Shown: one piece after another, positions 1 to 64,000 of the stretch | Numbering within the stretch: position 1 is the first letter of the stretch | How the letters are laid out: each line of letters starts with the position of its first letter | Source of the DNA: Flavobacteriales bacterium | GTDB lineage: Bacteria > Bacteroidota > Bacteroidia > Palsa-965 | NCBI GenBank assembly: GCA_040377305.1 | Contig: JBEIPA010000014.1 | Location: forward strand, 77,780 to 141,779 | Reading direction: 5' to 3' | DNA: 64,000 bases | Translations under genes and position numbers: made by a program | The notes under the pieces: generated by a model | Databases searched by the model: none | Told to the model about the DNA's origin: nothing | What the model saw: the letters and a program-made list of their open reading frames with translations, nothing else

Positions 1-226
1 AGAGTTTGAAAAAACGCCACATCGCATTTTGACTGCAGATCAGCGCAAGATGTATACAACCTTTGGTGGTACTCCGTTTCTGGATGGATCTTACACCGTG
101 TTTGGTGAAGTGGTATCAGGCATGGATGCAGTTGATGTAATTGCTTCTCAACCAAAAGACAAAAATGATCGTCCGTTCCGCGATGTGAAGATGACGGTGA
201 AATTGAATACTGGTAAGGCTAAGTAA
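1..226 (+). CDS. Cyclophilin-type peptidyl-prolyl isomerase, C-terminal part (5' truncated by window)
   Basis: GGTPFLDGSYTVFGEVVSGMDAVD is the cyclophilin signature. Confidence 0.9.
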   Translation, partial: EFEKTPHRILTADQRKMYTTFGGTPFLDGSYTVFGEVVSGMDAVDVIASQPKDKNDRPFRDVKMTVKLNTGKAK

Positions 227-234
227 AAAGACGG

Positions 235-1242
235 ATGCGCGATAGAATAGAAGAACTGTTCAAAGAAGTTGAGGAATTTTCAGCGAAGACGAAAGAACAC
301 GCTGAGGAATTCCGTCTGAAATATCTTAGCCGCAAGGGAAAAATTTCTGAGCTCTTTGATGAATTCAAAAATGTTTCTCCCGAGCTTAAGAAGGATGTGG
401 GGCAGATGCTCAACAAGCTCAAAGTAAAAGCTCAGGAAAAACTCGATGGTGCGAAAGGTGATGCTGATGAATCGTCTGCTTCAACGGGAGAAGATCTCAC
501 ACGTCCTGTTGCTGAATGGAAAGGATCACGTCACCCGATTTCAATCGTACGAAAAAACATTCTTGATATTTTCACGCGTCTTGGATTCACCGTTGAGGAA
601 GGTCCGGAGATCGAAGACGACTGGCATAACTTCACGGCACTGAATTTCCCGGAAGAACATCCTGCACGTGATATGCAAGACACGTTCTTCATTGGAAATG
701 AAATTGCATTGCGCACACACACTTCAAGTGTACAGGTTCGCATTCTTGAAAAAACAAAACCGCCCGTGCGCATTATGATGCCGGGCAGAGTTTATCGCAA
801 CGAAGCTGTTTCTGCGCGCGCACATTGTTTCTTCCACCAGGTAGAAGGATTGTATGTAGACAAAGGCGTTTCATTCGCAGATCTGAAGCAAACACTTTTG
901 TATTTCGCTCAGGAGATGTTCGGATCGGAAACTAAAATTCGTTTGCGTCCCTCCTACTTTCCGTTTACAGAGCCGAGTGCTGAGATGGATATCTCGTGCA
1001 CAATCTGTCACGGAAAAGGATGCAACGTTTGCAAACACTCCGGCTGGGTTGAAATTCTCGGTTGCGGAATGGTTGATCCGGCTGTACTTACGAACTGCAA
1101 AATCGATCCGGAAGTTTATTCGGGATTTGCATTCGGAATGGGCATCGAGCGTATCACTATGCTGAAGTACGGCGTGAATGATTTGCGTTTGTTCTCGGAG
1201 AACGACGTACGTTTCCTCGCTCAGTTCGAATCAGAAATCTAG
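235..1242 (+). CDS. pheS: Phenylalanine-tRNA ligase alpha subunit
   Basis: HPARDMQDTF, LRTHTSSVQ, FPFTEPS and GFAFGMGIER motifs. Confidence 0.98.
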   Translation: MRDRIEELFKEVEEFSAKTKEHAEEFRLKYLSRKGKISELFDEFKNVSPELKKDVGQMLNKLKVKAQEKLDGAKGDADESSASTGEDLTRPVAEWKGSRHPISIVRKNILDIFTRLGFTVEEGPEIEDDWHNFTALNFPEEHPARDMQDTFFIGNEIALRTHTSSVQVRILEKTKPPVRIMMPGRVYRNEAVSARAHCFFHQVEGLYVDKGVSFADLKQTLLYFAQEMFGSETKIRLRPSYFPFTEPSAEMDISCTICHGKGCNVCKHSGWVEILGCGMVDPAVLTNCKIDPEVYSGFAFGMGIERITMLKYGVNDLRLFSENDVRFLAQFESEI

Positions 1243-1293
1243 ATCGAGGCTGTTTTCTGCTACAAAGCTCACTAAGTTCACTAAGCTAAAATC

Positions 1294-1611
1294 ATGACTG
1301 TTTCGCGGCTTGATCAATTGCAGCAAATGTTGACCGAAGAACCAGGCGATTCTTTTCTACAATACGCTGTAGCAGTAGAATATGCAGTCGCTGGAAATAT
1401 TTCAGAAGCCATCTCAAGAATAGAAACGTTGATCGCCGACAAGCCGGATTATCTCGGTGCTTACTACAAACTCGGACAACTTCACGAACAAGTCGGTGCT
1501 ACTGAAAAAGCCATTGATGTTTACCGCAGAGGTGCGGAAGTTGCGAAGAAGCAGAATAATGTTAAGACGTTGGGTGAGTTGAATACGGCGATTCTGTTGC
1601 TCGAAGATTGA
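1294..1611 (+). CDS. Tetratricopeptide repeat protein
   Basis: TPR pattern PDYLGAYYKLGQLHEQVG...KAIDVY. Confidence 0.8.
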   Translation: MTVSRLDQLQQMLTEEPGDSFLQYAVAVEYAVAGNISEAISRIETLIADKPDYLGAYYKLGQLHEQVGATEKAIDVYRRGAEVAKKQNNVKTLGELNTAILLLED

Positions 1612-1619
1612 CTACGGAC

Positions 1620-1656
1620 GATGTGCAGATTTGCAAATGTGAAGATGTGCAAATGC
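1620..1656. repeat. Tandem 8-mer (ATGTGCAG-like) arm, inverted partner of 2202-2237
   Basis: gatgtgcagatttgcaaatgtgaagatgtgcaaatg is near reverse complement of catctgcacatttgcaaatctgcacatctgcacat. Confidence 0.75.
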
Positions 1657-1675
1657 GAAACTCAGATTGTAACAA

Positions 1676-2179
1676 TCAAAGCTGCGGCTCTAAGGTTCCC
1701 ATCGTGACCACCGAATCAAGAATCAAGAGTTCGGTGTCAAACTTTTCCGTCTGCCTCAAGCGCATCATGTAATCCGCTAGCGAATCGTACGCAACATTTA
1801 CAAAACTTGAGTCGCGTAGAATAAATCTAAATGAATAATACGCAGGCGGTTCGGAACCTTCAAAACATGAATCGAGGGAAACTTTAGAAAACATTCCGGG
1901 ATTAGGATTTCTCAGCTCCCGAGAATAACCCTTCGCCATGATTGTTTGTCCATCAATCTCCATCCATTCTATCAATTCACCATTCTCAAAAATATATTCT
2001 CCGCGATGCCGTGCACCAGTGTGCCTGATGATCGTAAATTCACCTTCCATTAGTTCTCCCTGGTAATAGCACTTGCCATTCTTCGTCGCAATTTCATTAG
2101 ACCCAATATCTTTCGGGCCACACGAACAACAGCACACGCACAGGAGACAAATAAAAATGAAGGTGCCTGTATTACACAT
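1676..2179 (-). CDS. Hypothetical lipoprotein
   Basis: ORF with hydrophobic N-terminus and Cys lipobox-like segment; start uncertain. Confidence 0.55.
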   Translation of the reverse strand: MCNTGTFIFICLLCVCCCSCGPKDIGSNEIATKNGKCYYQGELMEGEFTIIRHTGARHRGEYIFENGELIEWMEIDGQTIMAKGYSRELRNPNPGMFSKVSLDSCFEGSEPPAYYSFRFILRDSSFVNVAYDSLADYMMRLRQTEKFDTELLILDSVVTMGTLEPQL

Positions 2180-2201
2180 TTTTTGAGAGAAAATAAATTC
2201 A

Positions 2202-2237
2202 GCATCTGCACATTTGCAAATCTGCACATCTGCACAT
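2202..2237. repeat. Tandem 8-mer (CTGCACAT-like) arm, inverted partner of 1620-1656
   Basis: Direct reading of the sequence. Confidence 0.75.
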
Positions 2238-2242
2238 ATACC

Positions 2243-3688
2243 CTACTCGACTTGTGTCAGCTTAATCATGTTCGTCTTCCCTTTCTCGCTGATCGGAATA
2301 CTCGCGATGTTAACCAGGAAATCGTCTTTCATGATGTGTCCTGCCTTTTTCAGGATGAACTTGATGTCGGCGATCGTATGATCAGTGCTGATGTCGCGAT
2401 CGTAGTATAGGCCACGTACGCCCCACACGAGAGAAAGTTGTGTAAGAATTCTATAGTTATCCGTGAAGACAAAAATGTTTGCTTTCGGACGATACGATGA
2501 AACTTTAAAGGCCGTGTATCCCGAATGCGTCATGGTAACGATTGCAACTGCATCGACTTGTTTTGCGAGTTGTGTAGCGCCAAAACAAATGTGATCGGAA
2601 AGATAACGCTGCGGATCAGAAATTTCGCTGCTGATTTCGGAATAGTACAAATCACTTTCTTCTTCTACCTGCGCAATAATTTTCGACATTGCTCCCACAA
2701 CTTTGTGCGGATGACGTCCGACAGAAGTTTCTCCGCTCAGCATTACTGCATCTGCACCTTCCATTACCGAATTAGCAACGTCGCTTACTTCAGCACGTGA
2801 AGGAGAAATGTTCGTGATCATGCTTTCCATCATTTGCGTAGCAATGATTACGGGAATTGCAGCACGGCGACATTTACGCACGAGCATTTTCTGAATAACA
2901 GGAACGCGCTGCATCGGAACCTCAACACCGAGATCGCCACGCGCAACCATGATAGCATCCGTTTGTGCGAGAATTGCATCAATGTCCATCACCGCTTCCG
3001 GCTTTTCAATCTTCGCAATAACTTTCGCTTTGCATCCCGGATCAAGAGTCTGGATGATTGATTTTAATTCGATGATGTCGGTAGAATTTCGCACAAACGA
3101 CAATCCGATCCAATCGAAATTGTGTTTCAAAGCGAACTCAAGATCTTTCAGATCCTTTTCGGTAAGACAAGGCAAAGAGATTTTCGTATTCGGAAGGTTC
3201 ACTCCCTTTTTCGAAGAGAGAATTCCTCCGTGCAGAATTGTGGCCACGACTTCATTTACTCCGTTCGTACTGTCGACGTTCAGTACCAGTTTCCCATCGT
3301 CGACCAGAATATTTTCACCGGCTTGTACATCCTTCGGAAACTGCGGATAGGTGATGAATACTTTCGAAGCATTCCCGATCATTTTCTCTGTGGTGAAAAT
3401 GATCTTCGCACCCTCTACGAGTTCTACACCATTGTTCTCCACTTCACCAATACGCAATTTCGGACCCTGCAAATCGCCAAGAATTCCGACGTGAGAGCCG
3501 AGCTTACGATTCACTGCGTAAATATTATTGAGCTGTGCTTCCACCGCAGAATAATCTCCGTGAGAAAAATTGATTCTGAAAATATCAGCGCCTGCCTTTA
3601 CCATTTCCTCCAGCATCTCGGGTGAAGAAGATGCGGGGCCCAGCGTTGCAACAATTTTCGTGCGGTTGAATTGTAAACGTTCACTCAT
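2243..3688 (-). CDS. pyk: Pyruvate kinase
   Basis: RTKIVATLGP, FRINFSHG, IAKIEKPE, MVARGDLGVE, ATQMMESM motifs. Confidence 0.98.
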   Translation of the reverse strand: MSERLQFNRTKIVATLGPASSSPEMLEEMVKAGADIFRINFSHGDYSAVEAQLNNIYAVNRKLGSHVGILGDLQGPKLRIGEVENNGVELVEGAKIIFTTEKMIGNASKVFITYPQFPKDVQAGENILVDDGKLVLNVDSTNGVNEVVATILHGGILSSKKGVNLPNTKISLPCLTEKDLKDLEFALKHNFDWIGLSFVRNSTDIIELKSIIQTLDPGCKAKVIAKIEKPEAVMDIDAILAQTDAIMVARGDLGVEVPMQRVPVIQKMLVRKCRRAAIPVIIATQMMESMITNISPSRAEVSDVANSVMEGADAVMLSGETSVGRHPHKVVGAMSKIIAQVEEESDLYYSEISSEISDPQRYLSDHICFGATQLAKQVDAVAIVTMTHSGYTAFKVSSYRPKANIFVFTDNYRILTQLSLVWGVRGLYYDRDISTDHTIADIKFILKKAGHIMKDDFLVNIASIPISEKGKTNMIKLTQVE

Positions 3689-3692
3689 GTCT

Positions 3693-4118
3693 TTAGAAAA
3701 TCAGATTTTGTTTAGACTTCAGCACCTGAGGGTCGATGCGGTAAGCCATTAATATAAACGGAACTCCGCGCATACCGGCAATCATTTGCTGTTCATCTTC
3801 CTGCGTGAACGGCCCTTGTGCGAGGAGAAAATAATCGGCTTGATGTTGTTCAGGCACTAGCAAGCCATGTGTGCCTTTATTGCTGAGCAAAGTGTAGGTT
3901 GCTTCGAAATCGGGGTGATCCCAGGAGTACTGCGTAAAATCGGAAGTAGGTTCGCCCTTCTTCAATGCAAGACTGTACGGTTCTGTTTTCGCCAAATCAA
4001 TTTCAAGTGATGTATTCAATCCCCATGCAACACGGTGTGATTTTTCGTGAGATGATATTCCTACGAGAATAAAATCATACTCGTATTCTACTTCCAGCTT
4101 ATGGCGTTGGATGGGCAT
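3693..4118 (-). CDS. IPExxxVDY-family protein (Bacteroidetes conserved)
   Basis: LLVPEQHQADYFL motif; adjacent to pyk. Confidence 0.75.
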   Translation of the reverse strand: MPIQRHKLEVEYEYDFILVGISSHEKSHRVAWGLNTSLEIDLAKTEPYSLALKKGEPTSDFTQYSWDHPDFEATYTLLSNKGTHGLLVPEQHQADYFLLAQGPFTQEDEQQMIAGMRGVPFILMAYRIDPQVLKSKQNLIF

Positions 4119-4255
4119 TCCGGTAAAGTTAGTCATTGCCTGTGTTCTGCAAGTTATGATTACCTGCTGTTACCAACAACCCCTTGTGAACCGTTTTAAA
4201 CACATAGCATCATAGTCCTTTGTTTTCTTGCCGGGCGAAAGGAATTCATAGCTCA

Positions 4256-4298
4256 CAAGAGAATATCGCTAAGCGATATTTCTCCTGTGTTCTATGAT
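4256..4298. repeat. Dispersed palindromic repeat, copy 1 (copy 2 at 44792-44834)
   Basis: caagagaatatcgctaagcgatatttctc-tgtgttctatgat is nearly identical at both sites. Confidence 0.75.
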
Positions 4299-4342
4299 CG
4301 CGGTGCACATTAGCACCTAACGAAACCTATGATACTATGTGG

Positions 4343-4903
4343 TTAGAGTTCCGTTCGAAGTCCCGAAGCAACCGCAATGACAACAGGAATTCCGGGAAGA
4401 ATATTGGTTGACCAGTCGAGCGTTTCCGTAATCGGATAGTTGTATTCAATCTCCCCACCGTGCCACACAAATTTTTTCTGCCATTTTCCGGAAGGTGAAA
4501 GCTTGAAGTAGCCATCGTCTTCGTATCCTGAAATATTGAACCACGAACGTCGATAATACCAGAATGGCCCGAGCCCGGCGCTTATGTCGCCCGCATCGCC
4601 CATGTCAATTGTGCCGCGTAAATTAATCATCGTCATTCCGGCAAATTTTCCTGCACAGTCGCGAAAACCCGATTGGCTGGCTTTCACAGAAAAGAAGCTG
4701 TTGATTTTGTATTCACAGGTTACTGCCAATCCAAAGTGAAATGCAACCCGATTCTTCTTTCCGATCGCAGTTTTGTAGAGATGGCCGTTGAAATTGTTGT
4801 CGGTGTGAATAGAAACTCCCATGAATTTGACGCCGACGTACCACTGCGCGTAATTCTGCAAAGCGAATAAAAGAAAGGCAAACAGGAGTATCGTTCGCTT
4901 CAT
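4343..4903 (-). CDS. Hypothetical secreted/outer-membrane beta-barrel protein
   Basis: Signal peptide, alternating beta-strand pattern. Confidence 0.6.
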   Translation of the reverse strand: MKRTILLFAFLLFALQNYAQWYVGVKFMGVSIHTDNNFNGHLYKTAIGKKNRVAFHFGLAVTCEYKINSFFSVKASQSGFRDCAGKFAGMTMINLRGTIDMGDAGDISAGLGPFWYYRRSWFNISGYEDDGYFKLSPSGKWQKKFVWHGGEIEYNYPITETLDWSTNILPGIPVVIAVASGLRTEL

Positions 4904-4958
4904 AAGCTTGCTGTAAATCTACACGTAAATGTTCTATTTTCGTTGCAAGAACTCTGCC

Positions 4959-6197
4959 ATGAAGAACATTCTCCTGTTGTTTGCATTTGTAATCGGTTTC
5001 GCATCGTGCGGAACGAAAGAAGATCCGTTCACCCGAGAACAAAAAGAAATTGATGAATATCTTTCTTCCGATGGACTGAATGTTTACAAAGCATTCAAGG
5101 TTTCTATTCGCGGCACGAAAGCGGCAGGACAAGATCCGGAATTCGATAAAGCACGTGCACAGTTGTTTCTGCTAACCGGATATCTGCTGCAACAGGCGAC
5201 AGACACCACGCACGAAGTAGATGCGTTTGAAGTTTACGAAACTGTTACCGAAGCAAAACCTGCAATCGATGAACTAATCAAGAAAGACGAAGACAGTCTT
5301 CCAACGGTGATGGAAAATATTTCATTCGTGGTAGGGCCAACAAGCGGGGAAGATCCGTTGGCCGGTATGTTTACAGAGAGTGAAGAACATCTTATCCTAA
5401 GCGGACTTTGGTTTGCTGGTGCACATGCACATCCGGACCTTGCGCTGTACGAATTGAATCGCGTGCAATCTGCAGACATTCGCGATCCTCAATTCAAGTG
5501 TCTTGCTGAAATGACGCGTTCACTATTGTATCTCACGAACAACTGGCCGTATCATGCTGAGAAAAGTGCGGATGATTTTCTCGCAGTTACTGAATCAGAA
5601 AAAGCGGCACTGATTGCGAGTCCATGGCCGATGGTCGATGCAAACGGTAACGAAGTGACACCGGAACAATCATGGCATCAGTTACGTGCGATCGGATATG
5701 TATTGCGCGGTGTTGCCCGTGAGAAATGCGAAGAGGATGAAAAGAAAGAACAGGGTATTGAAGATTTTGAAACCTTCATAACGGAAGCAGAAGCCGGCGG
5801 ACTAGATCACAAAGTTGTGGATCTGGTAGGTTTGCTGGTTGCACTGGAGAAAAAAGATGCCGACAGGGCGAACAGCTACATTGTGAAACTCGAAGCACGT
5901 CCTGATCTGACTCAGGAAGAAAAAGATCTGATTGCGGAAATCAAACCACTCGTTGCAGAAATGAAAGCGGAAGAAGCAAAGGATGCAATTGGTGAGAACA
6001 ATTTACTCCCCTCTTTCGCGACCAACCTGTTTGCAGAACAGTTCATGAATCTACAGGTTGTGAAAGATCTGAAAGCATCGGAAGGCGGAAAGAAATTCAT
6101 TGGCATAACCGAAATCAAAGCTCAAGAGCTGATTCCGACCGATGCCATCGACAGCCTCAAAAAGGATGCTGAAGGATTGTTTGAGAAAGTTCTCTAG
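4959..6197 (+). CDS. Hypothetical acidic helical lipoprotein
   Basis: MKNILLLFAFVIGFASC lipobox; long ORF. Confidence 0.7.
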   Translation: MKNILLLFAFVIGFASCGTKEDPFTREQKEIDEYLSSDGLNVYKAFKVSIRGTKAAGQDPEFDKARAQLFLLTGYLLQQATDTTHEVDAFEVYETVTEAKPAIDELIKKDEDSLPTVMENISFVVGPTSGEDPLAGMFTESEEHLILSGLWFAGAHAHPDLALYELNRVQSADIRDPQFKCLAEMTRSLLYLTNNWPYHAEKSADDFLAVTESEKAALIASPWPMVDANGNEVTPEQSWHQLRAIGYVLRGVAREKCEEDEKKEQGIEDFETFITEAEAGGLDHKVVDLVGLLVALEKKDADRANSYIVKLEARPDLTQEEKDLIAEIKPLVAEMKAEEAKDAIGENNLLPSFATNLFAEQFMNLQVVKDLKASEGGKKFIGITEIKAQELIPTDAIDSLKKDAEGLFEKVL

Positions 6198-6520
6198 TAC
6201 GGATTCTTCATCGTTTCGCCCGCAACAGATCCGTTCTGATCAATGCACTGACCCTCTTTCAATGAAAAGCGTACGCCGTCTTTAGAGATGACCGTACCAT
6301 CGGGTTTGATTGTGCTTCCGTTTTTCAGGAATACATCTCCCGTGATTTCTTTCCCGTCGAAAAGGACAACCATTTTTCCGTCTCGCATTCTCGCACAATA
6401 TTGTCCTGGCTCGTCTGCAGAGAACTCGGTTTTAACAACTCGAGTATTCGCATCGTATGCGTAAGCCGCACCTGTTGAAAGCATTGCTCCTAATGACCAA
6501 ATGAATAATCGATTTTTCAT
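6194..6520 (-). CDS. Small secreted protein (DUF6799-like)
   Basis: Signal peptide; LKNGSTIKPDGTV..KDG..LKEGQCID pattern. Confidence 0.6.
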   Translation of the reverse strand: MKNRLFIWSLGAMLSTGAAYAYDANTRVVKTEFSADEPGQYCARMRDGKMVVLFDGKEITGDVFLKNGSTIKPDGTVISKDGVRFSLKEGQCIDQNGSVAGETMKNPY

Positions 6521-6646
6521 GACCGTTTTGCTTTAGTTTGTACTTGTAATGGTCGCAAAATCGTGCCGTAAGAAAAAGGAGGGAAAACGTTCGGTAACAA
6601 GGGGTTTTTCGCTTCCTGTCGTGCAGGAGTGTTGACCTTACTCCAC

Positions 6647-6684
6647 AAAAAAAGCGTCCCGTCAGTTTAAATTGCCGGGACGCC
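6647..6684 (-). terminator. Intrinsic terminator
   Basis: gcgtcccg/cgggacgc stem with T-run on minus strand after 6707 ORF. Confidence 0.7.
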
Positions 6685-6706
6685 TTAATTGTAATTATCG
6701 TGAAGA

Positions 6707-7276
6707 CTATTCGTAAGGCTCTTCGAAGTAAATCAGGATGTAACCTGCTTCGCTGTCGATCATGCGCTGAGTAGTAACTTCTGTTTTTTGTCCGCCGATT
6801 TCAGCAGTCCAGAGGTACTCTTCCCAATCTTTGTCATCAGTGCGTTTACCTTTGCCATATTTCGCATCGAAATTTGCAACGATGTCTTTGTACAGCTCTT
6901 CACCTGATTGTGCGTCAGGCATAGTGATGTCCAAATGCACTTTCCAGACCTTCTTTGTGTCTGAATCATAAGCGTACTCGAGCATATACTCGTGATCGTA
7001 CTCTTCAGTTCCCAGCTTGTATAGGTAAGTGAGGTAACCGTCTTCGTCGCTGTCAGCAACTTCACTTCCGTGTTTTTTGCGGACATCATCGATAGACATA
7101 CCTATAACAGCGCCATTCTCAAGAATAGTTGTGTTGCTGAAATGTAGTTTAGCGAAATCTGCAGATTTAGCTGCTGGAACTGTTACCGTGCTCTCTTCAG
7201 CATCTCCGGTTTTTTCGCCGCTTCCGCCGCATGCGATCAATGCGCAAAGTGGAAGTGCAAGTAGTAGATTTTTCAT
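6707..7276 (-). CDS. Hypothetical lipoprotein
   Basis: MKNLLLALPLCALIAC lipobox. Confidence 0.7.
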   Translation of the reverse strand: MKNLLLALPLCALIACGGSGEKTGDAEESTVTVPAAKSADFAKLHFSNTTILENGAVIGMSIDDVRKKHGSEVADSDEDGYLTYLYKLGTEEYDHEYMLEYAYDSDTKKVWKVHLDITMPDAQSGEELYKDIVANFDAKYGKGKRTDDKDWEEYLWTAEIGGQKTEVTTQRMIDSEAGYILIYFEEPYE

Positions 7277-7584
7277 TTTCGGTTTTGATTTTGCTGCAAA
7301 TGTACGAGCCACCACGACATACGCCAATATTTATTCATAAATGGGTTCGCTTGATTGACCGTTACTGCTGCACATTTAACAAATGAAATTGCCAATTCGC
7401 CCATTTTGAAAGACTTGGGGTGAATCCAGATAACCGTAGTCCCAAAGGCTGGCACCTTGTATTCATGTTTATTCCGCTGATTTCAAAAGGAACCGGGCTG
7501 ATGATTCCTTTAATCTCGCTGCATGCGGGTGGATTGTTCAGCATTTCCTGGGATTTCAATCTGAGGTTTTATCCAGTGATCGTC

Positions 7585-8103
7585 CTATTCAAGTTTCTCG
7601 ATGCGCGCTACTTTGAAAATATAAAGCATGCGGTCATCCCACACTTTTCCGGTTACACGCACCTTATCACCATGAACGATTTCGTTCCCACTATTGTCGT
7701 AAATCAATAGATCCTTGTCTTCGTAATCTTCCGGAATGGGTGCCATGGTGTTTTCGCAATCGCCTTCCCAAATCATCATGGTTACGTAGTCTCCTTCCAT
7801 TGTTGAATCCTGTTTAAGATTCACGAGATACGTTCCGCTGTTCAGGTAAGTCATATTAGGCATTTCCGCATAACCTTCGAAGGTTACAAGTTCTTCCTTC
7901 GCAGGATAATTTGCGGCCGTATCCCATTCGAGTGGCGTGCCGTGTGCAACCTTTGCAGGGCCTCCAGGACAAACTTCTTCTTCAGGCGTCTTGTGTACAG
8001 CAGGTTTGTCGTTGCAGTTTGCCCAGATTAAACCCGTTGTAATTCCACCAACAACGATCAATGCCATGATAAATCGGACGATAGCTTGTGCTTTGCTTTC
8101 CAT
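7585..8103 (-). CDS. Hypothetical membrane-anchored protein
   Basis: N-terminal TM segment, possible OB-like C-terminus. Confidence 0.6.
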   Translation of the reverse strand: MESKAQAIVRFIMALIVVGGITTGLIWANCNDKPAVHKTPEEEVCPGGPAKVAHGTPLEWDTAANYPAKEELVTFEGYAEMPNMTYLNSGTYLVNLKQDSTMEGDYVTMMIWEGDCENTMAPIPEDYEDKDLLIYDNSGNEIVHGDKVRVTGKVWDDRMLYIFKVARIEKLE

Positions 8104-8124
8104 ATTCCAGATATTTAGTTTGTT

Positions 8125-8640
8125 CTACTGTTCAGTACCATGAAGCCAGAATCGCGATACTGGTTTACTGCCGCGTTCATCTATATTTTTGTCTATCTCT
8201 TCGTCAAAGAAATAATAAATTCTGTTTCCGGGAAGCGAAAAACTTTGGCAGGACCATGCTTGAATTGGAATTACTTCACTGCTTCCGCTATTCCCACTTA
8301 GTGTGTAAATGATTTCCTCCAGCAAAAGCGTGTTGAATGAATTATTGATAATCATCACCGAATCGGAATCATAGGTTTTTGTTATCTCGTTTCCATCGGC
8401 GAGCATATAACTGAAAGTTCCGAAAGCGCGGTAAGTAGAAACTTCATTCTCTGCGTCAACAATATACAGTCGCCCGACTCCGAACATCAGTCCCGCAAAC
8501 AATACACCTGCAAGAAATAGTCCGACCACAAAACCCTGGCGGCTTTTCATTTTTGTCCGGATGAACCACGAAACACCCCAGAAAATTGCGATGGTAAAAA
8601 GTGAGACGAGAATAGTGTAAATGATATTGTTGATCAGCAT
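8125..8640 (-). CDS. Hypothetical membrane protein
   Basis: Two N-terminal TM segments. Confidence 0.6.
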   Translation of the reverse strand: MLINNIIYTILVSLFTIAIFWGVSWFIRTKMKSRQGFVVGLFLAGVLFAGLMFGVGRLYIVDAENEVSTYRAFGTFSYMLADGNEITKTYDSDSVMIINNSFNTLLLEEIIYTLSGNSGSSEVIPIQAWSCQSFSLPGNRIYYFFDEEIDKNIDERGSKPVSRFWLHGTEQ

Positions 8641-8702
8641 GCAGGCAAAAGGTATAAAAAAAGGTCCAGACAACACCAGGTCATCCGGACTCTTTTCATT
8701 CT

Positions 8703-10106
8703 TTACCCATCCATTCGCACGATACGCGGACTGAACTTTCCTACGATGTCGACTAAATCAACTTGCGCCTCCATCACCTGAAAAATGTCTTTGTACGCAT
8801 GTGGCGATTCATCCAGACCACCACCGATTAACGTCACGTTATTTTCTTTCAGCACAGATTTCATCTCTGCATTCGTTACGTTTTTCATTGCTGCTGTACG
8901 CGACATTTTACGTCCCGCTCCATGAGAAGCAGAGTTGATGGAAATGCTCGCACCTTTTCCGCGTACAATGAATCCCGGTGCAGTCATCGATCCCGGAATA
9001 ATTCCGAGAACGCCTTTGCCGGCAGGTGTTGCACCTTTACGATGCACGATTACATCTTTGCCGTTGAATTTTTCTTTCCATGCAAAGTTGTGGTGGTTTT
9101 CTACCATCGCGATGGGTTCAACACCAAGCGCAGCTGCAATCTTCTCGTGAATTTTGTGATGACACGCCGAAGCATAATCACCAGCGAGATTCATTGCAAG
9201 CCAATACTCTTGTCCTTCCTGAGTTGAAAGATCAAGCCACGCAAGATGTTTTGCTTCCTGCGGCAAACGACATTTCTCCATTGCCACTTTCGTGTAATGG
9301 TTCGCAATCGTTGCGCCAAGTCCGCGCGAACCGGAATGCGACAACAACGCGAGGTATCGACCTAATGGAAGATTGAACTCGTTGTTCTCATCGCTGATAT
9401 CAACAACTCCGAATTCCACAAAGTGATTTCCCGAACCGGATGTTCCCATTTGCTTCACTGCTTTCAGCTGCAGACCTTTCAGCAATGGAATTTCATCGAA
9501 CAACTTTCGGTCAGTCACTTCAAACTCTTTGTTCTCCTTGAACTCTTGTCCTGAACCAAAGAGTGTATTATCCGTAAGCACTTTGTAAAGTCCGCGCGAG
9601 TCGGTGTCGATGATCTCGTGCGGAGTCGGAAAAATACTCAGGCACATTCGGCAACCGATGTCGACGCCAACTCCATAAGGAATAATTGCGTTTTCCGTAG
9701 CGAGTACACCACCGATCGGCAATCCATAACCCTGATGCGCATCCGGCATCAAAGCACCGGCAACTGCAACCGGCAAACGAATTGCCACATCCATTTGTTT
9801 ACGCGCACCATCTTCGATCTGATCTCCACCGTAAATTGCGTAAGATCCTTGTTCGATGCGCAATGCAATTTCGGGACCTTCCGCTTCTTTCGGCTTTTCC
9901 GTCAACGCATCCGCAATCGCAGCGAGGTTCGTGTCGTCGAGATAATCCGCAGGTGCAGCAAGAATATTTTTCAGCATCTCCATCACATCTTCACGTGATG
10001 ATTTGCGGTAATACTTTTCAATGATGTTGAGGGCAATTCCCACAACGCGTCCTTGTTTGTATCCAAGTTCGCGAAGGTGATCTCCGGTGATGTTTAATTT
10101 GTTCAT
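8703..10106 (-). CDS. rtcB: RNA-splicing/repair ligase RtcB
   Basis: MPDAHQGYGLPIGG, VGVDIGC, GSGNHF, HSGSRG, HRKGAT, SASHGAGR, ESPHAYK motifs. Confidence 0.96.
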   Translation of the reverse strand: MNKLNITGDHLRELGYKQGRVVGIALNIIEKYYRKSSREDVMEMLKNILAAPADYLDDTNLAAIADALTEKPKEAEGPEIALRIEQGSYAIYGGDQIEDGARKQMDVAIRLPVAVAGALMPDAHQGYGLPIGGVLATENAIIPYGVGVDIGCRMCLSIFPTPHEIIDTDSRGLYKVLTDNTLFGSGQEFKENKEFEVTDRKLFDEIPLLKGLQLKAVKQMGTSGSGNHFVEFGVVDISDENNEFNLPLGRYLALLSHSGSRGLGATIANHYTKVAMEKCRLPQEAKHLAWLDLSTQEGQEYWLAMNLAGDYASACHHKIHEKIAAALGVEPIAMVENHHNFAWKEKFNGKDVIVHRKGATPAGKGVLGIIPGSMTAPGFIVRGKGASISINSASHGAGRKMSRTAAMKNVTNAEMKSVLKENNVTLIGGGLDESPHAYKDIFQVMEAQVDLVDIVGKFSPRIVRMDG

Positions 10107-10735
10107 TTTACTAATTGTATTTCTTGTGTAACATAAATTCGAGGTTGTTCAACTTTATTTGTTGACTCGAATTTCATAGCGATGATTTCTTCGCAAGCGC
10201 GAGTAATGTGCACAACCATTTCATCGACATTAATATTTAATATCCCGTCTGCACGAAGAATTGTACCTCCACCTTGCGCATGTGAAAACCTGAGTTTGCC
10301 CTTTGGGGCAAAACAGTGAACTAAGCCGCATCGCATTTCATCATATAGATCAAATGTTCCATTGGATTCTGCTTTTAAATACGCTCGATAATCCTTAAGA
10401 GATGCGAGATTCCGAATGGAGCGCTCAAAGTCCTCACGAACAGTGCCCGATTTATCCCAAACTGTTGGGGAATTTTCATTTATACACTTTCCGAAGAATT
10501 CAATTGCCGAACTCATGCAAATTGCCCCGAGCCATGGCGATACTTTAACCACAGCTTGCATTTCGTCAATAAGTACAGTCCGCATAAATTGCTTAGTTGG
10601 AATGGGCATCTGCACAACAAAATGTGATTTATCATCAGTAAAGCCAAAGACAACATTTTTCATTTGTTCATCCGTGAAAAGGTGCTTTCGTTGAAACTCT
10701 TGAAGGATCGATTGAACTGATATTTCTTTCATCAT
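10103..10735 (-). CDS. HEPN-like protein (R-X4-H motif), stop overlaps rtcB start
   Basis: DLYDEMRCGLVH; ATGA overlap with rtcB. Confidence 0.6.
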   Translation of the reverse strand: MMKEISVQSILQEFQRKHLFTDEQMKNVVFGFTDDKSHFVVQMPIPTKQFMRTVLIDEMQAVVKVSPWLGAICMSSAIEFFGKCINENSPTVWDKSGTVREDFERSIRNLASLKDYRAYLKAESNGTFDLYDEMRCGLVHCFAPKGKLRFSHAQGGGTILRADGILNINVDEMVVHITRACEEIIAMKFESTNKVEQPRIYVTQEIQLVK

Positions 10736-10773
10736 GATTATTCTATACTAATCAATTTACAAAATTTGTTTTG

Positions 10774-10844
10774 ACGACCGACAGGGATTCGAACCCCGAT
10801 CCTCAGATTCGTATTCTGAGATTCTTCCGTTGAACTATCGATCG
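10774..10844 (-). tRNA. tRNA-Arg(ACG)
   Basis: Cloverleaf; TCAGA-ATACGAA-TCTGA anticodon arm; GGTTCGAATCC. Confidence 0.85.
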
Positions 10845-10876
10845 AAATACAGTGTCGGGATACGATCCCGACACCT

Positions 10877-11010
10877 CACAGGCAAAAAGCGAAAAGAGAC
10901 TGTTTGCATTGCTCTACCACTGAGCTACACACAACTTTCGCTATGTGGCCGGATTCGAACCGGCGTCCCATGGATTGGAAGTCGAAGTAACTCTTTTCTA
11001 CGGCACTGTT
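10877..11010 (-). ncRNA. Y-RNA-like RNA A (YrlA-like, circularly permuted tRNA cargo)
   Basis: Scaffold TGCCGTA-GAAAAGAG-TTACTTC...CTCTTTTC-GCTTTTTGC; T-arm precedes GAAA-capped acceptor stem, then D-arm. Confidence 0.85.
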
Positions 11011-11015
11011 CATTG

Positions 11016-11089
11016 GGTGTTAGATCGGTTTCGATCCGATTACCTCTTGCTTCACAAGCAAGCGCTCTCCCGAGTGAGCTACAAACACC
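11016..11089 (-). tRNA. tRNA-His(GTG) with G-1
   Basis: CTTGC-TTGTGAA-GCAAG; G-1:C73; atypical T-loop ATCGAAA. Confidence 0.85.
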
Positions 11090-11094
11090 GTGTT

Positions 11095-11178
11095 CAGTAG
11101 GCAGTTTGGCAGTAGTGCAGTTGGCAGTCAAAATATAATTCTCTGACTGCCTACTGCCCAACTGCTTACTGCCTACTG
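11095..11178. repeat. REP/REPIN-like GCAGTAG-unit inverted repeat
   Basis: Tandem cagtaggcagt units facing actgcctactg units; other copies 12557-12642, 18606-18676, 18865-18946, 19126-19201, 55773-55852. Confidence 0.85.
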
Positions 11179-11184
11179 TTCTTG

Positions 11185-11258
11185 TACTCTGTGTGGGATT
11201 CGAACCCACGTGATCTGGTCGAAAACCAGATATACTAGACCAACTATATGAACAGAGC
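11185..11258 (-). tRNA. tRNA-Glu(TTC)
   Basis: TCTGG-TTTTCGA-CCAGA; GTGGGTTCGAATCCCAC. Confidence 0.85.
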
Positions 11259-11343
11259 CTGATTGATTTGCGGATGACGCGCCGGGTTCTCTCCTTTGGA
11301 GAGTTAGAGAGGCGCGGCGCGTAATCCGCAAATCAATCTTCAG

Positions 11344-11417
11344 TCGCGACAGCAGGATTCGAACCTACATCTTCTCCAGTCCAAGTGGAGAGGCTTAGCC
11401 AATTAGCCGACCTCGCG
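11344..11417 (-). tRNA. tRNA-Pro(TGG)
   Basis: CTCCA-CTTGGAC-TGGAG; C1-G72, A73. Confidence 0.85.
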
Positions 11418-11505
11418 ATGTTGATTAGCTGATTTTTAATTTCTGATTTCTGATGCTGAAAGGTGTTACCCCAAGAGCTAATCAAAAATCAGCTAATCCT
11501 ATTTA

Positions 11506-11612
11506 TTGTGAGGAAAAAATCACAGAAAAGACGAAAGCGCCATCTTTCGATGTCAGGATTCGAACCTGTTTCTTCCTGCCACGAAGTATCTCTTCTGTTA
11601 CGTCACTCACAA
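11506..11612 (-). ncRNA. Y-RNA-like RNA B (T-arm plus mini acceptor hairpin cargo)
   Basis: TTGTGAG/CTCACAA terminal stem; TGACGTA-ACAGAAGAG-ATACTTCG; CAGGTTCGAATCCTG; CATC-GAAA-GATG. Confidence 0.8.
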
Positions 11613-11639
11613 ACTCAAAGAACAAATTCAATTTCAAAA

Positions 11640-11734
11640 TAAGCGGGCAAAAGTCAATCAGAGTCTGCCGGGATTTGAACCCGCGTCTTTCGACTTTCTA
11701 CCAAAGAAGTATCTCTGATTTACGGCACCGTTTA
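11640..11734 (-). ncRNA. Y-RNA-like RNA C (T-arm, tmRNA 3'-end-like cargo)
   Basis: TAAACGG/CCGCTTA stem; TGCCGTA-AATCAGAG-ATACTTC...CTCTGATT-GACTTTTGC; GACGCGGGTTCAAATCCCG. Confidence 0.8.
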
Positions 11735-11744
11735 CTTTTAACTA

Positions 11745-12272
11745 TTATCTCGTCGGGATCTTCAATCCCATTTTCTTCATCGCAAGCAATGCTTCTGCAT
11801 TTCCGATTGCGTCGTTGACCGGGTTGTGATCATGACGCGTTTTGCGAAACAATCGCTTCCACTCGCTGTTCAGTCCTCCATCCATTTTCATTCCACAATA
11901 CAGATCACCGATTCGTCTGCCTGAAAATCCAAACGGATTTTTTCCCAGGTAGAAATGGAAGTAATAATTAATCCACTGCCAATCGAACGCGAGGTTATCG
12001 CTGATGAATATTGCTTTGCCGTCGGATGTTGCGTTCAACCATTCGGAGAAACGTTTCATCACTTCGGCGGGCTCCTCGAACGACTCGTGTTGCCCGCGTG
12101 TGAAACCACTTACTGCAAGTGCATCCGGAATCCATTCTTTGGAAATTGGTTGCGTCTTTCCGTAGAATGTTTTCGCGAGTGTGGGTTCTATCACCACTGC
12201 ACCGAAGCAAACCATCGAATATTTATTTGGGATGGGCCCATCGGCCTCTACATCCACTACTATGTAACTCAT
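11745..12272 (-). CDS. DEDD 3'-5' exoribonuclease (RNase AS/Rv2179c-like)
   Basis: VDVEADGP, DNLAFDW, HNPVNDA motifs. Confidence 0.85.
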   Translation of the reverse strand: MSYIVVDVEADGPIPNKYSMVCFGAVVIEPTLAKTFYGKTQPISKEWIPDALAVSGFTRGQHESFEEPAEVMKRFSEWLNATSDGKAIFISDNLAFDWQWINYYFHFYLGKNPFGFSGRRIGDLYCGMKMDGGLNSEWKRLFRKTRHDHNPVNDAIGNAEALLAMKKMGLKIPTR

Positions 12273-12304
12273 TTTGTTTTTGTTTTTAATCAATTTAATA
12301 ATTT

Positions 12305-12377
12305 AAGCTGGCAACAAACTCGCAGAGGTTTTGGTCTAATTAACAGTTAGAAGTAACTCTGCAATACGGCACAGCTT
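12305..12377 (-). ncRNA. Y-RNA-like RNA D (isolated Asn anticodon stem-loop cargo)
   Basis: AAGCTG/CAGCTT stem; TGCCGTA-TTGCAGAG-TTACTTC...CTCTGCGA-GTTTGTTGC; TCTAA-CTGTTAA-TTAGA. Confidence 0.8.
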
Positions 12378-12435
12378 GCCGATGTGCCGATTTCCAATAT
12401 GCCAATATGCCGATTGGAAATACCTCAATAAAATT

Positions 12436-12553
12436 CGGAAGCAAAAAACGATTCGGGTGGGGCGTCGCAATGAGGATTTGCACCTCTTCCTGGTTTTTAC
12501 ATCAGGACCCTTGCCCCCTGTCGAGCGAAGTATCCCGGCTCTACGGCATTCCG
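12436..12553 (-). ncRNA. Y-RNA-like RNA E (D-armless tRNA-like cargo)
   Basis: CGGAA/TTCCG stem; TGCCGTA-GAGCCGGG-ATACTTCG...CCCGAATC-GTTTTTTGC; GGGGC/GCCCC stem with two hairpins. Confidence 0.75.
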
Positions 12554-12556
12554 TTT

Positions 12557-12642
12557 CAGTAGGCCGTTTGGCAGGCGTTCAGTAGGCAGTCAAAATTTAT
12601 TCCTAATGACTGCCGACTGCACTACCGCACTACTGCCTACTG
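12557..12642. repeat. REP/REPIN-like GCAGTAG-unit inverted repeat
   Basis: Same unit family as 11095-11178. Confidence 0.8.
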
Positions 12643-12647
12643 ATTAA

Positions 12648-12867
12648 ACAACGGTAACTGGCAACAAGTCTGCTTTCTGCTTTCACAGAATACGGCCGTC
12701 CTATTTCTGTATTGCTACAGACAGTTGACTGGTAATCATCATCCGCATGGTGTCAGGATCTGAAATCCTGATACTGCGCACTCAGATTAACGTTCGCGAA
12801 CCACAGTTACCCGTGCATCACTACCTTAGGACCGTTATCGAAGTATGACCCGTTTACGACACGTTGT
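12648..12867 (-). ncRNA. Y-RNA-like RNA F (about 220 nt, 23S rRNA H69-like cargo)
   Basis: ACAACG/CGTTGT stem; TGTCGTA-AACGGGTC-ATACTTCG...GACTTGTT-GCCAGTTAC; contains ATAACGGTCCTAAGGTAG. Confidence 0.75.
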
Positions 12868-12987
12868 GTGATGTCAGGATCCTATCCTGACAGTGCACAT
12901 AATTTTTTCAAAGAACGTTTGTACTAACCAAGCCGTCGGGCGACCTCTCCTTCAGTGCAATTTCCGAAGGAGAGGCGTAGCCGTAAA

Positions 12988-14502
12988 CTACAACTCGAGT
13001 TGTTTTATCATCGCGATTGCATCTGTACCGTTTTCTGCAGCATACAATACGTCGAACACTTTATCTGACCAGCCCGCGATGAGTGTTACATCGTCGCGCT
13101 GCACACTGATTGGTGTGTTACCGTAACCTGCGAGGTCGAACAAGTACAGTTTCGCCATTGGCGCAATCTGTTTGTATTCTTTCCACGCCGTCTGCAACGA
13201 ATCACCGTCAGCTTTGGTATTCCACATCTGGCAGTCAGTGAACATCATCACTTTGTCCATCACAACATTGCGCTGAACAAGATCTTTGATCACCAGGTAA
13301 CCATTTGTGGCGTAACCAACTTCACCTTCCCGCTTGTAGTACTCATCAACATTCGCAAGTACTCCACGGTTAGGCATGTTGATTACCTTCCAGCGATCTC
13401 CGAACATTCCGGAAACCACTCGTTCACACTTGCTCTGCATCAGCATACCCAGTACCAGACCGATATCGAACAAATACACTTTGCTCTTCGCCGAGATTGG
13501 TTTCTGCATTGAACCCGAAACGTCACACGCAATCAACACACGTGTTTTGTAATCGAATCCGCTGATGTTTTTCGCTGAAGCTACAATTGCATCTTCCAGC
13601 GCGTTAAGTATCATCGACACGTAATCAGCTTTCAGCACTTTCACTTCACGGTATGCAGACAGGAAACGGAATGGCAACTGCTTCGATTTCGCAACCTGGT
13701 TTGCATCAGAAAGCGTATCACACACTTTTTTGATTGCATCCCATGATACACCCGCTTCAATCATGTTACGGATGTTACGCAACATCGCCATGTATCCCAG
13801 CTTACCGCTGAAGATCAGTTCTTCCCATTTCGCACGAACCGCAAGCTCTTTTGCTTTTGCATCAGCGAATTTTTGCTGACCCAAAGCAGAAAGTTCAGTT
13901 TCCCAGGTATAAGCAACAGACAGCTCTTTCGCAGCGATCTTGTTGAAGACTGCTTGCTGTTCATCACTTTTCGCTTTCGGGTGAACAAGGAACAATGCAT
14001 CACGCAACGTTACTGCCGCTTCACGGTTGTATTTCGAGAACTGGTATTCATCAAAACGATTGAACGCCTTTGCGAGTCCTTTCTGTACCTGTTTCGAAAG
14101 CTTGTTCAGTTTCTTAGTTCCCGAACGGTTGTTCGCCAGTTGGTAGTAAGCCAGAAGCTCAGTGATCTCATCAGCACGCTGAACGACACCGTTCACCGCT
14201 TTGGATACAACTATATTTCCGGAGTTACGTTTTGCAAGTTCGACTGCAAGCACCTGTGGAATAGAACGCATGTACATTTTGTTACGTGCATACACCGCAA
14301 GCTTCGCCACGAATTCAGCATCTGTCTTCTCCATGAGATCCACGATACGTTGAAGACGCTCGTTTCCTTTCTCATAGAACGAATCGCTCAGTCCTGCGGT
14401 TACTACCGCTGAATACAGTTCGAGCTCAGGAGTCATTGCGAATGCTTTTGCGCCTTCGTAATTAGTGACTGCTGTTTTACGTTTGAAGATGTTGAATTTC
14501 AT
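12988..14502 (-). CDS. Ro60/Rsr TROVE-domain RNA-binding protein with vWA domain
   Basis: NYEGAKAF N-terminus, LRDALFLVHPK, AMLRNI, LPFRFLSAY, DVSGSM (MIDAS), FTD. Confidence 0.93.
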   Translation of the reverse strand: MKFNIFKRKTAVTNYEGAKAFAMTPELELYSAVVTAGLSDSFYEKGNERLQRIVDLMEKTDAEFVAKLAVYARNKMYMRSIPQVLAVELAKRNSGNIVVSKAVNGVVQRADEITELLAYYQLANNRSGTKKLNKLSKQVQKGLAKAFNRFDEYQFSKYNREAAVTLRDALFLVHPKAKSDEQQAVFNKIAAKELSVAYTWETELSALGQQKFADAKAKELAVRAKWEELIFSGKLGYMAMLRNIRNMIEAGVSWDAIKKVCDTLSDANQVAKSKQLPFRFLSAYREVKVLKADYVSMILNALEDAIVASAKNISGFDYKTRVLIACDVSGSMQKPISAKSKVYLFDIGLVLGMLMQSKCERVVSGMFGDRWKVINMPNRGVLANVDEYYKREGEVGYATNGYLVIKDLVQRNVVMDKVMMFTDCQMWNTKADGDSLQTAWKEYKQIAPMAKLYLFDLAGYGNTPISVQRDDVTLIAGWSDKVFDVLYAAENGTDAIAMIKQLEL

Positions 14503-14547
14503 GACTGTTTGTTTTAATTGTTATTGACGCTGCAAATGTTTTACTCA

Positions 14548-14571
14548 TCTACGCAATGGTCTTGCGCAGTT
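14548..14571. promoter_or_regulatory. Putative WYL-regulator operator upstream of Ro60 gene
   Basis: TCTACGCAATGGTCTTGCGCAGTT, 20/24 identical to reverse complement of 15709-15732. Confidence 0.75.
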
Positions 14572-14655
14572 CGATTTATTTTAACTTTTTGTTTTAATCG
14601 CCTGATTTTCAGTTGGCATTAATTCGTTTTTTCAATCGCAACATTTATTGCGGCG

Positions 14656-14728
14656 TTGGAAAGGAAGGGCTCGAACCTTCGACCTTGTGCGTATAAGGCA
14701 CGTGCTCTTACCACTGAGCTACTCTCCA
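14656..14728 (-). tRNA. tRNA-Ile(TAT)
   Basis: CGTGC-CTTATAC-GCACA; canonical D and T arms; A73. Confidence 0.85.
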
Positions 14729-14735
14729 AGTCTTG

Positions 14736-14807
14736 CGGCGCGGATTGGACTTGAACCAATATAATCTCCCTTAACAGGGGAGAGCTCTACCATTGAGCTA
14801 CCAGGCC
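14736..14807 (-). tRNA. tRNA-Asn(GTT)
   Basis: CTCCC-CTGTTAA-GGGAG; G73. Confidence 0.88.
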
Positions 14808-14812
14808 ATTTG

Positions 14813-14885
14813 CGGTAACGATGGGATTCGAACCCACAACTTTCCGATAGACAATCGGACGCTCTAGCCGTTGAACTACGCTACC
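14813..14885 (-). tRNA. tRNA-Asp(GTC)
   Basis: TCCGA-TTGTCTA-TCGGA; G73. Confidence 0.88.
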
Positions 14886-14890
14886 ATTTG

Positions 14891-14963
14891 TGGACAAGGA
14901 AGGAATTGAACCTTCATCTTCTGATCTTCAGTCAGCCGCATTCACCGCGTTTGCTACCTGTCC
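14891..14963 (-). tRNA. tRNA-Phe(GAA)
   Basis: CTGA-CTGAAGA-TCAG; A73. Confidence 0.82.
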
Positions 14964-14969
14964 GTTTTG

Positions 14970-15043
14970 TTGACCCACCAGGGCTCGAACCTGGAACCCC
15001 CACTTTAAAAGAGCGGTGCATCTAACCATTGAGCTATGGATCA
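14970..15043 (-). tRNA. tRNA-Lys(TTT)
   Basis: CCGCT-CTTTTAA-AGTGG; A73. Confidence 0.85.
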
Positions 15044-15055
15044 ATATTTCTTCGC

Positions 15056-15111
15056 TTGTCCTCCTTCGGCAAAGCCTGTGCTGAGCGAAGTCGAAGTGCT
15101 CAGTCTGACAA
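15056..15111. repeat. REP-like element (CTGAGCGAAGTCGAAG family); partner arm at 15201-15232
   Basis: ctgagcgaagtcgaag versus cttcgactacgctcag flanking tRNA-Gln. Confidence 0.65.
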
Positions 15112-15115
15112 GTCG

Positions 15116-15186
15116 TTGTCGGAAATGGATTTGAACCACTATAGCCAGATTCAAACTCTGGTGTCCTACCATTAGACGATCCGACA
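15116..15186 (-). tRNA. tRNA-Gln(TTG)
   Basis: CCAGA-GTTTGAA-TCTGG; U1-A72. Confidence 0.85.
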
Positions 15187-15231
15187 TTCAGTGTGTTTTC
15201 TTGTCATTCTTCGACTACGCTCAGTATGACA

Positions 15232-15262
15232 ATAAAAAAACCCGGTCGTGTGCGGACCGGGT
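15232..15262 (-). terminator. Attenuator terminator 2 (directly before tRNA-Gln)
   Basis: ACCCGGTC/GACCGGGT stem followed by T-run. Confidence 0.85.
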
Positions 15263-15285
15263 CTAACAAATCAGTTCAACTGATT

Positions 15286-15375
15286 TCAGTTATGACAACA
15301 TCGGTCCACGAATTTTCCTTTCTGAAAATCTCGTTCGCTAAAATTGGGCAAGGCTATATAACTATGTTTCTTCAT
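15286..15375 (-). CDS. Leader peptide MKKHSYIALPNFSERDFQKGKFVDRCCHN (29 aa)
   Basis: Translated by hand; its GTGGACCG can pair with terminator arm CGGTCCGC. Confidence 0.7.
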   Translation of the reverse strand: MKKHSYIALPNFSERDFQKGKFVDRCCHN

Positions 15376-15473
15376 GGTGTTTCTTTCTCTTCAACTTTTT
15401 TATTGTCAGGCCGAGTAGTCATTGCAGTCTGCGGAGCAACTTGTGCTTGAAGATCGACGTACCGAGGTCGGGC

Positions 15474-15504
15474 AATAAAAAAGCCCCGAATCTCTCCGGG
15501 GCTT
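15474..15504 (-). terminator. Attenuator terminator 1
   Basis: AAGCCCCG/CGGGGCTT stem followed by T-run. Confidence 0.85.
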
Positions 15505-15528
15505 TACTTCAGTTATATCCTAAAGCAA

Positions 15529-15606
15529 TTACACCCCGTGCAACAGACGATCTCCTTCGAGATTTATCTGTTTGCGTGTTTGCGGATATGTAAAATGCTT
15601 TTTCAT
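15529..15606 (-). CDS. Leader peptide MKKHFTYPQTRKQINLEGDRLLHGV (25 aa)
   Basis: Translated by hand; its CGGGGT can pair with terminator arm GCCCCG. Confidence 0.7.
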   Translation of the reverse strand: MKKHFTYPQTRKQINLEGDRLLHGV

Positions 15607-15625
15607 TTTTCTTCTTATTCTGCGA

Positions 15626-15658
15626 CAAATATATTGTAAAGAAATAATGCGATCCAAA
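15626..15658 (-). promoter_or_regulatory. Bacteroidetes sigma-A promoter for leader/tRNA operon
   Basis: TTTG-N21-TATATTTG matches the -33/-7 consensus. Confidence 0.75.
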
Positions 15659-15708
15659 TTATTCTGCAATTATTTTTCATGATTTGCAGTATTTACTTCA
15701 CTTTGTCC

Positions 15709-15732
15709 AACTGCGCAAATACATTGCGCAGA
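15709..15732. promoter_or_regulatory. Putative WYL-regulator operator (autoregulatory)
   Basis: CTGCGCAA-N5-TTGCGCAG perfect inverted repeat just upstream of WYL gene. Confidence 0.75.
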
Positions 15733-15766
15733 TAATTCTATCTTAGATGAGCCAATCACGCACATC

Positions 15767-16795
15767 ATGCCGATAAACAAACTCGCACTCATCCGCTACA
15801 AGACAATTGATAACTGTCTGCAGAACCGTTTCCGCAAATGGACACTTGACGATCTAGTGGATGCATGCTCGCGTACACTGGAAGAGTTCGAAGGAATTAC
15901 ACAAGGAGTAAGCAAGCGTACTGTTCAGCTCGATATTCAGACGATGCGCAGTGAAAAGCTAGGATACAATGCTCCTATTGTGGTCAGCGACAAGAAGTAT
16001 TATTCGTACGAAGACAAGAATTACAGCATCACGAATATTCCGTTGACGAGTCAGGATTTAGGAACGCTCACGGAAGTTGTAGATATTCTACGCCAGTTTA
16101 AAGGGTTCGGTTACTTCGAAGAGCTCAGCACAATGGTGAACAAGCTCGAGGACAAAGTGCAGTCTCAGAAGAACAAAGGTCGCTCGTATATACACTTTGA
16201 GAAAAATGATTTGCTAAAAGGTCTCGAGTACATCGAATCATTGCACAAGGCGATCATTCGTCAGAAAACGATTGACGTATTATATCAGTCGTTCAAAGCA
16301 CGTGAAGCGACAAGCATCATTTTTCATCCTTATCTGCTCAAGGAATACCGCAACCGCTGGTTTGTGATCGGCTCAACGCAAAAGAAAACAATTCTTACTC
16401 TGGCACTGGATAGAATTTTTTCTGTGAAAGAAGTCGGTGGAGAGAAATACATCAAGAATACCTTCTTTGATGTTGACTCGTACTTTGATGATACGATTGG
16501 CGTTACGAAGAATCTCGGGATTCGACCACAATTGGTCGTGATGAAAATTGATCGTACGAATGCGCCATACGTAATCACAAAACCGATTCACCACACGCAG
16601 AAGATTCTGAAGACAGAACCCGACGGAATGATTTTCAGTATTAACGTGACGTGGAATTTTGAGTTGGAAAGAGAAATCCTTGGGTTTGGTGAACAGATAA
16701 AGGTGTTATCGCCAAAGAGATTGCAGAATAAGATTAGCTGGAGGGTGAAGAGGATGGTGGAGAGGTATGAGGAACTTCAACCAAATGAACGATGA
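15767..16795 (+). CDS. WYL-domain transcriptional regulator (wHTH-WYL-WCX)
   Basis: VSKRTVQLDIQTMR HTH; HPYLLKEYRNRWFVIG, LALDRI, ILGFGEQIKVLSP. Confidence 0.92.
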   Translation: MPINKLALIRYKTIDNCLQNRFRKWTLDDLVDACSRTLEEFEGITQGVSKRTVQLDIQTMRSEKLGYNAPIVVSDKKYYSYEDKNYSITNIPLTSQDLGTLTEVVDILRQFKGFGYFEELSTMVNKLEDKVQSQKNKGRSYIHFEKNDLLKGLEYIESLHKAIIRQKTIDVLYQSFKAREATSIIFHPYLLKEYRNRWFVIGSTQKKTILTLALDRIFSVKEVGGEKYIKNTFFDVDSYFDDTIGVTKNLGIRPQLVVMKIDRTNAPYVITKPIHHTQKILKTEPDGMIFSINVTWNFELEREILGFGEQIKVLSPKRLQNKISWRVKRMVERYEELQPNER

Positions 16796-17880
16796 GCGGC
16801 AAAGTAAATTCATTTCACGAAGCAGTTCGAACGAGACCTGGCATGTATATTGGCAGATTGGGTCCCGCTGGTTTCGGTTATCTTGTCAGCGAACTGATTA
16901 GAGATTTTGCTGCTGACCTGCAAGCAAAAGAAGCGCATGTGAGGATCGACATAAAAGGGAAGGTCACAATTAAATTTCCCGAAATAAATTGCACTCAGGC
17001 TGACCTTTATACTTTAATAAAAAATGGTCGGATGAGTCGCAGTTCTTCATTTTGGAGGACATCACTTGCCATTATCCCGCCGTTATCAAAAGCGACCACG
17101 CTCAAAATCGGAAGCACTAAGTATACTGTCAGCCGCAACGCTAAACTTAATCCTCACTTCGAGTCCGATACCGCTAAAGCTATTTCACGATTTGAAATAA
17201 CCTTTCAACCGGATGCAGGTATTCTCAAAGCCAAAGCGCCTGAAATACTTACTTTATGTGCTCGCTTGCATGAGCTCACGGTGGTTTGTCCCGGATTAAA
17301 AATCACTTACCGTGATGACAATACAAAACCATTTACGCAAATGGTCTGGCATACTCCTGAAGGAATACGCACACTATTGGCGCCGGCACGAAATATGTTT
17401 TATGAAAAGAAATTAGAAGGAGGTTTTTCCTTTAACGAAAAAGGACTACGCGGTGAGGTGTACTGGTTATGTGCAAACGGGGGATGTGATCCTATCTATT
17501 CATTTGCTAACGGTGAACGTACTGTGAAAGGCGGATCGCATGTGAAAGGATGCGTACAAGGTATACTGGACGCGTTGAAGGATTTAGTCAAAGGAAATGG
17601 CGAGAAATATGACTTCAGTGTGTCTCGTGCAATCCGACATCAATGTCTCGTAGTTTCCGTTTGGGGAAACGGCCTAAGCTATGCGGGCAGTACAAAAGAA
17701 TGTCTGGAACATAAACCTACAAACCAAATTCTCCGCAAACTTGTTGGTGCGCACATGGAGCAGCTGTGTGCGTCGAATCCAAAGGATGCTATACAACTTA
17801 CGTATCGGTTGCAGAAATGGAATCTTGCGGAGATGTATCCTGAATTGTATTCCGGAAAATCAAGGAAAAAGAAGAAGTAA
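16792..17880 (+). CDS. Stand-alone degenerate GyrB/ParE N-terminal (GHKL plus transducer)-like protein
   Basis: AVRTRPGMYIG, SFANGERTVKGGSH, YAGSTKECL; no TOPRIM domain. Confidence 0.7.
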   Translation: MSGKVNSFHEAVRTRPGMYIGRLGPAGFGYLVSELIRDFAADLQAKEAHVRIDIKGKVTIKFPEINCTQADLYTLIKNGRMSRSSSFWRTSLAIIPPLSKATTLKIGSTKYTVSRNAKLNPHFESDTAKAISRFEITFQPDAGILKAKAPEILTLCARLHELTVVCPGLKITYRDDNTKPFTQMVWHTPEGIRTLLAPARNMFYEKKLEGGFSFNEKGLRGEVYWLCANGGCDPIYSFANGERTVKGGSHVKGCVQGILDALKDLVKGNGEKYDFSVSRAIRHQCLVVSVWGNGLSYAGSTKECLEHKPTNQILRKLVGAHMEQLCASNPKDAIQLTYRLQKWNLAEMYPELYSGKSRKKKK

Positions 17881-17881
17881 G

Positions 17882-18514
17882 ATGAAAATCATAGCCATTT
17901 CAGATACACACGGTCAGCATGGGAAGGTTGTGCTACCGGAAGGTGATGCGATTATTCACGCTGGTGATGTTTCCGTACGTGGAACTGAATCGCAGATCGT
18001 CGATTTCATCAACTGGTTTTCGGGACTGAACTATCGGTACAAGATTTTCATTGCGGGCAATCATGACTTCTTCTTCGAAAGAGAGTCACAGGAGAAAATC
18101 AAATCTCTGATTCCCGAGAACGTTATATACCTGAACGATTCCGGTATTGAACTAGAAGGAATCAAAATCTGGGGCTCGCCGATTCAACCCTGGTTTCAGG
18201 ACTGGGCGTTTAATCGGCAGAGAGGAATTGATATTCGTAAACACTGGGACATGATTCCGGGTGACACGGATATACTCATCACTCACGGGCCAGCGAAAGG
18301 AATTCTCGATCGCTTGGTTTACGGAGAAGAAGTTGGTTGTGTTGATCTTCTTGACGCGGTTAACAGAATCAATCCCGCCTTTCATGTCTTCGGCCACATT
18401 CATGAAGGATACGGAGAGCATCAAGAAGGGAAAACTAAATTCATTAACGCTGCCGTTCTCAATGAAGATTATTTCCTCGCGAATTCACCAATAGCATTTG
18501 AGTTCCTAAAATAA
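17882..18514 (+). CDS. Metallophosphoesterase (MPPED/calcineurin-like)
   Basis: SDTH, HAGD, AGNHD, THGP, FGHIHE motifs. Confidence 0.92.
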   Translation: MKIIAISDTHGQHGKVVLPEGDAIIHAGDVSVRGTESQIVDFINWFSGLNYRYKIFIAGNHDFFFERESQEKIKSLIPENVIYLNDSGIELEGIKIWGSPIQPWFQDWAFNRQRGIDIRKHWDMIPGDTDILITHGPAKGILDRLVYGEEVGCVDLLDAVNRINPAFHVFGHIHEGYGEHQEGKTKFINAAVLNEDYFLANSPIAFEFLK

Positions 18515-18515
18515 G

Positions 18516-18601
18516 TTGGGTAGGCCGGATTCGAACCGACATGTTTAGCACGTGGCAGCAGATTTACAGTCTGCCCCCTTCACCAGTTTGGATACTACCC
18601 A
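18516..18601 (-). tRNA. tRNA-Tyr(GTA) copy 1
   Basis: GCAGA-CTGTAAA-TCTGC; long variable arm. Confidence 0.88.
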
Positions 18602-18682
18602 GTTTCAGTAAGCAGTTGTGCAGTTGGCGGTATCATAATTTGACTGCTTGCTGCCAGGCTGCACTACTGCCTACTGTTTCAG

Positions 18683-18765
18683 CGGAAGATATAGGAGTCG
18701 AACCCTGTCCTTTCGGACCGCCCCAGATTTCAAGTCTGGTTGACCACCATCGGTCGCTATCTTCC
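18683..18765 (-). tRNA. tRNA-Ser(TGA), imperfect T-stem
   Basis: CCAGA-CTTGAAA-TCTGG; variable arm; G73. Confidence 0.75.
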
Positions 18766-18773
18766 AATAATTG

Positions 18774-18861
18774 CGGAGAACATTGGAATTGAACCAATAG
18801 TTCACTTTCGCGAACGCACATTAGCAGTGTGCTGCAACGAGCCAATAGTTGCCTGCTCTCC
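18774..18861 (-). tRNA. tRNA-Ser(GCT)
   Basis: GCACA-CTGCTAA-TGTGC; long variable arm; G73. Confidence 0.85.
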
Positions 18862-18952
18862 TTACAGTAGGCAGTTGGGCAGTCGTTCAGTAGTCAGTCA
18901 AGTATTTTTTTGACTGCCTACTGCCAAACTGCATTACTGCTTACTGGCAAAG

Positions 18953-19026
18953 TACTCCGAAGCAGATTCGAACTGCTACTTAACGGGGCTTAACGCCGTT
19001 GTCTCTTCCAGTTGGACTACCGGAGT
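18953..19026 (-). tRNA. tRNA-Leu(TAA) lacking long variable arm
   Basis: ACGGC-GTTAAGC-CCCGT; 5-nt variable loop; A73. Confidence 0.75.
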
Positions 19027-19035
19027 AAAAATTAG

Positions 19036-19121
19036 TTGGGTAGACAGGATTCGAACCTGTACGTTTAGCACATGGCAGCAGATTTACAGTCTGCCCCCTT
19101 CACCAGTTTGGATACTACCCA
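19036..19121 (-). tRNA. tRNA-Tyr(GTA) copy 2
   Basis: Near-identical to 18516-18601. Confidence 0.88.
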
Positions 19122-19208
19122 GTTTCAGTAGGCAGTAAGCAGTTGTGCAGTTGGCAGTATCATAATTTGACTGCTTACTGCACACTGCACTGCTGCCTAC
19201 TTCTTTCG

Positions 19209-19281
19209 TAGCGATAAAGAGATTCGAACTCTTACTGAACGGTTTCTAAGACCGTTGCCTCTGCCGTTGGGCTACATCGCT
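19209..19281 (-). tRNA. tRNA-Leu(TAG) lacking long variable arm
   Basis: ACGGT-CTTAGAA-ACCGT; 5-nt variable loop; A73. Confidence 0.82.
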
Positions 19282-19340
19282 ATTTTTTACACAACACTCT
19301 TCCACCTCCACATCGCGAATATTTTTTCGCAACATGAACT

Positions 19341-19375
19341 AAAAACAAAAAGCCTCCTGATGTTTTCAGGAGGCT
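19341..19375 (-). terminator. Attenuator terminator before Leu/Tyr/Ser tRNA cluster
   Basis: AGCCTCCTGA/TCAGGAGGCT stem followed by TTTTTGTTTTT. Confidence 0.88.
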
Positions 19376-19400
19376 CTCGTATACTGTATGATATTACAGA

Positions 19401-19481
19401 TTACACAATACAATCCTCCCTGTCATTCGTGAGTGAATAACTGCTCAATAAGAGGAGAGAATATGTGTTTACTGTTTTCAT
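19401..19481 (-). CDS. Leader peptide MKTVNTYSLLLLSSYSLTNDREDCIV (26 aa)
   Basis: Run of 11 Tyr/Ser/Leu codons; CAGGGAGG complementary to terminator arm CCTCCTG. Confidence 0.8.
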   Translation of the reverse strand: MKTVNTYSLLLLSSYSLTNDREDCIV

Positions 19482-19584
19482 TCTGATGCAAAGGTGAAAC
19501 TTTTTTTCAATCGCTCCGACATGAAGTGGAAAATATTTTTTTGATGCGTGAAAACTAAAACTACATTTGCCGTGAAAGACAACC

Positions 19585-19623
19585 ATGAAGGAAGTCTTCA
19601 ACCATCAACCGCTTCACTCTTGA
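19585..19623 (+). CDS. Putative leader peptide MKEVFNHQPLHS upstream of RNA ligase operon
   Basis: Follows TACATTTG -7 box (19562-19569); followed by CACAGTC/GACTGTG-closed structure. Confidence 0.4.
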   Translation: MKEVFNHQPLHS

Positions 19624-19727
19624 AGTCATGTAATGCCACAGTCATAACCGGTTCGCGCCGGTAATATCATCTGCCTCTTCCTGAGCGCGGACTGTGATTT
19701 TATTATCTTTTCTTAATTCAAATTACC

Positions 19728-20426
19728 ATGGCTATTTCAAGAAAATACGGCCGTACATACCATTATCCATTTTCTCCCGGAACTACAAGCGATGATCGCA
19801 TCAGCCACGACTACTGGAATGATGTGACAAAAATTGCTTCGCTGATTCACACGGAAAAACTGGACGGTGAAAACAATTGCCTTAATCGTTATGGTGTTTT
19901 TGCGCGTTCGCATGCGGCCCCATCGCAATCGCCGTGGACGGCATGGTTGCGTGAACGTTGGGAGTTACTGAAACATGATCTCGGTGATCTGGAAATATTC
20001 GGCGAGAATCTTTACGCAATACATTCAATCGAATACGCGAAGCTGGAAAATCATTATTATGTTTTCGGTGTGCGGCGCGAAGATCATTGGTTGTCGTGGG
20101 AGGAAACTAAGTTCTATGCGAGTATGCTGGACTTTCCGACTGTACCTGAGATTCAACTTATTTCGACACCCATCGACCGGAAAGTATTCGAAGCCGATGT
20201 GCTTTCGATTGTTTCGCAGGAAAGTAAAATGGGAAGCCTCGATGCTTTCACCGGCAAAGTCTGCACGATGGAAGGAATTGTAACCCGCAACACCGGCGAA
20301 TATGCCGTAACTGATTTCGCGCATCATGTTTTCAAATACGTGCGAAAAAGTCACGTGAAAACAGATGCACACTGGACACGTAACTGGAGAAGATCAAAAC
20401 TGATCTGGGAACGAGCCGGCGACTAA
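19728..20426 (+). CDS. ATP-dependent RNA ligase family protein
   Basis: KYGRTYHYPFSPG, TEKLDGEN (KxDG), FGENLYA, EGIV, FKYVR. Confidence 0.88.
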   Translation: MAISRKYGRTYHYPFSPGTTSDDRISHDYWNDVTKIASLIHTEKLDGENNCLNRYGVFARSHAAPSQSPWTAWLRERWELLKHDLGDLEIFGENLYAIHSIEYAKLENHYYVFGVRREDHWLSWEETKFYASMLDFPTVPEIQLISTPIDRKVFEADVLSIVSQESKMGSLDAFTGKVCTMEGIVTRNTGEYAVTDFAHHVFKYVRKSHVKTDAHWTRNWRRSKLIWERAGD

Positions 20427-20444
20427 CTAACAATTTCAAAATGA

Positions 20445-21557
20445 ATGTTTATGTGGACAATTTCGGATATAAAGCAATGGCAAACGCTCTACGACAAGTT
20501 CGACTGGGTGCGCGATATGCGTGGCGTTCCCCAGGATCGCGTGCATCATGCAGAAGGTGATGTGGAAGTACATACGCGCATGGTACTTGATGCGTTGGAA
20601 AATCTTCCAGACTATCAGCAACTGAATGAACAGGACAGAGAAATTCTTTGGGCTTCTGCTTTGCTGCACGATGTAGAAAAACGATCAACTACTATTCACA
20701 ATGAAGACGGACGTATATCTTCTCCCAATCACGCAAAAAAGGGTGCAGCTACAACGCGCAGTTTGTTGTACCGCAACATTCCCGCACCGTTTCATATTCG
20801 CGAAGCTGTGGTGAAGCTCGTGCGTTATCACGGCTTACCGCTGTGGGTATTCCATAAACCTGATCCGGCAAAAGCGCTAATTGCGGCAAGTCTTTCCGTG
20901 AATACGCATCACCTTAGTCTGCTCGCTGAAGCAGATGTGCTTGGAAGAGAATGCGCGGATCGTAATGAACTTCTTTATCGTGTGGAAATGTTTCGGGAAC
21001 TATGCAAAGAACAGCTCGCGTATGGAAAAGCAAAATCCTTTCCATCTGAACTCAGCAAGATGAACTATTTCCGGAAAGAAGACGGTTCGCCGGACTATGA
21101 ACCATTCGACGTTACGCAATGTGAAGTAGTTTTACTTTCAGGTTTGCCGGGATCAGGAAAAGACAATTATCTGCGGAAATATCTGAAAGAGTGGCCGGTG
21201 GTAAGCATCGATGACATTCGAAAGAAAAATAAAATCTCCCCGACGGATAAAAAAGGAAATGGCCAGGCGATACAGATGGCGAAGGAACAGGCGCGAGTAT
21301 ACCTGCGAAGCAAAACTTCATTCGTGTGGAATGCAACGAACATCACGCGATCTATGCGAGGGCAGTTGATTGATCTGTTTCTCACTTACAAAGCGAAAGT
21401 GAAGATCGTGTACGTAGAGGTTCCTTACGCCACATTGCGTAGACAAAACCGCGAACGTGAACACGTGGTTCCGGCAGCTGCATTGGAGAAATTAATCGAT
21501 AAGCTGGAGGTTCCAACGCCGGACGAAGCGCATGAGATCATATATGAAATAAAATAG
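20445..21557 (+). CDS. HD phosphohydrolase fused to P-loop polynucleotide-kinase-like domain
   Basis: HHAEGDV..HT, LLHDVEK, GLPGSGKD, WNATN. Confidence 0.88.
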   Translation: MFMWTISDIKQWQTLYDKFDWVRDMRGVPQDRVHHAEGDVEVHTRMVLDALENLPDYQQLNEQDREILWASALLHDVEKRSTTIHNEDGRISSPNHAKKGAATTRSLLYRNIPAPFHIREAVVKLVRYHGLPLWVFHKPDPAKALIAASLSVNTHHLSLLAEADVLGRECADRNELLYRVEMFRELCKEQLAYGKAKSFPSELSKMNYFRKEDGSPDYEPFDVTQCEVVLLSGLPGSGKDNYLRKYLKEWPVVSIDDIRKKNKISPTDKKGNGQAIQMAKEQARVYLRSKTSFVWNATNITRSMRGQLIDLFLTYKAKVKIVYVEVPYATLRRQNREREHVVPAAALEKLIDKLEVPTPDEAHEIIYEIK

Positions 21558-21652
21558 TGCCCGGACAATCAATTGCAGATGTTCCTTTTTTTAAATATCC
21601 ATTAAACATGACACTTTTTATTGCATCTTAGCTGCTCAACAAATGCATTCTT

Positions 21653-22204
21653 ATGTCCGCTATTTATGATTCCTACGCCATCTTCGGCGAATTTACCGGT
21701 AAAGATCTCGGCACCGAAGAAATGAAAATGGGATTAGCAAACCGCGTCTTCAATCGTACAGAGGCGCTTCACGGTGACGCAATTTCACTCGTCAAAAAAT
21801 CCAATCATGAACGCATCCGTCTGAAACGGGGAGTGTACCGCATTACGGCAACTTCTTTTTTAACCATGCTCACTGCGGGAGTTCCGCCGGTACCTCCGGT
21901 GAAGACAGAATTTCTCTCCGATGTGTACCCCGGCTACTGTATGTTGTATGATGCAAACGATCCTCCTACCGAAGCGGACATGTCTAAGATGCTTTATCCC
22001 GGAACCATGGGAACGGCTTATGATGGCGTTCCAAGTCTTCTCGATTGTGTGCTCAAAGTAAAAGACAAACACATGGACATTTCACTCGGCCACCAGTGCA
22101 GCTACGATGGACCTAAGGGAGATCTCCGGCCAAAAGTTTATCTGCGTATCGGCGGTTCAGACTTCCACGTATGCGCACGCATTTCCATTTTTAAGATCGC
22201 TTAA
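21653..22204 (+). CDS. Hypothetical protein
   Basis: 183-aa ORF with ATG start and A-rich upstream. Confidence 0.65.
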   Translation: MSAIYDSYAIFGEFTGKDLGTEEMKMGLANRVFNRTEALHGDAISLVKKSNHERIRLKRGVYRITATSFLTMLTAGVPPVPPVKTEFLSDVYPGYCMLYDANDPPTEADMSKMLYPGTMGTAYDGVPSLLDCVLKVKDKHMDISLGHQCSYDGPKGDLRPKVYLRIGGSDFHVCARISIFKIA

Positions 22205-22226
22205 AACAACCACAATTCTGAGCTGT

Positions 22227-23000
22227 ATGAAAATATTTCTTGCACCTGTTGCATTGGGTCTGCTGCTGCTCACATGCAGTTCACCGAAAGAAAGTAATCA
22301 CGCCGTTGATTCCGCTGCTGTTGACACAACGAAAAACGACACCCCGTTAGTCAGCGGCAATGGAGCTGCATTTGTCTACGGCATCGACATCTCTTCCTAC
22401 CAGGGCGACGAGATCGATTTTCTTAACAGCAAACAGGATACACTTTCGTTTGTAATCTGCAGAGCAACACTCGGTATTACGGTTACCGACACCGACTTTA
22501 AGAACAACTGGAGCCTCATTCCACAAAAGGGATTTATCCGCGGGGCTTATCACTTTTATGAATGTAACGACGATCCAACCGAACAGGCGCAACATTATCT
22601 CGACATTGTTGGTACTCTTGCTGCCGGAGATCTTCCTCCTATTCTTGATTTTGAACAGGCGGGCCTCGCCGACATTATAGACAAGCAGAAAATTCAGAGT
22701 GACCTACTGACTTTTCTCAGCACAGTGGAAAGCGCAACCGGGAGAACACCTTTGATTTATGTAAGTCCGGACTTTGCGAATGTGTATCTGACTGATCCGG
22801 CATTTGCGAAGTATCCCTTGTACGTTGCCGACTACAACGGACAACAGAAGCCATCCGTTCCGACGGTGTGGAAATCGGAGCAATGGACGCTCTGGCAAAA
22901 AACGGACACCGTTCACGTGAACGGAAATCAAAATGACTACGACATGTTCAATGGTAGCGCAGAAGCCTTACAGGCATTCATTAACGGAACCGGCAAGTAA
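22227..23000 (+). CDS. GH25 muramidase lipoprotein
   Basis: GIDISSYQG, RGAYHF, PPILDFE motifs; lipobox. Confidence 0.88.
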   Translation: MKIFLAPVALGLLLLTCSSPKESNHAVDSAAVDTTKNDTPLVSGNGAAFVYGIDISSYQGDEIDFLNSKQDTLSFVICRATLGITVTDTDFKNNWSLIPQKGFIRGAYHFYECNDDPTEQAQHYLDIVGTLAAGDLPPILDFEQAGLADIIDKQKIQSDLLTFLSTVESATGRTPLIYVSPDFANVYLTDPAFAKYPLYVADYNGQQKPSVPTVWKSEQWTLWQKTDTVHVNGNQNDYDMFNGSAEALQAFINGTGK

Positions 23001-23008
23001 AATTATTG

Positions 23009-23623
23009 TCAGAGCGGCTCGCGTATTATTTTACCCGCATTTCCCCTCTGCAACGAATGGTGCTCCAGCCATTGCGACCTTTGTTGCGCGTTCAATTCAT
23101 CGACATGCATACCGAGCAGTTTATTCTTCAAACGTTCAGTAGCTGCTTTTTTATTCAACATCTGCGAACGTTCCTCTGAAGCCGTAACACTGATTCCGCT
23201 TGGAACATGCGTAGCACGAACTGCTGATTCCGTTTTGTTCACATGCTGTCCACCGGGACCTGATGCGCGCATGGTTTGATACGTAACGTCTTTCTCTTTC
23301 CATTCAGGAAAAACGGATACATCATAAACGTGGATGCCCGCAAACCAATTTTTTCGTTTGTGGTTTTTCCGGAACGGACTCTGCGCAATCCACTGCACGG
23401 TTCCTTCCCACTCTATATAGAACGAAGACACGTTTTCTCCTCTGATCCGGATCAGTGCCGACAACAACGTATCATCCGGCTTCCCGGGAACAAGCTCAAT
23501 GATTTCCACACCGAGCTGTTCCCGTTCTGCCGCTTTCGTAATCTTCTTAAGAAGAAGCGCCACAACTCTTTCGCATTCTGCCGGACCTTTGCCGGAAGTT
23601 ATCTGCATGATTTTTTCTTTCAT
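23009..23623 (-). CDS. prfH: Peptide chain release factor H
   Basis: QITSGKGPAEC, GTVQWIAQSPFR..HKRKNWF, SGPGGQHVNKTESAVR. Confidence 0.95.
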   Translation of the reverse strand: MKEKIMQITSGKGPAECERVVALLLKKITKAAEREQLGVEIIELVPGKPDDTLLSALIRIRGENVSSFYIEWEGTVQWIAQSPFRKNHKRKNWFAGIHVYDVSVFPEWKEKDVTYQTMRASGPGGQHVNKTESAVRATHVPSGISVTASEERSQMLNKKAATERLKNKLLGMHVDELNAQQRSQWLEHHSLQRGNAGKIIREPL

Positions 23624-23628
23624 CGTTT

Positions 23629-25035
23629 CTATTCTTTATTCATGCGTACAATCTTCGGCGTAAACTTTCCGTGAACCTCCACGAGATCCTGCTGTGCCTT
23701 CATCACGTCATCGATGTCTTTGTATGCAAGAGGCGATTCTTCAGAACTTCCTCCGACCATCGTTACATCTGCAGCATTCAGCATTTGTCGTAATCCGGAA
23801 TTCGTAATAGATTCCTTCGCTTTTTTACGCGACATTTTTCTGCCCGCTCCATGCGAAGCAGAGTTTAGTGATTCCGGAACTCCTTTGCCACACACGAGAT
23901 ATCCACCGTGAATCATGTTACCAGGAATAATTCCAAGCTCGCCTTTGTGCGCCGGCGTAGCACCTTTACGATGAACAATCATCTCTGCTCCATCTTCCAT
24001 CGTCTCTTTCCATGCAAAGTTGTGATGATTCTCTACTTTCGCAACTGGTTTAATTCCGAGTGCACGAGAGAGATTGATGTGAATCCTGTCGTGACACGCT
24101 TTCGCGTAATCGCCTGCAAGATTCATACTCAGCCAATATTCCTGTCCTTCCGCGCTGGTGAGATCAAGCCACGCCATGTGTTGTGCATTGCGCGGAAGCT
24201 TGCACACGTCCATCGCAACATCCGTGTAGTGCTTTGCGATTGTTGCACCCAATCCGCGTGAACCGGAATGCGACAAGAGTGCAACATAATTTCCTGCCGC
24301 CATGCCCAGTGTATTTTCCTCATTGAGTTCAATCACACCAAACTCTACGAAGTGATTTCCTCCACCCGATGATCCCAGCTGTCTGACTGCTTTACCATGC
24401 AATTTTTTCAGCAGTTGCGTTTCATTGAACGACGGATCATCAAGCACATCATGATCCTGCGCGAATTCCAGACATCCTTCCATTCCGAAGTGCGTGTAAT
24501 CTTTCAGCGCCATTTTCAATTCGTGCCGGTTATGTTCAAGATACTTTTCCGGCAAATCAAAAATGGAAAGCGCCATGCGACAACCAATGTCAACACCAAC
24601 TCCAAATGGAATTACTGCATTCTCCGCAGCAAGCACACCTCCAATCGGCAAACCGAATCCGCTGTGCGCATCAGGCATCAGCGCTCCTCGTCTGCTTACC
24701 GGTAAGCTCAACGCAATTTCCATTTGCTGAATTGCTGAGTACTCGATGTGTTGACGTCCGTAGATTTTCACCGGAGCCAACTCGCTGAGCAATTCATGCG
24801 TGCGATACTTTTTGTCGGGTAATCTTTCCATGAACGTAGACGCCAGTTTCGACAACACTCCATCGCCCAGAAATTCTTCCGGATTTGCTTTCACCTCACA
24901 GAACAATTTCAGCACCTCTTCCTTTGCAGTGTGCTTGAAATGTTGCGACGCGATGATCACTGCCAGACTTTTCGATGTATTGTGATGAAAGCCCATGCGA
25001 TCGAGATCTTTACTTTTAACTTTATTCTTACTCAT
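23629..25035 (-). CDS. rtcB: RtcB-family ligase coupled to PrfH (second copy)
   Basis: MPDAH, GVDIGC, GNHF, HSGSRG, HRKGATP, SHGAGR; likely start MSKNKV. Confidence 0.93.
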   Translation of the reverse strand: MSKNKVKSKDLDRMGFHHNTSKSLAVIIASQHFKHTAKEEVLKLFCEVKANPEEFLGDGVLSKLASTFMERLPDKKYRTHELLSELAPVKIYGRQHIEYSAIQQMEIALSLPVSRRGALMPDAHSGFGLPIGGVLAAENAVIPFGVGVDIGCRMALSIFDLPEKYLEHNRHELKMALKDYTHFGMEGCLEFAQDHDVLDDPSFNETQLLKKLHGKAVRQLGSSGGGNHFVEFGVIELNEENTLGMAAGNYVALLSHSGSRGLGATIAKHYTDVAMDVCKLPRNAQHMAWLDLTSAEGQEYWLSMNLAGDYAKACHDRIHINLSRALGIKPVAKVENHHNFAWKETMEDGAEMIVHRKGATPAHKGELGIIPGNMIHGGYLVCGKGVPESLNSASHGAGRKMSRKKAKESITNSGLRQMLNAADVTMVGGSSEESPLAYKDIDDVMKAQQDLVEVHGKFTPKIVRMNKE

Positions 25036-25192
25036 TTGTTTCTTCGTTGTTGAATTTAAGTTCTTTGAATTCTCTTCCCACTGTAAGCCGAATCCGTTGC
25101 TTCTCCTCTTGTGTCTTTCGGATCTGAGTTCTTCTTCGTTTTGTTCTGAACCTTCCGGACAAGACATAGGAATCCCATGTGGCTGTTGCCAT
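25028..25192 (-). CDS. Small Arg/Lys-rich protein (54 aa), stop overlaps rtcB start
   Basis: MATATWDSYVLSGRFRTKRRRTQIRKTQEEKQRIRLTVGREFKELKFNNEETNE; A-rich start context; ATGAGTAA overlap. Confidence 0.6.
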   Translation of the reverse strand: MATATWDSYVLSGRFRTKRRRTQIRKTQEEKQRIRLTVGREFKELKFNNEETNE

Positions 25193-25344
25193 TGTTTTTT
25201 GTTGTGTTGAATAAACAGTGAATTATTCCGATGAATCAGAAGACCTGCAAATGCAACCACGGGCCACAGAAATTCTGTAGTTAGTCAGCGCCGACTATGA
25301 AAACTTTATTCGTAAAAAATGGAAATAGAATTCAAAGCCGCGCT

Positions 25345-25389
25345 TTACGCGGAGAACTGCAGAGGTGATATGTTCGCTTGTTCTTTCAT
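25345..25389 (-). CDS. Putative leader peptide MKEQANISPLQFSA with perfect Shine-Dalgarno
   Basis: TAAGGAGG at 25396-25403, 6 nt before ATG; promoter-like TTTG-N21-CATATTTG at 25432-25464. Confidence 0.6.
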   Translation of the reverse strand: MKEQANISPLQFSA

Positions 25390-25503
25390 GATGCTCCTCC
25401 TTACTTGTTAGAAGAGATTTGAATTCTGTGGCAAATATGATGAAATAAATAAATCACTTCCAAATTTATTTTCATAAAATAATTTTGGAAGTGCGTGGAC
25501 TCT

Positions 25504-26403
25504 CTACGGGTAGTCCGTATTAGCTTTATTTATCCATCCCATAATGTGCGTACAACGGCTTGTAGAATCATAGGTCATTACGCGTAACCAGTTGCGTCCG
25601 TCGACAACCTTTTCTTCATAGACACCAAGTTGTGTATGCTCATTCACACGTATTGTTCCATAATAGTAAGTGCGCGTATGGGTACTCTTTAATGGAAACG
25701 GATGCATGTTCGTGCCGTGAACAACATGCGTAAGACCCAACAATGTGAGCTTCGACATGGTTTGCGTTCTTTTCGATACACAGGTACGTAGCTCAATAGA
25801 GAATCCTTCGTTTGTAACACGTATATCATTATACGTGTCGTAAGGATAATCGCAGCATGCCGGGTATCTGCATCTGATGGAGACGATGCGCCCTTGCATA
25901 TACTCCAGATGAGTTACGTTTGCGCCGGTGGTGCCGAAATAACTAAACCTGTTTTGTTTCACCACAAAATATATGCAGGCGTTATCGTCGGCGCCGTTGT
26001 TGTACCGAACAACGAGATCGTCGGTGGTGTCTCCGTTAAAGTCGAAAATGAATATTTCAGCACGCCCGTTTCCTTTAATCCATTTCCCGGTAGAATCGGT
26101 GTATGATTCTTCATACGTGTGCAACGATGTGCTGTCACTGAAATTTGTTTCCAGAAACGCAAGCGGATTTATTTTGAGCACGCCGGATTCGCTAATGGCC
26201 TTTCTCAGAAGTGTTATTCGCTCTTGTATCGCTAGTGGTTTTTTATCGAACCGTGAGAAAGAAACCGTGTCGTGCGAAAAATAATTGCTGTCCAGCACTG
26301 CGGGAAAATTATCTGTGCCGCTCTCCGTTGGAAACTCTGCATTTTGAAAAGAAGTGCAGGCGATTATAATTCCTGCAATGAGTAGTCTGCCAGCAAATTT
26401 CAT
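25504..26403 (-). CDS. Hypothetical lipoprotein
   Basis: Signal/lipobox IIIAC; DFNGDTTDD loop. Confidence 0.6.
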   Translation of the reverse strand: MKFAGRLLIAGIIIACTSFQNAEFPTESGTDNFPAVLDSNYFSHDTVSFSRFDKKPLAIQERITLLRKAISESGVLKINPLAFLETNFSDSTSLHTYEESYTDSTGKWIKGNGRAEIFIFDFNGDTTDDLVVRYNNGADDNACIYFVVKQNRFSYFGTTGANVTHLEYMQGRIVSIRCRYPACCDYPYDTYNDIRVTNEGFSIELRTCVSKRTQTMSKLTLLGLTHVVHGTNMHPFPLKSTHTRTYYYGTIRVNEHTQLGVYEEKVVDGRNWLRVMTYDSTSRCTHIMGWINKANTDYP

Positions 26404-26516
26404 CCTCGAATATAATAGAAAAGCCCCGAAGATATTTTCTTCAGGGCTTTTAGGAATTCCGATTTGTTATTCGAATAAAGTATTCGTTTATTTTCATGAT
26501 ACAACGCCATCAGGTA

Positions 26517-27227
26517 TCAGCCTTCCATCCTTTTCAAAAAATCACTCTTCCTGCGTCGCGACAACAAAACTGTTTTCCCGTTGCGTAACTCGATGGTGCC
26601 ACCGTCGTTGTTCGAAAGCTTTACAACGTGTGAACAATTCACAAGCCACGATTTGTGCACGCGAAAAAATCCGTGCGACGATAATTCCTCTTCGAACTCG
26701 CCAATGTTTCTGGTTACGAGTTGTTGCTTCCCGTCGGATAAGTACAAAGTGGAATAACGCCCCTCTCCTTCAATGCCAATGATGCTATTCGCCGGAACAA
26801 ACTGAATGCCCGCCGTGGCACTGAGCCGAACGCGATAGTCTGAGTGCAATGCAACTTCTTTGTCTCTGCGCACCGCAGCACGAGCAACGGCAACACGAAG
26901 CTCTTTGTATGACACCGGCTTCAGCAAGTAGTGAATTGCTTCGACTGTAAACGCGCGCTGTGCGTAATCAGCATGGCCGGTAACAAAAACAAGTGACGCT
27001 CCTGTAGACGCGGCAATTTCTGCGAGATCAAATCCCGTGCCCTCGGAAAGTTCCACATCCAAAAAAGCGATGTCGGGTTTCACCGAGAGAATTTGCGGAA
27101 CAGCCTCCTTAATTGAAGAAGCGGTTCCGATCACATCGACTTCGGGACAATACAATTTGAGTAGCTCGCGTAATCCGTCAATTGCGTGCTGTTCGTCATC
27201 AACGATTAATGCTCTCAGCTTTTTCAT
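26517..27227 (-). CDS. LytTR-family response regulator
   Basis: IVDDE, FLDVEL, YLLKP, FFRVHKSWLVN. Confidence 0.92.
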   Translation of the reverse strand: MKKLRALIVDDEQHAIDGLRELLKLYCPEVDVIGTASSIKEAVPQILSVKPDIAFLDVELSEGTGFDLAEIAASTGASLVFVTGHADYAQRAFTVEAIHYLLKPVSYKELRVAVARAAVRRDKEVALHSDYRVRLSATAGIQFVPANSIIGIEGEGRYSTLYLSDGKQQLVTRNIGEFEEELSSHGFFRVHKSWLVNCSHVVKLSNNDGGTIELRNGKTVLLSRRRKSDFLKRMEG

Positions 27228-30207
27228 ACGTCGCGGGTTTGTTGGTTGTATACGGAAGAGTGAGCCGAACAAGTGTGCCCGACGCTTCTTTAGTCGATGG
27301 ATTTATCTTGTCAATTATTTCGAATGTGTAATTTTCGTTGTACATCTGACCCAGAACCCGAAGGCGATCGCGTGTAATGTCAGTTCCGGCCGACGTATGT
27401 CCTTTCTTGTTCTGAGAAGACGCGGCTCTTCCGATTCCGTTGTCTTCCACTTCGCAAATTAGTCGTATGCCCTGCAAACTTAAACGAATTACCACCTCAC
27501 CTCCGCCTTCCTTTCTTCGTAATCCATGAACGAGTGCATTCTCTACGAGAGGTTGAATAAGCATGGCGGGTACAGACAGCTTTTCCACTTCAACATCCTT
27601 TCCAAGAATAAATTGATAACTAAGACTTCCCTCGAATCTCACTTCTTCGAGTTCAAAGTACATGGCGAGAATGCGCAGTTCTTCTTCCAGTGGAATATAT
27701 CGTTCCGTCGAATTGTGTAAGCTTTTGCGGAGGAGTGTTGCAAATGTGGAAAACATGTCCAACGCTTTCGTTTTTTCCTCCTTAAGAACCAAAGCCTGAA
27801 TGGTGTTCAATGTATTAAAAACGAAATGCGGATTCATTTGTGAGGCCAACGCTTGCTGACGAAAGATCAGGACTTGTTCACGTAACAAATGTCGGCGGCG
27901 AATCATTCGGATACGCATAACAATGACCATATACATCAGAAGTCCCCCAACTACAATACACCCGGCGATAAACCACCACGTATTCCAGAATGGAGGTACA
28001 ATTGTAAATGCGAAAATCGCGGGTTGAGAAGACCACTCTCCCGATTCATTTTGCGCCAACACTTCAAACATATAATCACCCGCTGCGAGCGCCGCAAACT
28101 CTACCGTATTTTGCTTTGTGTAAATCCAGTCTTCCCCGGTGCCAGCCAGCCGGTAACGATACTGCACGTTTCCCCTCATCCTATATGCGATTCCGCAGAA
28201 ACTAATGCGCAATGAGTTTTGATCATGCCTGAGTTCCGATTTCCTGTCTGTCTGCAATGCGCTATCCCCCAATGCTACGCCGGTAATATGAACACGCGGA
28301 GCTACTGAATTTGTCGAAAGCGATGTATTGAATGTGATCACCTGATTTCCGTCACACAACCACAATTGATCTTGCGCGGGAAGATACCCCGGCTTGCCTC
28401 CCTGGGTGAGAATACTTCTAATAACAAGTTGCTCCTTAAATGTTATGCCAGTGGAAGTACATGATATTTCAAATACACCGTCTTGTGTAGAACACCAGAC
28501 GGTGTTACCGGCACCGGTAACAATTCCATAAATGTGATCACACGGAAATCCATCGGCCTGTGAAAGGGTGCGCACCTCAGAGTTGCTCATAAACACAATC
28601 CCATTGCTCTGCGTTGCAACTACTAATGTCGAATCAGCAAGCTCACATATCCCGGCAATTCTTCTCGTAAGCAAATCACTGCTGGCACCGACATAGATCA
28701 TTGATGTATCAACTACTTTGTACAATCCATCAAGTGCACCAACCCAGATGGCACCGCTGCAATCTTCAAATAAAACATCAGGTCTGTGCCTGACTTTGTG
28801 GTCGCCGAAAATAAATACTGTTCCGTCTGCATCCACGTTGAACAAATTCCACGATTGACCTACATACGTTTTGTCATCTTTACAAATAATACTGTTTGTC
28901 GAGGCCCTAAATATTATTCGATGATTCCCGGTGGAGGCAACATATTCATAAGCGCCTTGTGTAGTCCCGATCATAAGCGCATCGTGTTTCTCAGTCCAGA
29001 CGAGTGCGTTGTACGCTATCACATCCGGAATCGGAGGATAAATTGTTGCAGTATCATTGAAAATTGAAACCAAACCGTGATCGCGCCACAATACATACAT
29101 TCCTCCGGAAGTGTCCGGAAGAAATTCACGCGCTTCATCATTATCAAAAAAGCTCCACGCTCTGATCGCAACGTTTGGCACAAAGAAAAGACCGTGGTGA
29201 TGCGTTGCTACCCAGAATGAGCCTTCAGCGTCTTGCTGTATTGAGGTAATTATTTCGCTTTCATAAAATCGTTCATAGCTTGCGCCCGCTATTCTGGCAC
29301 CGGGTGCATACTTGTAAATACCCGCTCCGTTGGTGCCCATCCAAATGCAACCGGCCTGGTCCTCCATCACGCTGAGGATATTGATTGGCAATTCGGTTTT
29401 AGTTGTCCGTCCTGAAACATCAATTTCGTAAACTTTTCGTCCTACGCAAAACAAGATGCTACCATCGCTTCGCTTCAGTCCCGACAAATCATAATGTGGT
29501 GGAATACCTGCTAACGAGTCCAGCGTAATGGTCTTATCATTCGTAAACTGGACCAGAACTGCGCCGCCTTTTTTGTAGGCCGTGCTAGACCCTATGAGAA
29601 ATTTTCCCGAACGACTCATCTTTGCCCAGAATAATCGATCAATGCTATTCTTTGTGGTTGTGCGTTCCAACTTTCCGGATGCACTTATTCTAACATCACC
29701 GTACGACAAGAATCCGATTTCGAGCGCACCGGAAGAATCAACATCCATTGTCCGCACAATGCGAACTCCCGGCAAATATTTTTCAATTGTATCGTTATAC
29801 TGGTAACTAGTTACTTTGTTGTTCTCAATGTAACACAGTTCACCATTAAAGGGCATGAGCCAGATTCGTCCACGAACATCTTCGTGCAATCGAAAAACAG
29901 TATTGTCTGTTAATCCTTGAGCTGTAGTGAATGGTTGAAAAGTATAGCCATCAAAGCGGAAAACACCGCGATCGCCAGCCACCCAGATAAAGCCCAACTT
30001 GTCCTGGTGAACATCGTAAATCTCTTCGCATGTTAAACCTTGCTGCTTGGTGTAACAGAAGTACGCCGGAGATTGTGCCGAAACTAATATTGCAAGGAAG
30101 AGTAGAATTAATGACGAAACAACCTGCCGTTGGAAGCAGTTAAATTTCGCGAAGGATAATTTTTGTTTCCCCCAATAAATAAAGGTCATGCACAGGTTTG
30201 TGCACAT
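27199..30207 (-). CDS. LytS-type histidine kinase with beta-propeller/Y_Y_Y sensor
   Basis: SQMNPHFVFNTLN, IQPLVENA, EDNGIGR; propeller repeats; start uncertain. Confidence 0.9.
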   Translation of the reverse strand: MCTNLCMTFIYWGKQKLSFAKFNCFQRQVVSSLILLFLAILVSAQSPAYFCYTKQQGLTCEEIYDVHQDKLGFIWVAGDRGVFRFDGYTFQPFTTAQGLTDNTVFRLHEDVRGRIWLMPFNGELCYIENNKVTSYQYNDTIEKYLPGVRIVRTMDVDSSGALEIGFLSYGDVRISASGKLERTTTKNSIDRLFWAKMSRSGKFLIGSSTAYKKGGAVLVQFTNDKTITLDSLAGIPPHYDLSGLKRSDGSILFCVGRKVYEIDVSGRTTKTELPINILSVMEDQAGCIWMGTNGAGIYKYAPGARIAGASYERFYESEIITSIQQDAEGSFWVATHHHGLFFVPNVAIRAWSFFDNDEAREFLPDTSGGMYVLWRDHGLVSIFNDTATIYPPIPDVIAYNALVWTEKHDALMIGTTQGAYEYVASTGNHRIIFRASTNSIICKDDKTYVGQSWNLFNVDADGTVFIFGDHKVRHRPDVLFEDCSGAIWVGALDGLYKVVDTSMIYVGASSDLLTRRIAGICELADSTLVVATQSNGIVFMSNSEVRTLSQADGFPCDHIYGIVTGAGNTVWCSTQDGVFEISCTSTGITFKEQLVIRSILTQGGKPGYLPAQDQLWLCDGNQVITFNTSLSTNSVAPRVHITGVALGDSALQTDRKSELRHDQNSLRISFCGIAYRMRGNVQYRYRLAGTGEDWIYTKQNTVEFAALAAGDYMFEVLAQNESGEWSSQPAIFAFTIVPPFWNTWWFIAGCIVVGGLLMYMVIVMRIRMIRRRHLLREQVLIFRQQALASQMNPHFVFNTLNTIQALVLKEEKTKALDMFSTFATLLRKSLHNSTERYIPLEEELRILAMYFELEEVRFEGSLSYQFILGKDVEVEKLSVPAMLIQPLVENALVHGLRRKEGGGEVVIRLSLQGIRLICEVEDNGIGRAASSQNKKGHTSAGTDITRDRLRVLGQMYNENYTFEIIDKINPSTKEASGTLVRLTLPYTTNKPATYEKAESINR

Positions 30208-30269
30208 AAATCAGCAGAGTGGTCGCCAGGGAGCGTGGGCGGGTTTGTTCTCTAAATATAAGAACAATC

Positions 30270-30863
30270 TTATTTCGCTACACCTTGTTTGGTCTCTACA
30301 GTTGCATGCTCCCTTACACTCTTCATGGCCTGGCCCCATTCCGTAACCTGGTCGAATAATTTTTCCACCGACTTCAGGTGACGTTCTCTGGGTTTGAAGC
30401 GAAAACTGTCTTCGAAATCTTCGGACAATGAAAGGATGACCTGTGCGCGCACATCGGCAATCATCAGTGCGCCCATTATTACGCGCAAATGTTCTACGGA
30501 ACGCACCCCTCCCTCGCTTCCGTAGCTCACAAATCCAGCCGCTTTGTTATTCCACTCTTTAAACAAATAGTCCAATGAATTTTTCAGTGCAGCGTTAATG
30601 CCGTGATTGTATTCTGGAACAACGAATACAAATGCATCATATTGTGAAATCTTCGCCGACCAATCTTTGGTGTGCTGGTGTGTGTACTTACCTTTCGCTG
30701 CTGGGAGCGGTTCGTCAAGTAGCGGAAGCTTCCAGTCCAACAAGTCTACCAAATCGACTTGCGCGTCTGTGCGCTTGCGGGCTTGTTCGTAAACCCATTT
30801 GCCAACTGCGTCGCCGTTGCGGTTCGGACGCGTACTGCCAATAATAACTGCAATTCTGATCAT
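30270..30863 (-). CDS. NADPH-dependent FMN reductase
   Basis: IGSTRPNR, PEYNHG, LKNSLD, KAAGFVSYG. Confidence 0.92.
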   Translation of the reverse strand: MIRIAVIIGSTRPNRNGDAVGKWVYEQARKRTDAQVDLVDLLDWKLPLLDEPLPAAKGKYTHQHTKDWSAKISQYDAFVFVVPEYNHGINAALKNSLDYLFKEWNNKAAGFVSYGSEGGVRSVEHLRVIMGALMIADVRAQVILSLSEDFEDSFRFKPRERHLKSVEKLFDQVTEWGQAMKSVREHATVETKQGVAK

Positions 30864-30877
30864 ACGCTCGAAAGGAT

Positions 30878-31402
30878 TTAGTGTGTTGATTTGTAATTCT
30901 CGCGCATCGACCCAACAAAAAGCACAATCTTCTTCACATCGTCTCTCGAGAGTTGATCTTCTTTGAATGCCGGCATATCGCCCATGCCCTGACGTACCTG
31001 AAAGTGGACCAAAAAATCAGGGAGAGGCTTGTCAATTAAGGATGGTCCGGTGCCTTTATTTCCTCCGGGATGACATTGGTTACAGTGTGTCATGAACAAC
31101 TGCATTCCCGCATACTCGCCGTGTGTCATGCGTATGTTGAGTGAATCCGGTTCTTCGTCTTCAATATTTTCGATATCATTCTTCTGAATGTAAACCGTGT
31201 AATTGTCCGTCGACAAAACAGTATCACTACCGTCAGTCTCATCCGCTTTATCTCCGCCGCACGATGCGACAAGTGTAATGGAGAATACGACCAACAGAAT
31301 TGAAATAGATTTCTTCAGGATTTCTCCGTTTGTTCGCGATCGGAGAAACAATGCTGCACCGGTTATAAATGTAACCACTGCAATAAGTAGTTTCAACTCC
31401 AT
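30878..31402 (-). CDS. Membrane-anchored cytochrome c
   Basis: CNQCH heme motif, GPSL, MPAF. Confidence 0.85.
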   Translation of the reverse strand: MELKLLIAVVTFITGAALFLRSRTNGEILKKSISILLVVFSITLVASCGGDKADETDGSDTVLSTDNYTVYIQKNDIENIEDEEPDSLNIRMTHGEYAGMQLFMTHCNQCHPGGNKGTGPSLIDKPLPDFLVHFQVRQGMGDMPAFKEDQLSRDDVKKIVLFVGSMRENYKSTH

Positions 31403-31472
31403 GAGGAATGCTGTGTTGTGTGTAAAAGATAGAAGGGAGTGAAACATTCACTCCCTTCGTGATTTATGATCG

Positions 31473-31646
31473 TCACTTCTTGTCCTTGAACAACGCTGCA
31501 CCAAACAATAATGTCAGTACCAGCATTACCAGGAAAACGAAGAAGATCACTTTTGCTACCGACGCCGCGCCAGCTGCAATTCCGGTGAAACCGAAAATAG
31601 CCGCTACAATTGCGATGACGAAAAATATGGCTGCCCATCTTAACAT
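31473..31646 (-). CDS. DUF1328/UPF0391 small membrane protein
   Basis: [39 protein letters not shown], translated by hand. Confidence 0.9.
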
Positions 31647-31672
31647 GACCGTACGTTTTAAGTTGTTATTGA

Positions 31673-32200
31673 CTAGGATGATATAGTGTGTTCGCTCAAT
31701 TGCGAATCATTGTTTTTATTTTTTGAACGTCGCTCCTTTTTATCCCCACTCTTCTTCGCATGCCAGGATTCGGCTTCTTCGATGGAATGTGACTCTTGCA
31801 GATTCTCCGCGTGCTTGGACATCTCTGCGAGCTTGCGGTAATACTTCTGCAATACATTCAGTTCTTCTTCCGTGAGATCTTCAACACTTACAAGACGGTT
31901 ACTCGCGAGTTCATAAGATGCTACAAGTTCATTCAATTTGAGATGGAGCGCGACTGACTCCTTGTTTTGTGCACGCTGAATCACAAACACCATCAGAAAC
32001 GTAATGATCGTTGTGCCTGTGTTAATGACTAACTGCCATTCCGATGAGAAATTGAAAATCGGACCCAGTGCAGCCCACACTACCACTGCGGCTGCCGCTG
32101 CAATAAAAGCAGGAGTACTTCCACTTGCTTTGCTCACCCACATTGAAAATTTTTCAAAGATCGTGTGGCGCTTGCTGCCTATCTTATGGTGAGTCTCCAT
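31673..32200 (-). CDS. Low-affinity iron permease (Fet4-like)
   Basis: [34 protein letters not shown]. Confidence 0.9.
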
Positions 32201-32381
32201 ACAGCATAACCAGAGCAAACCCCAGACCAGTTGGTTTTCCTTGGGGAAATGCAGTCTTTTTGTACCGAATGTGTAGAACTTAATGCCCGTTTCGTGGCAG
32301 TGTCGCGCAAGTGTCGGAAACTGCTCGCGGCACTTTCCAGATGAAATTCAACCCCGGAATAGTTGTTGGTCTTTATGCAGT

Positions 32382-32867
32382 ATGAACTTACTAATCTCAC
32401 TATTTATGATTGCTACCCTGAATACTGCAGCCACCGAAAATAAACCCGTGAGCAAAATTGACCCTTTGAAATATGCAGGCAAATGGTATGTGATCGGGTG
32501 GATCCCCACAAAGTTTGATCGGAGTTGGGAAAACACAACTGAAACGTATACACTCAACGACAAAGGCAACTACGACATCTTCTCCGCGTACACCAGAGAT
32601 GGAAAAAATAAATCGGTTCGTTCCAAAGGATTTCCTGATGAGAAACTCGGCAATGCTAGCTGGAAAGTTCAGTTTGTGTGGCCAATACGGGCCGACTATT
32701 GGGTGATAGAAATGGGTGAAGACTATTCATACACCGTTGTAGGACATCCCAAGAATAAATTTCTATACATCATGTCACGTCAACCGCAAATGAGCGATTC
32801 ACTATATGGTGCAATCACCGCCCGATGCGATGCAAAAGGATATAACACCGATAAACTTCGGAAGTAA
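32382..32867 (+). CDS. Lipocalin (Blc-like)
   Basis: KYAGKWYVI, DYWVIEM..DYSYTVVG. Confidence 0.88.
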   Translation: MNLLISLFMIATLNTAATENKPVSKIDPLKYAGKWYVIGWIPTKFDRSWENTTETYTLNDKGNYDIFSAYTRDGKNKSVRSKGFPDEKLGNASWKVQFVWPIRADYWVIEMGEDYSYTVVGHPKNKFLYIMSRQPQMSDSLYGAITARCDAKGYNTDKLRK

Positions 32868-32877
32868 TCACAAGCTG

Positions 32878-34152
32878 CTAATCAGTAATCCGGGATGTCT
32901 TCTTCGTGTCTCGCATAAAGAAATACACGAGAAGTGAAATGAATATACATCCGGTGACGTACCAGTAGTAATACGATTCGTGGTTCGCATCCTTGAACAG
33001 AAGCGCGATTGACTCTGCCGTTCCACCGAATATTGCAACCGTAACTGCATACGGAAATCCAACGCCCAGTGCCCGTATTTCTGCAGGGAACAATTCGGCT
33101 TTCACGACTGCATTGATGGAAGTGTAGCCGCTCACAATCAGCAACGCGCACATCATCAAACCAAATGCTTCCCATTGTCCGCTTGCATGACTCAATGCCG
33201 TAAGCAGCGGCACTGTTGCAATTGTTCCGAGCACACCAAAGCCAATCAGTAGTGGTCGTCGCCCGATCTTGTCGGAGAGCAATCCGAACAGCGGTTGTAA
33301 GCAGGCATATATCAGCAATGACAGGAATGTGAGCAGGGTCGATTGATCTTTCGTGAGATGCACCGTATTCACCAAAAACTTCTGCATGTAGGTGGTATAT
33401 GTGTAGAAAGCAATCGTTCCTCCCAGCGTGAGTCCAACCACGATCGCCACTGCTCGCGGATGCTTCATGAGTTCACGAATTGTTCCTGACTTTTTCGCTT
33501 TGGTTTCGTGGGCGTGTTTGAACGCTTCTGTTTCATCCATCTGTGAACGCAGATACAATGCAGTTACAGACAACATCGCGCCTATTACAAAAGGTATTCT
33601 CCATCCCCATGCACTCAGTTCTTCCGGTGTGAGAATGAATTTCTGGAGAACCAGCTGAACACCCAACGCAAGTAATTGTCCGCCAATGAGGGTTACATAC
33701 TGAAAGCTCGAATAAAATCCGCGTCGGTCGGATGTTGCCATTTCACTCAGGTACGTGGCTGATGTACCGTACTCTCCGCCTACACTCAATCCCTGCAACA
33801 AACGGGCGAGCAATAAGAGTACTGGCGCTGCATAACCAATGCTTGCAAATCCAGGTGTACAGGCAATGAGTAATGAACCCAACGACATGAGTAACACAGA
33901 GAGTGTCATTGCTTGCTTTCGCCCGACCCGATCAGCGATACTTCCGAAAAGCCAACCACCTACAGGACGCATCAGAAATCCTACAGCGAATATTCCCGCT
34001 GAGTTAAGCAACTGCGCAGTCGGACTACTGTTCGGGAAAAATACCGGAGCGAAATAAAGTGAGAATGCTGAATACGCATACCAGTCGTACCACTCTACGA
34101 GGTTGCCGACAGAACCGGAAAAAATTGCTTTAAGTCGTGCGCGCTGTTCCAC
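32878..34152 (-). CDS. MFS metabolite:H+ symporter (KgtP-like)
   Basis: GNLVEWYDW, ARLLQGLSVGGEYG, KAELFPAEIRALGVG. Confidence 0.92.
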   Translation of the reverse strand: MEQRARLKAIFSGSVGNLVEWYDWYAYSAFSLYFAPVFFPNSSPTAQLLNSAGIFAVGFLMRPVGGWLFGSIADRVGRKQAMTLSVLLMSLGSLLIACTPGFASIGYAAPVLLLLARLLQGLSVGGEYGTSATYLSEMATSDRRGFYSSFQYVTLIGGQLLALGVQLVLQKFILTPEELSAWGWRIPFVIGAMLSVTALYLRSQMDETEAFKHAHETKAKKSGTIRELMKHPRAVAIVVGLTLGGTIAFYTYTTYMQKFLVNTVHLTKDQSTLLTFLSLLIYACLQPLFGLLSDKIGRRPLLIGFGVLGTIATVPLLTALSHASGQWEAFGLMMCALLIVSGYTSINAVVKAELFPAEIRALGVGFPYAVTVAIFGGTAESIALLFKDANHESYYYWYVTGCIFISLLVYFFMRDTKKTSRITD

Positions 34153-34301
34153 GAAACGTGAGTTTCCGTAAATGTATTAATGAATCGTCGCAAACGATAC
34201 GGCGGAAGAAAAACATTCGTCGCCATTGCACCCTGTAAACGCAGACAGCGGACTAAATTTCTTTAGTCCGCTGTCGTAATTATAGTAATCCGTAGTGCCT
34301 G

Positions 34302-35318
34302 TTACTGCTTGAACAACTTAACTGTTGTTTTAGCTTCCCCTGCTCTAACTTCCAGCAGATACGCTCCTGAAGGATAATTTTCAAAGTTCATTTGAATAGT
34401 CGTTCCTTTCGGCGCATTGTATTGCTTGCTCTCGAGCAGTTTACCTGTCACGTCGAACAGTGTAACCCACATAACTTGTCCTTCTACATGACCCACTTCA
34501 ATGTTCGCTACATTGTTAATCGGGTTAGGATAAACGTGAAGGTAAATGCCCGCCGCGTTTGACTCAATTCCTGTAGGAGAAGTCACGACAATAGTATCCA
34601 TGATTGTACAACCTTGCGCATCAGTAGCTGTGACAGTATAAGAACCTGCAGTGAGATTGGTCGCAGTCTGAGTGGTTTGACCACTTGGTGTCCACAAGTA
34701 CGAATAGCTGGGAGTACCGCCACCAACGTTTGCAGATGCACTACCGTCTGTACACGCCTGGCAAGATGTAGGAACTGCTGACGTAGTAATTGTCATTGCG
34801 AGTGGTTGTGTTACTGTTGCTGCATTTGTTGTTGTGCAACCATTTGCATCTGTTACTAATACCGTGTAAGTTCCAGGGCATAGAGCTGAAGCGGTAGCTG
34901 TGATCTGATTTGCTGCTGTAGAGTCCCAGTCGAACTGGTAAGGCTGTGTTCCGCCAGAAGGAAGTACAGTCGCGTCTCCATCACAATCACCGTAGCAGGA
35001 AACTGCATTCGAAGAAGTTGTAGAAGTAAGGACCGCTGGCTCAGTGATCGTAACCGTTTCAGTTGTCTGACATGAGTTCGCGTCAGTCATTGTTACGGTG
35101 TGCGTTCCAGGACAAAGGTCCGTTGGATTCTGTACTGTTTGTCCGCCTGGTGCCCAGCTGAACGTGTATGGAGGAAATCCAACACCAGTTGCAGTTGCTT
35201 GTCCGTCGCATGCACCATTACACGTAACGTTTTGCACGCTGTTAATAATAATGGAGCACTGAGAATATGCTGCTGATCCAATCAGGAGCATTGAAAATAA
35301 AGTGTAGATCTTTTTCAT
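34302..35318 (-). CDS. SprB-repeat protein with T9SS C-terminal domain
   Basis: GGTQPY..W..L.PGTYTV.VTDANGC repeats; VYPNP CTD. Confidence 0.88.
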   Translation of the reverse strand: MKKIYTLFSMLLIGSAAYSQCSIIINSVQNVTCNGACDGQATATGVGFPPYTFSWAPGGQTVQNPTDLCPGTHTVTMTDANSCQTTETVTITEPAVLTSTTSSNAVSCYGDCDGDATVLPSGGTQPYQFDWDSTAANQITATASALCPGTYTVLVTDANGCTTTNAATVTQPLAMTITTSAVPTSCQACTDGSASANVGGGTPSYSYLWTPSGQTTQTATNLTAGSYTVTATDAQGCTIMDTIVVTSPTGIESNAAGIYLHVYPNPINNVANIEVGHVEGQVMWVTLFDVTGKLLESKQYNAPKGTTIQMNFENYPSGAYLLEVRAGEAKTTVKLFKQ

Positions 35319-35506
35319 GTTGTCGTTTTTTGGGTTTTGTTTTAGACGTACGATGTGTTTCGACTAATTTGTCGGTACATATTTAACGCTATAAAGGAGG
35401 GCAGGTCGCGCGAATTCGATACTTAGCAGAATGGTGTCGACTTCTTGTAAGAAAAAGAGCCACTTCCTAAATCAGGAAGTGGCTCAAAACTCAGTATTTG
35501 GATTGC

Positions 35507-37120
35507 TTACCAACCGATGATTCGGCCGGTCTGCGTAATTTCTTCTCCTTCATAAATAGTATAGACATAAACTCCTGATGGCAGGCCGCTGGTGTTAACT
35601 GTAGTCGTAGTCGCAGTAATTGGAATACACATTACTACTTCGCCCAACGTATTGTGCATGACAAAGGTTGTCGTGTTCATCACATTTTGCATCGTTACAG
35701 AAACCGATCCGTTAAATGGATTTGGGAATACCGTAGCAACGGATGCATTTTGTGAGTTGTTACTAATATCGAGTGACAGACAATTCCCCGGGATCATTGG
35801 TGCGTTTGCAGTGGCAGCAGTTGTTGTCAAAGCGCCTACTGTAGTTAACGCGCGGCCATCGAATAATACTCCAGTGTTCAAAGCGCCAAGTGCGCCGTTA
35901 TTGCACACGAGTGTTCCGCGGAATATTGAATAGTCGTCGATGTCTACTGCACCGTTAACAATCCAGTACACGTTTTTAGATTGCGCGCCGTTGATCAAAA
36001 TAACATTGGAATAAGTACTTGTTGAAAACGCTCCGTACACCTGAATGACAAATGTAGCATTGGGATTTCCCTGTGCATTGAGATAAACCGAGTCGGTAAA
36101 TGTTACCGCACCATTCATTACATATGTGTGGGGCGTAAGTACAAGACTGTTTCCAAATTGCGCGGGATACAACAATTCAATATCAGGCGAGAGTGCATTA
36201 AGGTAACTTGTTACAGACGTAAGGTCAGAAGCACATTGTGCAGTTGAGCCATCGGGTGTGAGGTGAATTGTTCCATTAACATTAAGTGAATTGAATCCAG
36301 TTGTTAAACCATTGTTAGTTCCTACATCACCTGTAACATACGTGGTTCCTGTGTTCGAAACGGGTCCGTTAGAGGAGAAGAGCGCATAACACGCTGTCGC
36401 ACCAAGAAACGGTGCGAGAGGGCCTGTAAGTATTGGACTTCCGCAACCTACTGGCGTATACGCTAAGATTCCATCAATACTAACTGCACCGGCAGTAGTC
36501 ATTGCACGACCTTCTAATGTGTCGTTCGTGCTCAGATTTACAGCAGCATTATTTGCGATAATTGTGCCGCGCATAAATACACCTGCTGCAAGACTAACGA
36601 GTCCTTCAACTTTCCAGTATACATTGCATGCCTTGGCTCCGTTAAGAAGCATAACTTTTGCATTTGCATTCGCGGATAATGATGCTTGAATCTGAAAGAT
36701 GAACACCGCATTGGTGTCGCCCTGTGCATTCAGATTAAGAATATCATTGATGACAGTTGCACCGCTGATTTCGTAAACTCCTTCAACAAGTGTTTGTCCA
36801 TTGCCGAGTAATGCAGCAGGGAAATAATTGGGTACGGTTGCATTCAGTTGGTTGTATGCAATCAGCAAATCGACTGCAGCCTGCGAACTTTCAGGACCAC
36901 CATCATGCATGTTGCCGTCCACGTTTCCGAAGCCGGTACTTGATCCGTTGTTCGTTCCGACATTTCCCGTAAGGTGAGAGATGCCAGTATTGGTTACAGA
37001 ACCGTTTGTTGAAAATAGTACAAACGATGCAGTAGATCCAAGATTGGGTTGTGCTTGTAATGTTGCTGAAATCGTGAGCAATGAAAATGCGGCTAACGTA
37101 GTAAATATATGGGTCTTCAT
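35507..37120 (-). CDS. Ice-binding (DUF3494)-family protein, two domains plus T9SS CTD
   Basis: Two copies of LNAQG..NA.F..Q..V.L.NGA...NVYW.V; VFPNP CTD. Confidence 0.85.
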   Translation of the reverse strand: MKTHIFTTLAAFSLLTISATLQAQPNLGSTASFVLFSTNGSVTNTGISHLTGNVGTNNGSSTGFGNVDGNMHDGGPESSQAAVDLLIAYNQLNATVPNYFPAALLGNGQTLVEGVYEISGATVINDILNLNAQGDTNAVFIFQIQASLSANANAKVMLLNGAKACNVYWKVEGLVSLAAGVFMRGTIIANNAAVNLSTNDTLEGRAMTTAGAVSIDGILAYTPVGCGSPILTGPLAPFLGATACYALFSSNGPVSNTGTTYVTGDVGTNNGLTTGFNSLNVNGTIHLTPDGSTAQCASDLTSVTSYLNALSPDIELLYPAQFGNSLVLTPHTYVMNGAVTFTDSVYLNAQGNPNATFVIQVYGAFSTSTYSNVILINGAQSKNVYWIVNGAVDIDDYSIFRGTLVCNNGALGALNTGVLFDGRALTTVGALTTTAATANAPMIPGNCLSLDISNNSQNASVATVFPNPFNGSVSVTMQNVMNTTTFVMHNTLGEVVMCIPITATTTTVNTSGLPSGVYVYTIYEGEEITQTGRIIGW

Positions 37121-37309
37121 GTGTTTGGTTTTGGTAAAAGGAATTGTTCCTAATAGCAAATGTCATCCATGAGCAGACCTATTCCGTTACATAACGAACT
37201 CAATCCGTTACATCATTCACTCTTTACCACTCAGAAGCTCTTAAGGTCAGCCTACTGGAGAATAATTTGGCGGTAAGGTTGAGACCGAATTCAATCAATA
37301 TCGCCGCAA

Positions 37310-37786
37310 TTAATGCACAGCGATTCGTCCGTCACATAGCATACGCAATATTTTCCGGACAGAATCATACGCCACCACATCGCGTACCATATAGTACGTG
37401 TCATCGTCTTCTGTGAGCAACGCATCGTCAACTTTGCGTTTACCTGAGACAATTACAACAGGAACGTAGCCATTCTCCTTTCTGATGCTTCGGAGTAACC
37501 GCGCACCACACAAGGATCCATTCCCCTGAGAAGCGAGATACTGATCCATGATAATTAGCTGAGGTTCCAACCAAAGATGCTTCACGCACTCTTCTCCGGT
37601 TGCAAAGCAATGAACATGATAGTTGTGGAATGGATTTTCCTTCGTCAATCGATAACCCAGCGCCATTAACGATGATTCCTCGTCGTCAACAATGAATACG
37701 TTGAAGTTTTCCTGTCGGGCCAACTCTCTCTTTCCGGAAATATGAATCGCGCCAAACATGATCAGATAGTTTAAGGTATTTGTCAA
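37310..37786 (-). CDS. Response regulator receiver protein
   Basis: FIVDDE, IIMDQ, VVIVSG. Confidence 0.75.
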   Translation of the reverse strand: MTNTLNYLIMFGAIHISGKRELARQENFNVFIVDDEESSLMALGYRLTKENPFHNYHVHCFATGEECVKHLWLEPQLIIMDQYLASQGNGSLCGARLLRSIRKENGYVPVVIVSGKRKVDDALLTEDDDTYYMVRDVVAYDSVRKILRMLCDGRIAVH

Positions 37787-38481
37787 TCAATCCACTTCCC
37801 GTTTTGAATGTACTCCATTGTTTGAATCTGACCGGAATCTATACGCGAGGTGTTTACCCAGGTACGAATAACAATAACGCCACAAGCTATGCTGAGACCG
37901 AACCATAACCAATTCCACCAATCACGAAACCCTCCCGTGTCTGCGACGATTGTTCCCGTTACAATTACCGCTATACTGAGAACTCCCATCGCAATCCATT
38001 TTGCTACTTTCGATTCCTGTCGTCTAACCTGAATTTTAATAGATGCCTTACGCACCTGATTGAGCAAACGAGCCAATCCGTTTTTATCCTTCGCAATAAA
38101 ATCTACAGCACCCGCTTTGATCGCAGTTACCGCAACTTCTGTATTCGCAGTTCCACTGAGGAAGATCACAGTTGCCTGATCATTCACCTGTCGAACTTTG
38201 CGGAGGACTTCAATCCCATTCATCACACCTCCACTTCCGTCTGCACAGAGTCTGTAATCAAGAACAAAAATGTCGGGCTTTGATGTATGATAATTTTTGA
38301 AGCACTCCTCTCCCGATTGATAACCGAGGACGCGACTGCCAGGAACTTTTTTAAGAGAGACTTCTATTGCCTGACGATACATCATGTCGTCATCGACAAC
38401 TGCAATGCAAATACTTTCAGCTGGTGGTGGACTTGCCTTCCCGCCCGCATTTGGTTTCCGAAGTTGCTGAAGAGCTTTCAT
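37783..38481 (-). CDS. Response regulator with C-terminal TM helices
   Basis: VVDDD, VLDY, GAVDFIAK plus two hydrophobic segments. Confidence 0.8.
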   Translation of the reverse strand: MKALQQLRKPNAGGKASPPPAESICIAVVDDDMMYRQAIEVSLKKVPGSRVLGYQSGEECFKNYHTSKPDIFVLDYRLCADGSGGVMNGIEVLRKVRQVNDQATVIFLSGTANTEVAVTAIKAGAVDFIAKDKNGLARLLNQVRKASIKIQVRRQESKVAKWIAMGVLSIAVIVTGTIVADTGGFRDWWNWLWFGLSIACGVIVIRTWVNTSRIDSGQIQTMEYIQNGKWID

Positions 38482-38701
38482 GGTGATGGTGCATTATCTA
38501 CAAAGGTAGATGGGCGCTGATTCACCGTCCCTTCGTTTCGATAACTGACTCAAAGCGTCAGGTAATCCGTCAAAAAGCACAACTCATTGGGGATAGATGT
38601 CGAATAATCGAAACAAACAGAGGATCAACGGGGTTATTTGATAACCTTTGTTTACCGTAACGGGTATAACTTCCGGAGCGGTGAAAGAAGCCAGGATAAT
38701 T

Positions 38702-41700
38702 ATGGCAGGATTTTCATTCATTAAGTGGTTTCGAAATGTCTCCATTGCGAAGAAGCTTTACTTCACGATGGGCATCATGGCAGTACTCATTGCAATCGAG
38801 CTTGTAACGCTTGGATTCGCAATAAGAACACTATCCTCTGTTCGTGCATTTGTTGGAGGTGAAGGTTTGTGGTCAAAGGCGCAGAAAGATGCGATCTATC
38901 ATCTCGAACGTTACGGACACTCGCGCAACGAATCCGAATATTTGCTCTATCAGGAATTCATGAAAGTCCCCGATGGCGACTACAAGGCGCGTGTTGAACT
39001 TGAAAAACCAGAACCGAATCTCGAAATTGTTTATGACGGATTCAAACAAGGACGAAACCACGAAGACGACGTGGAAGGGATGGCGTGGCTCTTCCGCAAT
39101 TTCTATTGGGTCAGTTACATCGGCGATGCAATTCAAATCTGGAGCGAAGCCGACAACCTGCGCATGCAACTCCTTCCAATTGCTGATAAGCTTCACAACA
39201 CGATTCAGTCAGGAACCGCAACGCAGGAAGAGATCGATGCAATTCTTCACGAGATCGCTCCAATCAATAATCAGCTAACCCGTGTAGAAGACAACTTCTC
39301 CTTTACGCTTGGTGAGGGTTCTCGTTGGCTCGAGAATCTCATCATGAAAATTTTGTTGTCACTCGCGCTTACTGTCGAAGTCAGCGGATTGTTGCTCACC
39401 ATTTCTGTCACACGGCGAATGCAGAAAGGCCTGAACGAGATTATTATCACATCCGAGAAAATTTCTCAGGGAGATGCATATGCACGTGCACGTGTGTTCT
39501 CGAAAGATGAAATTGGTCAGCTTGCAGAGTCATTCAACACCATGACCGATGAGCTTCAGCAAAATATTTATGCTCTTGGTGCCTCGCAGGCTATGTTAAA
39601 AACGAGCGAGGAAAGAATGGGCCTGCTCGTCGACAATATCAAGGACTACGCAATTGTAATGCTCGATCCGGAAGGAAATATTCTCAGTTGGAACGAAGGC
39701 GCATCGGGAATCAGCGGTTACAAATCGGAAGAAATTGTTGGGAAGCACGTTTCGACCTTCTACACACAGGAAGATATTAGCAAGGGCATTCCTGTTGATA
39801 ATCTTCTGGCGTCGAGTGAGCGTGGTGAAATGCAAACAGAAGGCTGGCAGCGACGAAAAGACGGTACGCTATTCTGGGCACACGTAACGATTACGCGATT
39901 AGTGGACGAAGAGAAGAAGATGCGCGGGTATGTGCAAATTACACGCGACATCACCGAACAGATGCGTGCAGAAACTGCAGTTCGGCAGAGTCGTGCCCAA
40001 CTCGCCATGTCGCAACAACTTGCGCACATCGGATCATGGGAATTGGATCTTGAAACAAAATCGCTCAACTGGTCAGATGAGTTGTACCACATCTACGGAC
40101 AAACTCACGAGGAAATTAAGTTTGATCGTATGTTTTTGCTTACGCATCCTGCCGATCGTGAATTTGTGATGAATACGATTCTCGATGCTGTTAACAAACA
40201 TTCGTCGTTCGATTTCCGCAGAAGAATTATCCGGACCGATGGCGCTGTGCGTACGTTGCATTCATTGGGAGAAGTAATTTACAATGAATCCGGAACCGCC
40301 GTGAAAATGATTGGGGCTGATCAGGACATCACCGATCGTATACACGAAGAGGAAATGGAAAAGTTAGCGATGGCGGCAACGAAATCGTTCAACTCCGTAA
40401 TCATTGCGAACAATGAAGGAAAAATTGAGTGGGTAAACGAAGGGTTCACCAAGCTCACGGGATATACATTTGAAGAGGTTCAGAATACACACGGAGAGCT
40501 GCTTCGTCGTGGTGGACTTACGGGCTTGTCCCGCGAAATGATTGATTACCAAAAATTACTTCAGGACAATAAGCCCGTAGTTTACGAGAGCAAAAATTAT
40601 TCGAAGAACGGGCACGAGTATTGGGTGATCACTACCTTGACTCCTGTAATTGGTCATGACGGAAAAATCGAACGTATCATCGCAATTGATTCTGACATTT
40701 CCGAGCGCAAAAAGGTCGAAGAAGATCTTATTCTGTCCAACCGGATTGCCGAACACTCACTGAAAAAAGGGAACAAAGCACTTACTGATTTGCTGCGTGC
40801 TAAGAAAGAGCTCGAAGAATCGATGACTGTGAAGGAGCAATTCCTCGCGAAAATGAGTCACGAGATCCGAACGCCAATGAACGCAATTGTAGGCTTGTCG
40901 GATATTCTCATGGAATCTCCTCTCACTTCGGAACAGCATGAGTGCATGGATGCGATTCGTCTTTCATCGCATAACCTGCTTTCTATTATCAATGACATTC
41001 TGGACTTCTCCCGACTGAGTTCCGGTAAAATGGATCTCGAATCACTTCCATTCCGACCAACAGAAGTCGCACAGGGAGTATTGCGCACGGTTGGTTTCTC
41101 TGCTACGCAAAAGGGAATTGAACTTTCTGTTGAGGCCGATGAAGTGAAACTCCCGGAATACGTTGTGGGCGACAGTGTACGTCTCAGGCAGATTCTGATT
41201 AATCTCGTTGGCAATGCAATTAAGTTTACTGAAAAAGGCAAAATCACTATCCGTGTAAAAGTTCTGGAAGAGTTTGACGGAAAAATCACCTTGCAGTTTA
41301 CGGTTAGTGATACGGGAATCGGAATTCCGAAAGACCGACTCGATACAATTTTCGACAGCTTTACACAAGCGAGCAACGAAACTTCCCGGAAGTATGGTGG
41401 AAGTGGACTGGGGCTAACTATTGTAAAACAGCTTGCAGAGCTACACAACGGTTCTGTGAGTGTGGAGAGCACCATTGGCAGCGGTTCTATGTTCATGGTG
41501 AATCTTCAATACGCTATTTCCGGAGCAATGCCATTCGGACCGGAAGAACAGCATCAATCAGTTCAGGAATCTTCGCTCGATGGAAAACGCATTCTTCTCG
41601 CGGAAGACAATGAAATGAACCAGATGCTTGCGCGCCGGGTATTTGAGAAATGGAACTTTACACTTGAAATTGCAGGCAACGGCAAGATTGCTGTTGAACG

Positions 41701-42355
41701 TCTTGCGAAAGAACATTTTGATCTGGTTCTGATGGATGTTCAGATGCCTGAGATGGACGGATACACAACCACGCAATATATCCGCACCCAAATGCCGAAA
41801 GAAAAATCAGGCATTCCTATTATTGCGATGACCGCGCACGCCATTGTTGGTGAAGCAGAAAAATGTATTTCACTAGGCATGAACGATTACATTTCGAAAC
41901 CATTCAATCGGAATGTTCTCTACGAAAAGATCTGCGCATTACTGAAGCAACAACCTGCAGAAGAAGCGAAGAGCGAAGAAAAAACGGTGACGAGAAAATC
42001 CTCCTACGAAGTAATCGATCTCTCCTACCTAACTGAGCTCGCAGAAGGCAGCGAGGTTTTTATACAGAAAATGATTCGGGCTTTTCTGTTGCAGACTCCA
42101 CAACTCATTCAACAAATGAAACAGGGTGTTGCACTCAACAACTGGCAGGAAGTTCGCGCGGCGGCACACAAGATGAAACCGTCCATGGATTTTATTGGCA
42201 TACACTCCCTCAGATCCGTTGTTGCGGACATTGAGAACGATGCACACAGTGAAGAAAATCTCGACAAGATTCCCACTATGGTTGCAGAAGTTGAAACCGT
42301 GTGCGACAAAGCAATGCAGGAATTGGAATCTATGCTTGCCACAGAGCACAAGTAA
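38702..42355 (+). CDS. Hybrid histidine kinase (HAMP-PAS-HisKA-HATPase-REC-HPt)
   Basis: MSHEIRTPMN, GGSGLGL, LMDVQMP, AAHKMK. Confidence 0.93.
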   Translation: MAGFSFIKWFRNVSIAKKLYFTMGIMAVLIAIELVTLGFAIRTLSSVRAFVGGEGLWSKAQKDAIYHLERYGHSRNESEYLLYQEFMKVPDGDYKARVELEKPEPNLEIVYDGFKQGRNHEDDVEGMAWLFRNFYWVSYIGDAIQIWSEADNLRMQLLPIADKLHNTIQSGTATQEEIDAILHEIAPINNQLTRVEDNFSFTLGEGSRWLENLIMKILLSLALTVEVSGLLLTISVTRRMQKGLNEIIITSEKISQGDAYARARVFSKDEIGQLAESFNTMTDELQQNIYALGASQAMLKTSEERMGLLVDNIKDYAIVMLDPEGNILSWNEGASGISGYKSEEIVGKHVSTFYTQEDISKGIPVDNLLASSERGEMQTEGWQRRKDGTLFWAHVTITRLVDEEKKMRGYVQITRDITEQMRAETAVRQSRAQLAMSQQLAHIGSWELDLETKSLNWSDELYHIYGQTHEEIKFDRMFLLTHPADREFVMNTILDAVNKHSSFDFRRRIIRTDGAVRTLHSLGEVIYNESGTAVKMIGADQDITDRIHEEEMEKLAMAATKSFNSVIIANNEGKIEWVNEGFTKLTGYTFEEVQNTHGELLRRGGLTGLSREMIDYQKLLQDNKPVVYESKNYSKNGHEYWVITTLTPVIGHDGKIERIIAIDSDISERKKVEEDLILSNRIAEHSLKKGNKALTDLLRAKKELEESMTVKEQFLAKMSHEIRTPMNAIVGLSDILMESPLTSEQHECMDAIRLSSHNLLSIINDILDFSRLSSGKMDLESLPFRPTEVAQGVLRTVGFSATQKGIELSVEADEVKLPEYVVGDSVRLRQILINLVGNAIKFTEKGKITIRVKVLEEFDGKITLQFTVSDTGIGIPKDRLDTIFDSFTQASNETSRKYGGSGLGLTIVKQLAELHNGSVSVESTIGSGSMFMVNLQYAISGAMPFGPEEQHQSVQESSLDGKRILLAEDNEMNQMLARRVFEKWNFTLEIAGNGKIAVERLAKEHFDLVLMDVQMPEMDGYTTTQYIRTQMPKEKSGIPIIAMTAHAIVGEAEKCISLGMNDYISKPFNRNVLYEKICALLKQQPAEEAKSEEKTVTRKSSYEVIDLSYLTELAEGSEVFIQKMIRAFLLQTPQLIQQMKQGVALNNWQEVRAAAHKMKPSMDFIGIHSLRSVVADIENDAHSEENLDKIPTMVAEVETVCDKAMQELESMLATEHK

Positions 42356-42519
42356 TCCGCGTAGCCAGAAATGTTGTCGGGTTGCACCGATAACTTGAGT
42401 TCCCAGTGTAGAACTCTTGGTTGCACCCCCGTATTACTACGGGATATTGCGCAGGTATGCAACTTCACATTTTGTTTTTCGTACTACAAAACGGCAGTAG
42501 TATTCACACCAAACACACT

Positions 42520-43212
42520 ATGAATTGTCTCATAATTGACGACGACGACCTAAGCCGTATTGACCTTGAGAAAAAAGTTGCGAAAGTTTCTTTCCTTAAG
42601 CTCGTAGGTTCTTGCGTTTCTGCGTCAGGTGCACCTGATATTCTGCTGAACAATCGTGTTGACTTGCTCATACTTGACGTGATGATGCCCGGAATTTCCG
42701 GAATTCAGTTTCTCGAGAACTTAACTGAGCGTACATTGCAGGTGATACTTGTATCCAGCGATATGCGTTATGCGGTCAACGGTTTCGATCATTCTGTCGC
42801 CGATTTTCTTGTGAAACCAATCACCGACGAGCGTTTTCTCAAAGCAGCGATGCGTTCCTATTCTTTACATCATAAACCCAATGGTAAAGAAACATTTCAG
42901 AAAGATCATCTCTTCGTGAAATCGAACGGAGTTCATGTTCGCGTTATGACCAGTTCCATTTTCTACATTGAAGCGCAGCCCGATCATCTCGACATTGTAA
43001 CTGAATCCGGAGTATATAAAGTACACGCGACTTTGAAAAGTGTTGCAGAAAGCATTCCGCTCGATCAGTTTTTTCGCGTACATAATTCCTTCATCGTTAA
43101 TCTTCAGAAAATTTCAGGCCTTGATGGAAATTTTGTGCTGATCGGGAAGAAGACTATTCCGGTTAGCAGATCGCGTCAAAAAGAACTGCTAAACAGGATC
43201 AATATGATCTGA
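42520..43212 (+). CDS. LytTR-family response regulator
   Basis: IIDDD, LDVMMP, FFRVHNSFIVN. Confidence 0.9.
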   Translation: MNCLIIDDDDLSRIDLEKKVAKVSFLKLVGSCVSASGAPDILLNNRVDLLILDVMMPGISGIQFLENLTERTLQVILVSSDMRYAVNGFDHSVADFLVKPITDERFLKAAMRSYSLHHKPNGKETFQKDHLFVKSNGVHVRVMTSSIFYIEAQPDHLDIVTESGVYKVHATLKSVAESIPLDQFFRVHNSFIVNLQKISGLDGNFVLIGKKTIPVSRSRQKELLNRINMI

Positions 43213-43402
43213 TCTTATACAGATACACAGGTTTTTCAGCAAAGCACCGACACTTCACGTCTATACATCGACTGGTCCTTTACCTTCCTTAGCACTCCCC
43301 GTATAAGGATCAACAGATATACACCTACAGGTAAATATCGGTTAGGAATAATCAAAATAAATGGTGAAGTTGAAAGTGAGGAATCAAATGGAGGGTGCAA
43401 AC

Positions 43403-43768
43403 ATGAATGTACTAATTGTGGATGATGATCCAATGATCATCGAACTGCTAACGTTCAAGCTCAGCGAACAGGGCTATACTGTCGACTCAGTTACAAATGG
43501 CTGGGGCGCATTATTAAAACTTTCAAAGAATAAATACGATCTGCTCGTCACTGATCTGATGATGCCGGATATTTCGGGATTAACATTGCTTAGCCTGCTT
43601 AAGAATTACACGTTCGAAAGCATTCCTATTATTATCATCTCCAGCCTGGATCACTCCACGACTATTCTGTCGGGGTTCGGTCTTGGTGCCGCAGAGTATT
43701 TCGTGAAACCAATCAATATGGATCTCTTCCTCAATACGGTGGGCAAATTAACGAGCAAGGCTGGTTAG
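43403..43768 (+). CDS. Single-domain response regulator
   Basis: IVDDD, TDLMMP, FVKP. Confidence 0.88.
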   Translation: MNVLIVDDDPMIIELLTFKLSEQGYTVDSVTNGWGALLKLSKNKYDLLVTDLMMPDISGLTLLSLLKNYTFESIPIIIISSLDHSTTILSGFGLGAAEYFVKPINMDLFLNTVGKLTSKAG

Positions 43769-43821
43769 CATCCCCGGCGAATTGTGGTGGAGGATAATTG
43801 CCCTGCGTAAAAACTACAGGT

Positions 43822-44718
43822 ATGAAACTTGAAATCAGAAAAATATTAGTCCCTGTCGATTTTTCGGAGACGAGTGAGAATGCAATAGAACATGCGGCAT
43901 GGCTGGCAGCAACTACGCAAGCTGAACTTTATCTGGTTCACGTGCTGCCGCAGAATCAGTTCCGCGCTGATGCTGCAGAGCCATTGGTGCTCTCCGATGA
44001 TACCGTTCAATCTCAGCGCGAAACGGAAGAAAAACTTCGCATTGTTGCGCAGGATCTATTGGCCAGGTTCAATGTAGCCGCACGGACCCGCGTACTACAT
44101 GGGAAAATTTCAGCTGCACTTATCGATCTTGTGACTGCAGAAAGTATCGATCTCATTTTGATGGGAACACATGGCGCCAAAGGCCTTGAGGAAATTCTCA
44201 TCGGCAGTAATGCACAACACCTGGTTTCGCTTGCGTCGTGCCCTGTTATCACTTTTCAGAAAGAGAAACTGAAGCCCGGATTTTCGAACATCGTATTACC
44301 TATCGATCGTTCGCGCCATTCACGTGAGAAGGTGAGTGTCGCAATGGATATTGCACTGTTGTGCAATTCGAAAATTCACATTGTGGGACTTCTCGACAGT
44401 GCCGACGAAGGCGAATACCAAAAGTTGCAGGTTGTACTCGATCAGGTAACAATAGCAGTTGACAGCGCAGAGATTCCATACACGCGTCACACCGTGAAAG
44501 GTGACAACATCGCTGTGGAAGCCATTAAGTACGCGCGTTCCATTAACGCAGATCTGATTCTCATTCTTACTGAAGATGAATCGGTGATGGGTAAACTCGA
44601 TCTTGGTCCATTGTCGCGACACATTGTCAACCACAGTCCTATTCCGGTGTTGAGCATGAATTCGCATTACGGAAATTTTGAAGCGCTCGATCTGAGCGGT
44701 GCGTCTCGCGCCTATTGA
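43822..44718 (+). CDS. Universal stress protein (tandem Usp)
   Basis: ILVPVDFS, MGTHG...IGSNA. Confidence 0.9.
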   Translation: MKLEIRKILVPVDFSETSENAIEHAAWLAATTQAELYLVHVLPQNQFRADAAEPLVLSDDTVQSQRETEEKLRIVAQDLLARFNVAARTRVLHGKISAALIDLVTAESIDLILMGTHGAKGLEEILIGSNAQHLVSLASCPVITFQKEKLKPGFSNIVLPIDRSRHSREKVSVAMDIALLCNSKIHIVGLLDSADEGEYQKLQVVLDQVTIAVDSAEIPYTRHTVKGDNIAVEAIKYARSINADLILILTEDESVMGKLDLGPLSRHIVNHSPIPVLSMNSHYGNFEALDLSGASRAY

Positions 44719-44791
44719 ACTTCACCCCATAGGAACATAGCCTTCCGCCGCGGCAGGGTTTTCTTGTTGGGCGATAGAGTTACATAGTGCG

Positions 44792-44834
44792 CAAGAGAAT
44801 ATCGCTTAGCGATATTTCTCATGTGTTCTATGAT
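44792..44834. repeat. Dispersed palindromic repeat, copy 2 (copy 1 at 4256-4298)
   Basis: Near-identical 43-mer. Confidence 0.75.
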
Positions 44835-44878
44835 TGCGTAGCTCTTTAACACCCGGCGAAAACTATGATTCTATGCGT

Positions 44879-45487
44879 TTAAAACACGTATCCGGTTCCA
44901 TAGAACAGCCCGAACGCATTTATTCCGAAAGAATAACTCGAGCCGATATACATAATGAAGTCTTCCCGCTTGAGAAAACGGAATCGTCCGGCAATGAGTG
45001 GTGCCATACGAACCTGTCCTCCTTTGTCGAAGAGAAAACTTGCGAGTGGTCCAACCTCAAATTCAATTCCGGAATTTGATCCGAAGTTTTTTCGGAAGAC
45101 TTTGTACTCCAGTCCTGCGCCGAATGTGGGCGACGCGCGTTCACTTACCAGATTTCCGTCTAGAATAAATTGTTTCGGTCCTGTTGCAAGACTGAAGAAG
45201 ACAGGAATACGTAAACGCTTCTGAGGGCGAAACTCGGCGAAGAAAAGAATGGCATTCGTAGGGACAACAATCGCTTCATCGACATTAAATGCTGAATCCC
45301 GCGCGCTAGTGATAAACAACTTCGACTGACCAAAGCTCAACTCAAAGAGCTGACGATTCTTTTTCTTCGTCGTCGTATCCTGACTCGATTCAGCGACCGT
45401 CTGAGCCTGAAGCGTAGACAAGCCAAGTGTGAACAGAAAGAAGAACAACATCTTCATTCCCGTGATTATTGTGCGGGGGTACATCAT
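44879..45487 (-). CDS. Hypothetical outer-membrane beta-barrel protein
   Basis: Signal peptide; terminal GYVF; start uncertain. Confidence 0.65.
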   Translation of the reverse strand: MMYPRTIITGMKMLFFFLFTLGLSTLQAQTVAESSQDTTTKKKNRQLFELSFGQSKLFITSARDSAFNVDEAIVVPTNAILFFAEFRPQKRLRIPVFFSLATGPKQFILDGNLVSERASPTFGAGLEYKVFRKNFGSNSGIEFEVGPLASFLFDKGGQVRMAPLIAGRFRFLKREDFIMYIGSSYSFGINAFGLFYGTGYVF

Positions 45488-45580
45488 AATGAGTGCTGAT
45501 TGTGCGTTTTAGTAAGACCTTCTGGATTAGTTGTAATTCACCAAGGCATTACTCGCAAAAATTACATAAATTTCATGACT

Positions 45581-47032
45581 ATGAAGGTTGTCATCTCCTT
45601 CGCCGCTGGATTACTTCTATGCATGCAGGCTTACAGTCAGAACCTACTCGGGTACGGACATAGCAATTATGCAGGTATTTCAGGTGCGTCGTACAATCCT
45701 GCTTCTCTCGCCGACAGTCGTTTTAGCATGGACATTCAGGCTTTTGGCTTTGGTGTTGAAGTCGCGAACAATTATGTAGGTGCGAAACGCATCGATATGT
45801 TTCGTTCAGATTTTGACGTGAGCTATCTTAAACTTCGCACGCGCGACACGAAGAAATCGGTATTCTTCCGGAATGAAATACTGCTTCCGGGTATCATGTT
45901 CTCCAATGAAAAATTCGGTTGGGGTGTCGATCTGAAAATTCGTTCCTACGCAAACGTGGATGGAGTTGAAAGTGAACTCGCTCACATCTTCGTAATGGAA
46001 ATGAAAGATGCGCCAACTTACAACCAGGCTATGTACAATAAGCATATTGGTATACAAGCCATGAGCTGGATGGAAATTGGCGGAACGTATGCACAAACCA
46101 TCTGGACAGGTGCAGAACACTTCGTCGCAATTGGTGCGCGACCTAAATTTTTGCTCGGACTCGGCGCTATGTATGCGTTTGTGAATGATGCTGGTTACAG
46201 TTTTCGCGATGACACGACACTGAATCTTGTTCGCGGCGATGTTGAATTCGGACATTCGAACAATTTCGCTTTCGATGGAGGATTTGGAATGCAATACAGC
46301 ATGGGATTCAATCCTGGCTTTGGTGTTGACTTCGGATTGGTTTACGAATTCCGTCCTGATGCAATGCAGGAAGAGAATAAAGAAAATAAAGAGAAAAAAT
46401 GGCCGGGATATCGCGAACGTCCGACATACAAATACAGAATTGGCGCTTCAATTACCGATTTAGGATTCGTGCATTTCCGACACGGCGAATTCAGCGATCA
46501 TTATACCGTGAATGCCAATATGTGGAATTACGATGACGAAACATTCGATGCTTCATCGCCGAACTCATTGCACAATACCTTCGAATTGCGTCAGGGCGGA
46601 TCGAAAGAAGGCAAAGGTTTCTTCATGCGTTTACCACCTGCGCTCAATCTGCAGTACGACTACTACTGGAAGCATAACATCTACTTCAACGCAACTTCGT
46701 TCACAGGAATTTATGCTCGAAACTGGGATGGCAAACGTGTTCACGAATTAACACGCGTCAGCATAACGCCGCGTTGGGAAAAACGTTGGTTCGCGGTGTG
46801 GGCTCCGGTTTCTTTCACGCGCATGGGAGTAGTTTCCCTCGGAGGTGGTCTTCGTCTGGGACCCGTCGCAATCGGCACCACAGATATTCTCAATCTCGTT
46901 CTTCGCAAAAAAACAATCTACAATGCCGATGTGTACTTCGTTGTGAAAGTTCCATTGTTCCCAACGAAAAAAGGGCAAGCGAAGAAAGGCAAATCGAAGA
47001 CGGGTGGACCGATTGACGACTGTCCGGATTAG
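45581..47032 (+). CDS. DUF5723-like outer membrane protein
   Basis: SNYAG...NPASLADSR, GFGVDFGLVYE, GASITDLG. Confidence 0.75.
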   Translation: MKVVISFAAGLLLCMQAYSQNLLGYGHSNYAGISGASYNPASLADSRFSMDIQAFGFGVEVANNYVGAKRIDMFRSDFDVSYLKLRTRDTKKSVFFRNEILLPGIMFSNEKFGWGVDLKIRSYANVDGVESELAHIFVMEMKDAPTYNQAMYNKHIGIQAMSWMEIGGTYAQTIWTGAEHFVAIGARPKFLLGLGAMYAFVNDAGYSFRDDTTLNLVRGDVEFGHSNNFAFDGGFGMQYSMGFNPGFGVDFGLVYEFRPDAMQEENKENKEKKWPGYRERPTYKYRIGASITDLGFVHFRHGEFSDHYTVNANMWNYDDETFDASSPNSLHNTFELRQGGSKEGKGFFMRLPPALNLQYDYYWKHNIYFNATSFTGIYARNWDGKRVHELTRVSITPRWEKRWFAVWAPVSFTRMGVVSLGGGLRLGPVAIGTTDILNLVLRKKTIYNADVYFVVKVPLFPTKKGQAKKGKSKTGGPIDDCPD

Positions 47033-47172
47033 ACGGCAGACAGTTGACGACAGACGGGAGAGATTGACCCGGGAAATAATTAGTTGATGTGCGGATTAGT
47101 CAATTAGTTGATTCCTTTGTTTTCTAACTTAGGGCATGAACTAATTTGCACATAAACTAATTAACTATTTGC

Positions 47173-47979
47173 ATGAGCAAGCACAATTGGGCAACCGAAG
47201 TCCAGCCTCTTCTGAAAAAATACGCCGGCAAACCACATCCGCTGGAATACAAAAATCTGTACCAATTGTTGGTGATGGTTGTGCTTTCTGCTCAAGACTC
47301 CGACAAGAATATCAACAATCGGGCTCCTGCGCTCTTCGACGTGTATCCGAATATGGAAGCGCTTTCAAATGCGACCGAAGAAACGCTCGCTCCGTTTTTG
47401 AGAAGTATCCGCAGCGGACGCAACAAAGGCAATTGGTTGGTGCGAATTGCTCAGCAAATCAAAAACGACAAGAACATTCCGCTCTCACAAGAGGAACTCA
47501 CAAAGCTTCCCGGCATTGGCAGAAAGTCGGCAAATGTCATCATGCGCGAAGCAAAAGCGAACGCAGGAGGTGTGATCGTTGACCTGCATGTTGTGCGTGT
47601 TGCTCCGCGACTCGGCATTTCAAAAAACGAGGATCCGAAAAAAATTGAAGCCGACATCATGGCTGTTGTTCCGCAAAAGGATTGGGGCGAAATCGGAATG
47701 GCTATTTCTTTTCTGGGAAGAGAAATTTGTCGTCCGAAAGATCCCCTGCACAGTGAATGTCCGATGAATTCGGTTTGTGATTTATACGCACAGGTGAAAT
47801 CAGGGAAAGTGCAATCGCCAGCGAAGAAAGCGACGTTGAAGAAAATTGCGACAACGAAAGAAGTCACAAAGACTGTCAAGAAAACTGGAGCGAAGAAATC
47901 AGTGGCTGTGAAAAAAGCTAAAGCACCTGTGAAAAAGAAGGTCGCTGCGAAGAAGAAAACCGTAAAGAAGCGTAAGTAG
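47173..47979 (+). CDS. nth: Endonuclease III with Lys/Ala-rich tail
   Basis: VLSAQ, LPGIGRKSANV (HhH), VDLHV. Confidence 0.88.
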   Translation: MSKHNWATEVQPLLKKYAGKPHPLEYKNLYQLLVMVVLSAQDSDKNINNRAPALFDVYPNMEALSNATEETLAPFLRSIRSGRNKGNWLVRIAQQIKNDKNIPLSQEELTKLPGIGRKSANVIMREAKANAGGVIVDLHVVRVAPRLGISKNEDPKKIEADIMAVVPQKDWGEIGMAISFLGREICRPKDPLHSECPMNSVCDLYAQVKSGKVQSPAKKATLKKIATTKEVTKTVKKTGAKKSVAVKKAKAPVKKKVAAKKKTVKKRK

Positions 47980-47986
47980 CATACGT

Positions 47987-48517
47987 CTACCGCTTAACAA
48001 GCCACATTGTAGGAACAATTTCATAAGCCCAAGGTCGATCCAATCTTCCCGGAAAACTTTGAGACCAGTAAGTCAGATCCTGTAATTGAGTTTGTCGCCT
48101 ACATTCATTTTCACAGAGCCATAATTGCAAATCGGAATACGTTTTTCCGTTTCTAAATAGCACCTGGATCGTGGTATCTCCGCACACTTTGATTCTTTCT
48201 ATTCCATAGGACATAGCAAGCGTCAAGCTGTCCAGACTTAATTGTTTTATCGGTTGATCCGAAGTTAAAGGTTCCAGGTAAGCCTCATTATTCTTCCAAT
48301 GCCAGCTCACCGTATAATCCCCTTCAAGGCCCAATGCGCGTGTATTTCTCCAAATGGAACCAACATCCCATTGCCCCGACGTATAGTCCTCTTTGAAATC
48401 TTCAATCTTAGTTTCCGGGGAATAAATCTGTTGATTTTGGAATATCACGAAGTACAATAGGACACCAACAGCTCCCAAAGCTATTCTCTTAAATAACCTG
48501 CTTCGATCATGCATCAA
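47987..48517 (-). CDS. Hypothetical membrane-anchored protein
   Basis: N-terminal TM; 176-aa ORF. Confidence 0.55.
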   Translation of the reverse strand: MMHDRSRLFKRIALGAVGVLLYFVIFQNQQIYSPETKIEDFKEDYTSGQWDVGSIWRNTRALGLEGDYTVSWHWKNNEAYLEPLTSDQPIKQLSLDSLTLAMSYGIERIKVCGDTTIQVLFRNGKTYSDLQLWLCENECRRQTQLQDLTYWSQSFPGRLDRPWAYEIVPTMWLVKR

Positions 48518-48631
48518 TCTCGAAAGTACAAATTGATTGTAATTGAATGTCGAACACCAGAACTGCCCTACTGAGGTGAAAAGACAACGTGCATCCGGGC
48601 TGTACGTTTAGCACATTAACCGATTAGCAAA

Positions 48632-49039
48632 TTACTCGCGTCCCTTATCCGCCTGCACTCTAATCGTTCTCGCCAGCGCAACGCACAAATCCGTAAACGA
48701 ATCGGGCTTCGTAAGATAATCGGCAGCACCTAAAGCTTTCGTGTCGTCCTTATCCTGCTGGGCATTCGATGTGGAATAAATGACCACCGGAATATTTTTG
48801 TAACGCTCCGAAGCTTTCAGTCGCTCGAGTGTTTCGCGCCCATTCAGTTTGGGCATGTTGAGATCAAGAAAAATTACATCCGGCAATAAATCGAGTGCAT
48901 CCAATCGCGCCAACGCATCTTCTCCGTTTTTCGCTTTGTAGCATCCCATTCCCTTGTCAATCTCATTCACAGCCTCTACGAAAAGGTTGATATCATCCTC
49001 ATCATCGTCGACGATGAACAGTACTTTATTCTTATGCAT
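48632..49039 (-). CDS. Single-domain response regulator
   Basis: IVDDDEDD, FLDLNMP, YLTKP. Confidence 0.92.
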   Translation of the reverse strand: MHKNKVLFIVDDDEDDINLFVEAVNEIDKGMGCYKAKNGEDALARLDALDLLPDVIFLDLNMPKLNGRETLERLKASERYKNIPVVIYSTSNAQQDKDDTKALGAADYLTKPDSFTDLCVALARTIRVQADKGRE

Positions 49040-49320
49040 TTGTTGGATTTAGCGTGAACAATATTAGGTATTATTCGTGGTGGTACCATTACTTTTCCAT
49101 CATACAACCCCGCCAATCTGAGACCAAAACGGTTTAACGAAATAATGTGCTCGATTATCAACCAATTGCGCCACCCAACACCTATTTTTCATTGGCAAAT
49201 CGCATTTTGGCATGCCCAAATAAATTTTAATATGGGGAATATATTCTACACACTTTCGGGAACGTAGAAACTAATTTTGTTAGACTGAGAATATTGGTCA
49301 ACCAACCCAAATAAGCTCCC

Positions 49321-52300
49321 ATGAAGAGTCAAAAGCTACTTTCCGCAAAAGGCGGGACTGGAAAAACTGTCCACAAAAGTGTCAAGACAGCCCCACGAAA
49401 AAAGAAGATTGTTACCAAGCGAGTTACTCCGGCAAACGGAACTAACGGCAACGGAAATCACGCCATTGAAGTCGATGAAATTGATCAGCAACTTGCCGGT
49501 CATTTCGACAGCCGCGAATTGCTGCGCGTACTTTCTGCAGTAAAGAATGGCGACTTCAGTGTTCGCATGCCACTCGATCAGGTTGGTGTCAGCGGAAAAA
49601 TAAGCGACACGCTCAACGAAATCATTTCTCTCAATGAGAAAATGATCAACGAGTTCACAAGAGCTGGCAATACAATTGGTAAGCAAGGAAAACTTACCCA
49701 ACGAATCGAGCTTCCTGCTGCACGCGGGTCATGGCGACGTGGTACTGAAGCACTGAATGAGCTCATCTCTGATCTTGTTCACCCGACCATTGAAATTGCA
49801 CACGTAATTTCTTCCGTTGCGAAAGGAAATCTCTCGCAACAAATGTCGCGCAGCATTGGTGACCACGAATTGCAAGGTGAGTTTGCCCGTATTGCCAAAG
49901 AAGTAAACGACATGGTTAAGCAGCTCAATCTGTTTTCCATGGAGGTAACGCGTGTTGCACGTGAGGTAGGTTCGGAAGGAAAACTCGGTGGACAAGCGAA
50001 AGTAAAAGGCGTTGGTGGTGTATGGAAAGATTTGACCGACTCTGTAAACCAGATGGGATCGAACCTTACTGCACAGGTACGAAACATCGCCGAAGTAACA
50101 ACAGCCGTTGCGAAAGGTGACTTATCGAAGAAAATTACGGTTGACGTAAAAGGAGAAATTCTCGAGCTCAAGAACACGATCAACACGATGGTGGATCAGC
50201 TCAACTCATTCTCTTCTGAGGTTACGCGTGTAGCGTTGGAAGTTGGTACAGAAGGAAAGCTCGGTGGACAAGCACAGGTAAAAGGTGTTGCAGGTACATG
50301 GAAAGATTTGACGGATTCTGTAAACCAGATGGCGTCGAACTTAACAGGACAAGTTCGAAACATTGCCGAAGTAACAACCGCGGTTGCGAAAGGTGACTTA
50401 TCACGTAAAATTACCGTAGACGTAAAAGGAGAAATTCTTGAGCTCAAGAACACGATCAACACGATGGTGGATCAGCTCAACTCATTCTCTGTCGAAGTAA
50501 CGCGTGTAGCACGTGAGGTAGGTTCCGAAGGAAAACTCGGTGGACAAGCGAAGGTAAAAGGTGTTGGTGGTGTATGGAAAGATTTGACCGATTCTGTAAA
50601 CCAGATGGGATCGAACCTTACCGCACAGGTACGAAACATCGCCGAAGTAACAACAGCAATTGCGAAGGGTGACTTGTCGCGAAAAATTACAGTAGATGTA
50701 AAAGGAGAAATTCTTGAGCTGAAAAGTACGATTAACACACTGGTAGATCAGCTGAACTCATTCTCTTCTGAGGTAACACGTGTTGCATTGGAAGTGGGTA
50801 CAGAAGGAAAACTCGGAGGACAAGCAACGGTAAAAGGTGTTGCAGGTGCGTGGAAAGATTTGACCGATTCTGTAAACCAGATGGCGTCGAACTTAACAGG
50901 TCAGGTACGTAACATAGCCGAAGTAACAACTGCGGTTGCGAAAGGTGACTTATCACGTAAGATTACGGTAGACGTAAAAGGAGAAATCCTTGAGCTGAAG
51001 AATACAATCAATACTATGGTGGACCAATTGAATTCATTTGGTTCAGAAGTTACGCGCGTTGCACGTGAGGTTGGTTCAGAAGGGAAGCTCGGTGGTCAAG
51101 CCGATGTACCGGGGGTTGGTGGTACATGGAAAGACTTAACTGATTCAGTGAATAAGATGGCATCTAACCTCACGTCGCAGGTGCGTAACATTGCCGAGGT
51201 AACAACAGCGGTTGCGAATGGTGATTTGAGTCGCAAAATTACAGTAGACGTACAAGGAGAAATTCTTGAGTTGAAGATCACAATCAACACGATGGTGGAT
51301 CAGCTCAACTCGTTCGGTTCCGAAGTAACGCGTGTTGCGCGTGAGGTAGGTTCTGAAGGAAAACTCGGTGGACAAGCAACAGTAGAAGGTGTTGGTGGTG
51401 TATGGAAAGATTTGACCGACTCTGTAAATCAGATGGGATCGAATCTTACAGCACAGGTTCGAAACATCGCCGAAGTAACAACAGCCGTTGCGAAAGGTGA
51501 CTTGTCACGAAAAATTACCGTAGATGTAAAAGGAGAAATCCTGGAGTTGAAAAACACGATCAACACGATGGTGGATCAGCTCAACGCATTCGGTTCCGAA
51601 GTAACACGCGTAGCACGTGAGGTAGGCTCCGAAGGAAAACTCGGTGGACAAGCCGACGTGCCGGGTGTTGCGGGTACATGGAAAGATTTGACTGACTCTG
51701 TAAACAAGATGGCGTCGAACTTAACATCGCAGGTACGTAACATTGCCGAAGTAACAACGGCGGTTGCGAACGGTGACTTGAGTCGTAAAATTGCCGTTGA
51801 CGTTAAAGGTGAGATCCTCGAGTTGAAAAATACGATCAACACGATGGTAGATCAGCTTCGTGGTTTCGCATCCGAAGTAACGCGTGTTGCACGTGAGGTT
51901 GGTACCGAAGGAAAACTCGGTGGACAAGCGAACGTACCGGGTGTTGCGGGAACATGGAAAGATTTGACTGACTCTGTAAACCAGATGGCCGGTAACCTCA
52001 CTGACCAGGTTCGTAACATTGCGGAAGTTGCGATTGCCGTTGCGAACGGTGATATGTCGAAGAAAATTACGGTAGACGTTCGCGGGGAAATTCTCCAGCT
52101 GAAAGAAACCCTGAACACGATGGTGGATCAGCTCCGTGCATTTGCATCCGAAGTAACGCGTGTTGCACGTGAGGTAGGAACAGATGGTAAGCTCGGCGGA
52201 CAAGCTTTCGTACCGGGTGTTGCGGGAACGTGGAAAGATTTGACCGACTCTGTAAACCAGATGACCGGTAACCTTACTGCGCAGGTTCGTAACATCGCCG

Positions 52301-55300
52301 AAGTAACGAAAGCGGTTGCATCGGGTGACTTATCGAAGACAGTTGCGATTGACGTAAAAGGAGAAATCCTCGATTTGAAAAATACAATTAACACGATGGT
52401 GGAGCAGCTCAACTCCTTCGCCTTCGAGGTAACGCGTGTTGCACGTGAGGTTGGTACCGAAGGAAAACTCGGTGGACAAGCTGAAGTGCGTGGTGTTGCA
52501 GGTACCTGGAAAGATTTGACTGACTCCGTGAACATGATGGCGTCTAACCTTACGTCACAGGTACGTGGAATTGCAAAAGTTGTAACATCAGTAGCAACCG
52601 GTAACCTTCGTCAGAAACTTTCAATCAATGCGAAAGGTGAGGTGGCGCAATTGACAGATACAATCAACGAGATGATTGATACACTCGCAACATTTGCCGA
52701 TCAGGTAACGAACGTAGCGCGTGAAGTAGGTGTTGATGGTCGTCTCGGTGGACAAGCAAACGTACCGGGTGCGTCAGGTATCTGGAAAAACCTTACCGAG
52801 AACGTAAACCAGCTCGCTCAGAACTTAACAACACAAGTACGTGCGATTTCTGAAGTAGCATCTGCGGTAACGAAAGGTGACTTAACACGTAACATTCGTG
52901 TAGAAGCGAAAGGTGAGGTAGAGTCACTCAAGGATACGATTAACCAGATGATCATGAACCTGCGCGAAACAACATTGCGTAACCAGGAGCAGGATTGGCT
53001 GAAGTCTAACCTTGCGAAGTTTACACAGATGTTGCAGGGACAAAAAGATCTGCAAACGGTAACGAAACGAATTCTGTCTGAGCTTGCACAGGTTGTAACG
53101 GCTCACTACGGTGCGTTCTACATTCTCACAGCAGATGATGAGTCGCAAAAAGTAAAACTGAAACTCTTCTCCTCTTACGCTTACAAGCCGGAGAAAAATA
53201 TTCCGAAAGAATTTGCAATCGGCGAAGGACTCGTTGGTCAGTGTGCATACGAGAAAGAACGTATCATTCTCTCGAATGTACCGGGCGATTACATCAAGAT
53301 CAGTAGCGGTCTCGGAAAAATGAAGCCGTTTAACCTCATCGTTCTTCCGGTATTGTTTGAGAACAATGTAAAAGCAGTAATCGAACTTGCGTCACTCGAT
53401 GCGTTCAATGAAACACACTTAGACTTCCTGTCTCAACTTACAGAATCAATCGGTATCGTAATTAACACCATCGAGACTAACACGCGTACCGAAGAACTTC
53501 TCTCACAGTCTCAGTCGCTTGCGGGCGAGTTGAAGATTCAGCAGGAAGAGCTCAAGCGTACAAACGACGAACTTCAGGACAAAGCATTCCTCCTTGTGAA
53601 ACAGAAGAACGAGGTGGAGGCGAAAAACAAGGAAGTGGAAGAAGCACGTCGCTCACTCGAAGAAAAAGCGGAACAGCTTACGCTTACTTCGAAGTACAAA
53701 TCGGAGTTCCTTGCGAACATGTCGCACGAGTTGCGTACGCCGCTTAACTCACTCCTCATTCTTGCGCAACAACTTTACGAGAATCAGGAAGGAAACCTTA
53801 CCGACAAGCAAATCCGTTACGCGAAAACGATTCACTCGTGTGGTGATGACCTGATCCAGTTGATCAACGACATCCTTGACCTTTCGAAAATCGAATCCGG
53901 ATTTATCACCGCGAACATTTCGTCTGTGCGCGTGCTCGATATCACCAACTTCGTGGAAACAACCTTCAAGCCCATTTCAGAGGCCAAGTTCCTCAAGTTC
54001 CACATCGAACAGGATACAAACCTGCCACTTGCACTCGAAACGGATACGCAACGTCTCAATCAAATTCTCAAAAACCTGCTCTCGAACTCATTCAAGTTTA
54101 CAGAGAAAGGTCACGTTTCATTGCGCATTTACGAAGCGAAACAAGGCGACTTCAAATACGGTACACCTTCTCTCGACAACGCGAAACAAGTTGTTGCGTT
54201 TGCAATCAGCGATACCGGTATCGGAATTCCACAAGACAAACAGAACATCATATTCGAAGCATTCCAGCAGGCCGAAGGTTCTACTTCACGTAAGTACGGC
54301 GGAACAGGTCTCGGACTTTCTATCTCCCGCGGTCTTGCAGAACTTCTTGGCGGAACAATTGAACTGGAATCAATACCAGGTAAAGGAAGCACGTTCACAC
54401 TCTTCATTCCTACCGATTTCATCAACGGTGTCGGAACAATCACCGAAGCGAGATCAACAACGTACGAACAAGGTCCGGACGGAATTGACACCCTGCTCAA
54501 CTCCATTCATCTTCGCGAAGACGGTGTAGAGAAACGCGGTCTTGTTAACGAAATGATCAATGAAACAGGTGACGATCGCGCCACACTCAAGGCATCCGAC
54601 AAAACCGTACTTGTGGTTGAAGATGATTTGCGTTTCGCGAAAATCCTCATCGACACCGCGCATGCGAATGGAATGAAAGCCGTGGTTGCAACCAACTACA
54701 TCGAAGTGTTTGATTTTATCAATCGCTACTCTCCGGTTTCAATTACGCTCGATGTAAAACTTCCGGATACCAGCGGATGGAAGGTGCTCGATCTGTTGCG
54801 AAACGATCTGAACTACCGTCACATTCCGATTCACTTAATTTCCGGTGAAGAAAATCGTGTGCTCGCCTTGAAGCGCGGCGCACGAAGCTTCTCCCTGAAG
54901 CCACTGTCTATCGAACAGCTCAGTGCGCTCTTCAAAGACATCAAGACCTTCAATGAAAAAGACAGGAAGGAGCTTCTTGTTGTGGAAGACAACGAATTGG
55001 ATTCTTCGCAAATGGTGAAAATGCTCGCTGGCGATAACATCAACGTGACCATTGCAAGTACAGGCAAAGGAGCGCTGGATATTATTTCGCACAAGCAATT
55101 CGATTGCATCATTCTCGATTATACGTTACCGGATATTCCAGGAGCAGAATTAGTAACGCGCATTTCTGAAATCAAAGGTGAACTTACGCCAATGATCATT
55201 TACTCAGCGAAAGATTTCACAAAAGCCGAATTGAAAGTCCTCAACAGCAATTCGAACAGCATTCTCCTCAAAGGAGTAAATTCTCTCGAACATCTGCTGG

Positions 55301-55767
55301 AAGAAACAATTCTGCATGTGCGTATCAACCACAAACTACTTGCGCCTGAGAAACGTAAAATCATTGAGAATATCCGAAGCAAAGATGATATCCTCACCGG
55401 CAAGAATGTATTGGTAGTCGATGATGATGTGCGAAACCTTTTTGCGTTGACTACTGTGTTTGAGCGTTACAACATCAACGTGATCACTGCAGAAAGCGGA
55501 CAGGAATCGATTGATATTCTCAATGACAATCCGGATATCGACATGGTGCTCATGGATATCATGATGCCGGAGATGGACGGATACGAAACCACGCAGAAGA
55601 TTCGCCGTGAGCACAAGAACAATTCACTTCCAATAATTGCCGTAACCGCGAAAGCGATGAAAGGCGACCGGGAAAAATGCATTGAAGCAGGAGCATCAGA
55701 TTATATTACCAAACCGGTGAAGATCGATCAGCTGTTGACTTTAATGAGAGTTTGGTTCTATAAATAA
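49321..55767 (+). CDS. Poly-HAMP hybrid histidine kinase (group III/OsaA-like): about 12 x 92-aa repeats, GAF, HK, 3 REC
   Basis: Ten WKDLTDSVN repeats plus two divergent ones; [10 protein letters not shown]; GGTGLGL. Confidence 0.95.
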
Positions 55768-55772
55768 CAGAA

Positions 55773-55852
55773 CAGTAGGCAGTAAGCAGTAGGGCAGTTG
55801 GCAGTTAAACATTATTATGGACTGCCTACTGCACTACTGCCAGACTGCCTAC
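55773..55852. repeat. REP/REPIN-like GCAGTAG-unit inverted repeat
   Basis: Same family as island copies. Confidence 0.8.
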
Positions 55853-55908
55853 CAGGAGTATTGTATTATTTACAACGATCTAAAATAACAGCCACCCCCC
55901 TGCTGCTG

Positions 55909-57183
55909 ATGCAACAAAAAATTCTACTGGTCGATGACCGCGACGATAACCTTTTTTCTCTTGAGACAATTCTCGAGGCAGACGGTTACGTGTTCCGCAA
56001 GGCAAGTTCAGGGCGTCAGGCTCTGAAAATTCTGTTGAGTGAATTTGATTTCGCCATCATTCTCATGGATGTGCAGATGCCAACTCTTAATGGTTTTGAA
56101 ACTGCTGCGTTAATTTATGAACGGGAGAAGCTCAAACACATTCCCATTATTTTCATTACCGCGAATAATTATGGTGAAGAAAACGTCTTCAAAGGATATC
56201 GCACCGGTGCTGTGGACTACATCTACAAACCGATCAATCCTGAACTGCTGCGTACAAAAGTGGCCGTCTTCGTTGAGCTCTTCGAAAAAACGCGACAGCT
56301 TCGCTTGCAGGAGCAGACGCTCACTGCAATGAACAAGAAACTGCAGGATGAAATCAAAGAACGTGAAGCGCGCGAAATTCAGATCCGCGAACTGAACGAT
56401 GAGTTGTTGCAGAACATTTCTCATCTCGAAAACGCCAATCAGGAGCTCGATCGTTTTGCATTCATGGCTTCGCACGATTTGCAGGAGCCGCTTCGGAAAA
56501 TCAGAATGTTCAGTGATCTGGTTGCAACGCGTAACGAAACGAATCTTTCAGACACAGCAAAAGATCAGCTGAAAAAAATTCAGAAGGCTGCTGCACGCAT
56601 GCAAACGCTCATTCAGGATATTCTGATGTTCTCCCGCATTTCGACAATCAAAGAACCGTTTACGGAAACTGATCTCAATGCCTTGTTCGAAGATGTGCGC
56701 AACGATCTGAAAGATTCCATCCAGGAAAAGAATGCCGAGTTTATTGTCGACAAGCTTCCAACCATTCGCTGCAACGCACGATTGATTTCCTTGTTGTTTC
56801 AGAATCTCATCAACAACGCACTCAAATACGCGCGGAAAGATATTTCGCCCGTAATCCGCATCACAACCGAAATCAGTAATACCAAATCGCAGAAGATTCA
56901 TTCTCCGAGCGAAAAACACTGCCGCATTTTCTTCGAAGACAACGGCATAGGTTTCGATCAGCAGTACGCCGATCAGATTTTCCAGATGTTCAAACGCCTG
57001 CATCACCACACCGATTATCCCGGCACCGGAATCGGACTCACACTCTGCAAACGAATTGCAGAAGTACACAGCGGTTCCATCACTGCACGAAGCAAACTCG
57101 GAAAAGGCTCGACGTTTATTGTGAGCTTACCCGTGAATGGTGCTGCAGTTGGTGAAGAGGTGGATGCGGTGGCGGCGGAGTAG
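55909..57183 (+). CDS. REC-histidine kinase hybrid
   Basis: ILLVDDR, ASHDLQEPLRKI, GTGIGL. Confidence 0.92.
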   Translation: MQQKILLVDDRDDNLFSLETILEADGYVFRKASSGRQALKILLSEFDFAIILMDVQMPTLNGFETAALIYEREKLKHIPIIFITANNYGEENVFKGYRTGAVDYIYKPINPELLRTKVAVFVELFEKTRQLRLQEQTLTAMNKKLQDEIKEREAREIQIRELNDELLQNISHLENANQELDRFAFMASHDLQEPLRKIRMFSDLVATRNETNLSDTAKDQLKKIQKAAARMQTLIQDILMFSRISTIKEPFTETDLNALFEDVRNDLKDSIQEKNAEFIVDKLPTIRCNARLISLLFQNLINNALKYARKDISPVIRITTEISNTKSQKIHSPSEKHCRIFFEDNGIGFDQQYADQIFQMFKRLHHHTDYPGTGIGLTLCKRIAEVHSGSITARSKLGKGSTFIVSLPVNGAAVGEEVDAVAAE

Positions 57184-57279
57184 GAAAAACGCGCTTCTCA
57201 AGAGTTTCCCGGCAGTGGCTTAATATTCAAGAATTAATTATCTTGAGTTCCATTGGAAGCCAATAGCTCTAAACCGTTG

Positions 57280-58350
57280 ATGAGAATCATTCCCATTTTC
57301 CTAATGTTACTTTCCGGAATTGCCGGAGCGCAGAACCTTGTGATCAATCCTGATTTCGAGAGCCAAAACGGGCCTGCTGTTAAGAACTTTCTAACCAACG
57401 ACAGCTTTCTGGTGTACGGTGCAAATGGCTGGAGCAACCCAACTGATGGCAGCGGAAAACCCAAGAATGACGTGATGGACCATTCGTTCGGCACTCCTGA
57501 TTATTACGACACAACCAAGCCTCATTTCAGATCAAAACTTGCTACCTCGACACTAGTTCCACATTCCGGAAAAGCGTTTTGCGGTATTGTAACTTATTGG
57601 GATGACCAGGCTCTTTATCGCGAATTTATTCAGGGACAGTTGTCATCTGAATTAATCAAAGGAAGAACATATACTATTTCGATGTGGCTGGCCCTTCACA
57701 AATTTAGTTCCTATGAAGCAACCGCTATTGGTATTTACTTCTCGGGTTCAATATTGCAATTTGGGCAGAACGACAGAGTCAAAACAGTAAAGCCGCAAGT
57801 CTATATTCAGACCAAAGGTATTTTCAGGCAGAAAGATTTGTGGACTCAGGTTACCGCATCGTTTGTCGCGAACGGAACTGAAAAATATTTTATCGTCGGA
57901 AATTTTGGAGACACTGCAGCACCAAAACCAGAAAGTCAGCACATATTCTATTCGTACAATTATATTGATGACATCAGCATAACTCCCGTCAATGAAACGT
58001 GCGGAGATAGAGTTGCGCAGGGGAAGAAAATGATATGCAATGATGTCAACTTTGTTTCGAATGACACTTCATTACCCTTAGAAATGCGCAACATGCTTGA
58101 TAAAGTGGTGTCATGTATGAAAGAATCAGCGCAACTGAATGTTTTAATTGTAGGCCACACAGACACGGTTGGTACCAAAGAGGCCAATCTTAATCTTTCC
58201 GTTGCTCGTGCTTTAGCTGTTCGGATGTATTTAGTAAATGCCGGTATTGCTGAGAAGAGAATTTCCACGTCTGGCGCAGGAGAATCAGAACCAATAAGCA
58301 GCAACAATTCGATTAATCGTCGGGTAGAATTGAAATTCTCGAGTAAGTAG
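57280..58350 (+). CDS. OmpA-domain protein
   Basis: VGHTD..G....NLNLSVARA, NRRVE. Confidence 0.88.
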   Translation: MRIIPIFLMLLSGIAGAQNLVINPDFESQNGPAVKNFLTNDSFLVYGANGWSNPTDGSGKPKNDVMDHSFGTPDYYDTTKPHFRSKLATSTLVPHSGKAFCGIVTYWDDQALYREFIQGQLSSELIKGRTYTISMWLALHKFSSYEATAIGIYFSGSILQFGQNDRVKTVKPQVYIQTKGIFRQKDLWTQVTASFVANGTEKYFIVGNFGDTAAPKPESQHIFYSYNYIDDISITPVNETCGDRVAQGKKMICNDVNFVSNDTSLPLEMRNMLDKVVSCMKESAQLNVLIVGHTDTVGTKEANLNLSVARALAVRMYLVNAGIAEKRISTSGAGESEPISSNNSINRRVELKFSSK

Positions 58351-58433
58351 ATATACTACTGACTCTTGAGCTCCTCCTCTGCCATATTCTTCGGATCGAG
58401 GAAAATCAGGCGCCTACAGTAATTCCATTCTCA

Positions 58434-60215
58434 CTAATTAAACTGATCCTGATTATTCCTGATCAGCTTATCGCGATAGCCCGAGAAAATACTCGACTTC
58501 GAAATAAATCCTGCGTACTTGCCGTCTGAAATTACAGGGAGATTCCATGCGCCGGTTTCGTCGAACTTCTTCATCACTTCGTGCATGTGTTCATCGGGGT
58601 GAACAATTGCCGCAGGTTGCCGCATAATTTCCGCGCAGTTGAGCTGGTTGTAAAGTTCGTTGCGGAACATCACATCACGGATCTGATCGAGAATAATTAT
58701 TCCTTCCAGATTGCCGTCAGCTGCAACAACCGGAAATATATTTCGCTTCGATTTTGAAATCAGGTTCACGAGTTCGCCCAGCGTTTGTTCTGGTGTAACA
58801 ATCTGAAAATCGGTTTCGACTACGCGGGAAACTTTCATCGTACTCAGAATGTTCTTGTCTTTATCGTGCGTGAAAATCTGTCCTTTCTTCGCGAGTGCTT
58901 TCACATCCATGGAGAAGGGCTCAAAGTATTTCACGATCACGTAACTGACTGCCGAAACAATCATCAGCGGAATCATCAATTCATATCCGCCTGTAATTTC
59001 TGCGATCAGAAATATTCCGGTGAGCGGCGAATGAAAAATTCCGGTGAGAATTCCCGCCATGGCCACAATCGTGAAGTTCGCAATGGGAAGTGTGCTGATT
59101 CCGGTGATGTTGAGTCCGTATGAGAATACAAATCCGAGATACGCACCCACAAATAGCGACGGTGCAAAATTGCCTCCATTTCCTCCGCTGCCGATGGTGA
59201 TTCCCGTTGCCAAAACTTTGATCAGCATAATGACTGTTACGAATGCAAGCACGTACAGCGGATTTTCAGCAACCGATTCGAACAAACTGTTTTGCAGTAA
59301 TTTTTCGGGGTGACCTTCTGCGAGTTGTTTGATGCTCTCGTAACCTTCTCCATACAAGGAAGGAAAACACCAGATGAGCAGACTGAGCATCGCACCGCCA
59401 ATAACGGCATTCATCCACGGAAACTTTTTTCTCTTTTTGAAAAACCCGGTGATGCGCGGAAACACGCGTGAGTAATAAACCGAAACGAGTCCTGCTACAA
59501 TTCCCAGAAGCAGATACCACCCAACGTTGTGATAGTCGAATGCCTGTTGCATCCTGAATTCCAATCGCATGGTTTCGTCCATCAGCATCAACGACAGAAT
59601 CGCTCCGGCCGCGGATGCAATCATGACAGGAATAAACAGTGATATCGTTACATCCGCAAGTAAAACTTCCAATGCAAAAAGGACTCCTGCAATTGGCGCA
59701 TTGAAGGCTGCAGCAATTCCTGCGGCTGCACCACATGCGAGCAGAAGCGTACGATCCTTGTACGTGAGCTTATAGGTACGCCCGTAGTTAGAACCAATTG
59801 CCGCACCGGTTGTAACCATGGGCGACTCCAATCCTGCAGAACCACCGAAGCCCACCGTGAGTGCGCTCGTTATCACATGAGAATACATTTGATCGGCTGG
59901 TAGTCTGGAACCTTTTTTTGCAATGGCGTGCAACACGTTTGCGTTTCCGCGACCAAGTTTTCCCTTCAGATGTTTTTGTACGAAAAACACAGTGAGCACA
60001 ATTCCGACAACAGGTAAAATGATTGGTAGTACGCCCTTGAACGCGAAATCGTAATCATTCGTAACTGCTCGGTGAAAAAAGTGCACAAGCATTTTCAGAA
60101 CCACCGCAGCAAGTCCTGCCGTGAGCCCTACCAATACACTGGAAAGAATCAGGAATTGTTTCTTGTCGAGGCGGCTGTGCAACCACTCAATGAAACGTTC
60201 AAATATGCGGATCAT
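58434..60215 (-). CDS. ClC chloride channel with CBS domains
   Basis: GGSAGLESP, AAFNAPIAG, GGNFAPSL. Confidence 0.92.
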   Translation of the reverse strand: MIRIFERFIEWLHSRLDKKQFLILSSVLVGLTAGLAAVVLKMLVHFFHRAVTNDYDFAFKGVLPIILPVVGIVLTVFFVQKHLKGKLGRGNANVLHAIAKKGSRLPADQMYSHVITSALTVGFGGSAGLESPMVTTGAAIGSNYGRTYKLTYKDRTLLLACGAAAGIAAAFNAPIAGVLFALEVLLADVTISLFIPVMIASAAGAILSLMLMDETMRLEFRMQQAFDYHNVGWYLLLGIVAGLVSVYYSRVFPRITGFFKKRKKFPWMNAVIGGAMLSLLIWCFPSLYGEGYESIKQLAEGHPEKLLQNSLFESVAENPLYVLAFVTVIMLIKVLATGITIGSGGNGGNFAPSLFVGAYLGFVFSYGLNITGISTLPIANFTIVAMAGILTGIFHSPLTGIFLIAEITGGYELMIPLMIVSAVSYVIVKYFEPFSMDVKALAKKGQIFTHDKDKNILSTMKVSRVVETDFQIVTPEQTLGELVNLISKSKRNIFPVVAADGNLEGIIILDQIRDVMFRNELYNQLNCAEIMRQPAAIVHPDEHMHEVMKKFDETGAWNLPVISDGKYAGFISKSSIFSGYRDKLIRNNQDQFN

Positions 60216-60251
60216 CTTCGCCAAGGAGCAAAGATAGTCACTTCTCTGTCT

Positions 60252-61568
60252 TTACTTCTTCTGATTTTTCAGCTCCTCATTCGCCATAAATTGCGCGTCG
60301 AGAAAAATCATGGAGTCCAATGGGATTTTGTTCTCTTCTGCCTTGCCCTGGATATTTTTCATCCATACTGCATCCATCCGGATCATTGATTCGTACTTCT
60401 CAATAAGCACGTCTTCTGCGCTCTGGATTTTGTGCAGCACAAAATGATCGTATGCATCATTGATGAAGCCCCAACCTATCCCCCAAATCGTACACTCGGT
60501 TGCCATAATCACCAACACATCATGACCTTCCGCGTCCTTCATGGTGGTTGTTGTAGTCGCTGTTGTCATTGGTTGACCGTCGGTATGATGGACTTCTTTA
60601 TTGTAATAGTAGAACGAAACTTTAGAGAGTGAATTCGGTGCCAGACGGGTGTCGAACATGCTCCAGAAAAAACTGTCGGAGATGGTCATCATCGACGTCT
60701 TGTCTTTTCCGGTAGTGTCTTCGAAGTGATACACCGGGTAGCCCATCGGGTAACCTTTGATATCGCAGAGCAAGTTCATCCCTTTTGCAATGTCATCATC
60801 GGGCGATTGTAACGAATCACTGAGTATTGTGCGTTCCCAGATTACATTCGGCAGATCAACGTTGCGTTTGTGTTCAACATAACCGAGAAGAGAATCAATC
60901 GCGAGCAAAGAACCGTAACGACTCCAGTGTACACCTGTTTTCGGATAGAGCGGGTATTCGGTTTTGCCTTTCATGTTCATGAACCACTTATTGAAATCGA
61001 TATGGTTGATGCTGTCTTTTGCAAGCAACTGAGCAAACACTTTGTAATTCGTACTGTCGGATGCAGTGCCATATTCATCCGGAATATATTCCGGGAAGAA
61101 CGAGGCTTTTCCTGGTGCGAGGCAAATCAGTAGTGTTACGTTTTTTTTCGCCAACGAATCCTGAAGCACTCTAAGACGCTCCGCCATTACGTTCAATTGC
61201 TCGTAGCCGATGTAGTCCTCTCCGGTATATGCTTTAATGTAATTCAGCTCGTACAGGTAATCATCTTTTCCTACGATCACGCCGTTTGCCTTTACCTCGC
61301 CGAAGATCGAATAACCGAGCTGATTATACACGCGCACTAATTCCGGACGGAATCCAAAATTTTCATTGTGCCAGTTGTTGTACGTTTCCTGGTACCATCC
61401 GCTCCACCAACCCTCCAATGAAAACCATGCCGGCTCTGCAGGCGCCTGAAATCCTTTCAACGGAGTAGATTCATAGAACCTCAGATGCTGCTGCGCCAAC
61501 GGAACCAGCAGCACCAGCAGAATGAATGCCAGCAAAACTTTTTTCAGGAGTGTGTGTTTGTTTTCCAT
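60252..61568 (-). CDS. AlgJ/AlgX-like SGNH O-acetyltransferase
   Basis: IVGKDDYLY, APGK, TGVHWS, SDSF; adjacent to MBOAT. Confidence 0.8.
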   Translation of the reverse strand: MENKHTLLKKVLLAFILLVLLVPLAQQHLRFYESTPLKGFQAPAEPAWFSLEGWWSGWYQETYNNWHNENFGFRPELVRVYNQLGYSIFGEVKANGVIVGKDDYLYELNYIKAYTGEDYIGYEQLNVMAERLRVLQDSLAKKNVTLLICLAPGKASFFPEYIPDEYGTASDSTNYKVFAQLLAKDSINHIDFNKWFMNMKGKTEYPLYPKTGVHWSRYGSLLAIDSLLGYVEHKRNVDLPNVIWERTILSDSLQSPDDDIAKGMNLLCDIKGYPMGYPVYHFEDTTGKDKTSMMTISDSFFWSMFDTRLAPNSLSKVSFYYYNKEVHHTDGQPMTTATTTTTMKDAEGHDVLVIMATECTIWGIGWGFINDAYDHFVLHKIQSAEDVLIEKYESMIRMDAVWMKNIQGKAEENKIPLDSMIFLDAQFMANEELKNQKK

Positions 61569-63022
61569 CAGAACCTGAAATATATAAATGGATTAAACCC
61601 GCTTCCGGTTACGTAGCTCAAAGAAACGATGAACAACAGCACAGAGCAAAGTGTCATTGCAACATGTCCGCGCGCTCCCAGCGTAGGAATGCCGTATACT
61701 TTGTCCTGCAGATTTTGTCCGACGCGTAAGAGTACGAAGAATGAAAACAACAGCGCCACAATCAGTGTAACCTTCCATTCAAGATCAGGATACGATGCGA
61801 TTTCACCGGTTCCTGCTCCGAACATCGCTTTGATATATTGCCATCCCGGTTTCAGATGTTCTACTCTGAATAGTACCCAGCCGAGTACAACAATGAACAT
61901 GGTTAGAATGACACGCGGAATTTTTCCAATGTACTTCGTCAACTTCAGCAGGAACAAGCGCTCGACCACAAGGAACAATCCATGCCACGCGCCCCACAAA
62001 ACAAAATTCCAGGAAGCGCCGTGCCATAATCCCGACAACAAAAACACGAGCCACAGGTTGAAGTACAAGCGCAGATCACTCACCCGATTTCCTCCAAGCG
62101 AAATGTAGAGGTAGTTTCTCATCCACGATCCGAGTGTAATATGCCAGCGCCGCCAGAAGTCGGTAATGCTTTGCGCGGTGTATGGATTGTTGAAGTTCTC
62201 CGGAAAGCGGAAACCGATCATTCTTCCCAAACCAATTGCCATGTCGGAATAACCGGAGAAGTCGAAATAAATCTGGAGCGTGTATGCAATTGCAGCGAAC
62301 CAGGCTGTCCCAGTTGTGACTAACGTAGGATCCAGCATGCCTTCTGCTGTTACCGGATCTCCGTAGACACTATCTGCAAACCCCGCCATGGTATTTGCGA
62401 TGAGCACTTTCTTCCCGAGGCCGAGACAAAAGCGATAGAAGCCCATGAGTTTTTCGTCGACATTGTCGCGCGAGCTACGATCCGGAATCTGGTCAGCAAT
62501 TTCGTGGTAGCGAATGATTGGTCCTGCAATCAGCTTCGGGAAGAGAATGATGTACAGCTGATAGTCCCAGAAATTCTTCAGCGGCTTGTGTACACCACGA
62601 TACACGTCAATTACATACGTGAGTGTTTCGAATGTGTAGAATGAAATTCCGATGGGCAACACGAGTTTGGTCCACGTGATTGTTCCTTTTGAACCCATCG
62701 CATGCAGCAAGTCGTTCACATTGTCGATGAAGAAATTGCAGTACTTGAAATAGAACAGCAATCCTACGTTCATGGACACCGACAATAACAGGAAGAATAT
62801 CCGCGTGGCTTTCTTCTTGTTCATGTCGAGCATCTTCACGAAGAAGAAGTCGAGAATGGTTGTGCCGATGATTACGAACACAAACTTCGGCGCGCCCCAT
62901 GCGTAGAAAAACACGCTGGCTCCTAGCAGAATAAAATTCTTGTATTTCCTGTCTGTGAGATAATACAGAATCAGGAACAAGGGCAGGAAGAAACAAAGGA
63001 AAATGCTGCTCGAGAAGATCAT
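61568..63022 (-). CDS. MBOAT O-acyltransferase (AlgI/DltB-like)
   Basis: LPIGISFYTF, YFDFSGYSDMAIG, FWRRWHITL, SGLWHGA. Confidence 0.95.
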   Translation of the reverse strand: MIFSSSIFLCFFLPLFLILYYLTDRKYKNFILLGASVFFYAWGAPKFVFVIIGTTILDFFFVKMLDMNKKKATRIFFLLLSVSMNVGLLFYFKYCNFFIDNVNDLLHAMGSKGTITWTKLVLPIGISFYTFETLTYVIDVYRGVHKPLKNFWDYQLYIILFPKLIAGPIIRYHEIADQIPDRSSRDNVDEKLMGFYRFCLGLGKKVLIANTMAGFADSVYGDPVTAEGMLDPTLVTTGTAWFAAIAYTLQIYFDFSGYSDMAIGLGRMIGFRFPENFNNPYTAQSITDFWRRWHITLGSWMRNYLYISLGGNRVSDLRLYFNLWLVFLLSGLWHGASWNFVLWGAWHGLFLVVERLFLLKLTKYIGKIPRVILTMFIVVLGWVLFRVEHLKPGWQYIKAMFGAGTGEIASYPDLEWKVTLIVALLFSFFVLLRVGQNLQDKVYGIPTLGARGHVAMTLCSVLLFIVSLSYVTGSGFNPFIYFRF

Positions 63023-63072
63023 TGTGCGGAGCGAAGATAAATAATAGTAGGCAGTCACGCCCGCATGTCGCA

Positions 63073-63198
63073 GGCTGAAGCCGACGGTTATCAGCTGCTT
63101 TATATATGTTGGGTGTGCAAGTGAGAAAAATGGCTAAGCCATTTTTCTCACTTGCACCTATTCCCATATATGTCAGCTGATAACCTTGGGCTTCAGCC
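63073..63198. repeat. Long palindromic REP/MITE-like element; partial arm also at 63920-63940
   Basis: ggctgaagcc..gttatcagctg / cagctgataac..ggcttcagcc with inner tgcaagtgagaaaaatggc hairpin. Confidence 0.65.
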
Positions 63199-63266
63199 CA
63201 TGGAGGTATAGCCGAATTTAATCAGCGTGCCGTGGAAAGCGCCGCAGACATCCCTACATTTGGTTT

Positions 63267-63905
63267 ATGAAGAAAGTAGGCATTTTAGGTTCAGGCATAG
63301 TCGCAAAAGTTCTCGGCTCCGGATTTATCAAAAACGGTTACGAAGTAATGCTCGGTACCAGCAACACCCAGAAGCTCGAAGACTGGAAAGCTGTTTCCGG
63401 TGGGAAAGTCGGATCGTTTGAAGAGGCTGCTGCGTTCGGAGAATTGCTTGTACTTGCTGCGAAAGGTTCTGTGGCGCATGAAGTGTTGCAATCTGCACGG
63501 GAGAAAAACTTCAACGGGAAAACAATCATCGATGCAACGAATCCTATTTCAGGTGCACCAATGCATGGAGTTCTTCCCTACTTCACCGATTACAACGAAT
63601 CGCTGATGGAGCGTTTACAAAAACAATTTCCGGAAGCGAATTTTGTCAAAGCTTACAACAGCGTAGGCAATGCGCACATGGTTAATCCGTCATTCGGCGA
63701 TATACAACCAACGATGTTCATCTGTGGCAACAACGAGGCTGCTAAGAAAACAGTTCGCGACGTTAACACCATGTTCGGATGGGAAACAGAAGATCTCGGT
63801 ACCGCAGAAGCCGCTCGGGCGATTGAACCACTTTGTATGCTCTGGTGCATTCCGGGATTTTTGGGTGGTGGATGGAATTATGCTTTTAAGCTACTCAGAA
63901 AATAG
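63267..63905 (+). CDS. NAD(P)-dependent oxidoreductase (F420-dependent NADP reductase-like)
   Basis: GILGSGIVA, IIDATNP, VKAYNS, ICGN. Confidence 0.88.
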   Translation: MKKVGILGSGIVAKVLGSGFIKNGYEVMLGTSNTQKLEDWKAVSGGKVGSFEEAAAFGELLVLAAKGSVAHEVLQSAREKNFNGKTIIDATNPISGAPMHGVLPYFTDYNESLMERLQKQFPEANFVKAYNSVGNAHMVNPSFGDIQPTMFICGNNEAAKKTVRDVNTMFGWETEDLGTAEAARAIEPLCMLWCIPGFLGGGWNYAFKLLRK

Positions 63906-64000
63906 TTCTCGGTGCCGCTGGCTAAAGCCGAGCGGTTATCACTATTCTATTTATGAAAAACGGGCGAGGGGTAAAAAATGTCGTCGACATATTTTAACCC

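Follow-up and report, generated by a model that had tools for sequence, protein, structure and literature searches.

The locus that we describe here raises the question of how far two RtcB RNA ligases, a Ro60 protein, six predicted Y RNAs and 16 tRNA genes, gathered at 8703..25464 of a 64,000-nt window of Flavobacteriales contig JBEIPA010000014.1 (the whole stretch analyzed; positions below refer to it, with the strand as + or −), act together against RNA damage, and what the Y RNAs add. Its sequence shows a Ro60-RtcB unit for RNA repair with a WYL gene at its flank, and the cluster is a genuine bacterial RNA-repair gene set of a known kind; the new part is its Y RNAs. The reading that we favor, tentatively, is that the Y RNAs of this unit are toxin baits carried on one stem, while the ligases repair and the spare tRNAs replace damaged RNA.

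The Ro60/Rsr protein (12988..14502, −; 504 aa) comprises TROVE (106 bits) and vWA domains, and the RtcB gene linked to it (8703..10106, −; PF01139) stands last in the Ro60 unit, with a terminator behind it (8664-8690). A second RtcB (23629..25035, −; PF01139; 468 aa from the ATG at 25035) is linked to PrfH (23009..23623, −; 204 aa), which has GGQ and matches TIGR03072 (252 bits; cut-off 167). Both RtcB copies, which are 51% identical, keep all metal and guanylylation motifs; the PrfH-linked copy is a paralog of the other and fails the model TIGR03073 (139 bits; cut-off 272) for RtcB2, the family that the earlier note brought in alongside PrfH. The start of this RtcB is overlapped by a small basic ORF (25028..25192, −; 54 aa) with homologs in loci L031 and L012, and RtcB-PrfH is preceded by a 14-aa leader peptide and hairpin (25338..25389, −), a similar peptide being present in L031. 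The rest of the claimed inventory was recovered by profile matches: a DEDDh 3'-5' exonuclease, Rv2179c-like (11745..12293, −; PF16473), a calcineurin-like metallophosphoesterase, also a PADLOC PDC-S10 hit (17882..18514, +), an Rnl-type ATP-dependent RNA ligase with a KLDGEN motif (19728..20426, +; PF09414), and an HD phosphoesterase fused to a P-loop polynucleotide-kinase-like domain (20445..21557, +; HD and AAA_33). Although the ORF at 10103..10735 (−), whose stop overlaps the RtcB start, has no Pfam match, it does carry the claimed HEPN motif (RX4H), with E78 and R134-x4-H139 invariant in 65/65 aligned homologs; it is a predicted HEPN-type RNase and a strain-specific insert. A scan of 17 ORFs in or beside the interval and of 29 flanking ones (from a list of 38 with at least 150 aa) found, as claimed, no integrase or phage family, and no transposase; G+C is flat. 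The earlier note omitted three further genes of the interval without an obvious role in RNA: a stand-alone GyrB N-terminal-like protein, a passenger (16792..17880, +; profile match), a 183-aa orphan ORF (21653-22204), and a GH25 glycoside hydrolase (22107-23000).

The survey of synteny in Bacteroidetes that the earlier note had suggested was run on 80 Bacteroidota Ro60 loci, 48 of them at least 15 kb long (tblastn, E at most 1e-8). Only Ro60, the Y-RNA array, the WYL regulator (52 loci), RtcB (41) and a palindromic operator (54) are conserved; ligase with HD-kinase (6), PrfH (4), DEDD (3) and phosphoesterase (2) are occasional, and the HEPN, GyrB-like, 183-aa and GH25 ORFs occur in 0/80. Thus, of the proposed integration of repair, replacement and decoy, all the parts are present and the decoy idea gains support from sequence, but one integrated island is an overstatement, since the accessory modules are rarely linked. 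The ligase-kinase, RtcB-PrfH and nucleases are accessory modules gathered here, whose regulation is probably separate.

The HTH-WYL-WCX regulator gene (15767..16795, +; profile match) is divergent from the Ro60 unit. A palindrome, TRCGCAA-N5-TTGCGYA, which is the candidate WYL operator, lies upstream of Ro60 (14550..14568) and at the divergent WYL/tRNA-Ro60 promoter (15712..15730); it is limited to the WYL, tRNA and Ro60 promoters, none preceding ligase-kinase or RtcB-PrfH. Across the survey it was found at most 250 nt upstream of Ro60 (54/80), while control spacers of 4 and 6 gave 0/80. Leader peptides followed by terminators form predicted attenuators at 15480..15606 (−; 25 aa, peptide and spacing kept in relatives), at 15238..15375 (−; 29 aa), and ahead of the third tRNA group at 19348..19481 (−; 26 aa).

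Six predicted Y RNAs adjoin the Ro60 gene, all six motifs on its strand; the earlier note had their number right but missed their displayed cargo, which differs from one to the next on a common covarying stem, or handle. Pairing holds in 91.9% of handle cells over 28 minimal Y RNAs, and both sides vary in 13/15 pairs; this was reached in 0/500 shuffles, and slid controls give 42-54%. Y-motif matches number 343 on the Ro60 strand versus 24 on the opposite one.

There is little doubt that these RNAs mimic parts of tRNA and rRNA, the cargo of the six being one 23S junction (Y1), one bare Asn loop (Y3), one permuted tRNA (Y6) and three tRNA-elbow-like modules. Y2 (12436..12553, −), kept in many relatives, joins the Ro60-type stem to a non-permuted tRNA-like domain (G-rich segment, stem-loop, variant T arm); Y4 (11641..11732, −) has the stem, a D-loop-like segment, a tetraloop hairpin and a T arm, as drawn by eye, its minimum-energy fold being different, and Y5 (11508..11610, −) has the stem, a D-loop-like segment, a T arm and a short hairpin. 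Y3 (12304..12376, −; fold z −2.39) is a minimal RNA of ~70 nt, with the stem and a bare Asn(GUU) anticodon stem-loop. Y6 (10878..11010, −) is a YrlA-type, circularly permuted tRNA mimic with a T arm, a sealed acceptor stem and a D arm, whose Gly(UCC) anticodon loop is identical to the housekeeping loop; the Rfam YrlA model matches only here (10880-10997; 39.8 bits, under the gathering score of 69). An anticodon loop occurs in 79/307 distinct Y RNAs (shuffle mean 14.6, maximum 28 in 1000), and 29/64 short Y RNAs, from 27 loci, consist of handle and anticodon loop only. In 24 RNAs of the permuted tRNA type, the split anticodon stem pairs in 45/48 cells versus 28.5 shuffled (0/5000). Against a function as bait, a canonical anticodon loop is missing from 228/307 Y RNAs.

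Y1 (12648..12867, −) mimics helices 68-71 of 23S rRNA in a shortened, circularly permuted form that is opened at the H69 loop, with 18 nt identical to 23S at 12821-12838; the longest identity to real 23S runs from 18 nt in the window to 27 nt in L057, compared with at most 12 nt in 16S and reverse-complement controls. Upstream 23S segments recur at the 3' end of the 23S-type Y RNA, the H71 tetraloop is at a fixed offset in 23/24 such RNAs, and pairing is raised in H71 (0.97 versus 0.71) and the H68 base (0.94 versus 0.74; both 0/2000); the H69 base gave no covariation signal (1142/2000), and H67 in fixed register did not pass (1633/2000). Folding the single sequence also gives back the handle, the stem of H69 and H71 (z −2.58). 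In the window's Y1, the stretch ahead of H71 lacks 6 nt relative to 23S, and with the H69 loop opened, two well-known functional loops are therefore not displayed, which counts against bait. A second rRNA cargo, the L11-binding region, is present in one Prevotella Y RNA (L020; 67 aligned columns). A variable arm of Y1 holds an inserted genomic REP-like hairpin.

The claimed 16 tRNAs comprise 15 found by ARAGORN and Ser(UGA) at 18684-18765, seen by Rfam (E 7e-4) and by eye. Arg(ACG) 10773-10844, His(GUG) 11015-11088, Glu(UUC) 11184-11258 and Pro(UGG) 11343-11417 (10773..11417, −) are interleaved with Y6; Gln(UUG), Lys(UUU), Phe(GAA), Asp(GUC), Asn(GUU) and Ile(UAU) lie at 14655..15186 (−), and Leu(UAG), Tyr(GUA), Leu(UAA), Ser(GCU), Ser(UGA) and Tyr(GUA) at 18515..19281 (−), where the tRNA-Tyr gene and its spacer are duplicated (109 nt, 92%). 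Housekeeping anticodons are duplicated by 15/16, Ile(UAU) being absent from the housekeeping set, and position 37 is altered in 9/14 relative to housekeeping tRNAs. Taking the housekeeping set of G000 alone as reference, the host base 37 is kept for Asp and Pro in 13/15 Y-RNA loops versus 5/23 array tRNAs, a post-hoc contrast among kin that are not independent. Over all anticodons the contrast is small (array 75/134, Y 42/63), and in 16/16 cases the loop of an array tRNA-Lys(UUU) is that of the host, both of which count against bait.

In our preferred reading, the Y RNAs would be transcribed and processed, Ro60 would likely grip their common stem, and the displayed anticodon loops, tRNA elbows and 23S junction would compete for RNA-attacking toxins; cut RNA would be mended by the ligases and replaced from the spare tRNAs, and translation damage would induce the unit through WYL at its palindrome and attenuator read-through. 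With an acceptor end that is sealed or absent, the mimics cannot be charged and are therefore unusable in translation. This decoy function is somewhat less likely than not, marginally more doubtful than the reading as a whole. Deinococcus Yrn1, the sole Y RNA of known mechanism, is a PNPase tether (PMC4201824), and Salmonella YrlA is described as not cut by anticodon nuclease (PMC7790460, in part), both of which speak against bait.

The tether role of Yrn1 leads to the strongest alternative, which we regard as rather unlikely, that the cargo is an address label by which each Y RNA tethers Ro60 to a host protein recognizing its shape (synthetases, tRNA or rRNA modification enzymes, recycling or splitting factors, RtcB or PNPase), bringing it to damaged RNA in the Ro60 ring. 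What stays invariant in the rRNA mimic is a junction rather than an exposed loop, which favors such a label, and the commonest bare loops, Asp, Lys and Asn, carry anticodons read by class IIb synthetases. A role as RtcB cofactor was also proposed earlier (10.1101/312249, in part). Yet anticodons swap on one scaffold between related genomes (UGA, UGG or UUU in L076, L069 and L058, with G37 accompanying UGG) and repertoires range from 1 to 8 RNAs per locus, so that an arms race, as under the bait reading, fits better than a fixed host partner.

It is improbable that the Y RNAs are a tripwire, in which a nuclease cutting the displayed loop opens the Ro60 cavity or releases a WYL ligand and so turns on the repair unit. 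The WYL gene, divergent in 52/80 loci, and its conserved operator suit this, as do the prediction of WYL domains as ligand sensors (PMC4012209, in part) and the induction of an RtcR-type operon by damaged tRNA (PMC7790460), but the Y RNAs sit behind attenuators within the very unit they must induce, and cleaved host tRNAs could give the signal without mimics.

Still less probable is that the rRNA-type cargo binds small molecules such as ribosome-targeting antibiotics, or DNA-level enzymes, or that the 23S motif is a homing-endonuclease target: H69, like the L11-binding region, is an antibiotic site, and the conserved 23S motif is a known homing site, but the covarying helices argue for a role at the level of RNA, and the idea does not account for the anticodon loops and elbows that the same handle carries. 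Least probable of all, neutral or decaying capture of tRNA and rRNA fragments in an accidental gathering at an insertion site rich in tRNAs, which would suit the patchy distribution (Ro60 in 12/61 genomes), passenger genes, duplicated tRNA-Tyr, REP insertions and an RtcB fragment in L001, is disfavored by compensatory changes in handle and cargo helices, as well as by the conserved operator and the permuted rRNA layout recurring in distant lineages.

Compared with RtcB2-PrfH rescue and repair (PMC9304027, PMC9223846, PMC12829566), an rtcB-prfH pair whose PrfH matches TIGR03072 and has GGQ is likewise found here, but its RtcB fails TIGR03073 and shares 51% identity with the Ro60-linked copy, and PrfH is shorter than the tailed Flavobacteriia subfamily (225-250 aa). 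The tRNA L-arrays, e.g., the Anabaena trn operon (Santamaria-Gomez et al., 2021, PMC8421152), also have supernumerary isodecoders, patchy distribution and an rtcB neighbor, and a sponge role against toxin RNases was discussed for them; in contrast, the tRNAs here fall into three short groups, interspersed with the Y RNAs and Ro60, without an HNH gene, and include Ile(UAU). Phage tRNAs with anticodon-loop changes (van den Berg et al., 2023, PMC10264068, in part) likewise differ there from host tRNAs, whereas ours are chromosomal, beside repair enzymes, and any nuclease resistance is putative.

As in the Ro60/Rsr systems with YrlA and YrlB (Rfam RF02553; Chen et al., 2014, PMC4201824; Wang et al., 2018, 10.1101/312249; both in part), small RNAs lie at most 4 kb from Ro60 on the same strand and have a 5'-3' stem bearing a bulged motif, and Y6 shares with YrlA the permuted T arm, the sealed acceptor stem and the D arm; Chen et al. 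list Bacteroidetes YrlAs, including Chryseobacterium. Here, however, six RNAs share one handle with different cargo, the handle motif is GYCGUA rather than GNCGAA, and the anticodon loop, absent in Salmonella YrlA, is kept in many Y RNAs; stem-loop 'V' of Chen et al. appears to occupy its position. Bare anticodon-loop or 23S-junction Y RNAs were not found in the portions of these two papers examined, nor Y RNAs with such cargo in the literature searched, of partial coverage. The Salmonella rsr-yrlBA-rtcBA operon under RtcR (Hughes et al., 2020, PMC7790460, in part), for which YrlA was suggested as a competitive inhibitor of anticodon nuclease, likewise unites Ro60, Y RNAs and RtcB with a divergent regulator. 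No RtcR or RtcA family match was found among the scanned ORFs of our locus; instead, its regulator is HTH-WYL-WCX, with a palindromic candidate operator and predicted leader-peptide attenuators, and its unit includes spare tRNAs.

The six predicted Y RNAs of the window (Y1 to Y6), which all lie within 4 kb of Ro60 and on its strand, share a terminal stem, here called the handle, on which a tRNA- or rRNA-like part, the cargo, is displayed. Each has at its 5' end a motif of the GYCGUA type, then an 8-bp stem and ACUUC, and at its 3' end the complementary strand; the stem joining the 5' and 3' ends with its bulged motif also appears in the folds of Y1, Y3, Y5, and Y6. Among 80 Ro60 loci, 338 of 352 matches to a loose form of the motif were within 4 kb of Ro60, and 343 matches to a strict pattern in 83 sequences were on the Ro60 strand vs 24 on the opposite strand. 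Once filtered by motif length and freed of duplicates, these came to 307 Y RNAs from 78 loci, each with 1 to 8. Among the minimal members, 28 were picked by hand: 91.9% of their handle cells pair (42–54% in slid controls), and 13 of the 15 pairs change on both sides. The strict motif occurs 33 times in the window's genome, and the 27 matches outside its contig are taken as chance. A search of sequencing runs for 10700–15300 listed none of RNA, which speaks neither for nor against expression. Y6 matched the YrlA family (RF02553) with 39.8 bits (E 9e-7), below the gathering threshold of 69, while the other five had no RF02553 match. A permuted T arm, closed acceptor stem, and D arm are found only in Y6 among the window Y RNAs, and T and D motifs in 99 of the 307 Y RNAs of relatives. 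Long imperfect palindromic spacers separate RNA genes at 11093–11176, 12555–12642, 18606–18676, 18863–18946, and 19133–19200, and recur on other contigs; a second family, of REP-like hairpins (about 14 copies in the genome), flanks the Y array on both sides and also occurs within it.

In 79 of the 307 Y RNAs, ACUUC is followed directly by a stem of at least two pairs with a canonical 7-nt anticodon loop, vs a mean of 14.6 and a maximum of 28 when the first 25 nt were shuffled. Nearly half of the short Y RNAs (29/64) consist of the handle and an anticodon loop alone, of the Asp (11), Lys (5), Trp (3), Thr (2), and Asn (2) types and six singles; Y3 is of the Asn bare-loop type. One scaffold bears swapped anticodons in three relatives' loci (UGA in L076, UGG in L069, and UUU in L058), base 37 following the anticodon as in real tRNAs. 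Viral contigs were scanned for the Asp bare-loop type, and the one match (L148), with neither Ro60 nor a handle, was read as chance. In 24 permuted T+D RNAs including Y6, pre-selected for having an anticodon loop, pairing between the two bases next to the D arm on its 3' side and those that follow the 3' strand of the loop is seen in 45 of 48 cells (28.5 after shuffling, 0/5000). Because this split anticodon stem pairs, we regard these RNAs as tRNAs opened inside the anticodon stem, with the acceptor end sealed and the loop intact. At L047:12223-12330, a Y RNA whose Cys(GCA) anticodon arm lies close to the 3' end is apparently permuted at the T loop, another opening point of the tRNA. Y2, Y4, and Y5 have T arms with D-loop-like segments and were read by eye as elbow mimics.

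The cargo of Y1 is of the 23S type. It shares 18 identical nt with the 23S gene of a compared genome (G048), at position 1925 of that gene; the window's own near-complete assembly contains no 23S. The identity reaches 27 nt in a homolog at locus L057, where 16S and reverse-complement controls reach 12, and the alignment score of Y1 against 23S was 38 (200 shuffles, 29 at most). The sequence is in permuted order, opening with the 3' strand of H69, followed by a shortened H70–H71 and variable arms, and then by segments from further upstream in 23S (H68 base, H68 stump, and H69 5' strand). Of 40 rRNA-type members extracted, 26 were aligned, and 23 of 24 have a GNRA loop at the same fixed offset. 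H71 pairs at 0.97 vs 0.71 when shuffled (12 distinct; 0/2000) and the H68 base at 0.94 vs 0.74 (0/2000), anchored counts for H67–H71 that include two mis-anchored rows, counted as they fell. The H69 base pairs at 0.99 but is near-invariant and therefore uninformative on covariation, and the rRNA-type members failed the pairing test at H67. The H69 loop is opened in the window type and complete in Chryseobacterium types. An rRNA pseudogene was rejected as an explanation of Y1 from the permuted order, the handle, and the covariation.

Fifty loci from a metagenome scan were judged by eye to be about 37 of the rRNA type and 2 true rRNA, the rest being chance; the energy of the end-to-end duplex did not separate Y-like from chance matches among them. 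A Ro60 match lies inside the 2.5-kb flank in 11 of the 50, of which two, at 34% and 41% identity, are distant. No Rfam family was found for the rRNA-type RNA in 15 loci scanned. The H69-type pattern occurs in 1 of 401 genomes of the phylum, namely the window's own, and this class is therefore uncommon. At L108:2075-2553, an H69-type Y-like RNA is directly preceded by a GOLLD RNA on its strand, and locus L126 has a tmRNA nearby. Another part of 23S, the L11-binding (GTPase-centre) region, is carried over 67 columns by a Prevotella Y RNA (L020:9570-9760), the sole case among the loci examined, in which no sarcin-ricin-loop motif was found. We consider it very likely that the Y-RNA cargo is mimicry.

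The island also has 16 spare tRNA genes, 15 with an anticodon duplicated elsewhere in the genome. The unique one, tRNA-Ile(UAU) at 14655–14728 (−), is outside the housekeeping set and could read AUA without lysidine; six such calls were made in the 80 Ro60 loci. Spare and housekeeping tRNAs are 41–74% identical, and base 37 differs in 9 of 14 spare tRNAs. Two tRNA-Leu genes of the array (18952–19026 and 19208–19281, −) are 74–75 nt long, without the long variable arm that the housekeeping copies have. Longer arrays stand between Ro60/Y RNAs and RtcB in two relatives (L008:15297-18936, about 20 calls; L009:1702-5569, about 15), and same-strand tRNAs are absent from 31 of 48 long Ro60 loci. For Asp and Pro, a subset picked post hoc, the host base 37 is kept in 13 of 15 Y-RNA loops and 5 of 23 array tRNAs, while over all anticodons the contrast is small (42/63 vs 75/134), and the Lys(UUU) loops of the array are host-identical throughout (16/16).

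Two mismatch-free copies of the palindrome TRCGCAA-N5-TTGCGYA were found in the window, at 14550 and 15712; the gene of the WYL regulator is at 15767–16795 (+). With up to two mismatches allowed, 54 of 80 loci have the palindrome in the 250 nt preceding Ro60 (0/80 with spacers of 4 and 6). It is a candidate WYL operator. It is absent before the ligase-kinase genes and before RtcB-PrfH in the window, and a single WYL regulon over all modules was rejected from this operator survey. A third operator-like palindrome (one mismatch) lies at position 73351 of the contig, 4.4 kb before the window start. Strong terminators precede the first and third tRNA groups, and short leader ORFs end 23–25 nt before these terminators. 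The first leader is kept with the same spacing in four relatives' loci (L012, L013, L031, and L041), and RtcB-PrfH is preceded by a leader and a hairpin; we read these elements as predicted attenuators.

Every item of the island that the earlier note had described at 8703–25464, from two RtcBs, PrfH, and Ro60 to the RNA ligase and HD-kinase, is present in the sequence. Ro60 matched PF05731 (TROVE) with 106.5 bits (cut-off 23), and its residues 9–496 matched the phage Ro60 structure 9L5Y (E 1e-29); its C-terminal vWA region scored 24.6 bits with PF25045 (cut-off 27.7). Both RtcBs have PF01139 and the metal/guanylylation motifs, and the catalytic motifs of solved RtcB are kept. The proposed RtcB2-PrfH pair holds for PrfH, which scored 252 bits with TIGR03072 (cut-off 167), has GGQ at 124, and adjoins an rtcB; this RtcB fell short of TIGR03073, the release-factor-coupled family, with 139 bits (cut-off 272; Ro60-linked RtcB, 127). 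A basic small ORF of 54 aa at 25028–25192 (−), without a Pfam match, overlaps the PrfH-linked RtcB at its start; homologs of this ORF occur in L031 and L012. Adjacent genes encode a ligase with the motif I lysine, a P-loop kinase, and an HD phosphoesterase, a set predicted to be active in heal-and-seal repair.

In the HEPN-type ORF (10103–10735, −; 210 aa), E78, R134, and H139 are invariant in all 65 aligned homologs, drawn from 150 listed of a family of 179 representatives; these came from an HMMER search, and a word-indexed search gave none. The HEPN RNase motif is a conserved R-x4-6-H with an upstream E. The ORF has no Pfam match, and the 65 members no HEPN Pfam match. Its predicted model (pLDDT 93) gave no Foldseek match at E ≤ 0.001, the top TM-score being a weak one with AbiV (0.32–0.39, E 1.6). 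The DEDD protein (11745–12293) matches a PADLOC exonuclease effector model (E 2e-38), and the phosphoesterase (17882–18514) the PADLOC candidate PDC-S10 (E 6e-93). The earlier note had left out three genes of the interval, all passengers: an ORF like the N-terminal part of GyrB, an orphan of 183 aa, and a GH25 enzyme. The first, at 16792–17880 (+), overlaps the WYL stop and encodes a stand-alone 362-aa protein resembling GyrB's N-terminal half (ATPase/transducer); a search confined to lengths of 199–634 gave seven homologs of 337–375 aa. An ice-binding-like secreted protein (35507–37120, −) and a 2148-aa poly-HAMP hybrid kinase (49321–55767, +) elsewhere in the window are unrelated to these findings.

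Ro60 is patchy, occurring in 12 of 61 genomes including G012, one of those compared (11/60 without it), and in 9 of 26 other genomes of the genus. The synteny survey proposed in the earlier note, made on 80 Ro60 loci with flanks of up to 10 kb (48 loci of at least 15 kb), bore out the linkage of WYL (52/80) and RtcB (41/80) but not that of the other modules, with ligase and HD-kinase at 6 loci, PrfH at 4, DEDD at 3, and the phosphoesterase at 2. The HEPN-type, GyrB-like, 183-aa, and GH25 ORFs were found at none of the 80. The ligase and HD-kinase occur together in 6/6 loci having either; over the 61 genomes, PrfH was matched in 7 and HD-kinase in 5. Locus L031 has both RtcBs, PrfH, ligase, and kinase on the opposite side of Ro60 compared with the window, and such clustering therefore recurs without being the rule. 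In L002:8755-11073 and L010:103-2563, WYL and the phosphoesterase are followed, where the window has the GyrB-like gene, by two ORFs that look like nucleotidyltransferases by their motif. As the earlier note had stated for integrases and phage genes, no mobility genes were present among the ORFs scanned, and a prophage or ICE was rejected from this and the flat G+C.

The most likely reading of the whole, which we hold tentatively, is as follows. Translation damage would induce the unit via WYL and the attenuators; Ro60 would hold and stabilise non-chargeable look-alikes competing for RNA-attacking toxins; cut RNA would be resealed by RtcB and the ligase-kinase, stalled ribosomes freed by PrfH, and losses made good by loop-altered tRNAs. 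Tethering of host enzymes by the Y RNAs seems somewhat less likely, a sensing role of theirs improbable, and a role of the cargo at the drug or DNA level very unlikely. That the Y RNAs are neutral relics is likewise very unlikely, given the pairing in their handles and split stems. Beyond the decoy mechanism, it is conceivable, though rather doubtful, that Ro60 carries, in Bacteroidota and other phyla, a library of swappable decoys, an RNA-based, expandable immunity to ribotoxins in which each cargo names its toxin. If so, the library copies toxin-sensitive sites across the entire translation machinery (single anticodon loops, sealed tRNAs, the 23S H68–H71 junction, and the L11-binding region) and is paired with loop-altered spare tRNAs and ligases. 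An RNA of ~70 nt whose sole cargo is an Asn, Asp, or Lys anticodon loop is predicted to be bound or cut by the matching anticodon nuclease, or to pull down the matching host enzyme, and the ~200-nt permuted H68–H71 RNA would be a natural minimal model of this ribosome junction. Because cultured environmental Bacteroidota carry such arrays, these tests are cheap.

The island belongs to a known kind, of which it is a large example, and its Y-RNA repertoire is provisionally a new variant of Y RNAs with testable predictions, which widens them from tRNA mimics to rRNA mimics. We found no published description of rRNA-mimic or bare-anticodon Y RNAs in an incomplete coverage of the literature, where such descriptions may exist. 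For the adjacency of Ro60 and Y RNAs to RtcB in many bacteria, one account gives only possibilities (PMC7790460). The published bacterial Y RNA motif is GNCGAAN0-1G, whereas the window handles have GYCGUA or GACGUA, off by one position. The Salmonella YrlA structure has no anticodon loop, according to Wang et al. (10.1101/312249), while Y6 and 23 relatives keep one on the split stem. The spare tRNAs resemble the tRNA L-array in being supernumerary isodecoders of patchy distribution, but the L-array is one long uninterrupted tandem and the window has three groups of 6, 4, and 6 genes. The RtcR-regulated rtc operon has a divergent RtcR (a CARF, sigma-54 activator) and RtcA; neither family was found among the window ORFs scanned, and the divergent gene is WYL/WCX instead. 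A phylum without RtcR at these loci gains a candidate WYL operator and predicted attenuators.

What the first reader, a model, noticed from the sequence alone, without database searches (positions are those of the whole stretch)
10877..12867. Array of six Y-RNA-like ncRNAs with a constant scaffold and swappable RNA-mimic cargo, downstream of Ro60
Seen: six minus-strand elements (10877-11010, 11506-11612, 11640-11734, 12305-12377, 12436-12553, 12648-12867) share one layout: stem1 - TG(C/A/T)CGTA - about 8-bp stem2 - WTACTTC - [cargo] - stem2' - 9-nt G..C pyrimidine-rich strand - stem1'. Stem sequences differ between copies but stay complementary (GAAAAGAG/CTCTTTTC, AATCAGAG/CTCTGATT, TTGCAGAG/CTCTGCGA, AACGGGTC/GACTTGTT), which indicates conserved structure. 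Each cargo differs. Known: bacterial Ro60 binds adjacent Y RNAs, and YrlA has a tRNA-like module. Inference: this is a modular adaptor or decoy library in which one Ro-binding handle displays mimics of several translation RNAs, to tether repair enzymes or titrate ribotoxins.
Basis: partly seen in the sequence, partly recalled or inferred. Interest (0 to 1): 0.92.

Follow-up and report, generated by a model that had tools for sequence, protein, structure and literature searches.

The report
Ro60 RNAs displaying tRNA/rRNA look-alikes
Six small predicted RNA genes beside a bacterial Ro60 gene share one folded handle, each carrying a different cargo (predicted tRNA shapes, a bare anticodon loop, a piece of 23S ribosomal RNA), and likely serve as bait for enzymes that cut the cell's translation RNAs, which would widen what bacterial Y RNAs are known to imitate.

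Summary
Confirmed. Six minus-strand elements share a handle (stem, UGNCGUA box, 8-bp stem, WUACUUC). The motif occurs six times in the window, and each 5' half pairs best with its own 3' half. It recurs as 414 elements in 95 of 99 Bacteroidota Ro60 loci, with strong covariation, and tracks Ro60 (20 of 21 genomes with it, 2 of 280 without).

Cargos here: E6, a permuted tRNA with a Gly anticodon loop; E3, a bare Asn anticodon loop; E4/E5, elbow-like; E2, a T-arm junction; E1, 18 nt identical to 23S helix 69-70. Relatives add 23S H43/44 and 16S pieces. Displayed loops start right after the handle.

Only E6 hits Rfam YrlA, below cut-off. Y RNA rows and the handle-plus-module plan are published, and Bacteroidetes YrlA hits were tabulated in 2014. 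I found no paper on anticodon-only or rRNA cargos, but four key reviews were unavailable. This scan noted a 23S cargo before on other genomes.

'Swappable' is not supported: handle and cargo are inherited together. Expression and Ro60 binding are untested. Best mechanism: decoys for RNA-cutting toxins (0.45); rival: tethers (0.3).

The parts
12647..12868 (-). E1: handle plus 169-nt cargo (12671-12839) resembling 23S rRNA domain IV. 18 nt identical to the helix 69 3' strand and helix 70 start (12821-12838); the native helix 69 5' strand GGCCGUA lies near the cargo end (in 12691-12698) and pairs with it in the predicted fold. Helix names are recalled.
   Evidence: same cargo class in 8 of 99 loci
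12434..12555 (-). E2: handle plus 69-nt cargo (12458-12526): G-run/C-run helix, variable stem-loop, T-arm with UGCAAAU loop, possible short pseudoknot; model RNA unassigned
   Evidence: class seen in 43 of 93 loci with scored strict elements
12304..12378 (-). E3: handle plus 22-nt cargo (12328-12349): bare anticodon stem-loop, loop CUGUUAA (Asn GUU) at 12340-12346, then an A-rich linker
   Evidence: (same loop as the genome's housekeeping tRNA-Asn)
11640..11734 (-). E4: handle plus 42-nt cargo (11664-11705): D-loop-like UGGUA, small GAAA hairpin, T arm; predicted tRNA-elbow mimic
   Evidence: sequence; the D-loop/T-loop contact is inferred
11506..11612 (-). E5: handle (9-bp inner stem) plus 52-nt cargo (11531-11582): UGGCA, T arm, capped hairpin; predicted elbow mimic
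   Evidence: orthologues in L023 and L024
10875..11012 (-). E6: YrlA-like. Handle plus 85-nt circularly permuted tRNA shape (10899-10983) opened between tRNA positions 29 and 30: anticodon loop CUUCCAA (Gly UCC, 10975-10981), T arm, sealed acceptor stem, D arm
   Evidence: Rfam YrlA 39.8 bits against cut-off 69
12988..14502 (-). Ro60/Rsr (TROVE + vWA), 504 aa, predicted binding partner
11745..12272 (-). Rv2179c-like 3'-5' exoribonuclease between E3 and E4; found in only 3 of 99 related loci
10773..11417 (-). tRNA-Arg(ACG), His(GUG), Glu(UUC), Pro(UGG) genes interleaved with E5 and E6
14655..15186 (-). tRNA cluster upstream of Ro60: Gln(UUG), Lys(UUU), Phe(GAA), Asp(GUC), Asn(GUU), Ile(UAU)
8703..10106 (-). 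RtcB RNA ligase; in 48 of 99 related loci
10103..10735 (-). 210-aa ORF without a Pfam family, between E6 and rtcB
15767..16795 (+). Divergent WYL/WCX regulator, the likely switch of the locus; in 66 of 99 related loci
   Evidence: regulatory role inferred
19728..21557 (+). RNA ligase (PF09414) and HD + AAA_33 kinase-type protein: a second repair module of the same island

Best explanation
The six elements are a row of predicted Y RNA genes in an RNA-repair locus, sharing one covarying handle that likely binds Ro60 and carrying different look-alikes of tRNA and rRNA parts that likely act as decoys for RNA-cutting toxins. Shown: the handle (bulged outer helix with a GNCGUA box, 8-bp inner stem, WUACUUC linker) is conserved by compensatory changes and occurs with Ro60. 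The cargos resemble a whole permuted tRNA, a bare anticodon loop, tRNA elbows and 23S helix 69-70. Displayed anticodon loops begin directly after the linker, and the tRNA-like cargos close the rest of the anticodon stem across a nick at 29/30. Inferred: under translation damage the WYL protein would switch the locus on; Ro60 would bind and stabilise each RNA; and the exposed loops would soak up anticodon and rRNA nucleases while RtcB/Rnl mend cut RNAs and the spare tRNA genes refill the pool.
For: Handle: own 5'/3' halves reach score 12 in 270 of 315 elements, swapped halves in 18 of 945. The box position 3: 3'-strand pair, which my parser did not score, pairs in 293 of 296 distinct elements (C-G 194, U-A 78, U-G 11, A-U 10). 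RNAalifold finds 16 pairs, 15 with two-sided changes, in 41 short elements. Link to Ro60: in the same 301 genomes the pattern is in 20 of 21 with Ro60 and 2 of 280 without (reversed control pattern: 3 genomes). A relaxed scan adds 117 elements on the Ro60 strand and 0 opposite in 1.37 Mb. Bait-like anatomy: anticodon-type loops at the cargo start in 24 of 47 short cargos (shuffles: mean 2.0, max 7) and 39 of 109 YrlA-type cargos (mean 8.6, max 18), with 11 and 20 different anticodons. The stem starts at the first cargo base in 22 of 24 and 33 of 39; pairs 27:43 and 28:42 form in 53 of 54 cases (swap null mean 34, max 45). rRNA-like cargos exceed all shuffles (max 31-32): 23S H43/44 score 97, H69 class up to 55, E1 37, permuted 16S 41 and 36. 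Anticodon identity should matter only to anticodon-reading proteins (inference). Patchy spread (Ro60 in 0 of 6 other genomes of the genus), 1-9 elements per locus and versions in tRNA-rich viral records with weak TROVE matches fit biological conflict. Hughes 2020 proposes YrlA as a competitive inhibitor of an anticodon nuclease. Common short-cargo anticodons (Asp GUC 10 of 24, Lys UUU 3, Tyr GUA 2) are targets of colicin E5 and PrrC (recalled).
Against: No expression, binding or protection data. The only tested role of a bacterial Y RNA module is tethering PNPase. 23 of 47 short and 70 of 109 YrlA-type cargos show no anticodon-type loop, and the displayed stems are mostly 2-3 bp. E1 lacks most of the helix 69 loop. 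Outside the 18-nt seed its likeness to 23S is weak (p 0.023 and 0.010) and partly rests on an insertion that resembles a local palindromic repeat and is absent from L023/L024/L154. Closure of helix 69 is not above shuffles (p below 0.05 in 1 of 22; E1 p 0.088). 33 of 61 long loci hold no tRNA gene and RtcB is missing from 51 of 99 fetched stretches. No toxin was identified in the locus. Related genomes are not independent samples.
Confidence: 0.45

Rival explanations
1. Tether library: each cargo binds the housekeeping protein that normally recognises that tRNA or rRNA part (PNPase, a ligase, a modification enzyme, a ribosomal protein or factor) and couples it to Ro60, giving several specialised repair or decay particles.
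For: Precedent: Yrn1 tethers Rsr to PNPase, and hY5 links Ro60 to 5S-L5 particles (passages). Cargo classes are conserved across families (YrlA-type in 69, elbow in 45, E2-type in 43 of 93 loci) and inherited with their handles. The H43/44 cargo of L031 (Rfam LSU 73.6 bits) is the uL11-binding domain (recalled).
Against: A fixed effector does not explain 20 different displayed anticodons or bare anticodon loops with many identities. The co-located exonuclease is in only 3 of 99 loci.
Confidence: 0.3
2. Tripwire: the cargo loop is cut by an attacking nuclease. The cut frees Ro60 from the gating RNA, or leaves a cyclic-phosphate end that switches on the WYL regulator, so the RNAs sense damage rather than absorb it.
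For: The loop sits at a fixed place next to the handle. Y RNAs gate Ro60. Cut tRNA ends activate the Salmonella operon through RtcR. WYL is in 66 of 99 loci.
Against: Salmonella YrlA is not cut by the anticodon nuclease. A sensor encoded inside the operon it induces needs basal expression, which is unknown. Many cargos have no cleavable loop.
Confidence: 0.12
3. Captured debris: tRNA and rRNA fragments were inserted into a Y RNA handle by accident, and only the handle is under selection.
For: 25 of 296 cargos fit no class. Likeness to 23S outside the seed is weak.
Against: Compensated pairs across the 29/30 nick (53 of 54), the fixed display register, helices capped with tetraloops, and the same H69-70 seed after TACTTC in 25 metagenome stretches with several handle types indicate selection on cargo shape.
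Confidence: 0.06
4. The elements are not RNA genes but dispersed DNA repeats, terminators or processing signals between tRNA genes.
For: The locus holds several palindromic repeats. No expression data.
Against: One strand only, G-U pairs and covariation, confined to Ro60 loci and not dispersed in the genome. No Rfam repeat family overlaps them.
Confidence: 0.04

Closest known systems
YrlA (Rfam RF02553; Chen et al. 2014, PMC4201824; Wang et al., bioRxiv 10.1101/312249)
   Same: Within 4 kb of Ro60 on the same strand; 5' GNCG.A box; YUAY-like linker; E6 has the permuted T arm, sealed acceptor stem and D arm. Table S1 of Chen 2014 already lists 1-3 putative YrlA per genome for 20 Bacteroidetes entries, and up to 4 in Neisseria.
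   Different: The box is GNCGUA, not GNCGAA, and its 3' partner strand covaries. E6 scores 39.8 against cut-off 69, and E1-E5 give no YrlA hit at E 10. E6 keeps an anticodon loop, which Salmonella YrlA lacks. Bare anticodon loops, tRNAs opened at the D loop (13 of 296) and rRNA-like cargos appear in none of the papers I could read.
Deinococcus radiodurans Yrn1/Yrn2 and RNAs a, b, d; YrlB of Salmonella and M. smegmatis (Chen 2014)
   Same: Several Ro60-associated RNAs in one locus, co-transcribed with a tRNA; some carry only a T arm, and Yrn1 has D and T elements in native order, as predicted for E4/E5.
   Different: Separate sequence lineage; the second RNAs are described as long hairpins with small pyrimidine loops; no rRNA-like or anticodon-only module is described.
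Vertebrate Y RNAs (Kowalski and Krude 2015, PMC4726728)
   Same: Constant Ro60-binding stem with a bulge and a variable loop domain that specialises each paralogue; hY5 links to ribosomal protein L5.
   Different: Their loop domains are pyrimidine-rich protein-binding sites, not folded copies of tRNA or rRNA parts.
Salmonella rsr-yrlBA-rtcBA RNA repair operon (Hughes et al. 2020, PMC7790460)
   Same: Ro60, Y RNAs and RtcB in one unit with a divergent regulator.
   Different: WYL regulator instead of RtcR, no RtcA found among the ORFs scanned, six RNAs instead of two, interleaved tRNA genes, extra ligase and nucleases.

Membership tests
Bacterial Y RNAs (class) | Encoded within about 4 kb of Ro60 on the same strand | tested here: met
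   120-2110 nt downstream of Ro60, same strand
Bacterial Y RNAs (class) | Long stem formed by the 5' and 3' ends that holds the Ro60-binding motif | tested here: met
   (prediction and covariation, no probing)
Bacterial Y RNAs (class) | Bound and stabilised by Ro60 in vivo | not testable with these tools
   needs immunoprecipitation
Bacterial Y RNAs (class) | Discrete stable transcript | not testable with these tools
   no sequencing run could be examined (see Tried and rejected)
YrlA (RF02553) | Score at or above Rfam gathering cut-off (69 bits) | tested here: not met
   E6 39.8 bits; E1-E5 no hit; no YrlA hit at cut-off in 10 related loci
YrlA (RF02553) | 5' GNCGAAN0-1G motif | tested here: not met
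   all six read GNCGUA, one change from the motif
YrlA (RF02553) | Permuted module: T arm, closed acceptor stem, D arm (E6) | tested here: met
   alignment to the YrlA model; fold
YrlA (RF02553) | Permuted module: T arm, closed acceptor stem, D arm (E1-E5) | tested here: not met
YrlA (RF02553) | No anticodon loop (Salmonella structure) | tested here: not met
   E6 and 38 other YrlA-type cargos of 109 carry one
YrlA (RF02553) | tRNA-type modifications by TruB and DusA | not testable with these tools
   needs RNA
23S rRNA domain IV mimic (E1; no named family) | Sequence match to 23S above chance | tested here: met
   18 nt exact; score 37 against null maximum 32 in 1239 shuffles
23S rRNA domain IV mimic (E1; no named family) | Rest of the cargo rebuilds helices 67-71 in permuted order | tested here: inconclusive
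tmRNA tRNA-like domain (considered for E4) | Match to the organism's own tmRNA ends | tested here: not met
   no shared word of 9 nt or more with the genome's tmRNA
Flavo-1 / REP-type dispersed repeat | Many copies across the genome, Rfam match | tested here: not met
   model R1 finds only these elements in the own genome (150 of 1302 candidates scored); no Flavo-1 hit in the window

The most novel reading that the evidence does not exclude
Bacterial Ro60 runs an RNA-encoded bait library: one handle displays miniature, circularly permuted copies of the vulnerable sites of the whole translation apparatus (anticodon loops of many tRNAs, tRNA elbows, 23S helices 69-71, the GTPase-associated centre, 16S helices 35-37), tRNA and helix 69 loops in the same register. 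These neutralise or report ribotoxins, and large phages have adopted the same trick.
Probability: 0.35. Interest if true: 0.9.

Novelty: new variant of a known kind. Interest (0 to 1): 0.74.

Why it matters
What bacterial Y RNAs do in RNA repair operons, and what binds the YrlA module, are open questions in the papers read. A family in which one handle carries many different, identifiable look-alikes turns this into direct tests: change one anticodon or delete one cargo and see which partner or which protection is lost. It also extends Y RNA mimicry from tRNA to ribosomal RNA, shows that most elements of these arrays escape Rfam cut-offs, and that one (L031) would be mis-called as an rRNA fragment.

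Tried and rejected
Sequencing runs: no RNA holder listed for window 10700-14600; no evidence either way.

Pair counting on alignment A1 was uninformative, because my hand-written structure was out of register with the MAFFT alignment. I used instead.

Pairwise alignment of the H69-class cargos outside the seed was mostly not significant. The chained, permuted comparison gave p below 0.05 for 10 of 24 cargos with one 23S and 7 of 24 with another (several cargo ends were mis-cut there). Helix 69 closure was not above shuffles.

A PTC (domain V) mosaic, suggested by eye, found no support: no such match ranked.

E4 as a tmRNA mimic, and E2 as an RNase P or cobalamin-riboswitch piece: no Rfam hit at E 10, and no cargo scored above the null against the own RNase P or tmRNA. 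The E2 pseudoknot has only modest support (mean run 2.84 against swap maximum 2.59; E2 itself 2 bp), and RNAalifold on that class recovered only the T arm.

Recent cassette swapping was rejected.

The seed equals part of the I-CeuI homing site (recalled). A DNA-level role was rejected because of its fixed position inside an RNA scaffold.

The sigma-70 promoter/terminator scan was at chance level. Model R1, built from short cargos, scores the long-cargo elements poorly (E1 10.5 bits).

An H69-class element lies at +1506 in L068, close to the distance 1507 of a weak YrlA hit for another C. indologenes strain in Chen's table. The other two tabulated distances did not fit L068, so I draw nothing from it.

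Four reviews were not held.
Full report
Observation. The six elements are present as described. The pattern TGNCGTA-N7-10-WTACTTC occurs six times in the window, all on the minus strand in 10875-12868, and four more times in the 5.17-Mb genome, where closing stems score 4.3-9.8 against 10.4-16.3. In a 6x6 test each element's 5' half fits its own 3' half best. A relaxed scan found no seventh element. Rfam sees only E6, as YrlA at 39.8 bits against a cut-off of 69.

Setting. On the minus strand lie six tRNA genes, Ro60, E1-E3, an Rv2179c-like exoribonuclease, E4-E5, four tRNA genes around E6, a 210-aa orphan and RtcB. A WYL regulator diverges upstream, followed by a metallophosphoesterase, five more tRNA genes, an RNA ligase and an HD/AAA_33 protein. 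This is an RNA-repair island. The closest Ro60 relatives come from Bacteroidota.

The handle is a family. I examined 99 Ro60 loci (80, 19; a few are duplicates or near-duplicates). The strict pattern gave 315 hits including the window's six, plus one on the opposite strand. 303 passed the stem score and 296 were distinct; the 12 low scorers were dropped from later counts. A relaxed profile added 117 on the Ro60 strand and none opposite, in all 414 elements in 95 of 99 loci, 1-9 per locus. Of the four empty loci, two end at the gene, one has a divergent Ro60, and one has its array 25 kb away.

My parser chooses 3' ends by complementarity, so I controlled for that. Own halves reach score 12 in 270 of 315 cases, swapped halves in 18 of 945. 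The pair between box position 3 and the 3' strand, which was not scored, holds in 293 of 296. RNAalifold on 41 of the 42 short elements selected gives 16 pairs, 15 with two-sided changes. In the same 301 genomes of the class, a stricter pattern is found in 20 of 21 with Ro60 and 2 of 280 without, and the reversed control in 3. One of the 21, G094, is unpublished and enters only this tally. Kin are not independent, so these counts overstate significance.

Cargos. Rule-based classes among the 296: YrlA-type 109, T arm without D arm 54, short 47, E2-type 42, tRNA opened in the D loop 13, 23S H69-type 5, 23S H43/44 1, unassigned 25. The rules are crude at the edges. Of 66 loci with three or more strict elements, 64 hold at least two classes.

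Anticodon-type loops stand at the cargo start in 24 of 47 short cargos (shuffles: mean 2.0, max 7) and 39 of 109 YrlA-type cargos (8.6, max 18); the rest have none. E3 shows Asn GUU, the same loop as the genome's tRNA-Asn, and E6 shows Gly UCC. In the 27 YrlA-type cargos testable, pairs 27:43 and 28:42 form in 53 of 54 cases (null mean 34, max 45). These are whole tRNA shapes nicked at 29/30 with the acceptor end sealed, unlike Salmonella YrlA, which lacks the anticodon loop. E4 and E5 join a D-loop-like GG to a T arm (elbow mimic, inferred). E2-type cargos have a G/C helix, a stem-loop and a T arm, with modest support for a short pseudoknot; their model RNA is unassigned.

rRNA-like cargos. 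The own assembly gave no 23S match, so I used relatives' rRNA. E1 has 18 nt identical to 23S (helix names are recalled). It scores 37 against a null maximum of 32, and the native 5' strand GGCCGUA near its end pairs with the seed in the predicted fold (z -2.8). The class occurs in 8 of 99 loci. In the Chryseobacterium form up to 27 nt are identical, and the cargo opens with a 2-bp stem and the 7-nt helix 69 loop, the same register as the anticodon cargos.

The seed directly after TACTTC was found in 25 metagenome stretches: 9 with this handle, 7 with Ro60 within 3 kb, and 9 with a variant handle among tRNA genes. Other loci carry 23S H43/44 (L031; Rfam LSU 73.6 bits) and a permuted 16S piece (L029, L030; 41 and 36 against null 31).

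Against: outside the seed the likeness of E1 to 23S is weak and partly due to an insertion resembling a local palindrome, and helix 69 closure is not above shuffles. A full H67-H71 rebuild is therefore not shown.

Not swappable. Handles differ at 4.2 of 16 sites between same-class elements of close loci, 8.1 between classes, and 8.2 between classes within a locus. The nearest handles of E1, E2, E3 and E6 carry the same cargo class. These are long-lived paralogues. One cargo (L050, +201) joins an H69-loop-like start to an E2-like body, so exchange of parts over long times is not excluded.

Mechanism. Ro60 binding is inferred from position, co-occurrence and the likeness of GNCGUA to the GNCGAA motif. 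I favour decoys (0.45). Many anticodon identities are displayed at a fixed place, which should matter only to anticodon-reading proteins. Arrays are patchy and variable. They sit with ligases, often with spare tRNAs (three or more in 30 of 99 loci, but none in 33 of 61 long ones), and occur in viral records. Tethering (0.3) has the experimental precedent and fits the conserved classes. A tripwire role (0.12) fits the geometry. Nothing here tests function.

Literature. Chen 2014 (PMC4201824): I read parts 1-3 of 5 of the text, searched the supplements and read part 2 of 5 of Table S1; one supplement file could not be searched. It shows that several Y RNAs per locus and Bacteroidetes YrlA candidates are known, and predicts further variants. 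Passages only: Wang et al. (bioRxiv 10.1101/312249), Hughes 2020 (PMC7790460), Kowalski and Krude 2015 (PMC4726728), PMC12135203 and PMC7824862. Ten full-text searches listed no paper on anticodon-only or rRNA-like Y RNA cargos; other hits were seen as listings only. Sim and Wolin 2018, Sim 2020, Boccitto 2019 and Burroughs 2016 were not held, and they or their supplements may describe some of these classes. Earlier notes of this scan report Y RNA rows with a 23S-like cargo in two other genomes and a Hymenobacter row; these are unchecked AI notes, not support.

Verdict. A real, well-conserved Bacteroidota Y RNA family. E6 works like YrlA but fails three defining tests; E1-E5 are not YrlA. New variant of a known kind; interest 0.74.

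Noticed in passing
L031:7603-7686: Prevotella sp. P3-122 handle carrying a near-complete copy of 23S helices 43-44 (name recalled), above the Rfam LSU cut-off (73.6 bits); would be mis-annotated as an rRNA fragment.
   Followed up: partly
L029 and L030, about 1970 nt before the Ro60 stop: 59-nt cargo matching 16S positions about 1054-1093 of the G100 gene in permuted order (scores 41 and 36 against null 31).
   Followed up: partly
L158-L160 (IMG/VR), L134-L153 group: Variant handle with the H69-70 seed in tRNA-rich records; three are viral fragments (5-9% complete) with a weak TROVE match. Neighbours include SiaC, PTH2, major vault protein domains, NUMOD3 proteins and a GOLLD RNA (L139).
   Followed up: partly
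13 of 296 elements, e.g. L024 +1481, L105 +588: tRNA shape opened in the D loop instead of the anticodon stem: starts GGUAGAGC, ends UAGCUCAG.
   Followed up: partly
window 14655-14728: tRNA-Ile with the rare anticodon UAU; also called in 8 related loci.
   Followed up: no
window 11093-11180, 12555-12643, and about 18600-18680, 18850-18950, 19120-19200: Repeated long palindromes built on CAGTAGGCAG words, spacing tRNA and Y RNA genes.
   Followed up: no
window 10851-10873, 12751-12775, 12865-12899: Short related hairpins (GTCAGGAT...ATCCTGAC type) flank the array and form an insertion inside E1 that L023, L024 and L154 lack.
   Followed up: partly
window 11261-11338 and 11423-11498: Two further long inverted repeats between tRNA genes.
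   Followed up: no
window 10103-10735: 210-aa protein without Pfam family overlapping the rtcB start; nearest ESM Atlas cluster is auto-named Rv1289 domain (0.95, no common Pfam), with weaker DUF4145 neighbours. A HEPN-like nuclease is a lead only (family link recalled).
   Followed up: partly
window 16792-17880: Protein with only a DNA gyrase B middle domain match, between the WYL gene and a metallophosphoesterase.
   Followed up: no
G121:C9:213249-214196: An array of four elements lies about 25 kb from its Ro60 gene, while genus relatives G191 and G253 have it adjacent.
   Followed up: no
L050, +201 from Ro60: Cargo starting with an H69-loop-like hairpin fused to an E2-like body, a possible chimera.
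   Followed up: no

What the first reader, a model, noticed from the sequence alone, without database searches (positions are those of the whole stretch)
12648..12867. Y-like RNA F carries an apparent circularly permuted 23S rRNA helix 69 mimic
Seen: right after the scaffold ATACTTCG, the minus strand reads ATAACGGTCCTAAGGTAG (12821-12838). Near the cargo 3' end it reads CGGCCGTA (12691-12698). Known (from memory): 23S rRNA has CGGCCGTAACTATAACGGTCCTAAGGTAGCGAA, E. coli about 1905-1937, covering H69 and the start of H70. Both H69 strands are present in swapped order, so the helix would be opened at its loop, just as RNA A is a tRNA opened at the anticodon. TGCACG three nt further on matches 23S about 1963-1968, as if H71 were deleted (weak, 6 nt). 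Inference: an rRNA-mimic Y RNA acting as decoy or recruiter for H69-binding factors, modifying enzymes or nucleases. I know of no description of this.
Basis: partly seen in the sequence, partly recalled or inferred. Interest (0 to 1): 0.93.

Follow-up and report, generated by a model that had tools for sequence, protein, structure and literature searches.

The report
Y RNA carrying mini-ribosome core
Next to the gene for the RNA quality-control protein Ro60 lies a conserved 224-base element that carries a shrunken, rearranged copy of the subunit-joining core of 23S ribosomal RNA, and it likely acts as an uncuttable decoy or tether for enzymes that attack or clear ribosomes.

Summary
The 18-mer and CGGCCGTA are at the stated places and in fetched Bacteroidota 23S genes. 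The element (12647-12870, minus) sits in a Y-type stem shared with five neighbouring RNAs, 118 nt behind a Ro60 gene. Folding of homologs with no rRNA input returns the nesting of 23S helices 69, 70, 71, 67 and 68 in permuted order. H71 is not deleted: it is a hairpin, and TGCACG is its arm. 41 of 103 collection hits are family members, and 26 of 30 with long flanks have Ro60 (0 of 50 chance hits). Covariation is strong (25 of 51 pairs). Opening at the H69 loop is the window's subtype; the common form keeps a loop, but it is the variable part (15 of 33 intact), while the H69-stem/H70 stretch is near-invariant. The MazF-cut UUCCU stretch is always missing. Best reading: an uncleavable decoy or tether on Ro60, like YrlA but with an rRNA cargo. 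Ro60 binding, the 3D fold and the partner are untested. I found no description in ten paper searches; this scan noted the same family before in planctomycetes and cyanobacteria.

The parts
12647..12870 (-). Whole predicted RNA (224 nt): Y-type closing stem plus permuted 23S H67-H71 cargo
   Evidence: ends from 5'/3' duplex; fold z -2.4; alignments A1/A2
12847..12870 (-). 5' strand of the closing (putative Ro60-binding) stem, with GTGTCGTA at 12862-12855
   Evidence: motif found in 6 elements of this locus; 11 of 16 stem pairs with double changes in A1
12839..12846 (-). Unpaired linker ATACTTCG shared by the array; the cargo starts after it
12821..12838 (-). 18-mer identical to 23S about 1916-1933 (numbering recalled): H69 3' strand (12835-12830), then the 5' strand of H70 (12825-12819)
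12802..12815 (-). H71-like hairpin, 5 bp with GTAA loop; 7 nt identical to 23S H71
   Evidence: pair probability 1.0; 4 of 5 pairs with double changes in A1
12793..12798 (-). 3' strand of the H70-like pairing (CGCGAA)
   Evidence: RNAalifold; only one-sided G-C/G-U changes; the rRNA H70 pairs themselves are recalled
12787..12791 (-). H67-like 3' strand (one mismatch in 4 of 5 window-type copies)
   Evidence: 3 of 5 pairs with double changes in A1
12736..12786 (-). Variable cap in place of H64-H66; in this copy it holds an inserted REP-like palindrome (12774-12750)
   Evidence: insertion absent in 4 of 4 close homologs; 14 copies of the palindrome in the genome, 0 for a control
12731..12735 (-). 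H67-like 5' strand (TTACC)
12698..12729 (-). Shortened H68-like arm
   Evidence: in L155 the equivalent end is a 15-nt exact match to 23S 1895-1909
12691..12697 (-). H69 5' strand GGCCGTA (about 1906-1912)
12675..12690 (-). Extra hairpin at the permutation joint (no rRNA counterpart)
12647..12670 (-). 3' strand of the closing stem
12988..14502 (-). Ro60/TROVE gene (504 aa), same strand, 118 nt upstream of the RNA
   Evidence: Pfam TROVE E 2e-30, vWA_Ro60
10880..12549 (-). Five sister elements with the same scaffold (starts 12549, 12372, 11728, 11606, 11006), among tRNA genes; several carry T-arm-like cargo, and the last matches YrlA below threshold
   Evidence: (RF02553 39.8 bits against gathering 69, E 1e-6)
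8703..10106 (-). RtcB RNA ligase gene downstream of the array
19728..25260 (.). Further repair genes: RNA ligase (19728-20426 +), HD/AAA_33 protein (20445-21557 +), RF-1-domain PrfH-like gene (23009-23623 -) and a second RtcB (23629-25260 -)
   Evidence: the name PrfH is inferred from the RF-1 domain beside RtcB

Best explanation
This is a conserved Y-type element beside ro60 whose cargo is a shrunken, circularly permuted copy of the 23S rRNA helix 67-71 junction, and the RNA likely binds Ro60 and would act as an uncleavable decoy or tether for an enzyme that docks on this surface of free 50S subunits. Shown: the sequence match, the family, the covarying helices in rRNA nesting, and strict linkage to ro60. 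Inferred: (1) Ro60 grips the closing stem, as for YrlA; (2) the cargo folds like the H69-stem/H70/H71/H67/H68 core; (3) the partner reads the core, not the H69 loop, because the loop varies or is lost while 1919-1934 is near-invariant; (4) because the 1939-1944 stretch that MazF-type toxins cut is always missing, the RNA is not consumed and holds the nuclease or decay enzyme on the Ro60 ring. It is an optional cartridge in an array of tRNA-like cartridges within an RNA-repair island.
For: RNAalifold with no rRNA input gives H69-, H70-, H71-, H67- and H68-like helices in both subtypes, nested as in the Rfam 23S structure. In A1 (31 distinct sequences) 98.6% of cells pair and 25 of 51 pairs change on both sides; 0 of 500 shuffles reach this, and slid controls give 31-46% paired. 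Outside the search seed, and without positions forced by pairing to it, the window copy equals 23S at 22 of 39 helix-anchored positions (shuffle mean 9.7; 2 of 20,000 reach it; shifted registers give 5-13). 30 of 31 A1 rows give 19-24 of 36-37. L155 has a second exact 15-nt match, to 1895-1909. Ro60 lies within 4 kb on the same strand in 26 of 30 members and 0 of 50 chance hits. In the genus of G061 a seed-free query finds 38 of 240 genomes; read by eye, all 38 are among the 174 with Ro60 and none among the 66 without. In 33 distinct seed-free copies the 16-nt core is exact in 29 and has one change in 4, while the loop is intact in only 15. UUCCU follows the core in 0 of 69 rows (the sets overlap); MazF-mt3 and MazF-mt6 cut there on free 50S (PMC5408214, passages). 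The competitive-inhibitor idea was proposed for YrlA (PMC7790460, passage).
Against: No binding, probing or 3D data. No partner gene travels with the mimic across lineages; only Ro60 is near-universal (29 of 34 loci), with RtcB in 4 and WYL in 6 within the flanks held. Ungapped profile scans of the non-seed parts do not pick domain IV out of about 11,000 rRNA positions: ranks 15-60 for two type-A blocks, 4-9 off register for a third, and 1-21 for the window type. The identity count therefore depends on my hand-set register. H69 and H70 pairs show no double changes. H69 competes with an alternative pairing, and the G013 copy has an H69 mismatch. 4 of 30 members have no Ro60 hit in the flank (2 Myxococcota, 2 with short flanks). 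The element is optional: the exact seed is in 0 of 23 other Ro60-bearing genomes of a phylum sample. Transcription evidence is weak and from a homolog only. Kin are not independent in any count.
Confidence: 0.5

Rival explanations
1. Mini-50S face: the cargo docks on free 30S subunits through mimics of the intersubunit bridges and brings Ro60, with repair or decay enzymes, to damaged small subunits.
For: H67-H71 form the subunit interface (recalled). The window locus has a PrfH-like gene and two RtcB; RtcB2 repairs dissociated 30S after PrfH rescue (PMC9304027, passages). U1917-A1919 are mostly kept.
Against: The H69 loop that makes the main bridge is altered in 18 of 33 copies and absent in the window type. 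The H71 stem sequence varies freely. RtcB is in only 4 of 34 flanks.
Confidence: 0.15
2. Captured rRNA fragment kept as a stable cap: a piece of 23S entered the Y scaffold and is kept because its compact fold protects the RNA or gates the Ro60 ring, with no specific partner.
For: A protective role was proposed for the tRNA fold of YrlA (PMC4201824, section 10). The cargo is patchy (38 of 174 Ro60-bearing genomes) and tolerates insertions.
Against: Unpaired or non-canonically paired positions in 1925-1934 stay identical to rRNA across phyla and viral contigs while the stems covary; stability alone would not require this.
Confidence: 0.17
3. Decoy for factors that read the H69 loop (RluD, RlmH, RRF, release factors, the C1914 pocket of PrfH).
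For: 15 of 33 seed-free copies have the exact loop in a possible 3-bp hairpin; PrfH binds C1914 (PMC9304027, passage).
Against: C1914 is changed to A in 9 of 33 copies and to T in 1, 8 have deletions, and the window type lacks 1913-1915.
Confidence: 0.1
4. DNA-level site: a decoy or target for an rDNA-specific homing endonuclease or recombinase (the I-CeuI site spans this stretch, recalled).
For: The same 15-mer occurs without the scaffold in about 77 of 120 viral-contig hits, after a hairpin and GC(A/G)CCT.
Against: Long-range covariation over 200 nt, mimicry of helices far outside the site, a shared RNA scaffold, and loss of the 5' half of the site in the window type.
Confidence: 0.06
5. Chance match or assembly chimera with rDNA.
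For: An 18-mer is expected in about 0.8% of 64-kb windows; the genome lacks assembled rRNA.
Against: 41 family members among 103 genome hits, including complete genomes, plus metagenome and viral copies; covariation.
Confidence: 0.01

Closest known systems
YrlA, the tRNA-mimic bacterial Y RNA (Rfam RF02553; PMC4201824 sections 5 and 10 and passages; bioRxiv 10.1101/312249 passages)
   Same: Within 4 kb of ro60 on the same strand; 5' and 3' ends pair into a stem with a GNCGAAN0-1G-like word; the second module is a circularly permuted translation RNA; sister elements here score as YrlA below threshold.
   Different: The cargo is a 23S H67-H71 junction, not a tRNA; there are no D or T arms and no RF02553 hit; about 200-240 nt rather than about 110; the motif reads GNCGUA.
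Deinococcus Yrn1 in RYPER (Rsr-Y RNA-PNPase), as described in passages of the two papers above
   Same: Model for a Y RNA that tethers Ro60 to an effector acting on structured RNA, including rRNA.
   Different: No sequence likeness shown; no PNPase gene in this locus; partner unknown.
Ribosomal-protein leaders that mimic rRNA sites (recalled; PMC7247131 seen as a search listing only)
   Same: Non-ribosomal RNA copying an rRNA site to catch a protein.
   Different: Those are cis-acting mRNA leaders of r-protein operons; this is a stand-alone, permuted, five-helix copy on a Ro60-type handle.
23S rRNA domain IV core (Rfam RF02541)
   Same: 18-29 nt identical at H69/H70; same helix nesting; about 56-65% identity at helix-anchored positions outside the seed.
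   Different: Permuted; H68 shortened; H64-H66 replaced; 1938-1944 removed; the common form has an extra hairpin between H70 and H67.

Membership tests
Bacterial Y RNAs (class) | Encoded within about 4 kb of ro60, same strand | tested here: met
   118 nt in the window; 26 of 30 members against 0 of 50 controls
Bacterial Y RNAs (class) | 5' and 3' ends pair into a long stem | tested here: met
   11 of 16 stem pairs with double changes; pair probabilities 0.8-0.9 in the window copy
Bacterial Y RNAs (class) | GNCGAAN0-1G word in the 5' strand | tested here: inconclusive
   family consensus GNCGUAG, one change; the window copy has GUCGUAAA, two changes (motif from PMC4201824 section 5)
Bacterial Y RNAs (class) | Bound by Ro60 | not testable with these tools
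   needs immunoprecipitation or a binding assay
Bacterial Y RNAs (class) | Expressed as a discrete small RNA | tested here: inconclusive
   contigs of 3 of 4 RNA libraries (2 studies) cover the cargo of homolog L055; no DNA-run control; the window copy was not tested
YrlA (RF02553) | tRNA-like module with D and T arms; Rfam score above gathering | tested here: not met
   no hit over the element at E<=1; no tRNA call
23S domain IV mimic (proposed) | Helices H67-H71 in rRNA nesting, supported by covariation | tested here: met
   H67, H68 and H71 have double changes, H69 and H70 only one-sided ones
23S domain IV mimic (proposed) | Sequence likeness to 23S outside the H69/H70 seed | tested here: inconclusive
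   met with a hand-set, helix-anchored register (22 of 39) and exact in L155; weak in unanchored profile scans
23S domain IV mimic (proposed) | Three-dimensional likeness | not testable with these tools
   needs probing or a structure
rRNA gene or pseudogene | Colinear match to the 23S model | tested here: not met
   no RF02541 match in the genome or over the element; the order is permuted

The most novel reading that the evidence does not exclude
Bacteria and some phages load Ro60 with interchangeable mimics of the translation machine, and this cartridge is a free-standing miniature of the 50S subunit interface. It docks on small subunits or traps a still unknown class of ribosome-cutting nucleases aimed at the H69-H71 core, making it a dedicated ribosome-defence RNA and a naturally minimised, protein-free domain IV.
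Probability: 0.25. Interest if true: 0.93.

Novelty: new variant of a known kind. Interest (0 to 1): 0.82.

Why it matters
The described bacterial Y RNA cargos are tRNA-like, and their partners are largely unknown. An rRNA cargo shows that the Ro60 handle is modular and ties Ro60 directly to the ribosome's subunit interface. The conservation pattern (core kept, H69 loop free, MazF site removed) is a map of what an unknown partner reads, and a pull-down in a culturable Chryseobacterium or Aquimarina would name it. A 150-nt natural copy of H67-H71 would also be a ready model for folding and drug studies on this junction.

Tried and rejected
Own 23S: not assembled, so 23S genes of five other genomes were used. 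Rfam: no family over the element at gathering or E<=1. Other rRNA cargos: among 286 distinct scaffold elements only 23S 1900-1925 is enriched (38 word hits; the next bin has 5; no 16S bin among the top 25). Unanchored profile test of non-seed parts: weak. Seed-free search in the family of G061: 1 clear hit of 251, uninformative. Exact seed in a phylum sample: only the own genome of 401; in the own family 3 of 34, of which G010 is a chance hit. A partner gene specific to the mimic: none found. Cultured phage records: no match for the viral-type copy. Promoter and terminator scans: at chance level. RNA contigs: none listed covers the 5' stem strand of L055, and one ends in adapter at the cargo start; without a DNA-run control this is not taken as evidence of processing. 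Run X4 lists only rRNA contigs on the seed. H70 pair identities: no paper found, so they are recalled. The E. coli 23S decay cut near H71: no paper found, so it is left out of the argument. Four papers asked for by id, among them two Y RNA reviews, were not held and were not read; they and the supplement of PMC4201824 could mention such RNAs. 'H71 deleted' and the GGTAACTG/CAGTTACC pairing are rejected.

Full report
Observation. The minus strand has the 18-mer at 12838-12821, CGGCCGTA at 12698-12691 and TGCACG at 12817-12812. The window's genome (G000, 5.18 Mb, 60 contigs) has no assembled 23S and no second copy of the 18-mer. I fetched 23S genes from five other genomes. All five carry the H69/H70 stretch, and in the three tested for shared words the 18-mer was the longest word shared with the element, with the 8-mer 11 nt upstream. 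E. coli numbers below are recalled and anchored on this stretch; helix limits come from the Rfam structure, which does not draw most H70 pairs.

Setting. The element lies 118 nt behind a Ro60/TROVE gene on the same strand. A scaffold of the form GTG(C/T)CGTA-N8-TACTTC opens six elements between 12862 and 11006, mixed with tRNA genes. The last one scores 39.8 bits on YrlA, below the gathering score of 69. Nearby genes encode two RtcB ligases, an RF-1-domain protein, an RNA ligase, an HD/AAA protein, a metallophosphoesterase, a 3'-5' exonuclease and a WYL regulator. Rfam has nothing over the element itself.

Family. A scan of one genome per species for scaffold plus seed gave 103 loci, of which 41 are family members. 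Record titles are mostly Bacteroidota, with four Myxococcota or Deltaproteobacteria and one Verrucomicrobia. Among the 80 loci with long flanks, Ro60 was within 4 kb and on the same strand in 26 of 30 members and in 0 of 50 chance hits. The metagenome scan gave 37 loci, about 20 clear and 6 divergent members by eye. Of 120 viral-contig hits for the bare 15-mer, 2 are clear members. To avoid bias from the seed I searched with the 3' 165 nt only: 38 of 240 genomes in the genus of G061 and 6 of 91 in the genus of G062 matched. Read by eye, all 38 are among the 174 with Ro60 and none among the 66 without. It is optional, though: the exact seed was in 0 of 23 other Ro60-bearing and 0 of 377 Ro60-free genomes of a phylum sample. 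Kin are not independent in these counts.

Structure. I aligned 31 of the 43 distinct extracted copies as the common type (A1) and 5 as the window type (A2). I left out 7: three with long inserts, one lacking a hairpin, and three near-duplicates. RNAalifold, given no rRNA, returned in A2 a closing stem, then H69 formed between the 5' seed and the 3' GGCCGU, an H70-like helix enclosing an H71-like hairpin, an H67-like helix closing a variable cap, and a short H68-like arm. This is the nesting of 23S read from the H69 loop round to the H69 5' strand. A1 gave the same H70, H71, H67 and H68 elements, the upper half of H69 as a local hairpin, and one extra hairpin. On the rRNA-derived structure A1 has 98.6% paired cells and 25 of 51 pairs with double changes; 0 of 500 shuffles reach this, and slid partners give 31-46%. 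A2 has 95.8% and 5 of 53. H67, H68 and H71 have double changes; H69 and H70 show only one-sided ones (G-U to A-U in 10 of 31). In single-sequence ensembles H69 has probability 0.54 in the window copy, 0.04 in L002 and about 0.8 in the other three; GTCCTA/TAGGAC is the competitor.

Is the rest really rRNA-like? Unanchored two-block profiles of the non-seed parts did not single out domain IV among about 11,000 positions (ranks 15-60, 4-9 off register, and 1-21). With the register set by hand from the helices, and with the seed and all positions forced by pairing to it removed, the window copy matches 23S at 22 of 39 positions (shuffle mean 9.7; 2 of 20,000 shuffles reach it; shifted registers 5-13). 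30 of 31 A1 rows match at 19-24 of 36-37; the last, which is misaligned there, at 15. The metagenome copy L155 has a second exact match of 15 nt, to 1895-1909. I take topology plus these counts as good support, with the hand-set register as the caveat. No other rRNA site was enriched among 286 scaffold elements.

What is conserved. In 33 distinct seed-free copies (36 loci, 34 parsed) the 16 nt from 1919 to 1934 are exact in 29 and carry one change in 4. The loop region 1910-1918 is intact in 15, has substitutions in 10 and deletions in 8. The window type lacks 1913-1915 and pairs a full H69 stem instead, so 'opened at the loop' holds for this copy; the common type is opened between 1908 and 1909. 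UUCCU never follows the core (0 of 69 rows, overlapping sets). A review states that MazF-mt3 and MazF-mt6 cut that site, mt6 on free 50S only (PMC5408214, passages).

Expression. For the homolog L055, contigs from 3 of 4 RNA libraries in 2 studies cover the cargo with 2-9 differences (3992-4243, 4003-4245, 4005-4487). Contigs cannot show strand, ends or level, and there is no DNA-run control, so this is weak. The window's own copy was not tested.

Mechanism. Y RNAs have a Ro60-binding stem and an effector module, and most YrlA resemble circularly permuted tRNAs (bioRxiv 10.1101/312249, passages). YrlA is not cut by the anticodon nuclease and was proposed as its competitive inhibitor (PMC7790460, passage). 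The same logic fits here: the body of the target is kept, and the cut-prone parts are variable or removed. I therefore favour an uncleavable decoy or tether for an enzyme that docks on the H69-stem/H70/H71 core of free 50S (0.5). Rivals are a stable cap without a partner (0.17), docking on 30S in the PrfH/RtcB2 repair route (0.15; PMC9304027, passages), an H69-loop decoy (0.1) and a DNA-level site (0.06). No partner gene follows the mimic across lineages. All functional steps are inference.

Comparison and novelty. It works like a Y RNA and meets the two genomic criteria I could test; it is not a YrlA; Ro60 binding is untested. Ten full-text searches (seven of them aimed at prior description) showed no rRNA-mimic Y RNA. 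I read sections 5 and 10 and passages of PMC4201824 and passages of four other papers; two Y RNA reviews were not held and no supplements were read. This scan's own notes report the same kind of RNA in planctomycetes and cyanobacteria. I had written down the same reading before opening them; they are unchecked notes and add range, not proof. Look-ups by this sequence, by place and for Bacteroidota found nothing. Verdict: real, a new variant of the Y RNA kind with an rRNA cargo, interest 0.82.

Noticed in passing
viral contigs, e.g. L190, L249-L253, L258, L260, L262-L264, L268, L270-L272, L274, L276-L278 (match at about 1501 or 301): About 77 of 120 viral-contig hits carry the 15-mer of the H69 3' strand right after a hairpin and GC(A/G)CCT, with no Y scaffold and no rRNA around it. 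A separate conserved element of mobile DNA that reuses the same 23S stretch; possibly a DNA-level site.
   Followed up: partly
L179, L187, L199, L238, L239, L255, L257, L261, L269, L273, L275: Eleven more viral hits extend the 23S match to GGTA, several after a terminator-like hairpin; not classified.
   Followed up: no
L141, L143, L146, L149, L161, L170, L171, L213, L265: A subtype with a TCCGTAGTAA scaffold and a much enlarged H68 arm, two copies on viral contigs; no Ro60 hit in the flanks of the five checked. L148 and L155 are compact versions closest to real 23S.
   Followed up: partly
L046, L061, L112, L125, L144: GC-rich Myxococcota-type copies with a 29-nt match to 23S and no Ro60 hit within the flanks held.
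   Followed up: partly
window 12774-12750 and about 12891-12872: A REP-like palindrome (14 copies in the genome) sits inside the cap of this copy and again just upstream of the RNA.
   Followed up: yes
window 12549-12440 (-): Sister element with a CGA-type loop, a long variable arm and a T-arm-like hairpin, like a serine tRNA mimic; homologs in at least 6 relatives.
   Followed up: partly
L008 about 1745-1880 (G029): A scaffold element whose cargo is neither tRNA-like nor H69-like; by eye faintly like the 16S 3' region, with no 11-mer match.
   Followed up: no
window 10773-11417, 14655-15186, 18515-19281: Fifteen tRNA genes in three clusters around ro60 and the repair genes, several non-canonical (e.g. 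Ile-TAT).
   Followed up: no
window 11093-11173 and about 12630-12560: Two copies of a long GGCAGT-rich palindrome that draw spurious microRNA hits in Rfam; further copies elsewhere in the genome.
   Followed up: no
L070, L075, L106, L166, L172: A 110-aa Peptidase_S24-like gene recurs near the mimic in several lineages (5 of 34 loci; 0 of 28 comparison loci, which have shorter flanks).
   Followed up: partly

Follow-up and report, generated by a model that had tools for sequence, protein, structure and literature searches.

Organisation of the Locus

The window (the whole stretch of DNA analysed, 64,000 nt) has a chromosomal setting: the contig that holds it is 141.8 kb long and belongs to an assembly of 5.2 Mb, and the neighbouring genes read from their ORFs as ordinary chromosomal genes. 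It carries an island encoding a WYL-WCX factor, Ro60, an Rv2179c-like exonuclease, two RtcB proteins, PrfH, an RNA ligase, an HD/kinase protein and 16 tRNAs, 15 of them called at the default threshold and tRNA-Ser(TGA) added at a relaxed threshold (Table 1). The order on the minus strand, i.e., promoter-like site, leader 1, terminator 1, leader 2, terminator 2 and six tRNA genes, had been proposed in an initial annotation made from the sequence, and is borne out by the coordinates (TTTG, 21 nt, TATATTTG; leaders of 25 and 29 aa). The TTTG-21 nt-TATATTTG arrangement resembles the Bacteroidota promoter consensus. Sigma-70 promoter scans of the window were set aside, as Bacteroidota promoters fall outside the sigma-70 model. 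The distance from leader stop to terminator stem is 24 nt for leader 1 and 22 nt for leader 2.

Ten downstream tRNAs had been listed, and their identities are confirmed, but only six follow the leaders directly; the genes for tRNA-Pro, -Glu, -His and -Arg are found 3.2 kb past these, on the far side of Ro60. Among the five Y-RNA-like units in this part of the island only one (10880-10997) scores with the YrlA model, at 39.8 bits and so below the 69-bit gathering score. Some of the units carry tRNA-like arms, and the relaxed tRNA calls for Ser(CGA) and Cys(ACA) in the window, and for Asn(GTT) in locus L252, were rejected as Y-RNA-like units. At gathering score, the Rfam covariance models found only tRNAs in the window, with no T-box or curated leader family, and a search of 15232-15658 at E values up to 1 matched no relevant family. 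The WYL gene is followed on the plus strand by genes for a GyrB-like fragment protein and a metallophosphoesterase (16792-18514), while the RNA ligase, HD/kinase protein, PrfH and second RtcB (19728-25260) form a ribosome-rescue module beside the island. The spacers that separate gates and tRNAs (15376-15478, 15187-15236 and 15044-15114) are short repeats that recur in the genome, with 19, 27 and 5 BLAST hits, respectively, including self.

Table 1. Coordinates of the features at the locus, in positions of the window.
Feature	Position	Strand	Remarks
RtcB RNA ligase	8703..10106	-	Domain match; terminator-like site downstream at 8690-8664
Distal tRNAs Pro(TGG), Glu(TTC), His(GTG), Arg(ACG)	10773..11417	-	tRNA calls
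Five Y-RNA-like units	10880..12867	-	Common 29-nt motif; exonuclease gene and distal tRNAs interspersed
Rv2179c-like 3'-5' exonuclease gene	11745-12293	-	Domain match
Ro60/TROVE protein	12988..14502	-	Pfam TROVE
Palindrome (14549-14569) and -7-like element (14533-14540)	14533..14569	-	Candidate internal Ro60 promoter
Proximal tRNA array Gln(TTG), Lys(TTT), Phe(GAA), Asp(GTC), Asn(GTT), Ile(TAT)	14655..15186	-	tRNA calls
Terminator 2	15230..15264 (hairpin 15264-15238)	-	Predicted, -15.0 kcal/mol, U run; tRNA-Gln 52 nt downstream
Leader ORF 2, 29 aa	15286..15375	-	Antiterminator segment 15302-15309
Terminator 1	15472..15505 (hairpin 15505-15480)	-	Predicted, -16.6 kcal/mol, U run
Leader ORF 1, 25 aa	15529..15606	-	Antiterminator segment 15533-15538
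Bacteroidota-type promoter-like site	15626..15658	-	TTTG 15655-15658, 21 nt, TATATTTG 15626-15633; predicted start
Palindrome	15711..15731		55 nt before WYL gene; candidate operator
WYL-WCX transcription factor	15767..16795	+	Domain match; divergent from leaders
Second tRNA array Leu(TAG), Tyr, Leu(TAA), Ser(GCT), Ser(TGA), Tyr	18515..19281	-	Ser(TGA) at 18682-18765, relaxed threshold
Terminator 3	19340..19378	-	Predicted hairpin, -18.6 kcal/mol
Leader ORF 3, 26 aa	19401..19481	-	Antiterminator segment 19415-19422; Leu/Ser/Tyr 11/25 codons

Leader Units Elsewhere in the Genome

A leader and terminator precede three of the 33 array-heading or single tRNAs of the genome: the two arrays of the window and a second tRNA-Cys on another contig (C50). 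Leader 3, which is absent from the initial annotation, is narrow in content, its share of Leu, Ser and Tyr codons matching the array behind it (P 0.004-0.021) and being attained by none of 70 unrelated leaders. It has a nearly leaderless start, 7 nt past a -7-like element. The tRNA-Cys unit (L254; C50:23451-20949, minus strand) has a Cys/Met-rich leader with five Cys and seven internal Met codons, shows the same switch geometry as the units of the window, and precedes tRNA-Cys followed by a gene set for sulfur assimilation, with sulfite-reductase-like and cobA genes. It looks like a classical biosynthetic attenuator of equal geometry, and suggests a possible origin of the module.

The tRNA-Cys unit also favours a reading in which all of these leaders are ordinary multivalent attenuators of amino-acid starvation, the signal being uncharged tRNA and the extra tRNAs having nothing to do with tRNA damage; to a stalled ribosome, an uncharged and a missing tRNA are indistinguishable. 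No amino-acid biosynthesis gene stands behind leaders 1-3, however, where the neighbours are RNA-repair genes instead, and a lack of amino acid would presumably not be cured by more tRNA. The composition of the tRNAs themselves bears further on this reading (see below).

Predicted Folding of the Leaders

As the initial annotation had noted, each leader ends with a segment complementary to the 5' arm of its terminator (15533-15538 with 15497-15502, and 15302-15309 with 15252-15259). When nascent RNA ending in the terminator loop was folded, the leader tail paired with this arm, enclosing a spacer hairpin (z -4.0 and -4.2). Folding with a ribosome at successive positions, assuming a ribosome shadow of 12 nt, gave an antiterminator pairing for leader 1 of 0.83-0.90 with A-site codons 1-19 and at most 0.10 at codons 21-24; for leader 2 it was 0.85 up to codon 20, 0.01-0.05 at codons 22-23 and 0.3-0.6 at the last codons. 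The predicted switch point is thus at codons 20-22.

At equilibrium, the full transcripts of leaders 1 and 3 fold with the terminator (0.95-0.99) whatever the ribosome position, and equilibrium folding was rejected as a switch model for these two leaders; the switch must therefore be kinetic. Of the untranslated forms, the full naked transcript folds with the terminator, but naked nascent RNA favours the antiterminator (0.85, 0.85 and 0.81 for leaders 1-3). Specificity is consequently not inherent in the fold, and the gate would also be opened by antibiotics or when initiation fails: folding predicts that any ribosome lag causes read-through, with no need for a tRNA shortage. No protector helix is predicted for leaders 1 and 2. 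The part of PMC13753749 consulted does not establish coupling of transcription and translation in Bacteroidota.

These predictions agree with the possibility that the leaders are general sensors which, as E. coli toiL does, respond to ribosome lag of any origin, be it antibiotics, damage to ribosomes or failed initiation, with the codon match to ten tRNAs a by-product or relic. By prediction, a stall at any position before codon 20 would act alike, ten amino acids are half of the code, and RtcB, PrfH and RNA ligase are encoded in the same island; according to the portion of PMC8421152 consulted, chloramphenicol induces a tRNA array in cyanobacteria. Such a sensor would have no reason to follow the content of the array behind it, yet leader content does so in related loci (see below).

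Codon Content of Leaders 1 and 2

All ten amino acids fall inside codons 4-19 of leader 1 and codons 3-18 of leader 2, 16-codon spans that end before the antiterminator, and each leader has one ATA codon. The claim that both leaders cover all ten tRNAs stands at the amino-acid level (15/24 and 19/28 matched codons), but under standard wobble leader 2 reaches nine of ten, because its single Pro codon is CCC, which tRNA-Pro(UGG) reads by extended wobble only. The codon-coverage permutation check that had been proposed gave a mixed outcome over four null models: coverage of all ten exceeds chance (P 0.006-0.016 for leader 1, 0.016-0.027 for leader 2), whereas the matched-codon count is not significant in leader 1 (P 0.08-0.20) and borderline in leader 2 (P 0.018-0.043). 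Full coverage of the proximal six tRNAs is unremarkable (P 0.045-0.20), and leader 1 matches these six no better than do unrelated leaders (share 0.38 against 0.40), so its significance depends on counting the distal four.

Ten amino acids so closely packed occur in 721 of 1,184,017 18-residue windows of long ORFs, in 2 of 2,423 N-termini and in 11 of 13,974 short ORFs, the span for these counts having been chosen from the folding but with the sequences already known. Four of the 70 unrelated leaders hold all ten.

The leaders might also be chance frames, or small proteins with terminators of their own, the tRNAs being transcribed from other starts. Suitable frames are common, since 271 of the 793 predicted terminators in the genome are preceded by some ATG frame of 12-45 codons, and 12 of the 271 contain all ten amino acids; in addition, the peptide encoded by leader 2 shows poor conservation. 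On the other side, 30 of the 33 first tRNAs of the genome are without such a unit, and the leaders have no NCBIfam name, a Pfam-type or NCBIfam name not being expected for them. Given also the frame-specific co-variation with array content, and the conservation of the switch in orthologues described in the next section, we regard chance frames as a highly improbable explanation.

Comparison with Related Loci

Units were collected by a rule blind to codon content, which takes a terminator at most 450 nt before an array of at least two tRNAs and the longest ATG frame of 12-45 codons with its stop 12-40 nt before that terminator. It was run on the window together with L031-L128 and L130-L249, 219 sequences in all; L001-L030, 30 short loci that overlap longer ones or, in one case, are unpublished, were left out, L129 is the window itself, and L048, a duplicate of L032, was removed. 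Arrays may include a few false relaxed tRNA calls (Y-RNA-like units). The relatives of the WYL gene come nearly all from records titled Bacteroidota. The strict tRNA-Ile(TAT) pattern was found in 2 of 401 genomes of the phylum, this one included, a number too small for a survey; the marker is narrow, so the pattern is rare among the genomes searched rather than absent.

A unit heads 57 of the 106 arrays with at least 300 nt upstream (3/23 pairs and 54/83 larger arrays), and none was detected by the rule at the other 49. The 82 units comprise 34 from WYL-neighbour loci and 48 held-out units found by the tRNA-Ile(TAT) pattern; related units among them are independent only in part, and the held-out loci may include phage sequences. 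Comparison of homologues had been proposed as a check of the leaders, and it showed that leader composition follows the leader's own array: the share of residues matching it is 0.428, against 0.325 with arrays permuted (n = 82, z 11.2), and the match is present in the 48 held-out units (z 8.4). Frames +1 and +2 and the reverse strand give no match (z -1.3 to 0.1). A first clustering that put 79 of the 82 units in one group was unusable and was replaced; with one unit per similarity cluster (27-33 clusters) the median z is 6.0-6.1 and the minimum 5.2. Stratification by array size and by AT content gives z 5.0 and 6.5, and removal of the largest (29-member) cluster together with this genus leaves z 6.3, or 3.6 for the held-out part (n = 22).

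Individual amino acids follow the same pattern, 17 of 19 being commoner in leaders when their tRNA is present; the exceptions, Gly and Val, are represented by one and three units. It extends to the codon level, where ATA makes up 112 of 150 Ile codons if tRNA-Ile(TAT) is the only Ile tRNA of the array, 11 of 26 if both Ile tRNAs are present and 18 of 41 if neither is. Arg codons show a similar trend, and isoacceptor bias for Ser and Leu is weak or untestable. Matched codons are overrepresented from 8 to 21 codons ahead of the stop (a single position of the 14 is flat), with no consistent excess in the last seven. Considered singly against the nearest array, 18 of the 82 units match no better than unrelated leaders, among them leader 1 with its proximal six. 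The leader tails pair better with their own than with swapped terminator arms (-9.15 against -6.54 kcal/mol, p 5e-5). Unit by unit, antiterminator pairing stronger than in the unit's own shuffles is seen in no more than 41 of the 82, and in 12 of 31 clusters.

Within a Mucilaginibacter-like family of 17 related rows, leader content follows the array for Phe (p 0.012) and Cys (p 0.006), Fisher values that are overstated because none of the 14 tree branches is starred, which leaves the tree unresolved and allows no independent-pair test. Tracking of array content across clusters, within this family and at the level of ATA codons, together with the existence of narrow leaders such as leader 3, speaks against general lag sensors, an explanation that we consider unlikely; the general and the codon-matched readings can hold together.

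Orthologues of leader 1 keep its length of 25 codons in all six other aligned loci of the genus. Those of leader 2 have little sequence likeness, and still pack all ten amino acids within 12-13 codons (L031 and L032), or 22 codons in the truncated L033. Both the stop-to-terminator spacing and the antiterminator are conserved. In two other members of the genus (G001 and G008), tRNAs for Pro, Glu and His were not found and the distal tRNAs are Leu and Tyr; all four of their leaders are without Pro and Glu codons and are richer in Tyr, with His only in the antiterminator tail. The same leaders retain Gln, Asn and Arg codons, although the matching tRNAs were not found, and the contrast is one between two states within a single genus. 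With these limits, the diverged leader-2 orthologues and the leaders of G001 and G008 favour counting the distal four tRNAs with the leaders.

Tandem leaders head 15 of 56 arrays by a relaxed rule, some false calls included, and one nine-tRNA array (L131) is headed by three leader-terminator units in series. In two cultured Mucilaginibacter strains (Mucilaginibacter sp. Bleaf8, L083, and SG564, L122), a leader of 17-18 codons that the strict rule missed stands before tRNAs for Pro/Ile(TAT)/Gln or Cys. An apparently decaying locus (L034) has its tRNA-Gln and tRNA-Lys genes split by short palindromic insertions (9900-10060), and its leaders match poorly.

Array tRNAs

Nine of the ten array tRNAs have a housekeeping counterpart, to which they are 51-74% identical, and tRNA-Ile(TAT) has none. 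The anticodon loops differ from the housekeeping copies in seven of the nine. Where the housekeeping copy has G37, which is so for five types in the arrays (Arg, His, Pro, Gln and Leu(TAG)), the array tRNA carries A37 without exception; elsewhere in the arrays of the window, Asp has T37, and Glu and Phe have G37. The swap is partial in other loci, with 25 A and 24 G among the tRNA-Pro genes. TrmD and TilS are modification enzymes of tRNA, acting in the context of m1G37 and lysidine, respectively. The altered loops fit independence from these two modifications, or an evasion of nucleases, as proposed for phage tRNAs in the part of PMC10264068 consulted.

The preference for ATA and the altered loops point to failure at the level of the tRNA, and with the lack of biosynthesis genes behind leaders 1-3 make simple amino-acid starvation an improbable account of these units.

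Candidate WYL Operator and the Ro60/RtcB Genes

A conserved palindrome, T[GA]CGCA-N7-TGCG[CT]A, and not direct repeats, was found in the island. Ahead of the WYL gene it is present at 65 of 98 loci; the corresponding figures are 30 of 42 for Ro60 and 14 of 46 for rtcB, against an overall frequency of 0.01 per 150 nt. It is likely to be the operator of this WYL family, and perhaps marks an undescribed RNA-repair regulon. In the window, the copy at 15711-15731 is likely the operator of the WYL gene, and the one before Ro60 likely belongs to an internal promoter that WYL would bind and control. In four loci (L037, L050, L056 and L127), Ro60 adjoins WYL with no called tRNA array between them. The palindrome before Ro60 and this adjacency imply that the Ro/Y/RtcB genes likely have their own WYL-linked promoter, and need not depend on the leaders, and that the gated cassette looks inserted upstream of them.

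The predictions show no strong terminator from tRNA-Ile up to rtcB, which also favours counting the distal four tRNAs with the leaders. The initial annotation had the leaders releasing the spare tRNAs and possibly the Ro/Y/RtcB genes; gating of the tRNAs gains from the co-variation, the codon placement and the two further matched units, while release of Ro/Y/RtcB is weakened by the palindrome before Ro60. Upstream of the WYL gene in L056, L069 and L071, arrays of 10-13 tRNAs lie divergent from it; no leader unit was found for them, and they are possibly under WYL control, with a content complementary to that of the gated array opposite.

Proposed Mechanism

The reading that we prefer, with a probability of about 0.7, is that each leader and its terminator form a ribosome-controlled attenuator, and that the series of two lets polymerase reach the spare tRNAs only when ribosomes lag on the codons of those tRNAs. 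It draws on the layout, on the ten amino acids packed before the antiterminator and on a leader composition that follows the tRNA set. Since both leaders hold all ten amino acids, the spare tRNAs are likely made only when ribosomes stall for want of a working tRNA.

According to the folding, a ribosome that has passed codon 20-21 would cover the antiterminator and allow the terminator to form, and one held at codons 2-19 would leave the antiterminator free to capture the 5' arm of the terminator. The usual trigger would be the loss of a working tRNA through cleavage, missing modification or missing charging. The released tRNAs, most of them altered in the loop, would restore decoding, upon which the gate would close again, and two gates would leak less than one. 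The gated transcript would continue via Ro60 into the four distal tRNAs and on to rtcB, which are likely served by their own WYL-controlled promoter as well.

More widely, some Bacteroidota may carry modular tRNA-pool homeostats, in which a leader matched to its array senses loss of those tRNAs (to anticodon nucleases or lost modifications) and frees loop-altered replacements, the tandem form acting as an AND gate; we hold this extension to be an even bet. If it is true, the leader codons would record the natural targets of attack among the tRNAs. The presence of extra tRNA arrays in bacteria and phages, and the way in which they are switched on, pose long-open questions, to which the codon-matched attenuator offers a testable answer: the array as a feedback reserve for the tRNAs named in the leader. 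Leader-peptide attenuation would then extend from amino-acid supply to tRNA supply, tRNA replacement would be tied to RNA repair on a cellular chromosome, and the leaders could provide compact, reprogrammable sensors for single tRNA species.

Comparison with Known Systems

Apart from a protector helix, on which the folds of full and nascent RNA differ, every attenuator feature that can be tested in sequence was found at the locus, which would work like a multivalent leader-peptide attenuator. Examples in enterobacteria are thrL, the ilvGMEDA leader and pheM before pheST. The likeness to these lies in a short leader ORF, codons matched to function, and a ribosome position that sets antiterminator against intrinsic terminator; unlike them, the present units have tRNA as output, up to ten amino acids, for most of which one or two codons are present instead of a run, and two leaders in series. 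In the trp attenuator, a protector (1:2) or pause hairpin gives termination when the leader is untranslated. T-box control of a clostridial tRNA-Asn operon is a possible precedent for tRNA genes controlled by tRNA sensing. In the main texts of openly available papers, no account was found of leader-peptide attenuators before tRNA genes. The novel points are the tRNA output, the input of up to ten codon classes and the frequent tandem arrangement.

For the systems that follow, the comparison draws on parts of the papers cited. The E. coli toiL uORF reports ribosome stalls at many positions and responds to antibiotics (PMC12121999), but there control is by translation and Rho termination, and the codons are unmatched to the output. 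The cyanobacterial trn operon is a silent array of spare tRNAs, induced by translational stress and co-regulated with rtcB (PMC8421152); its control is described in terms of direct repeats in the promoter and a repressor (PMC8421152), and of TrcR (PMC10272220), and the words 'leader', 'attenuat' and 'terminator' do not occur in the main text of PMC8421152. In the Salmonella rsr-yrlBA-rtcBA operon, RtcR senses damaged tRNA by binding tRNA halves (PMC7790460). Ro60, Y-like RNAs (below gathering score here) and RtcB are found together in both systems; the locus described here differs in its WYL-WCX neighbour and in having tRNAs behind RNA-level gates, and neither RtcR nor RtcA was among the 15 neighbours scanned. 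Tandem short ORFs, each within an attenuator, are known from the Salmonella mgtCBR leader, where mgtP senses charged tRNA-Pro (PMC3641672). The signals for mgtM and mgtP are different and additive, whereas the two leaders described here sample a common set of ten specificities, each in front of an intrinsic terminator of its own.
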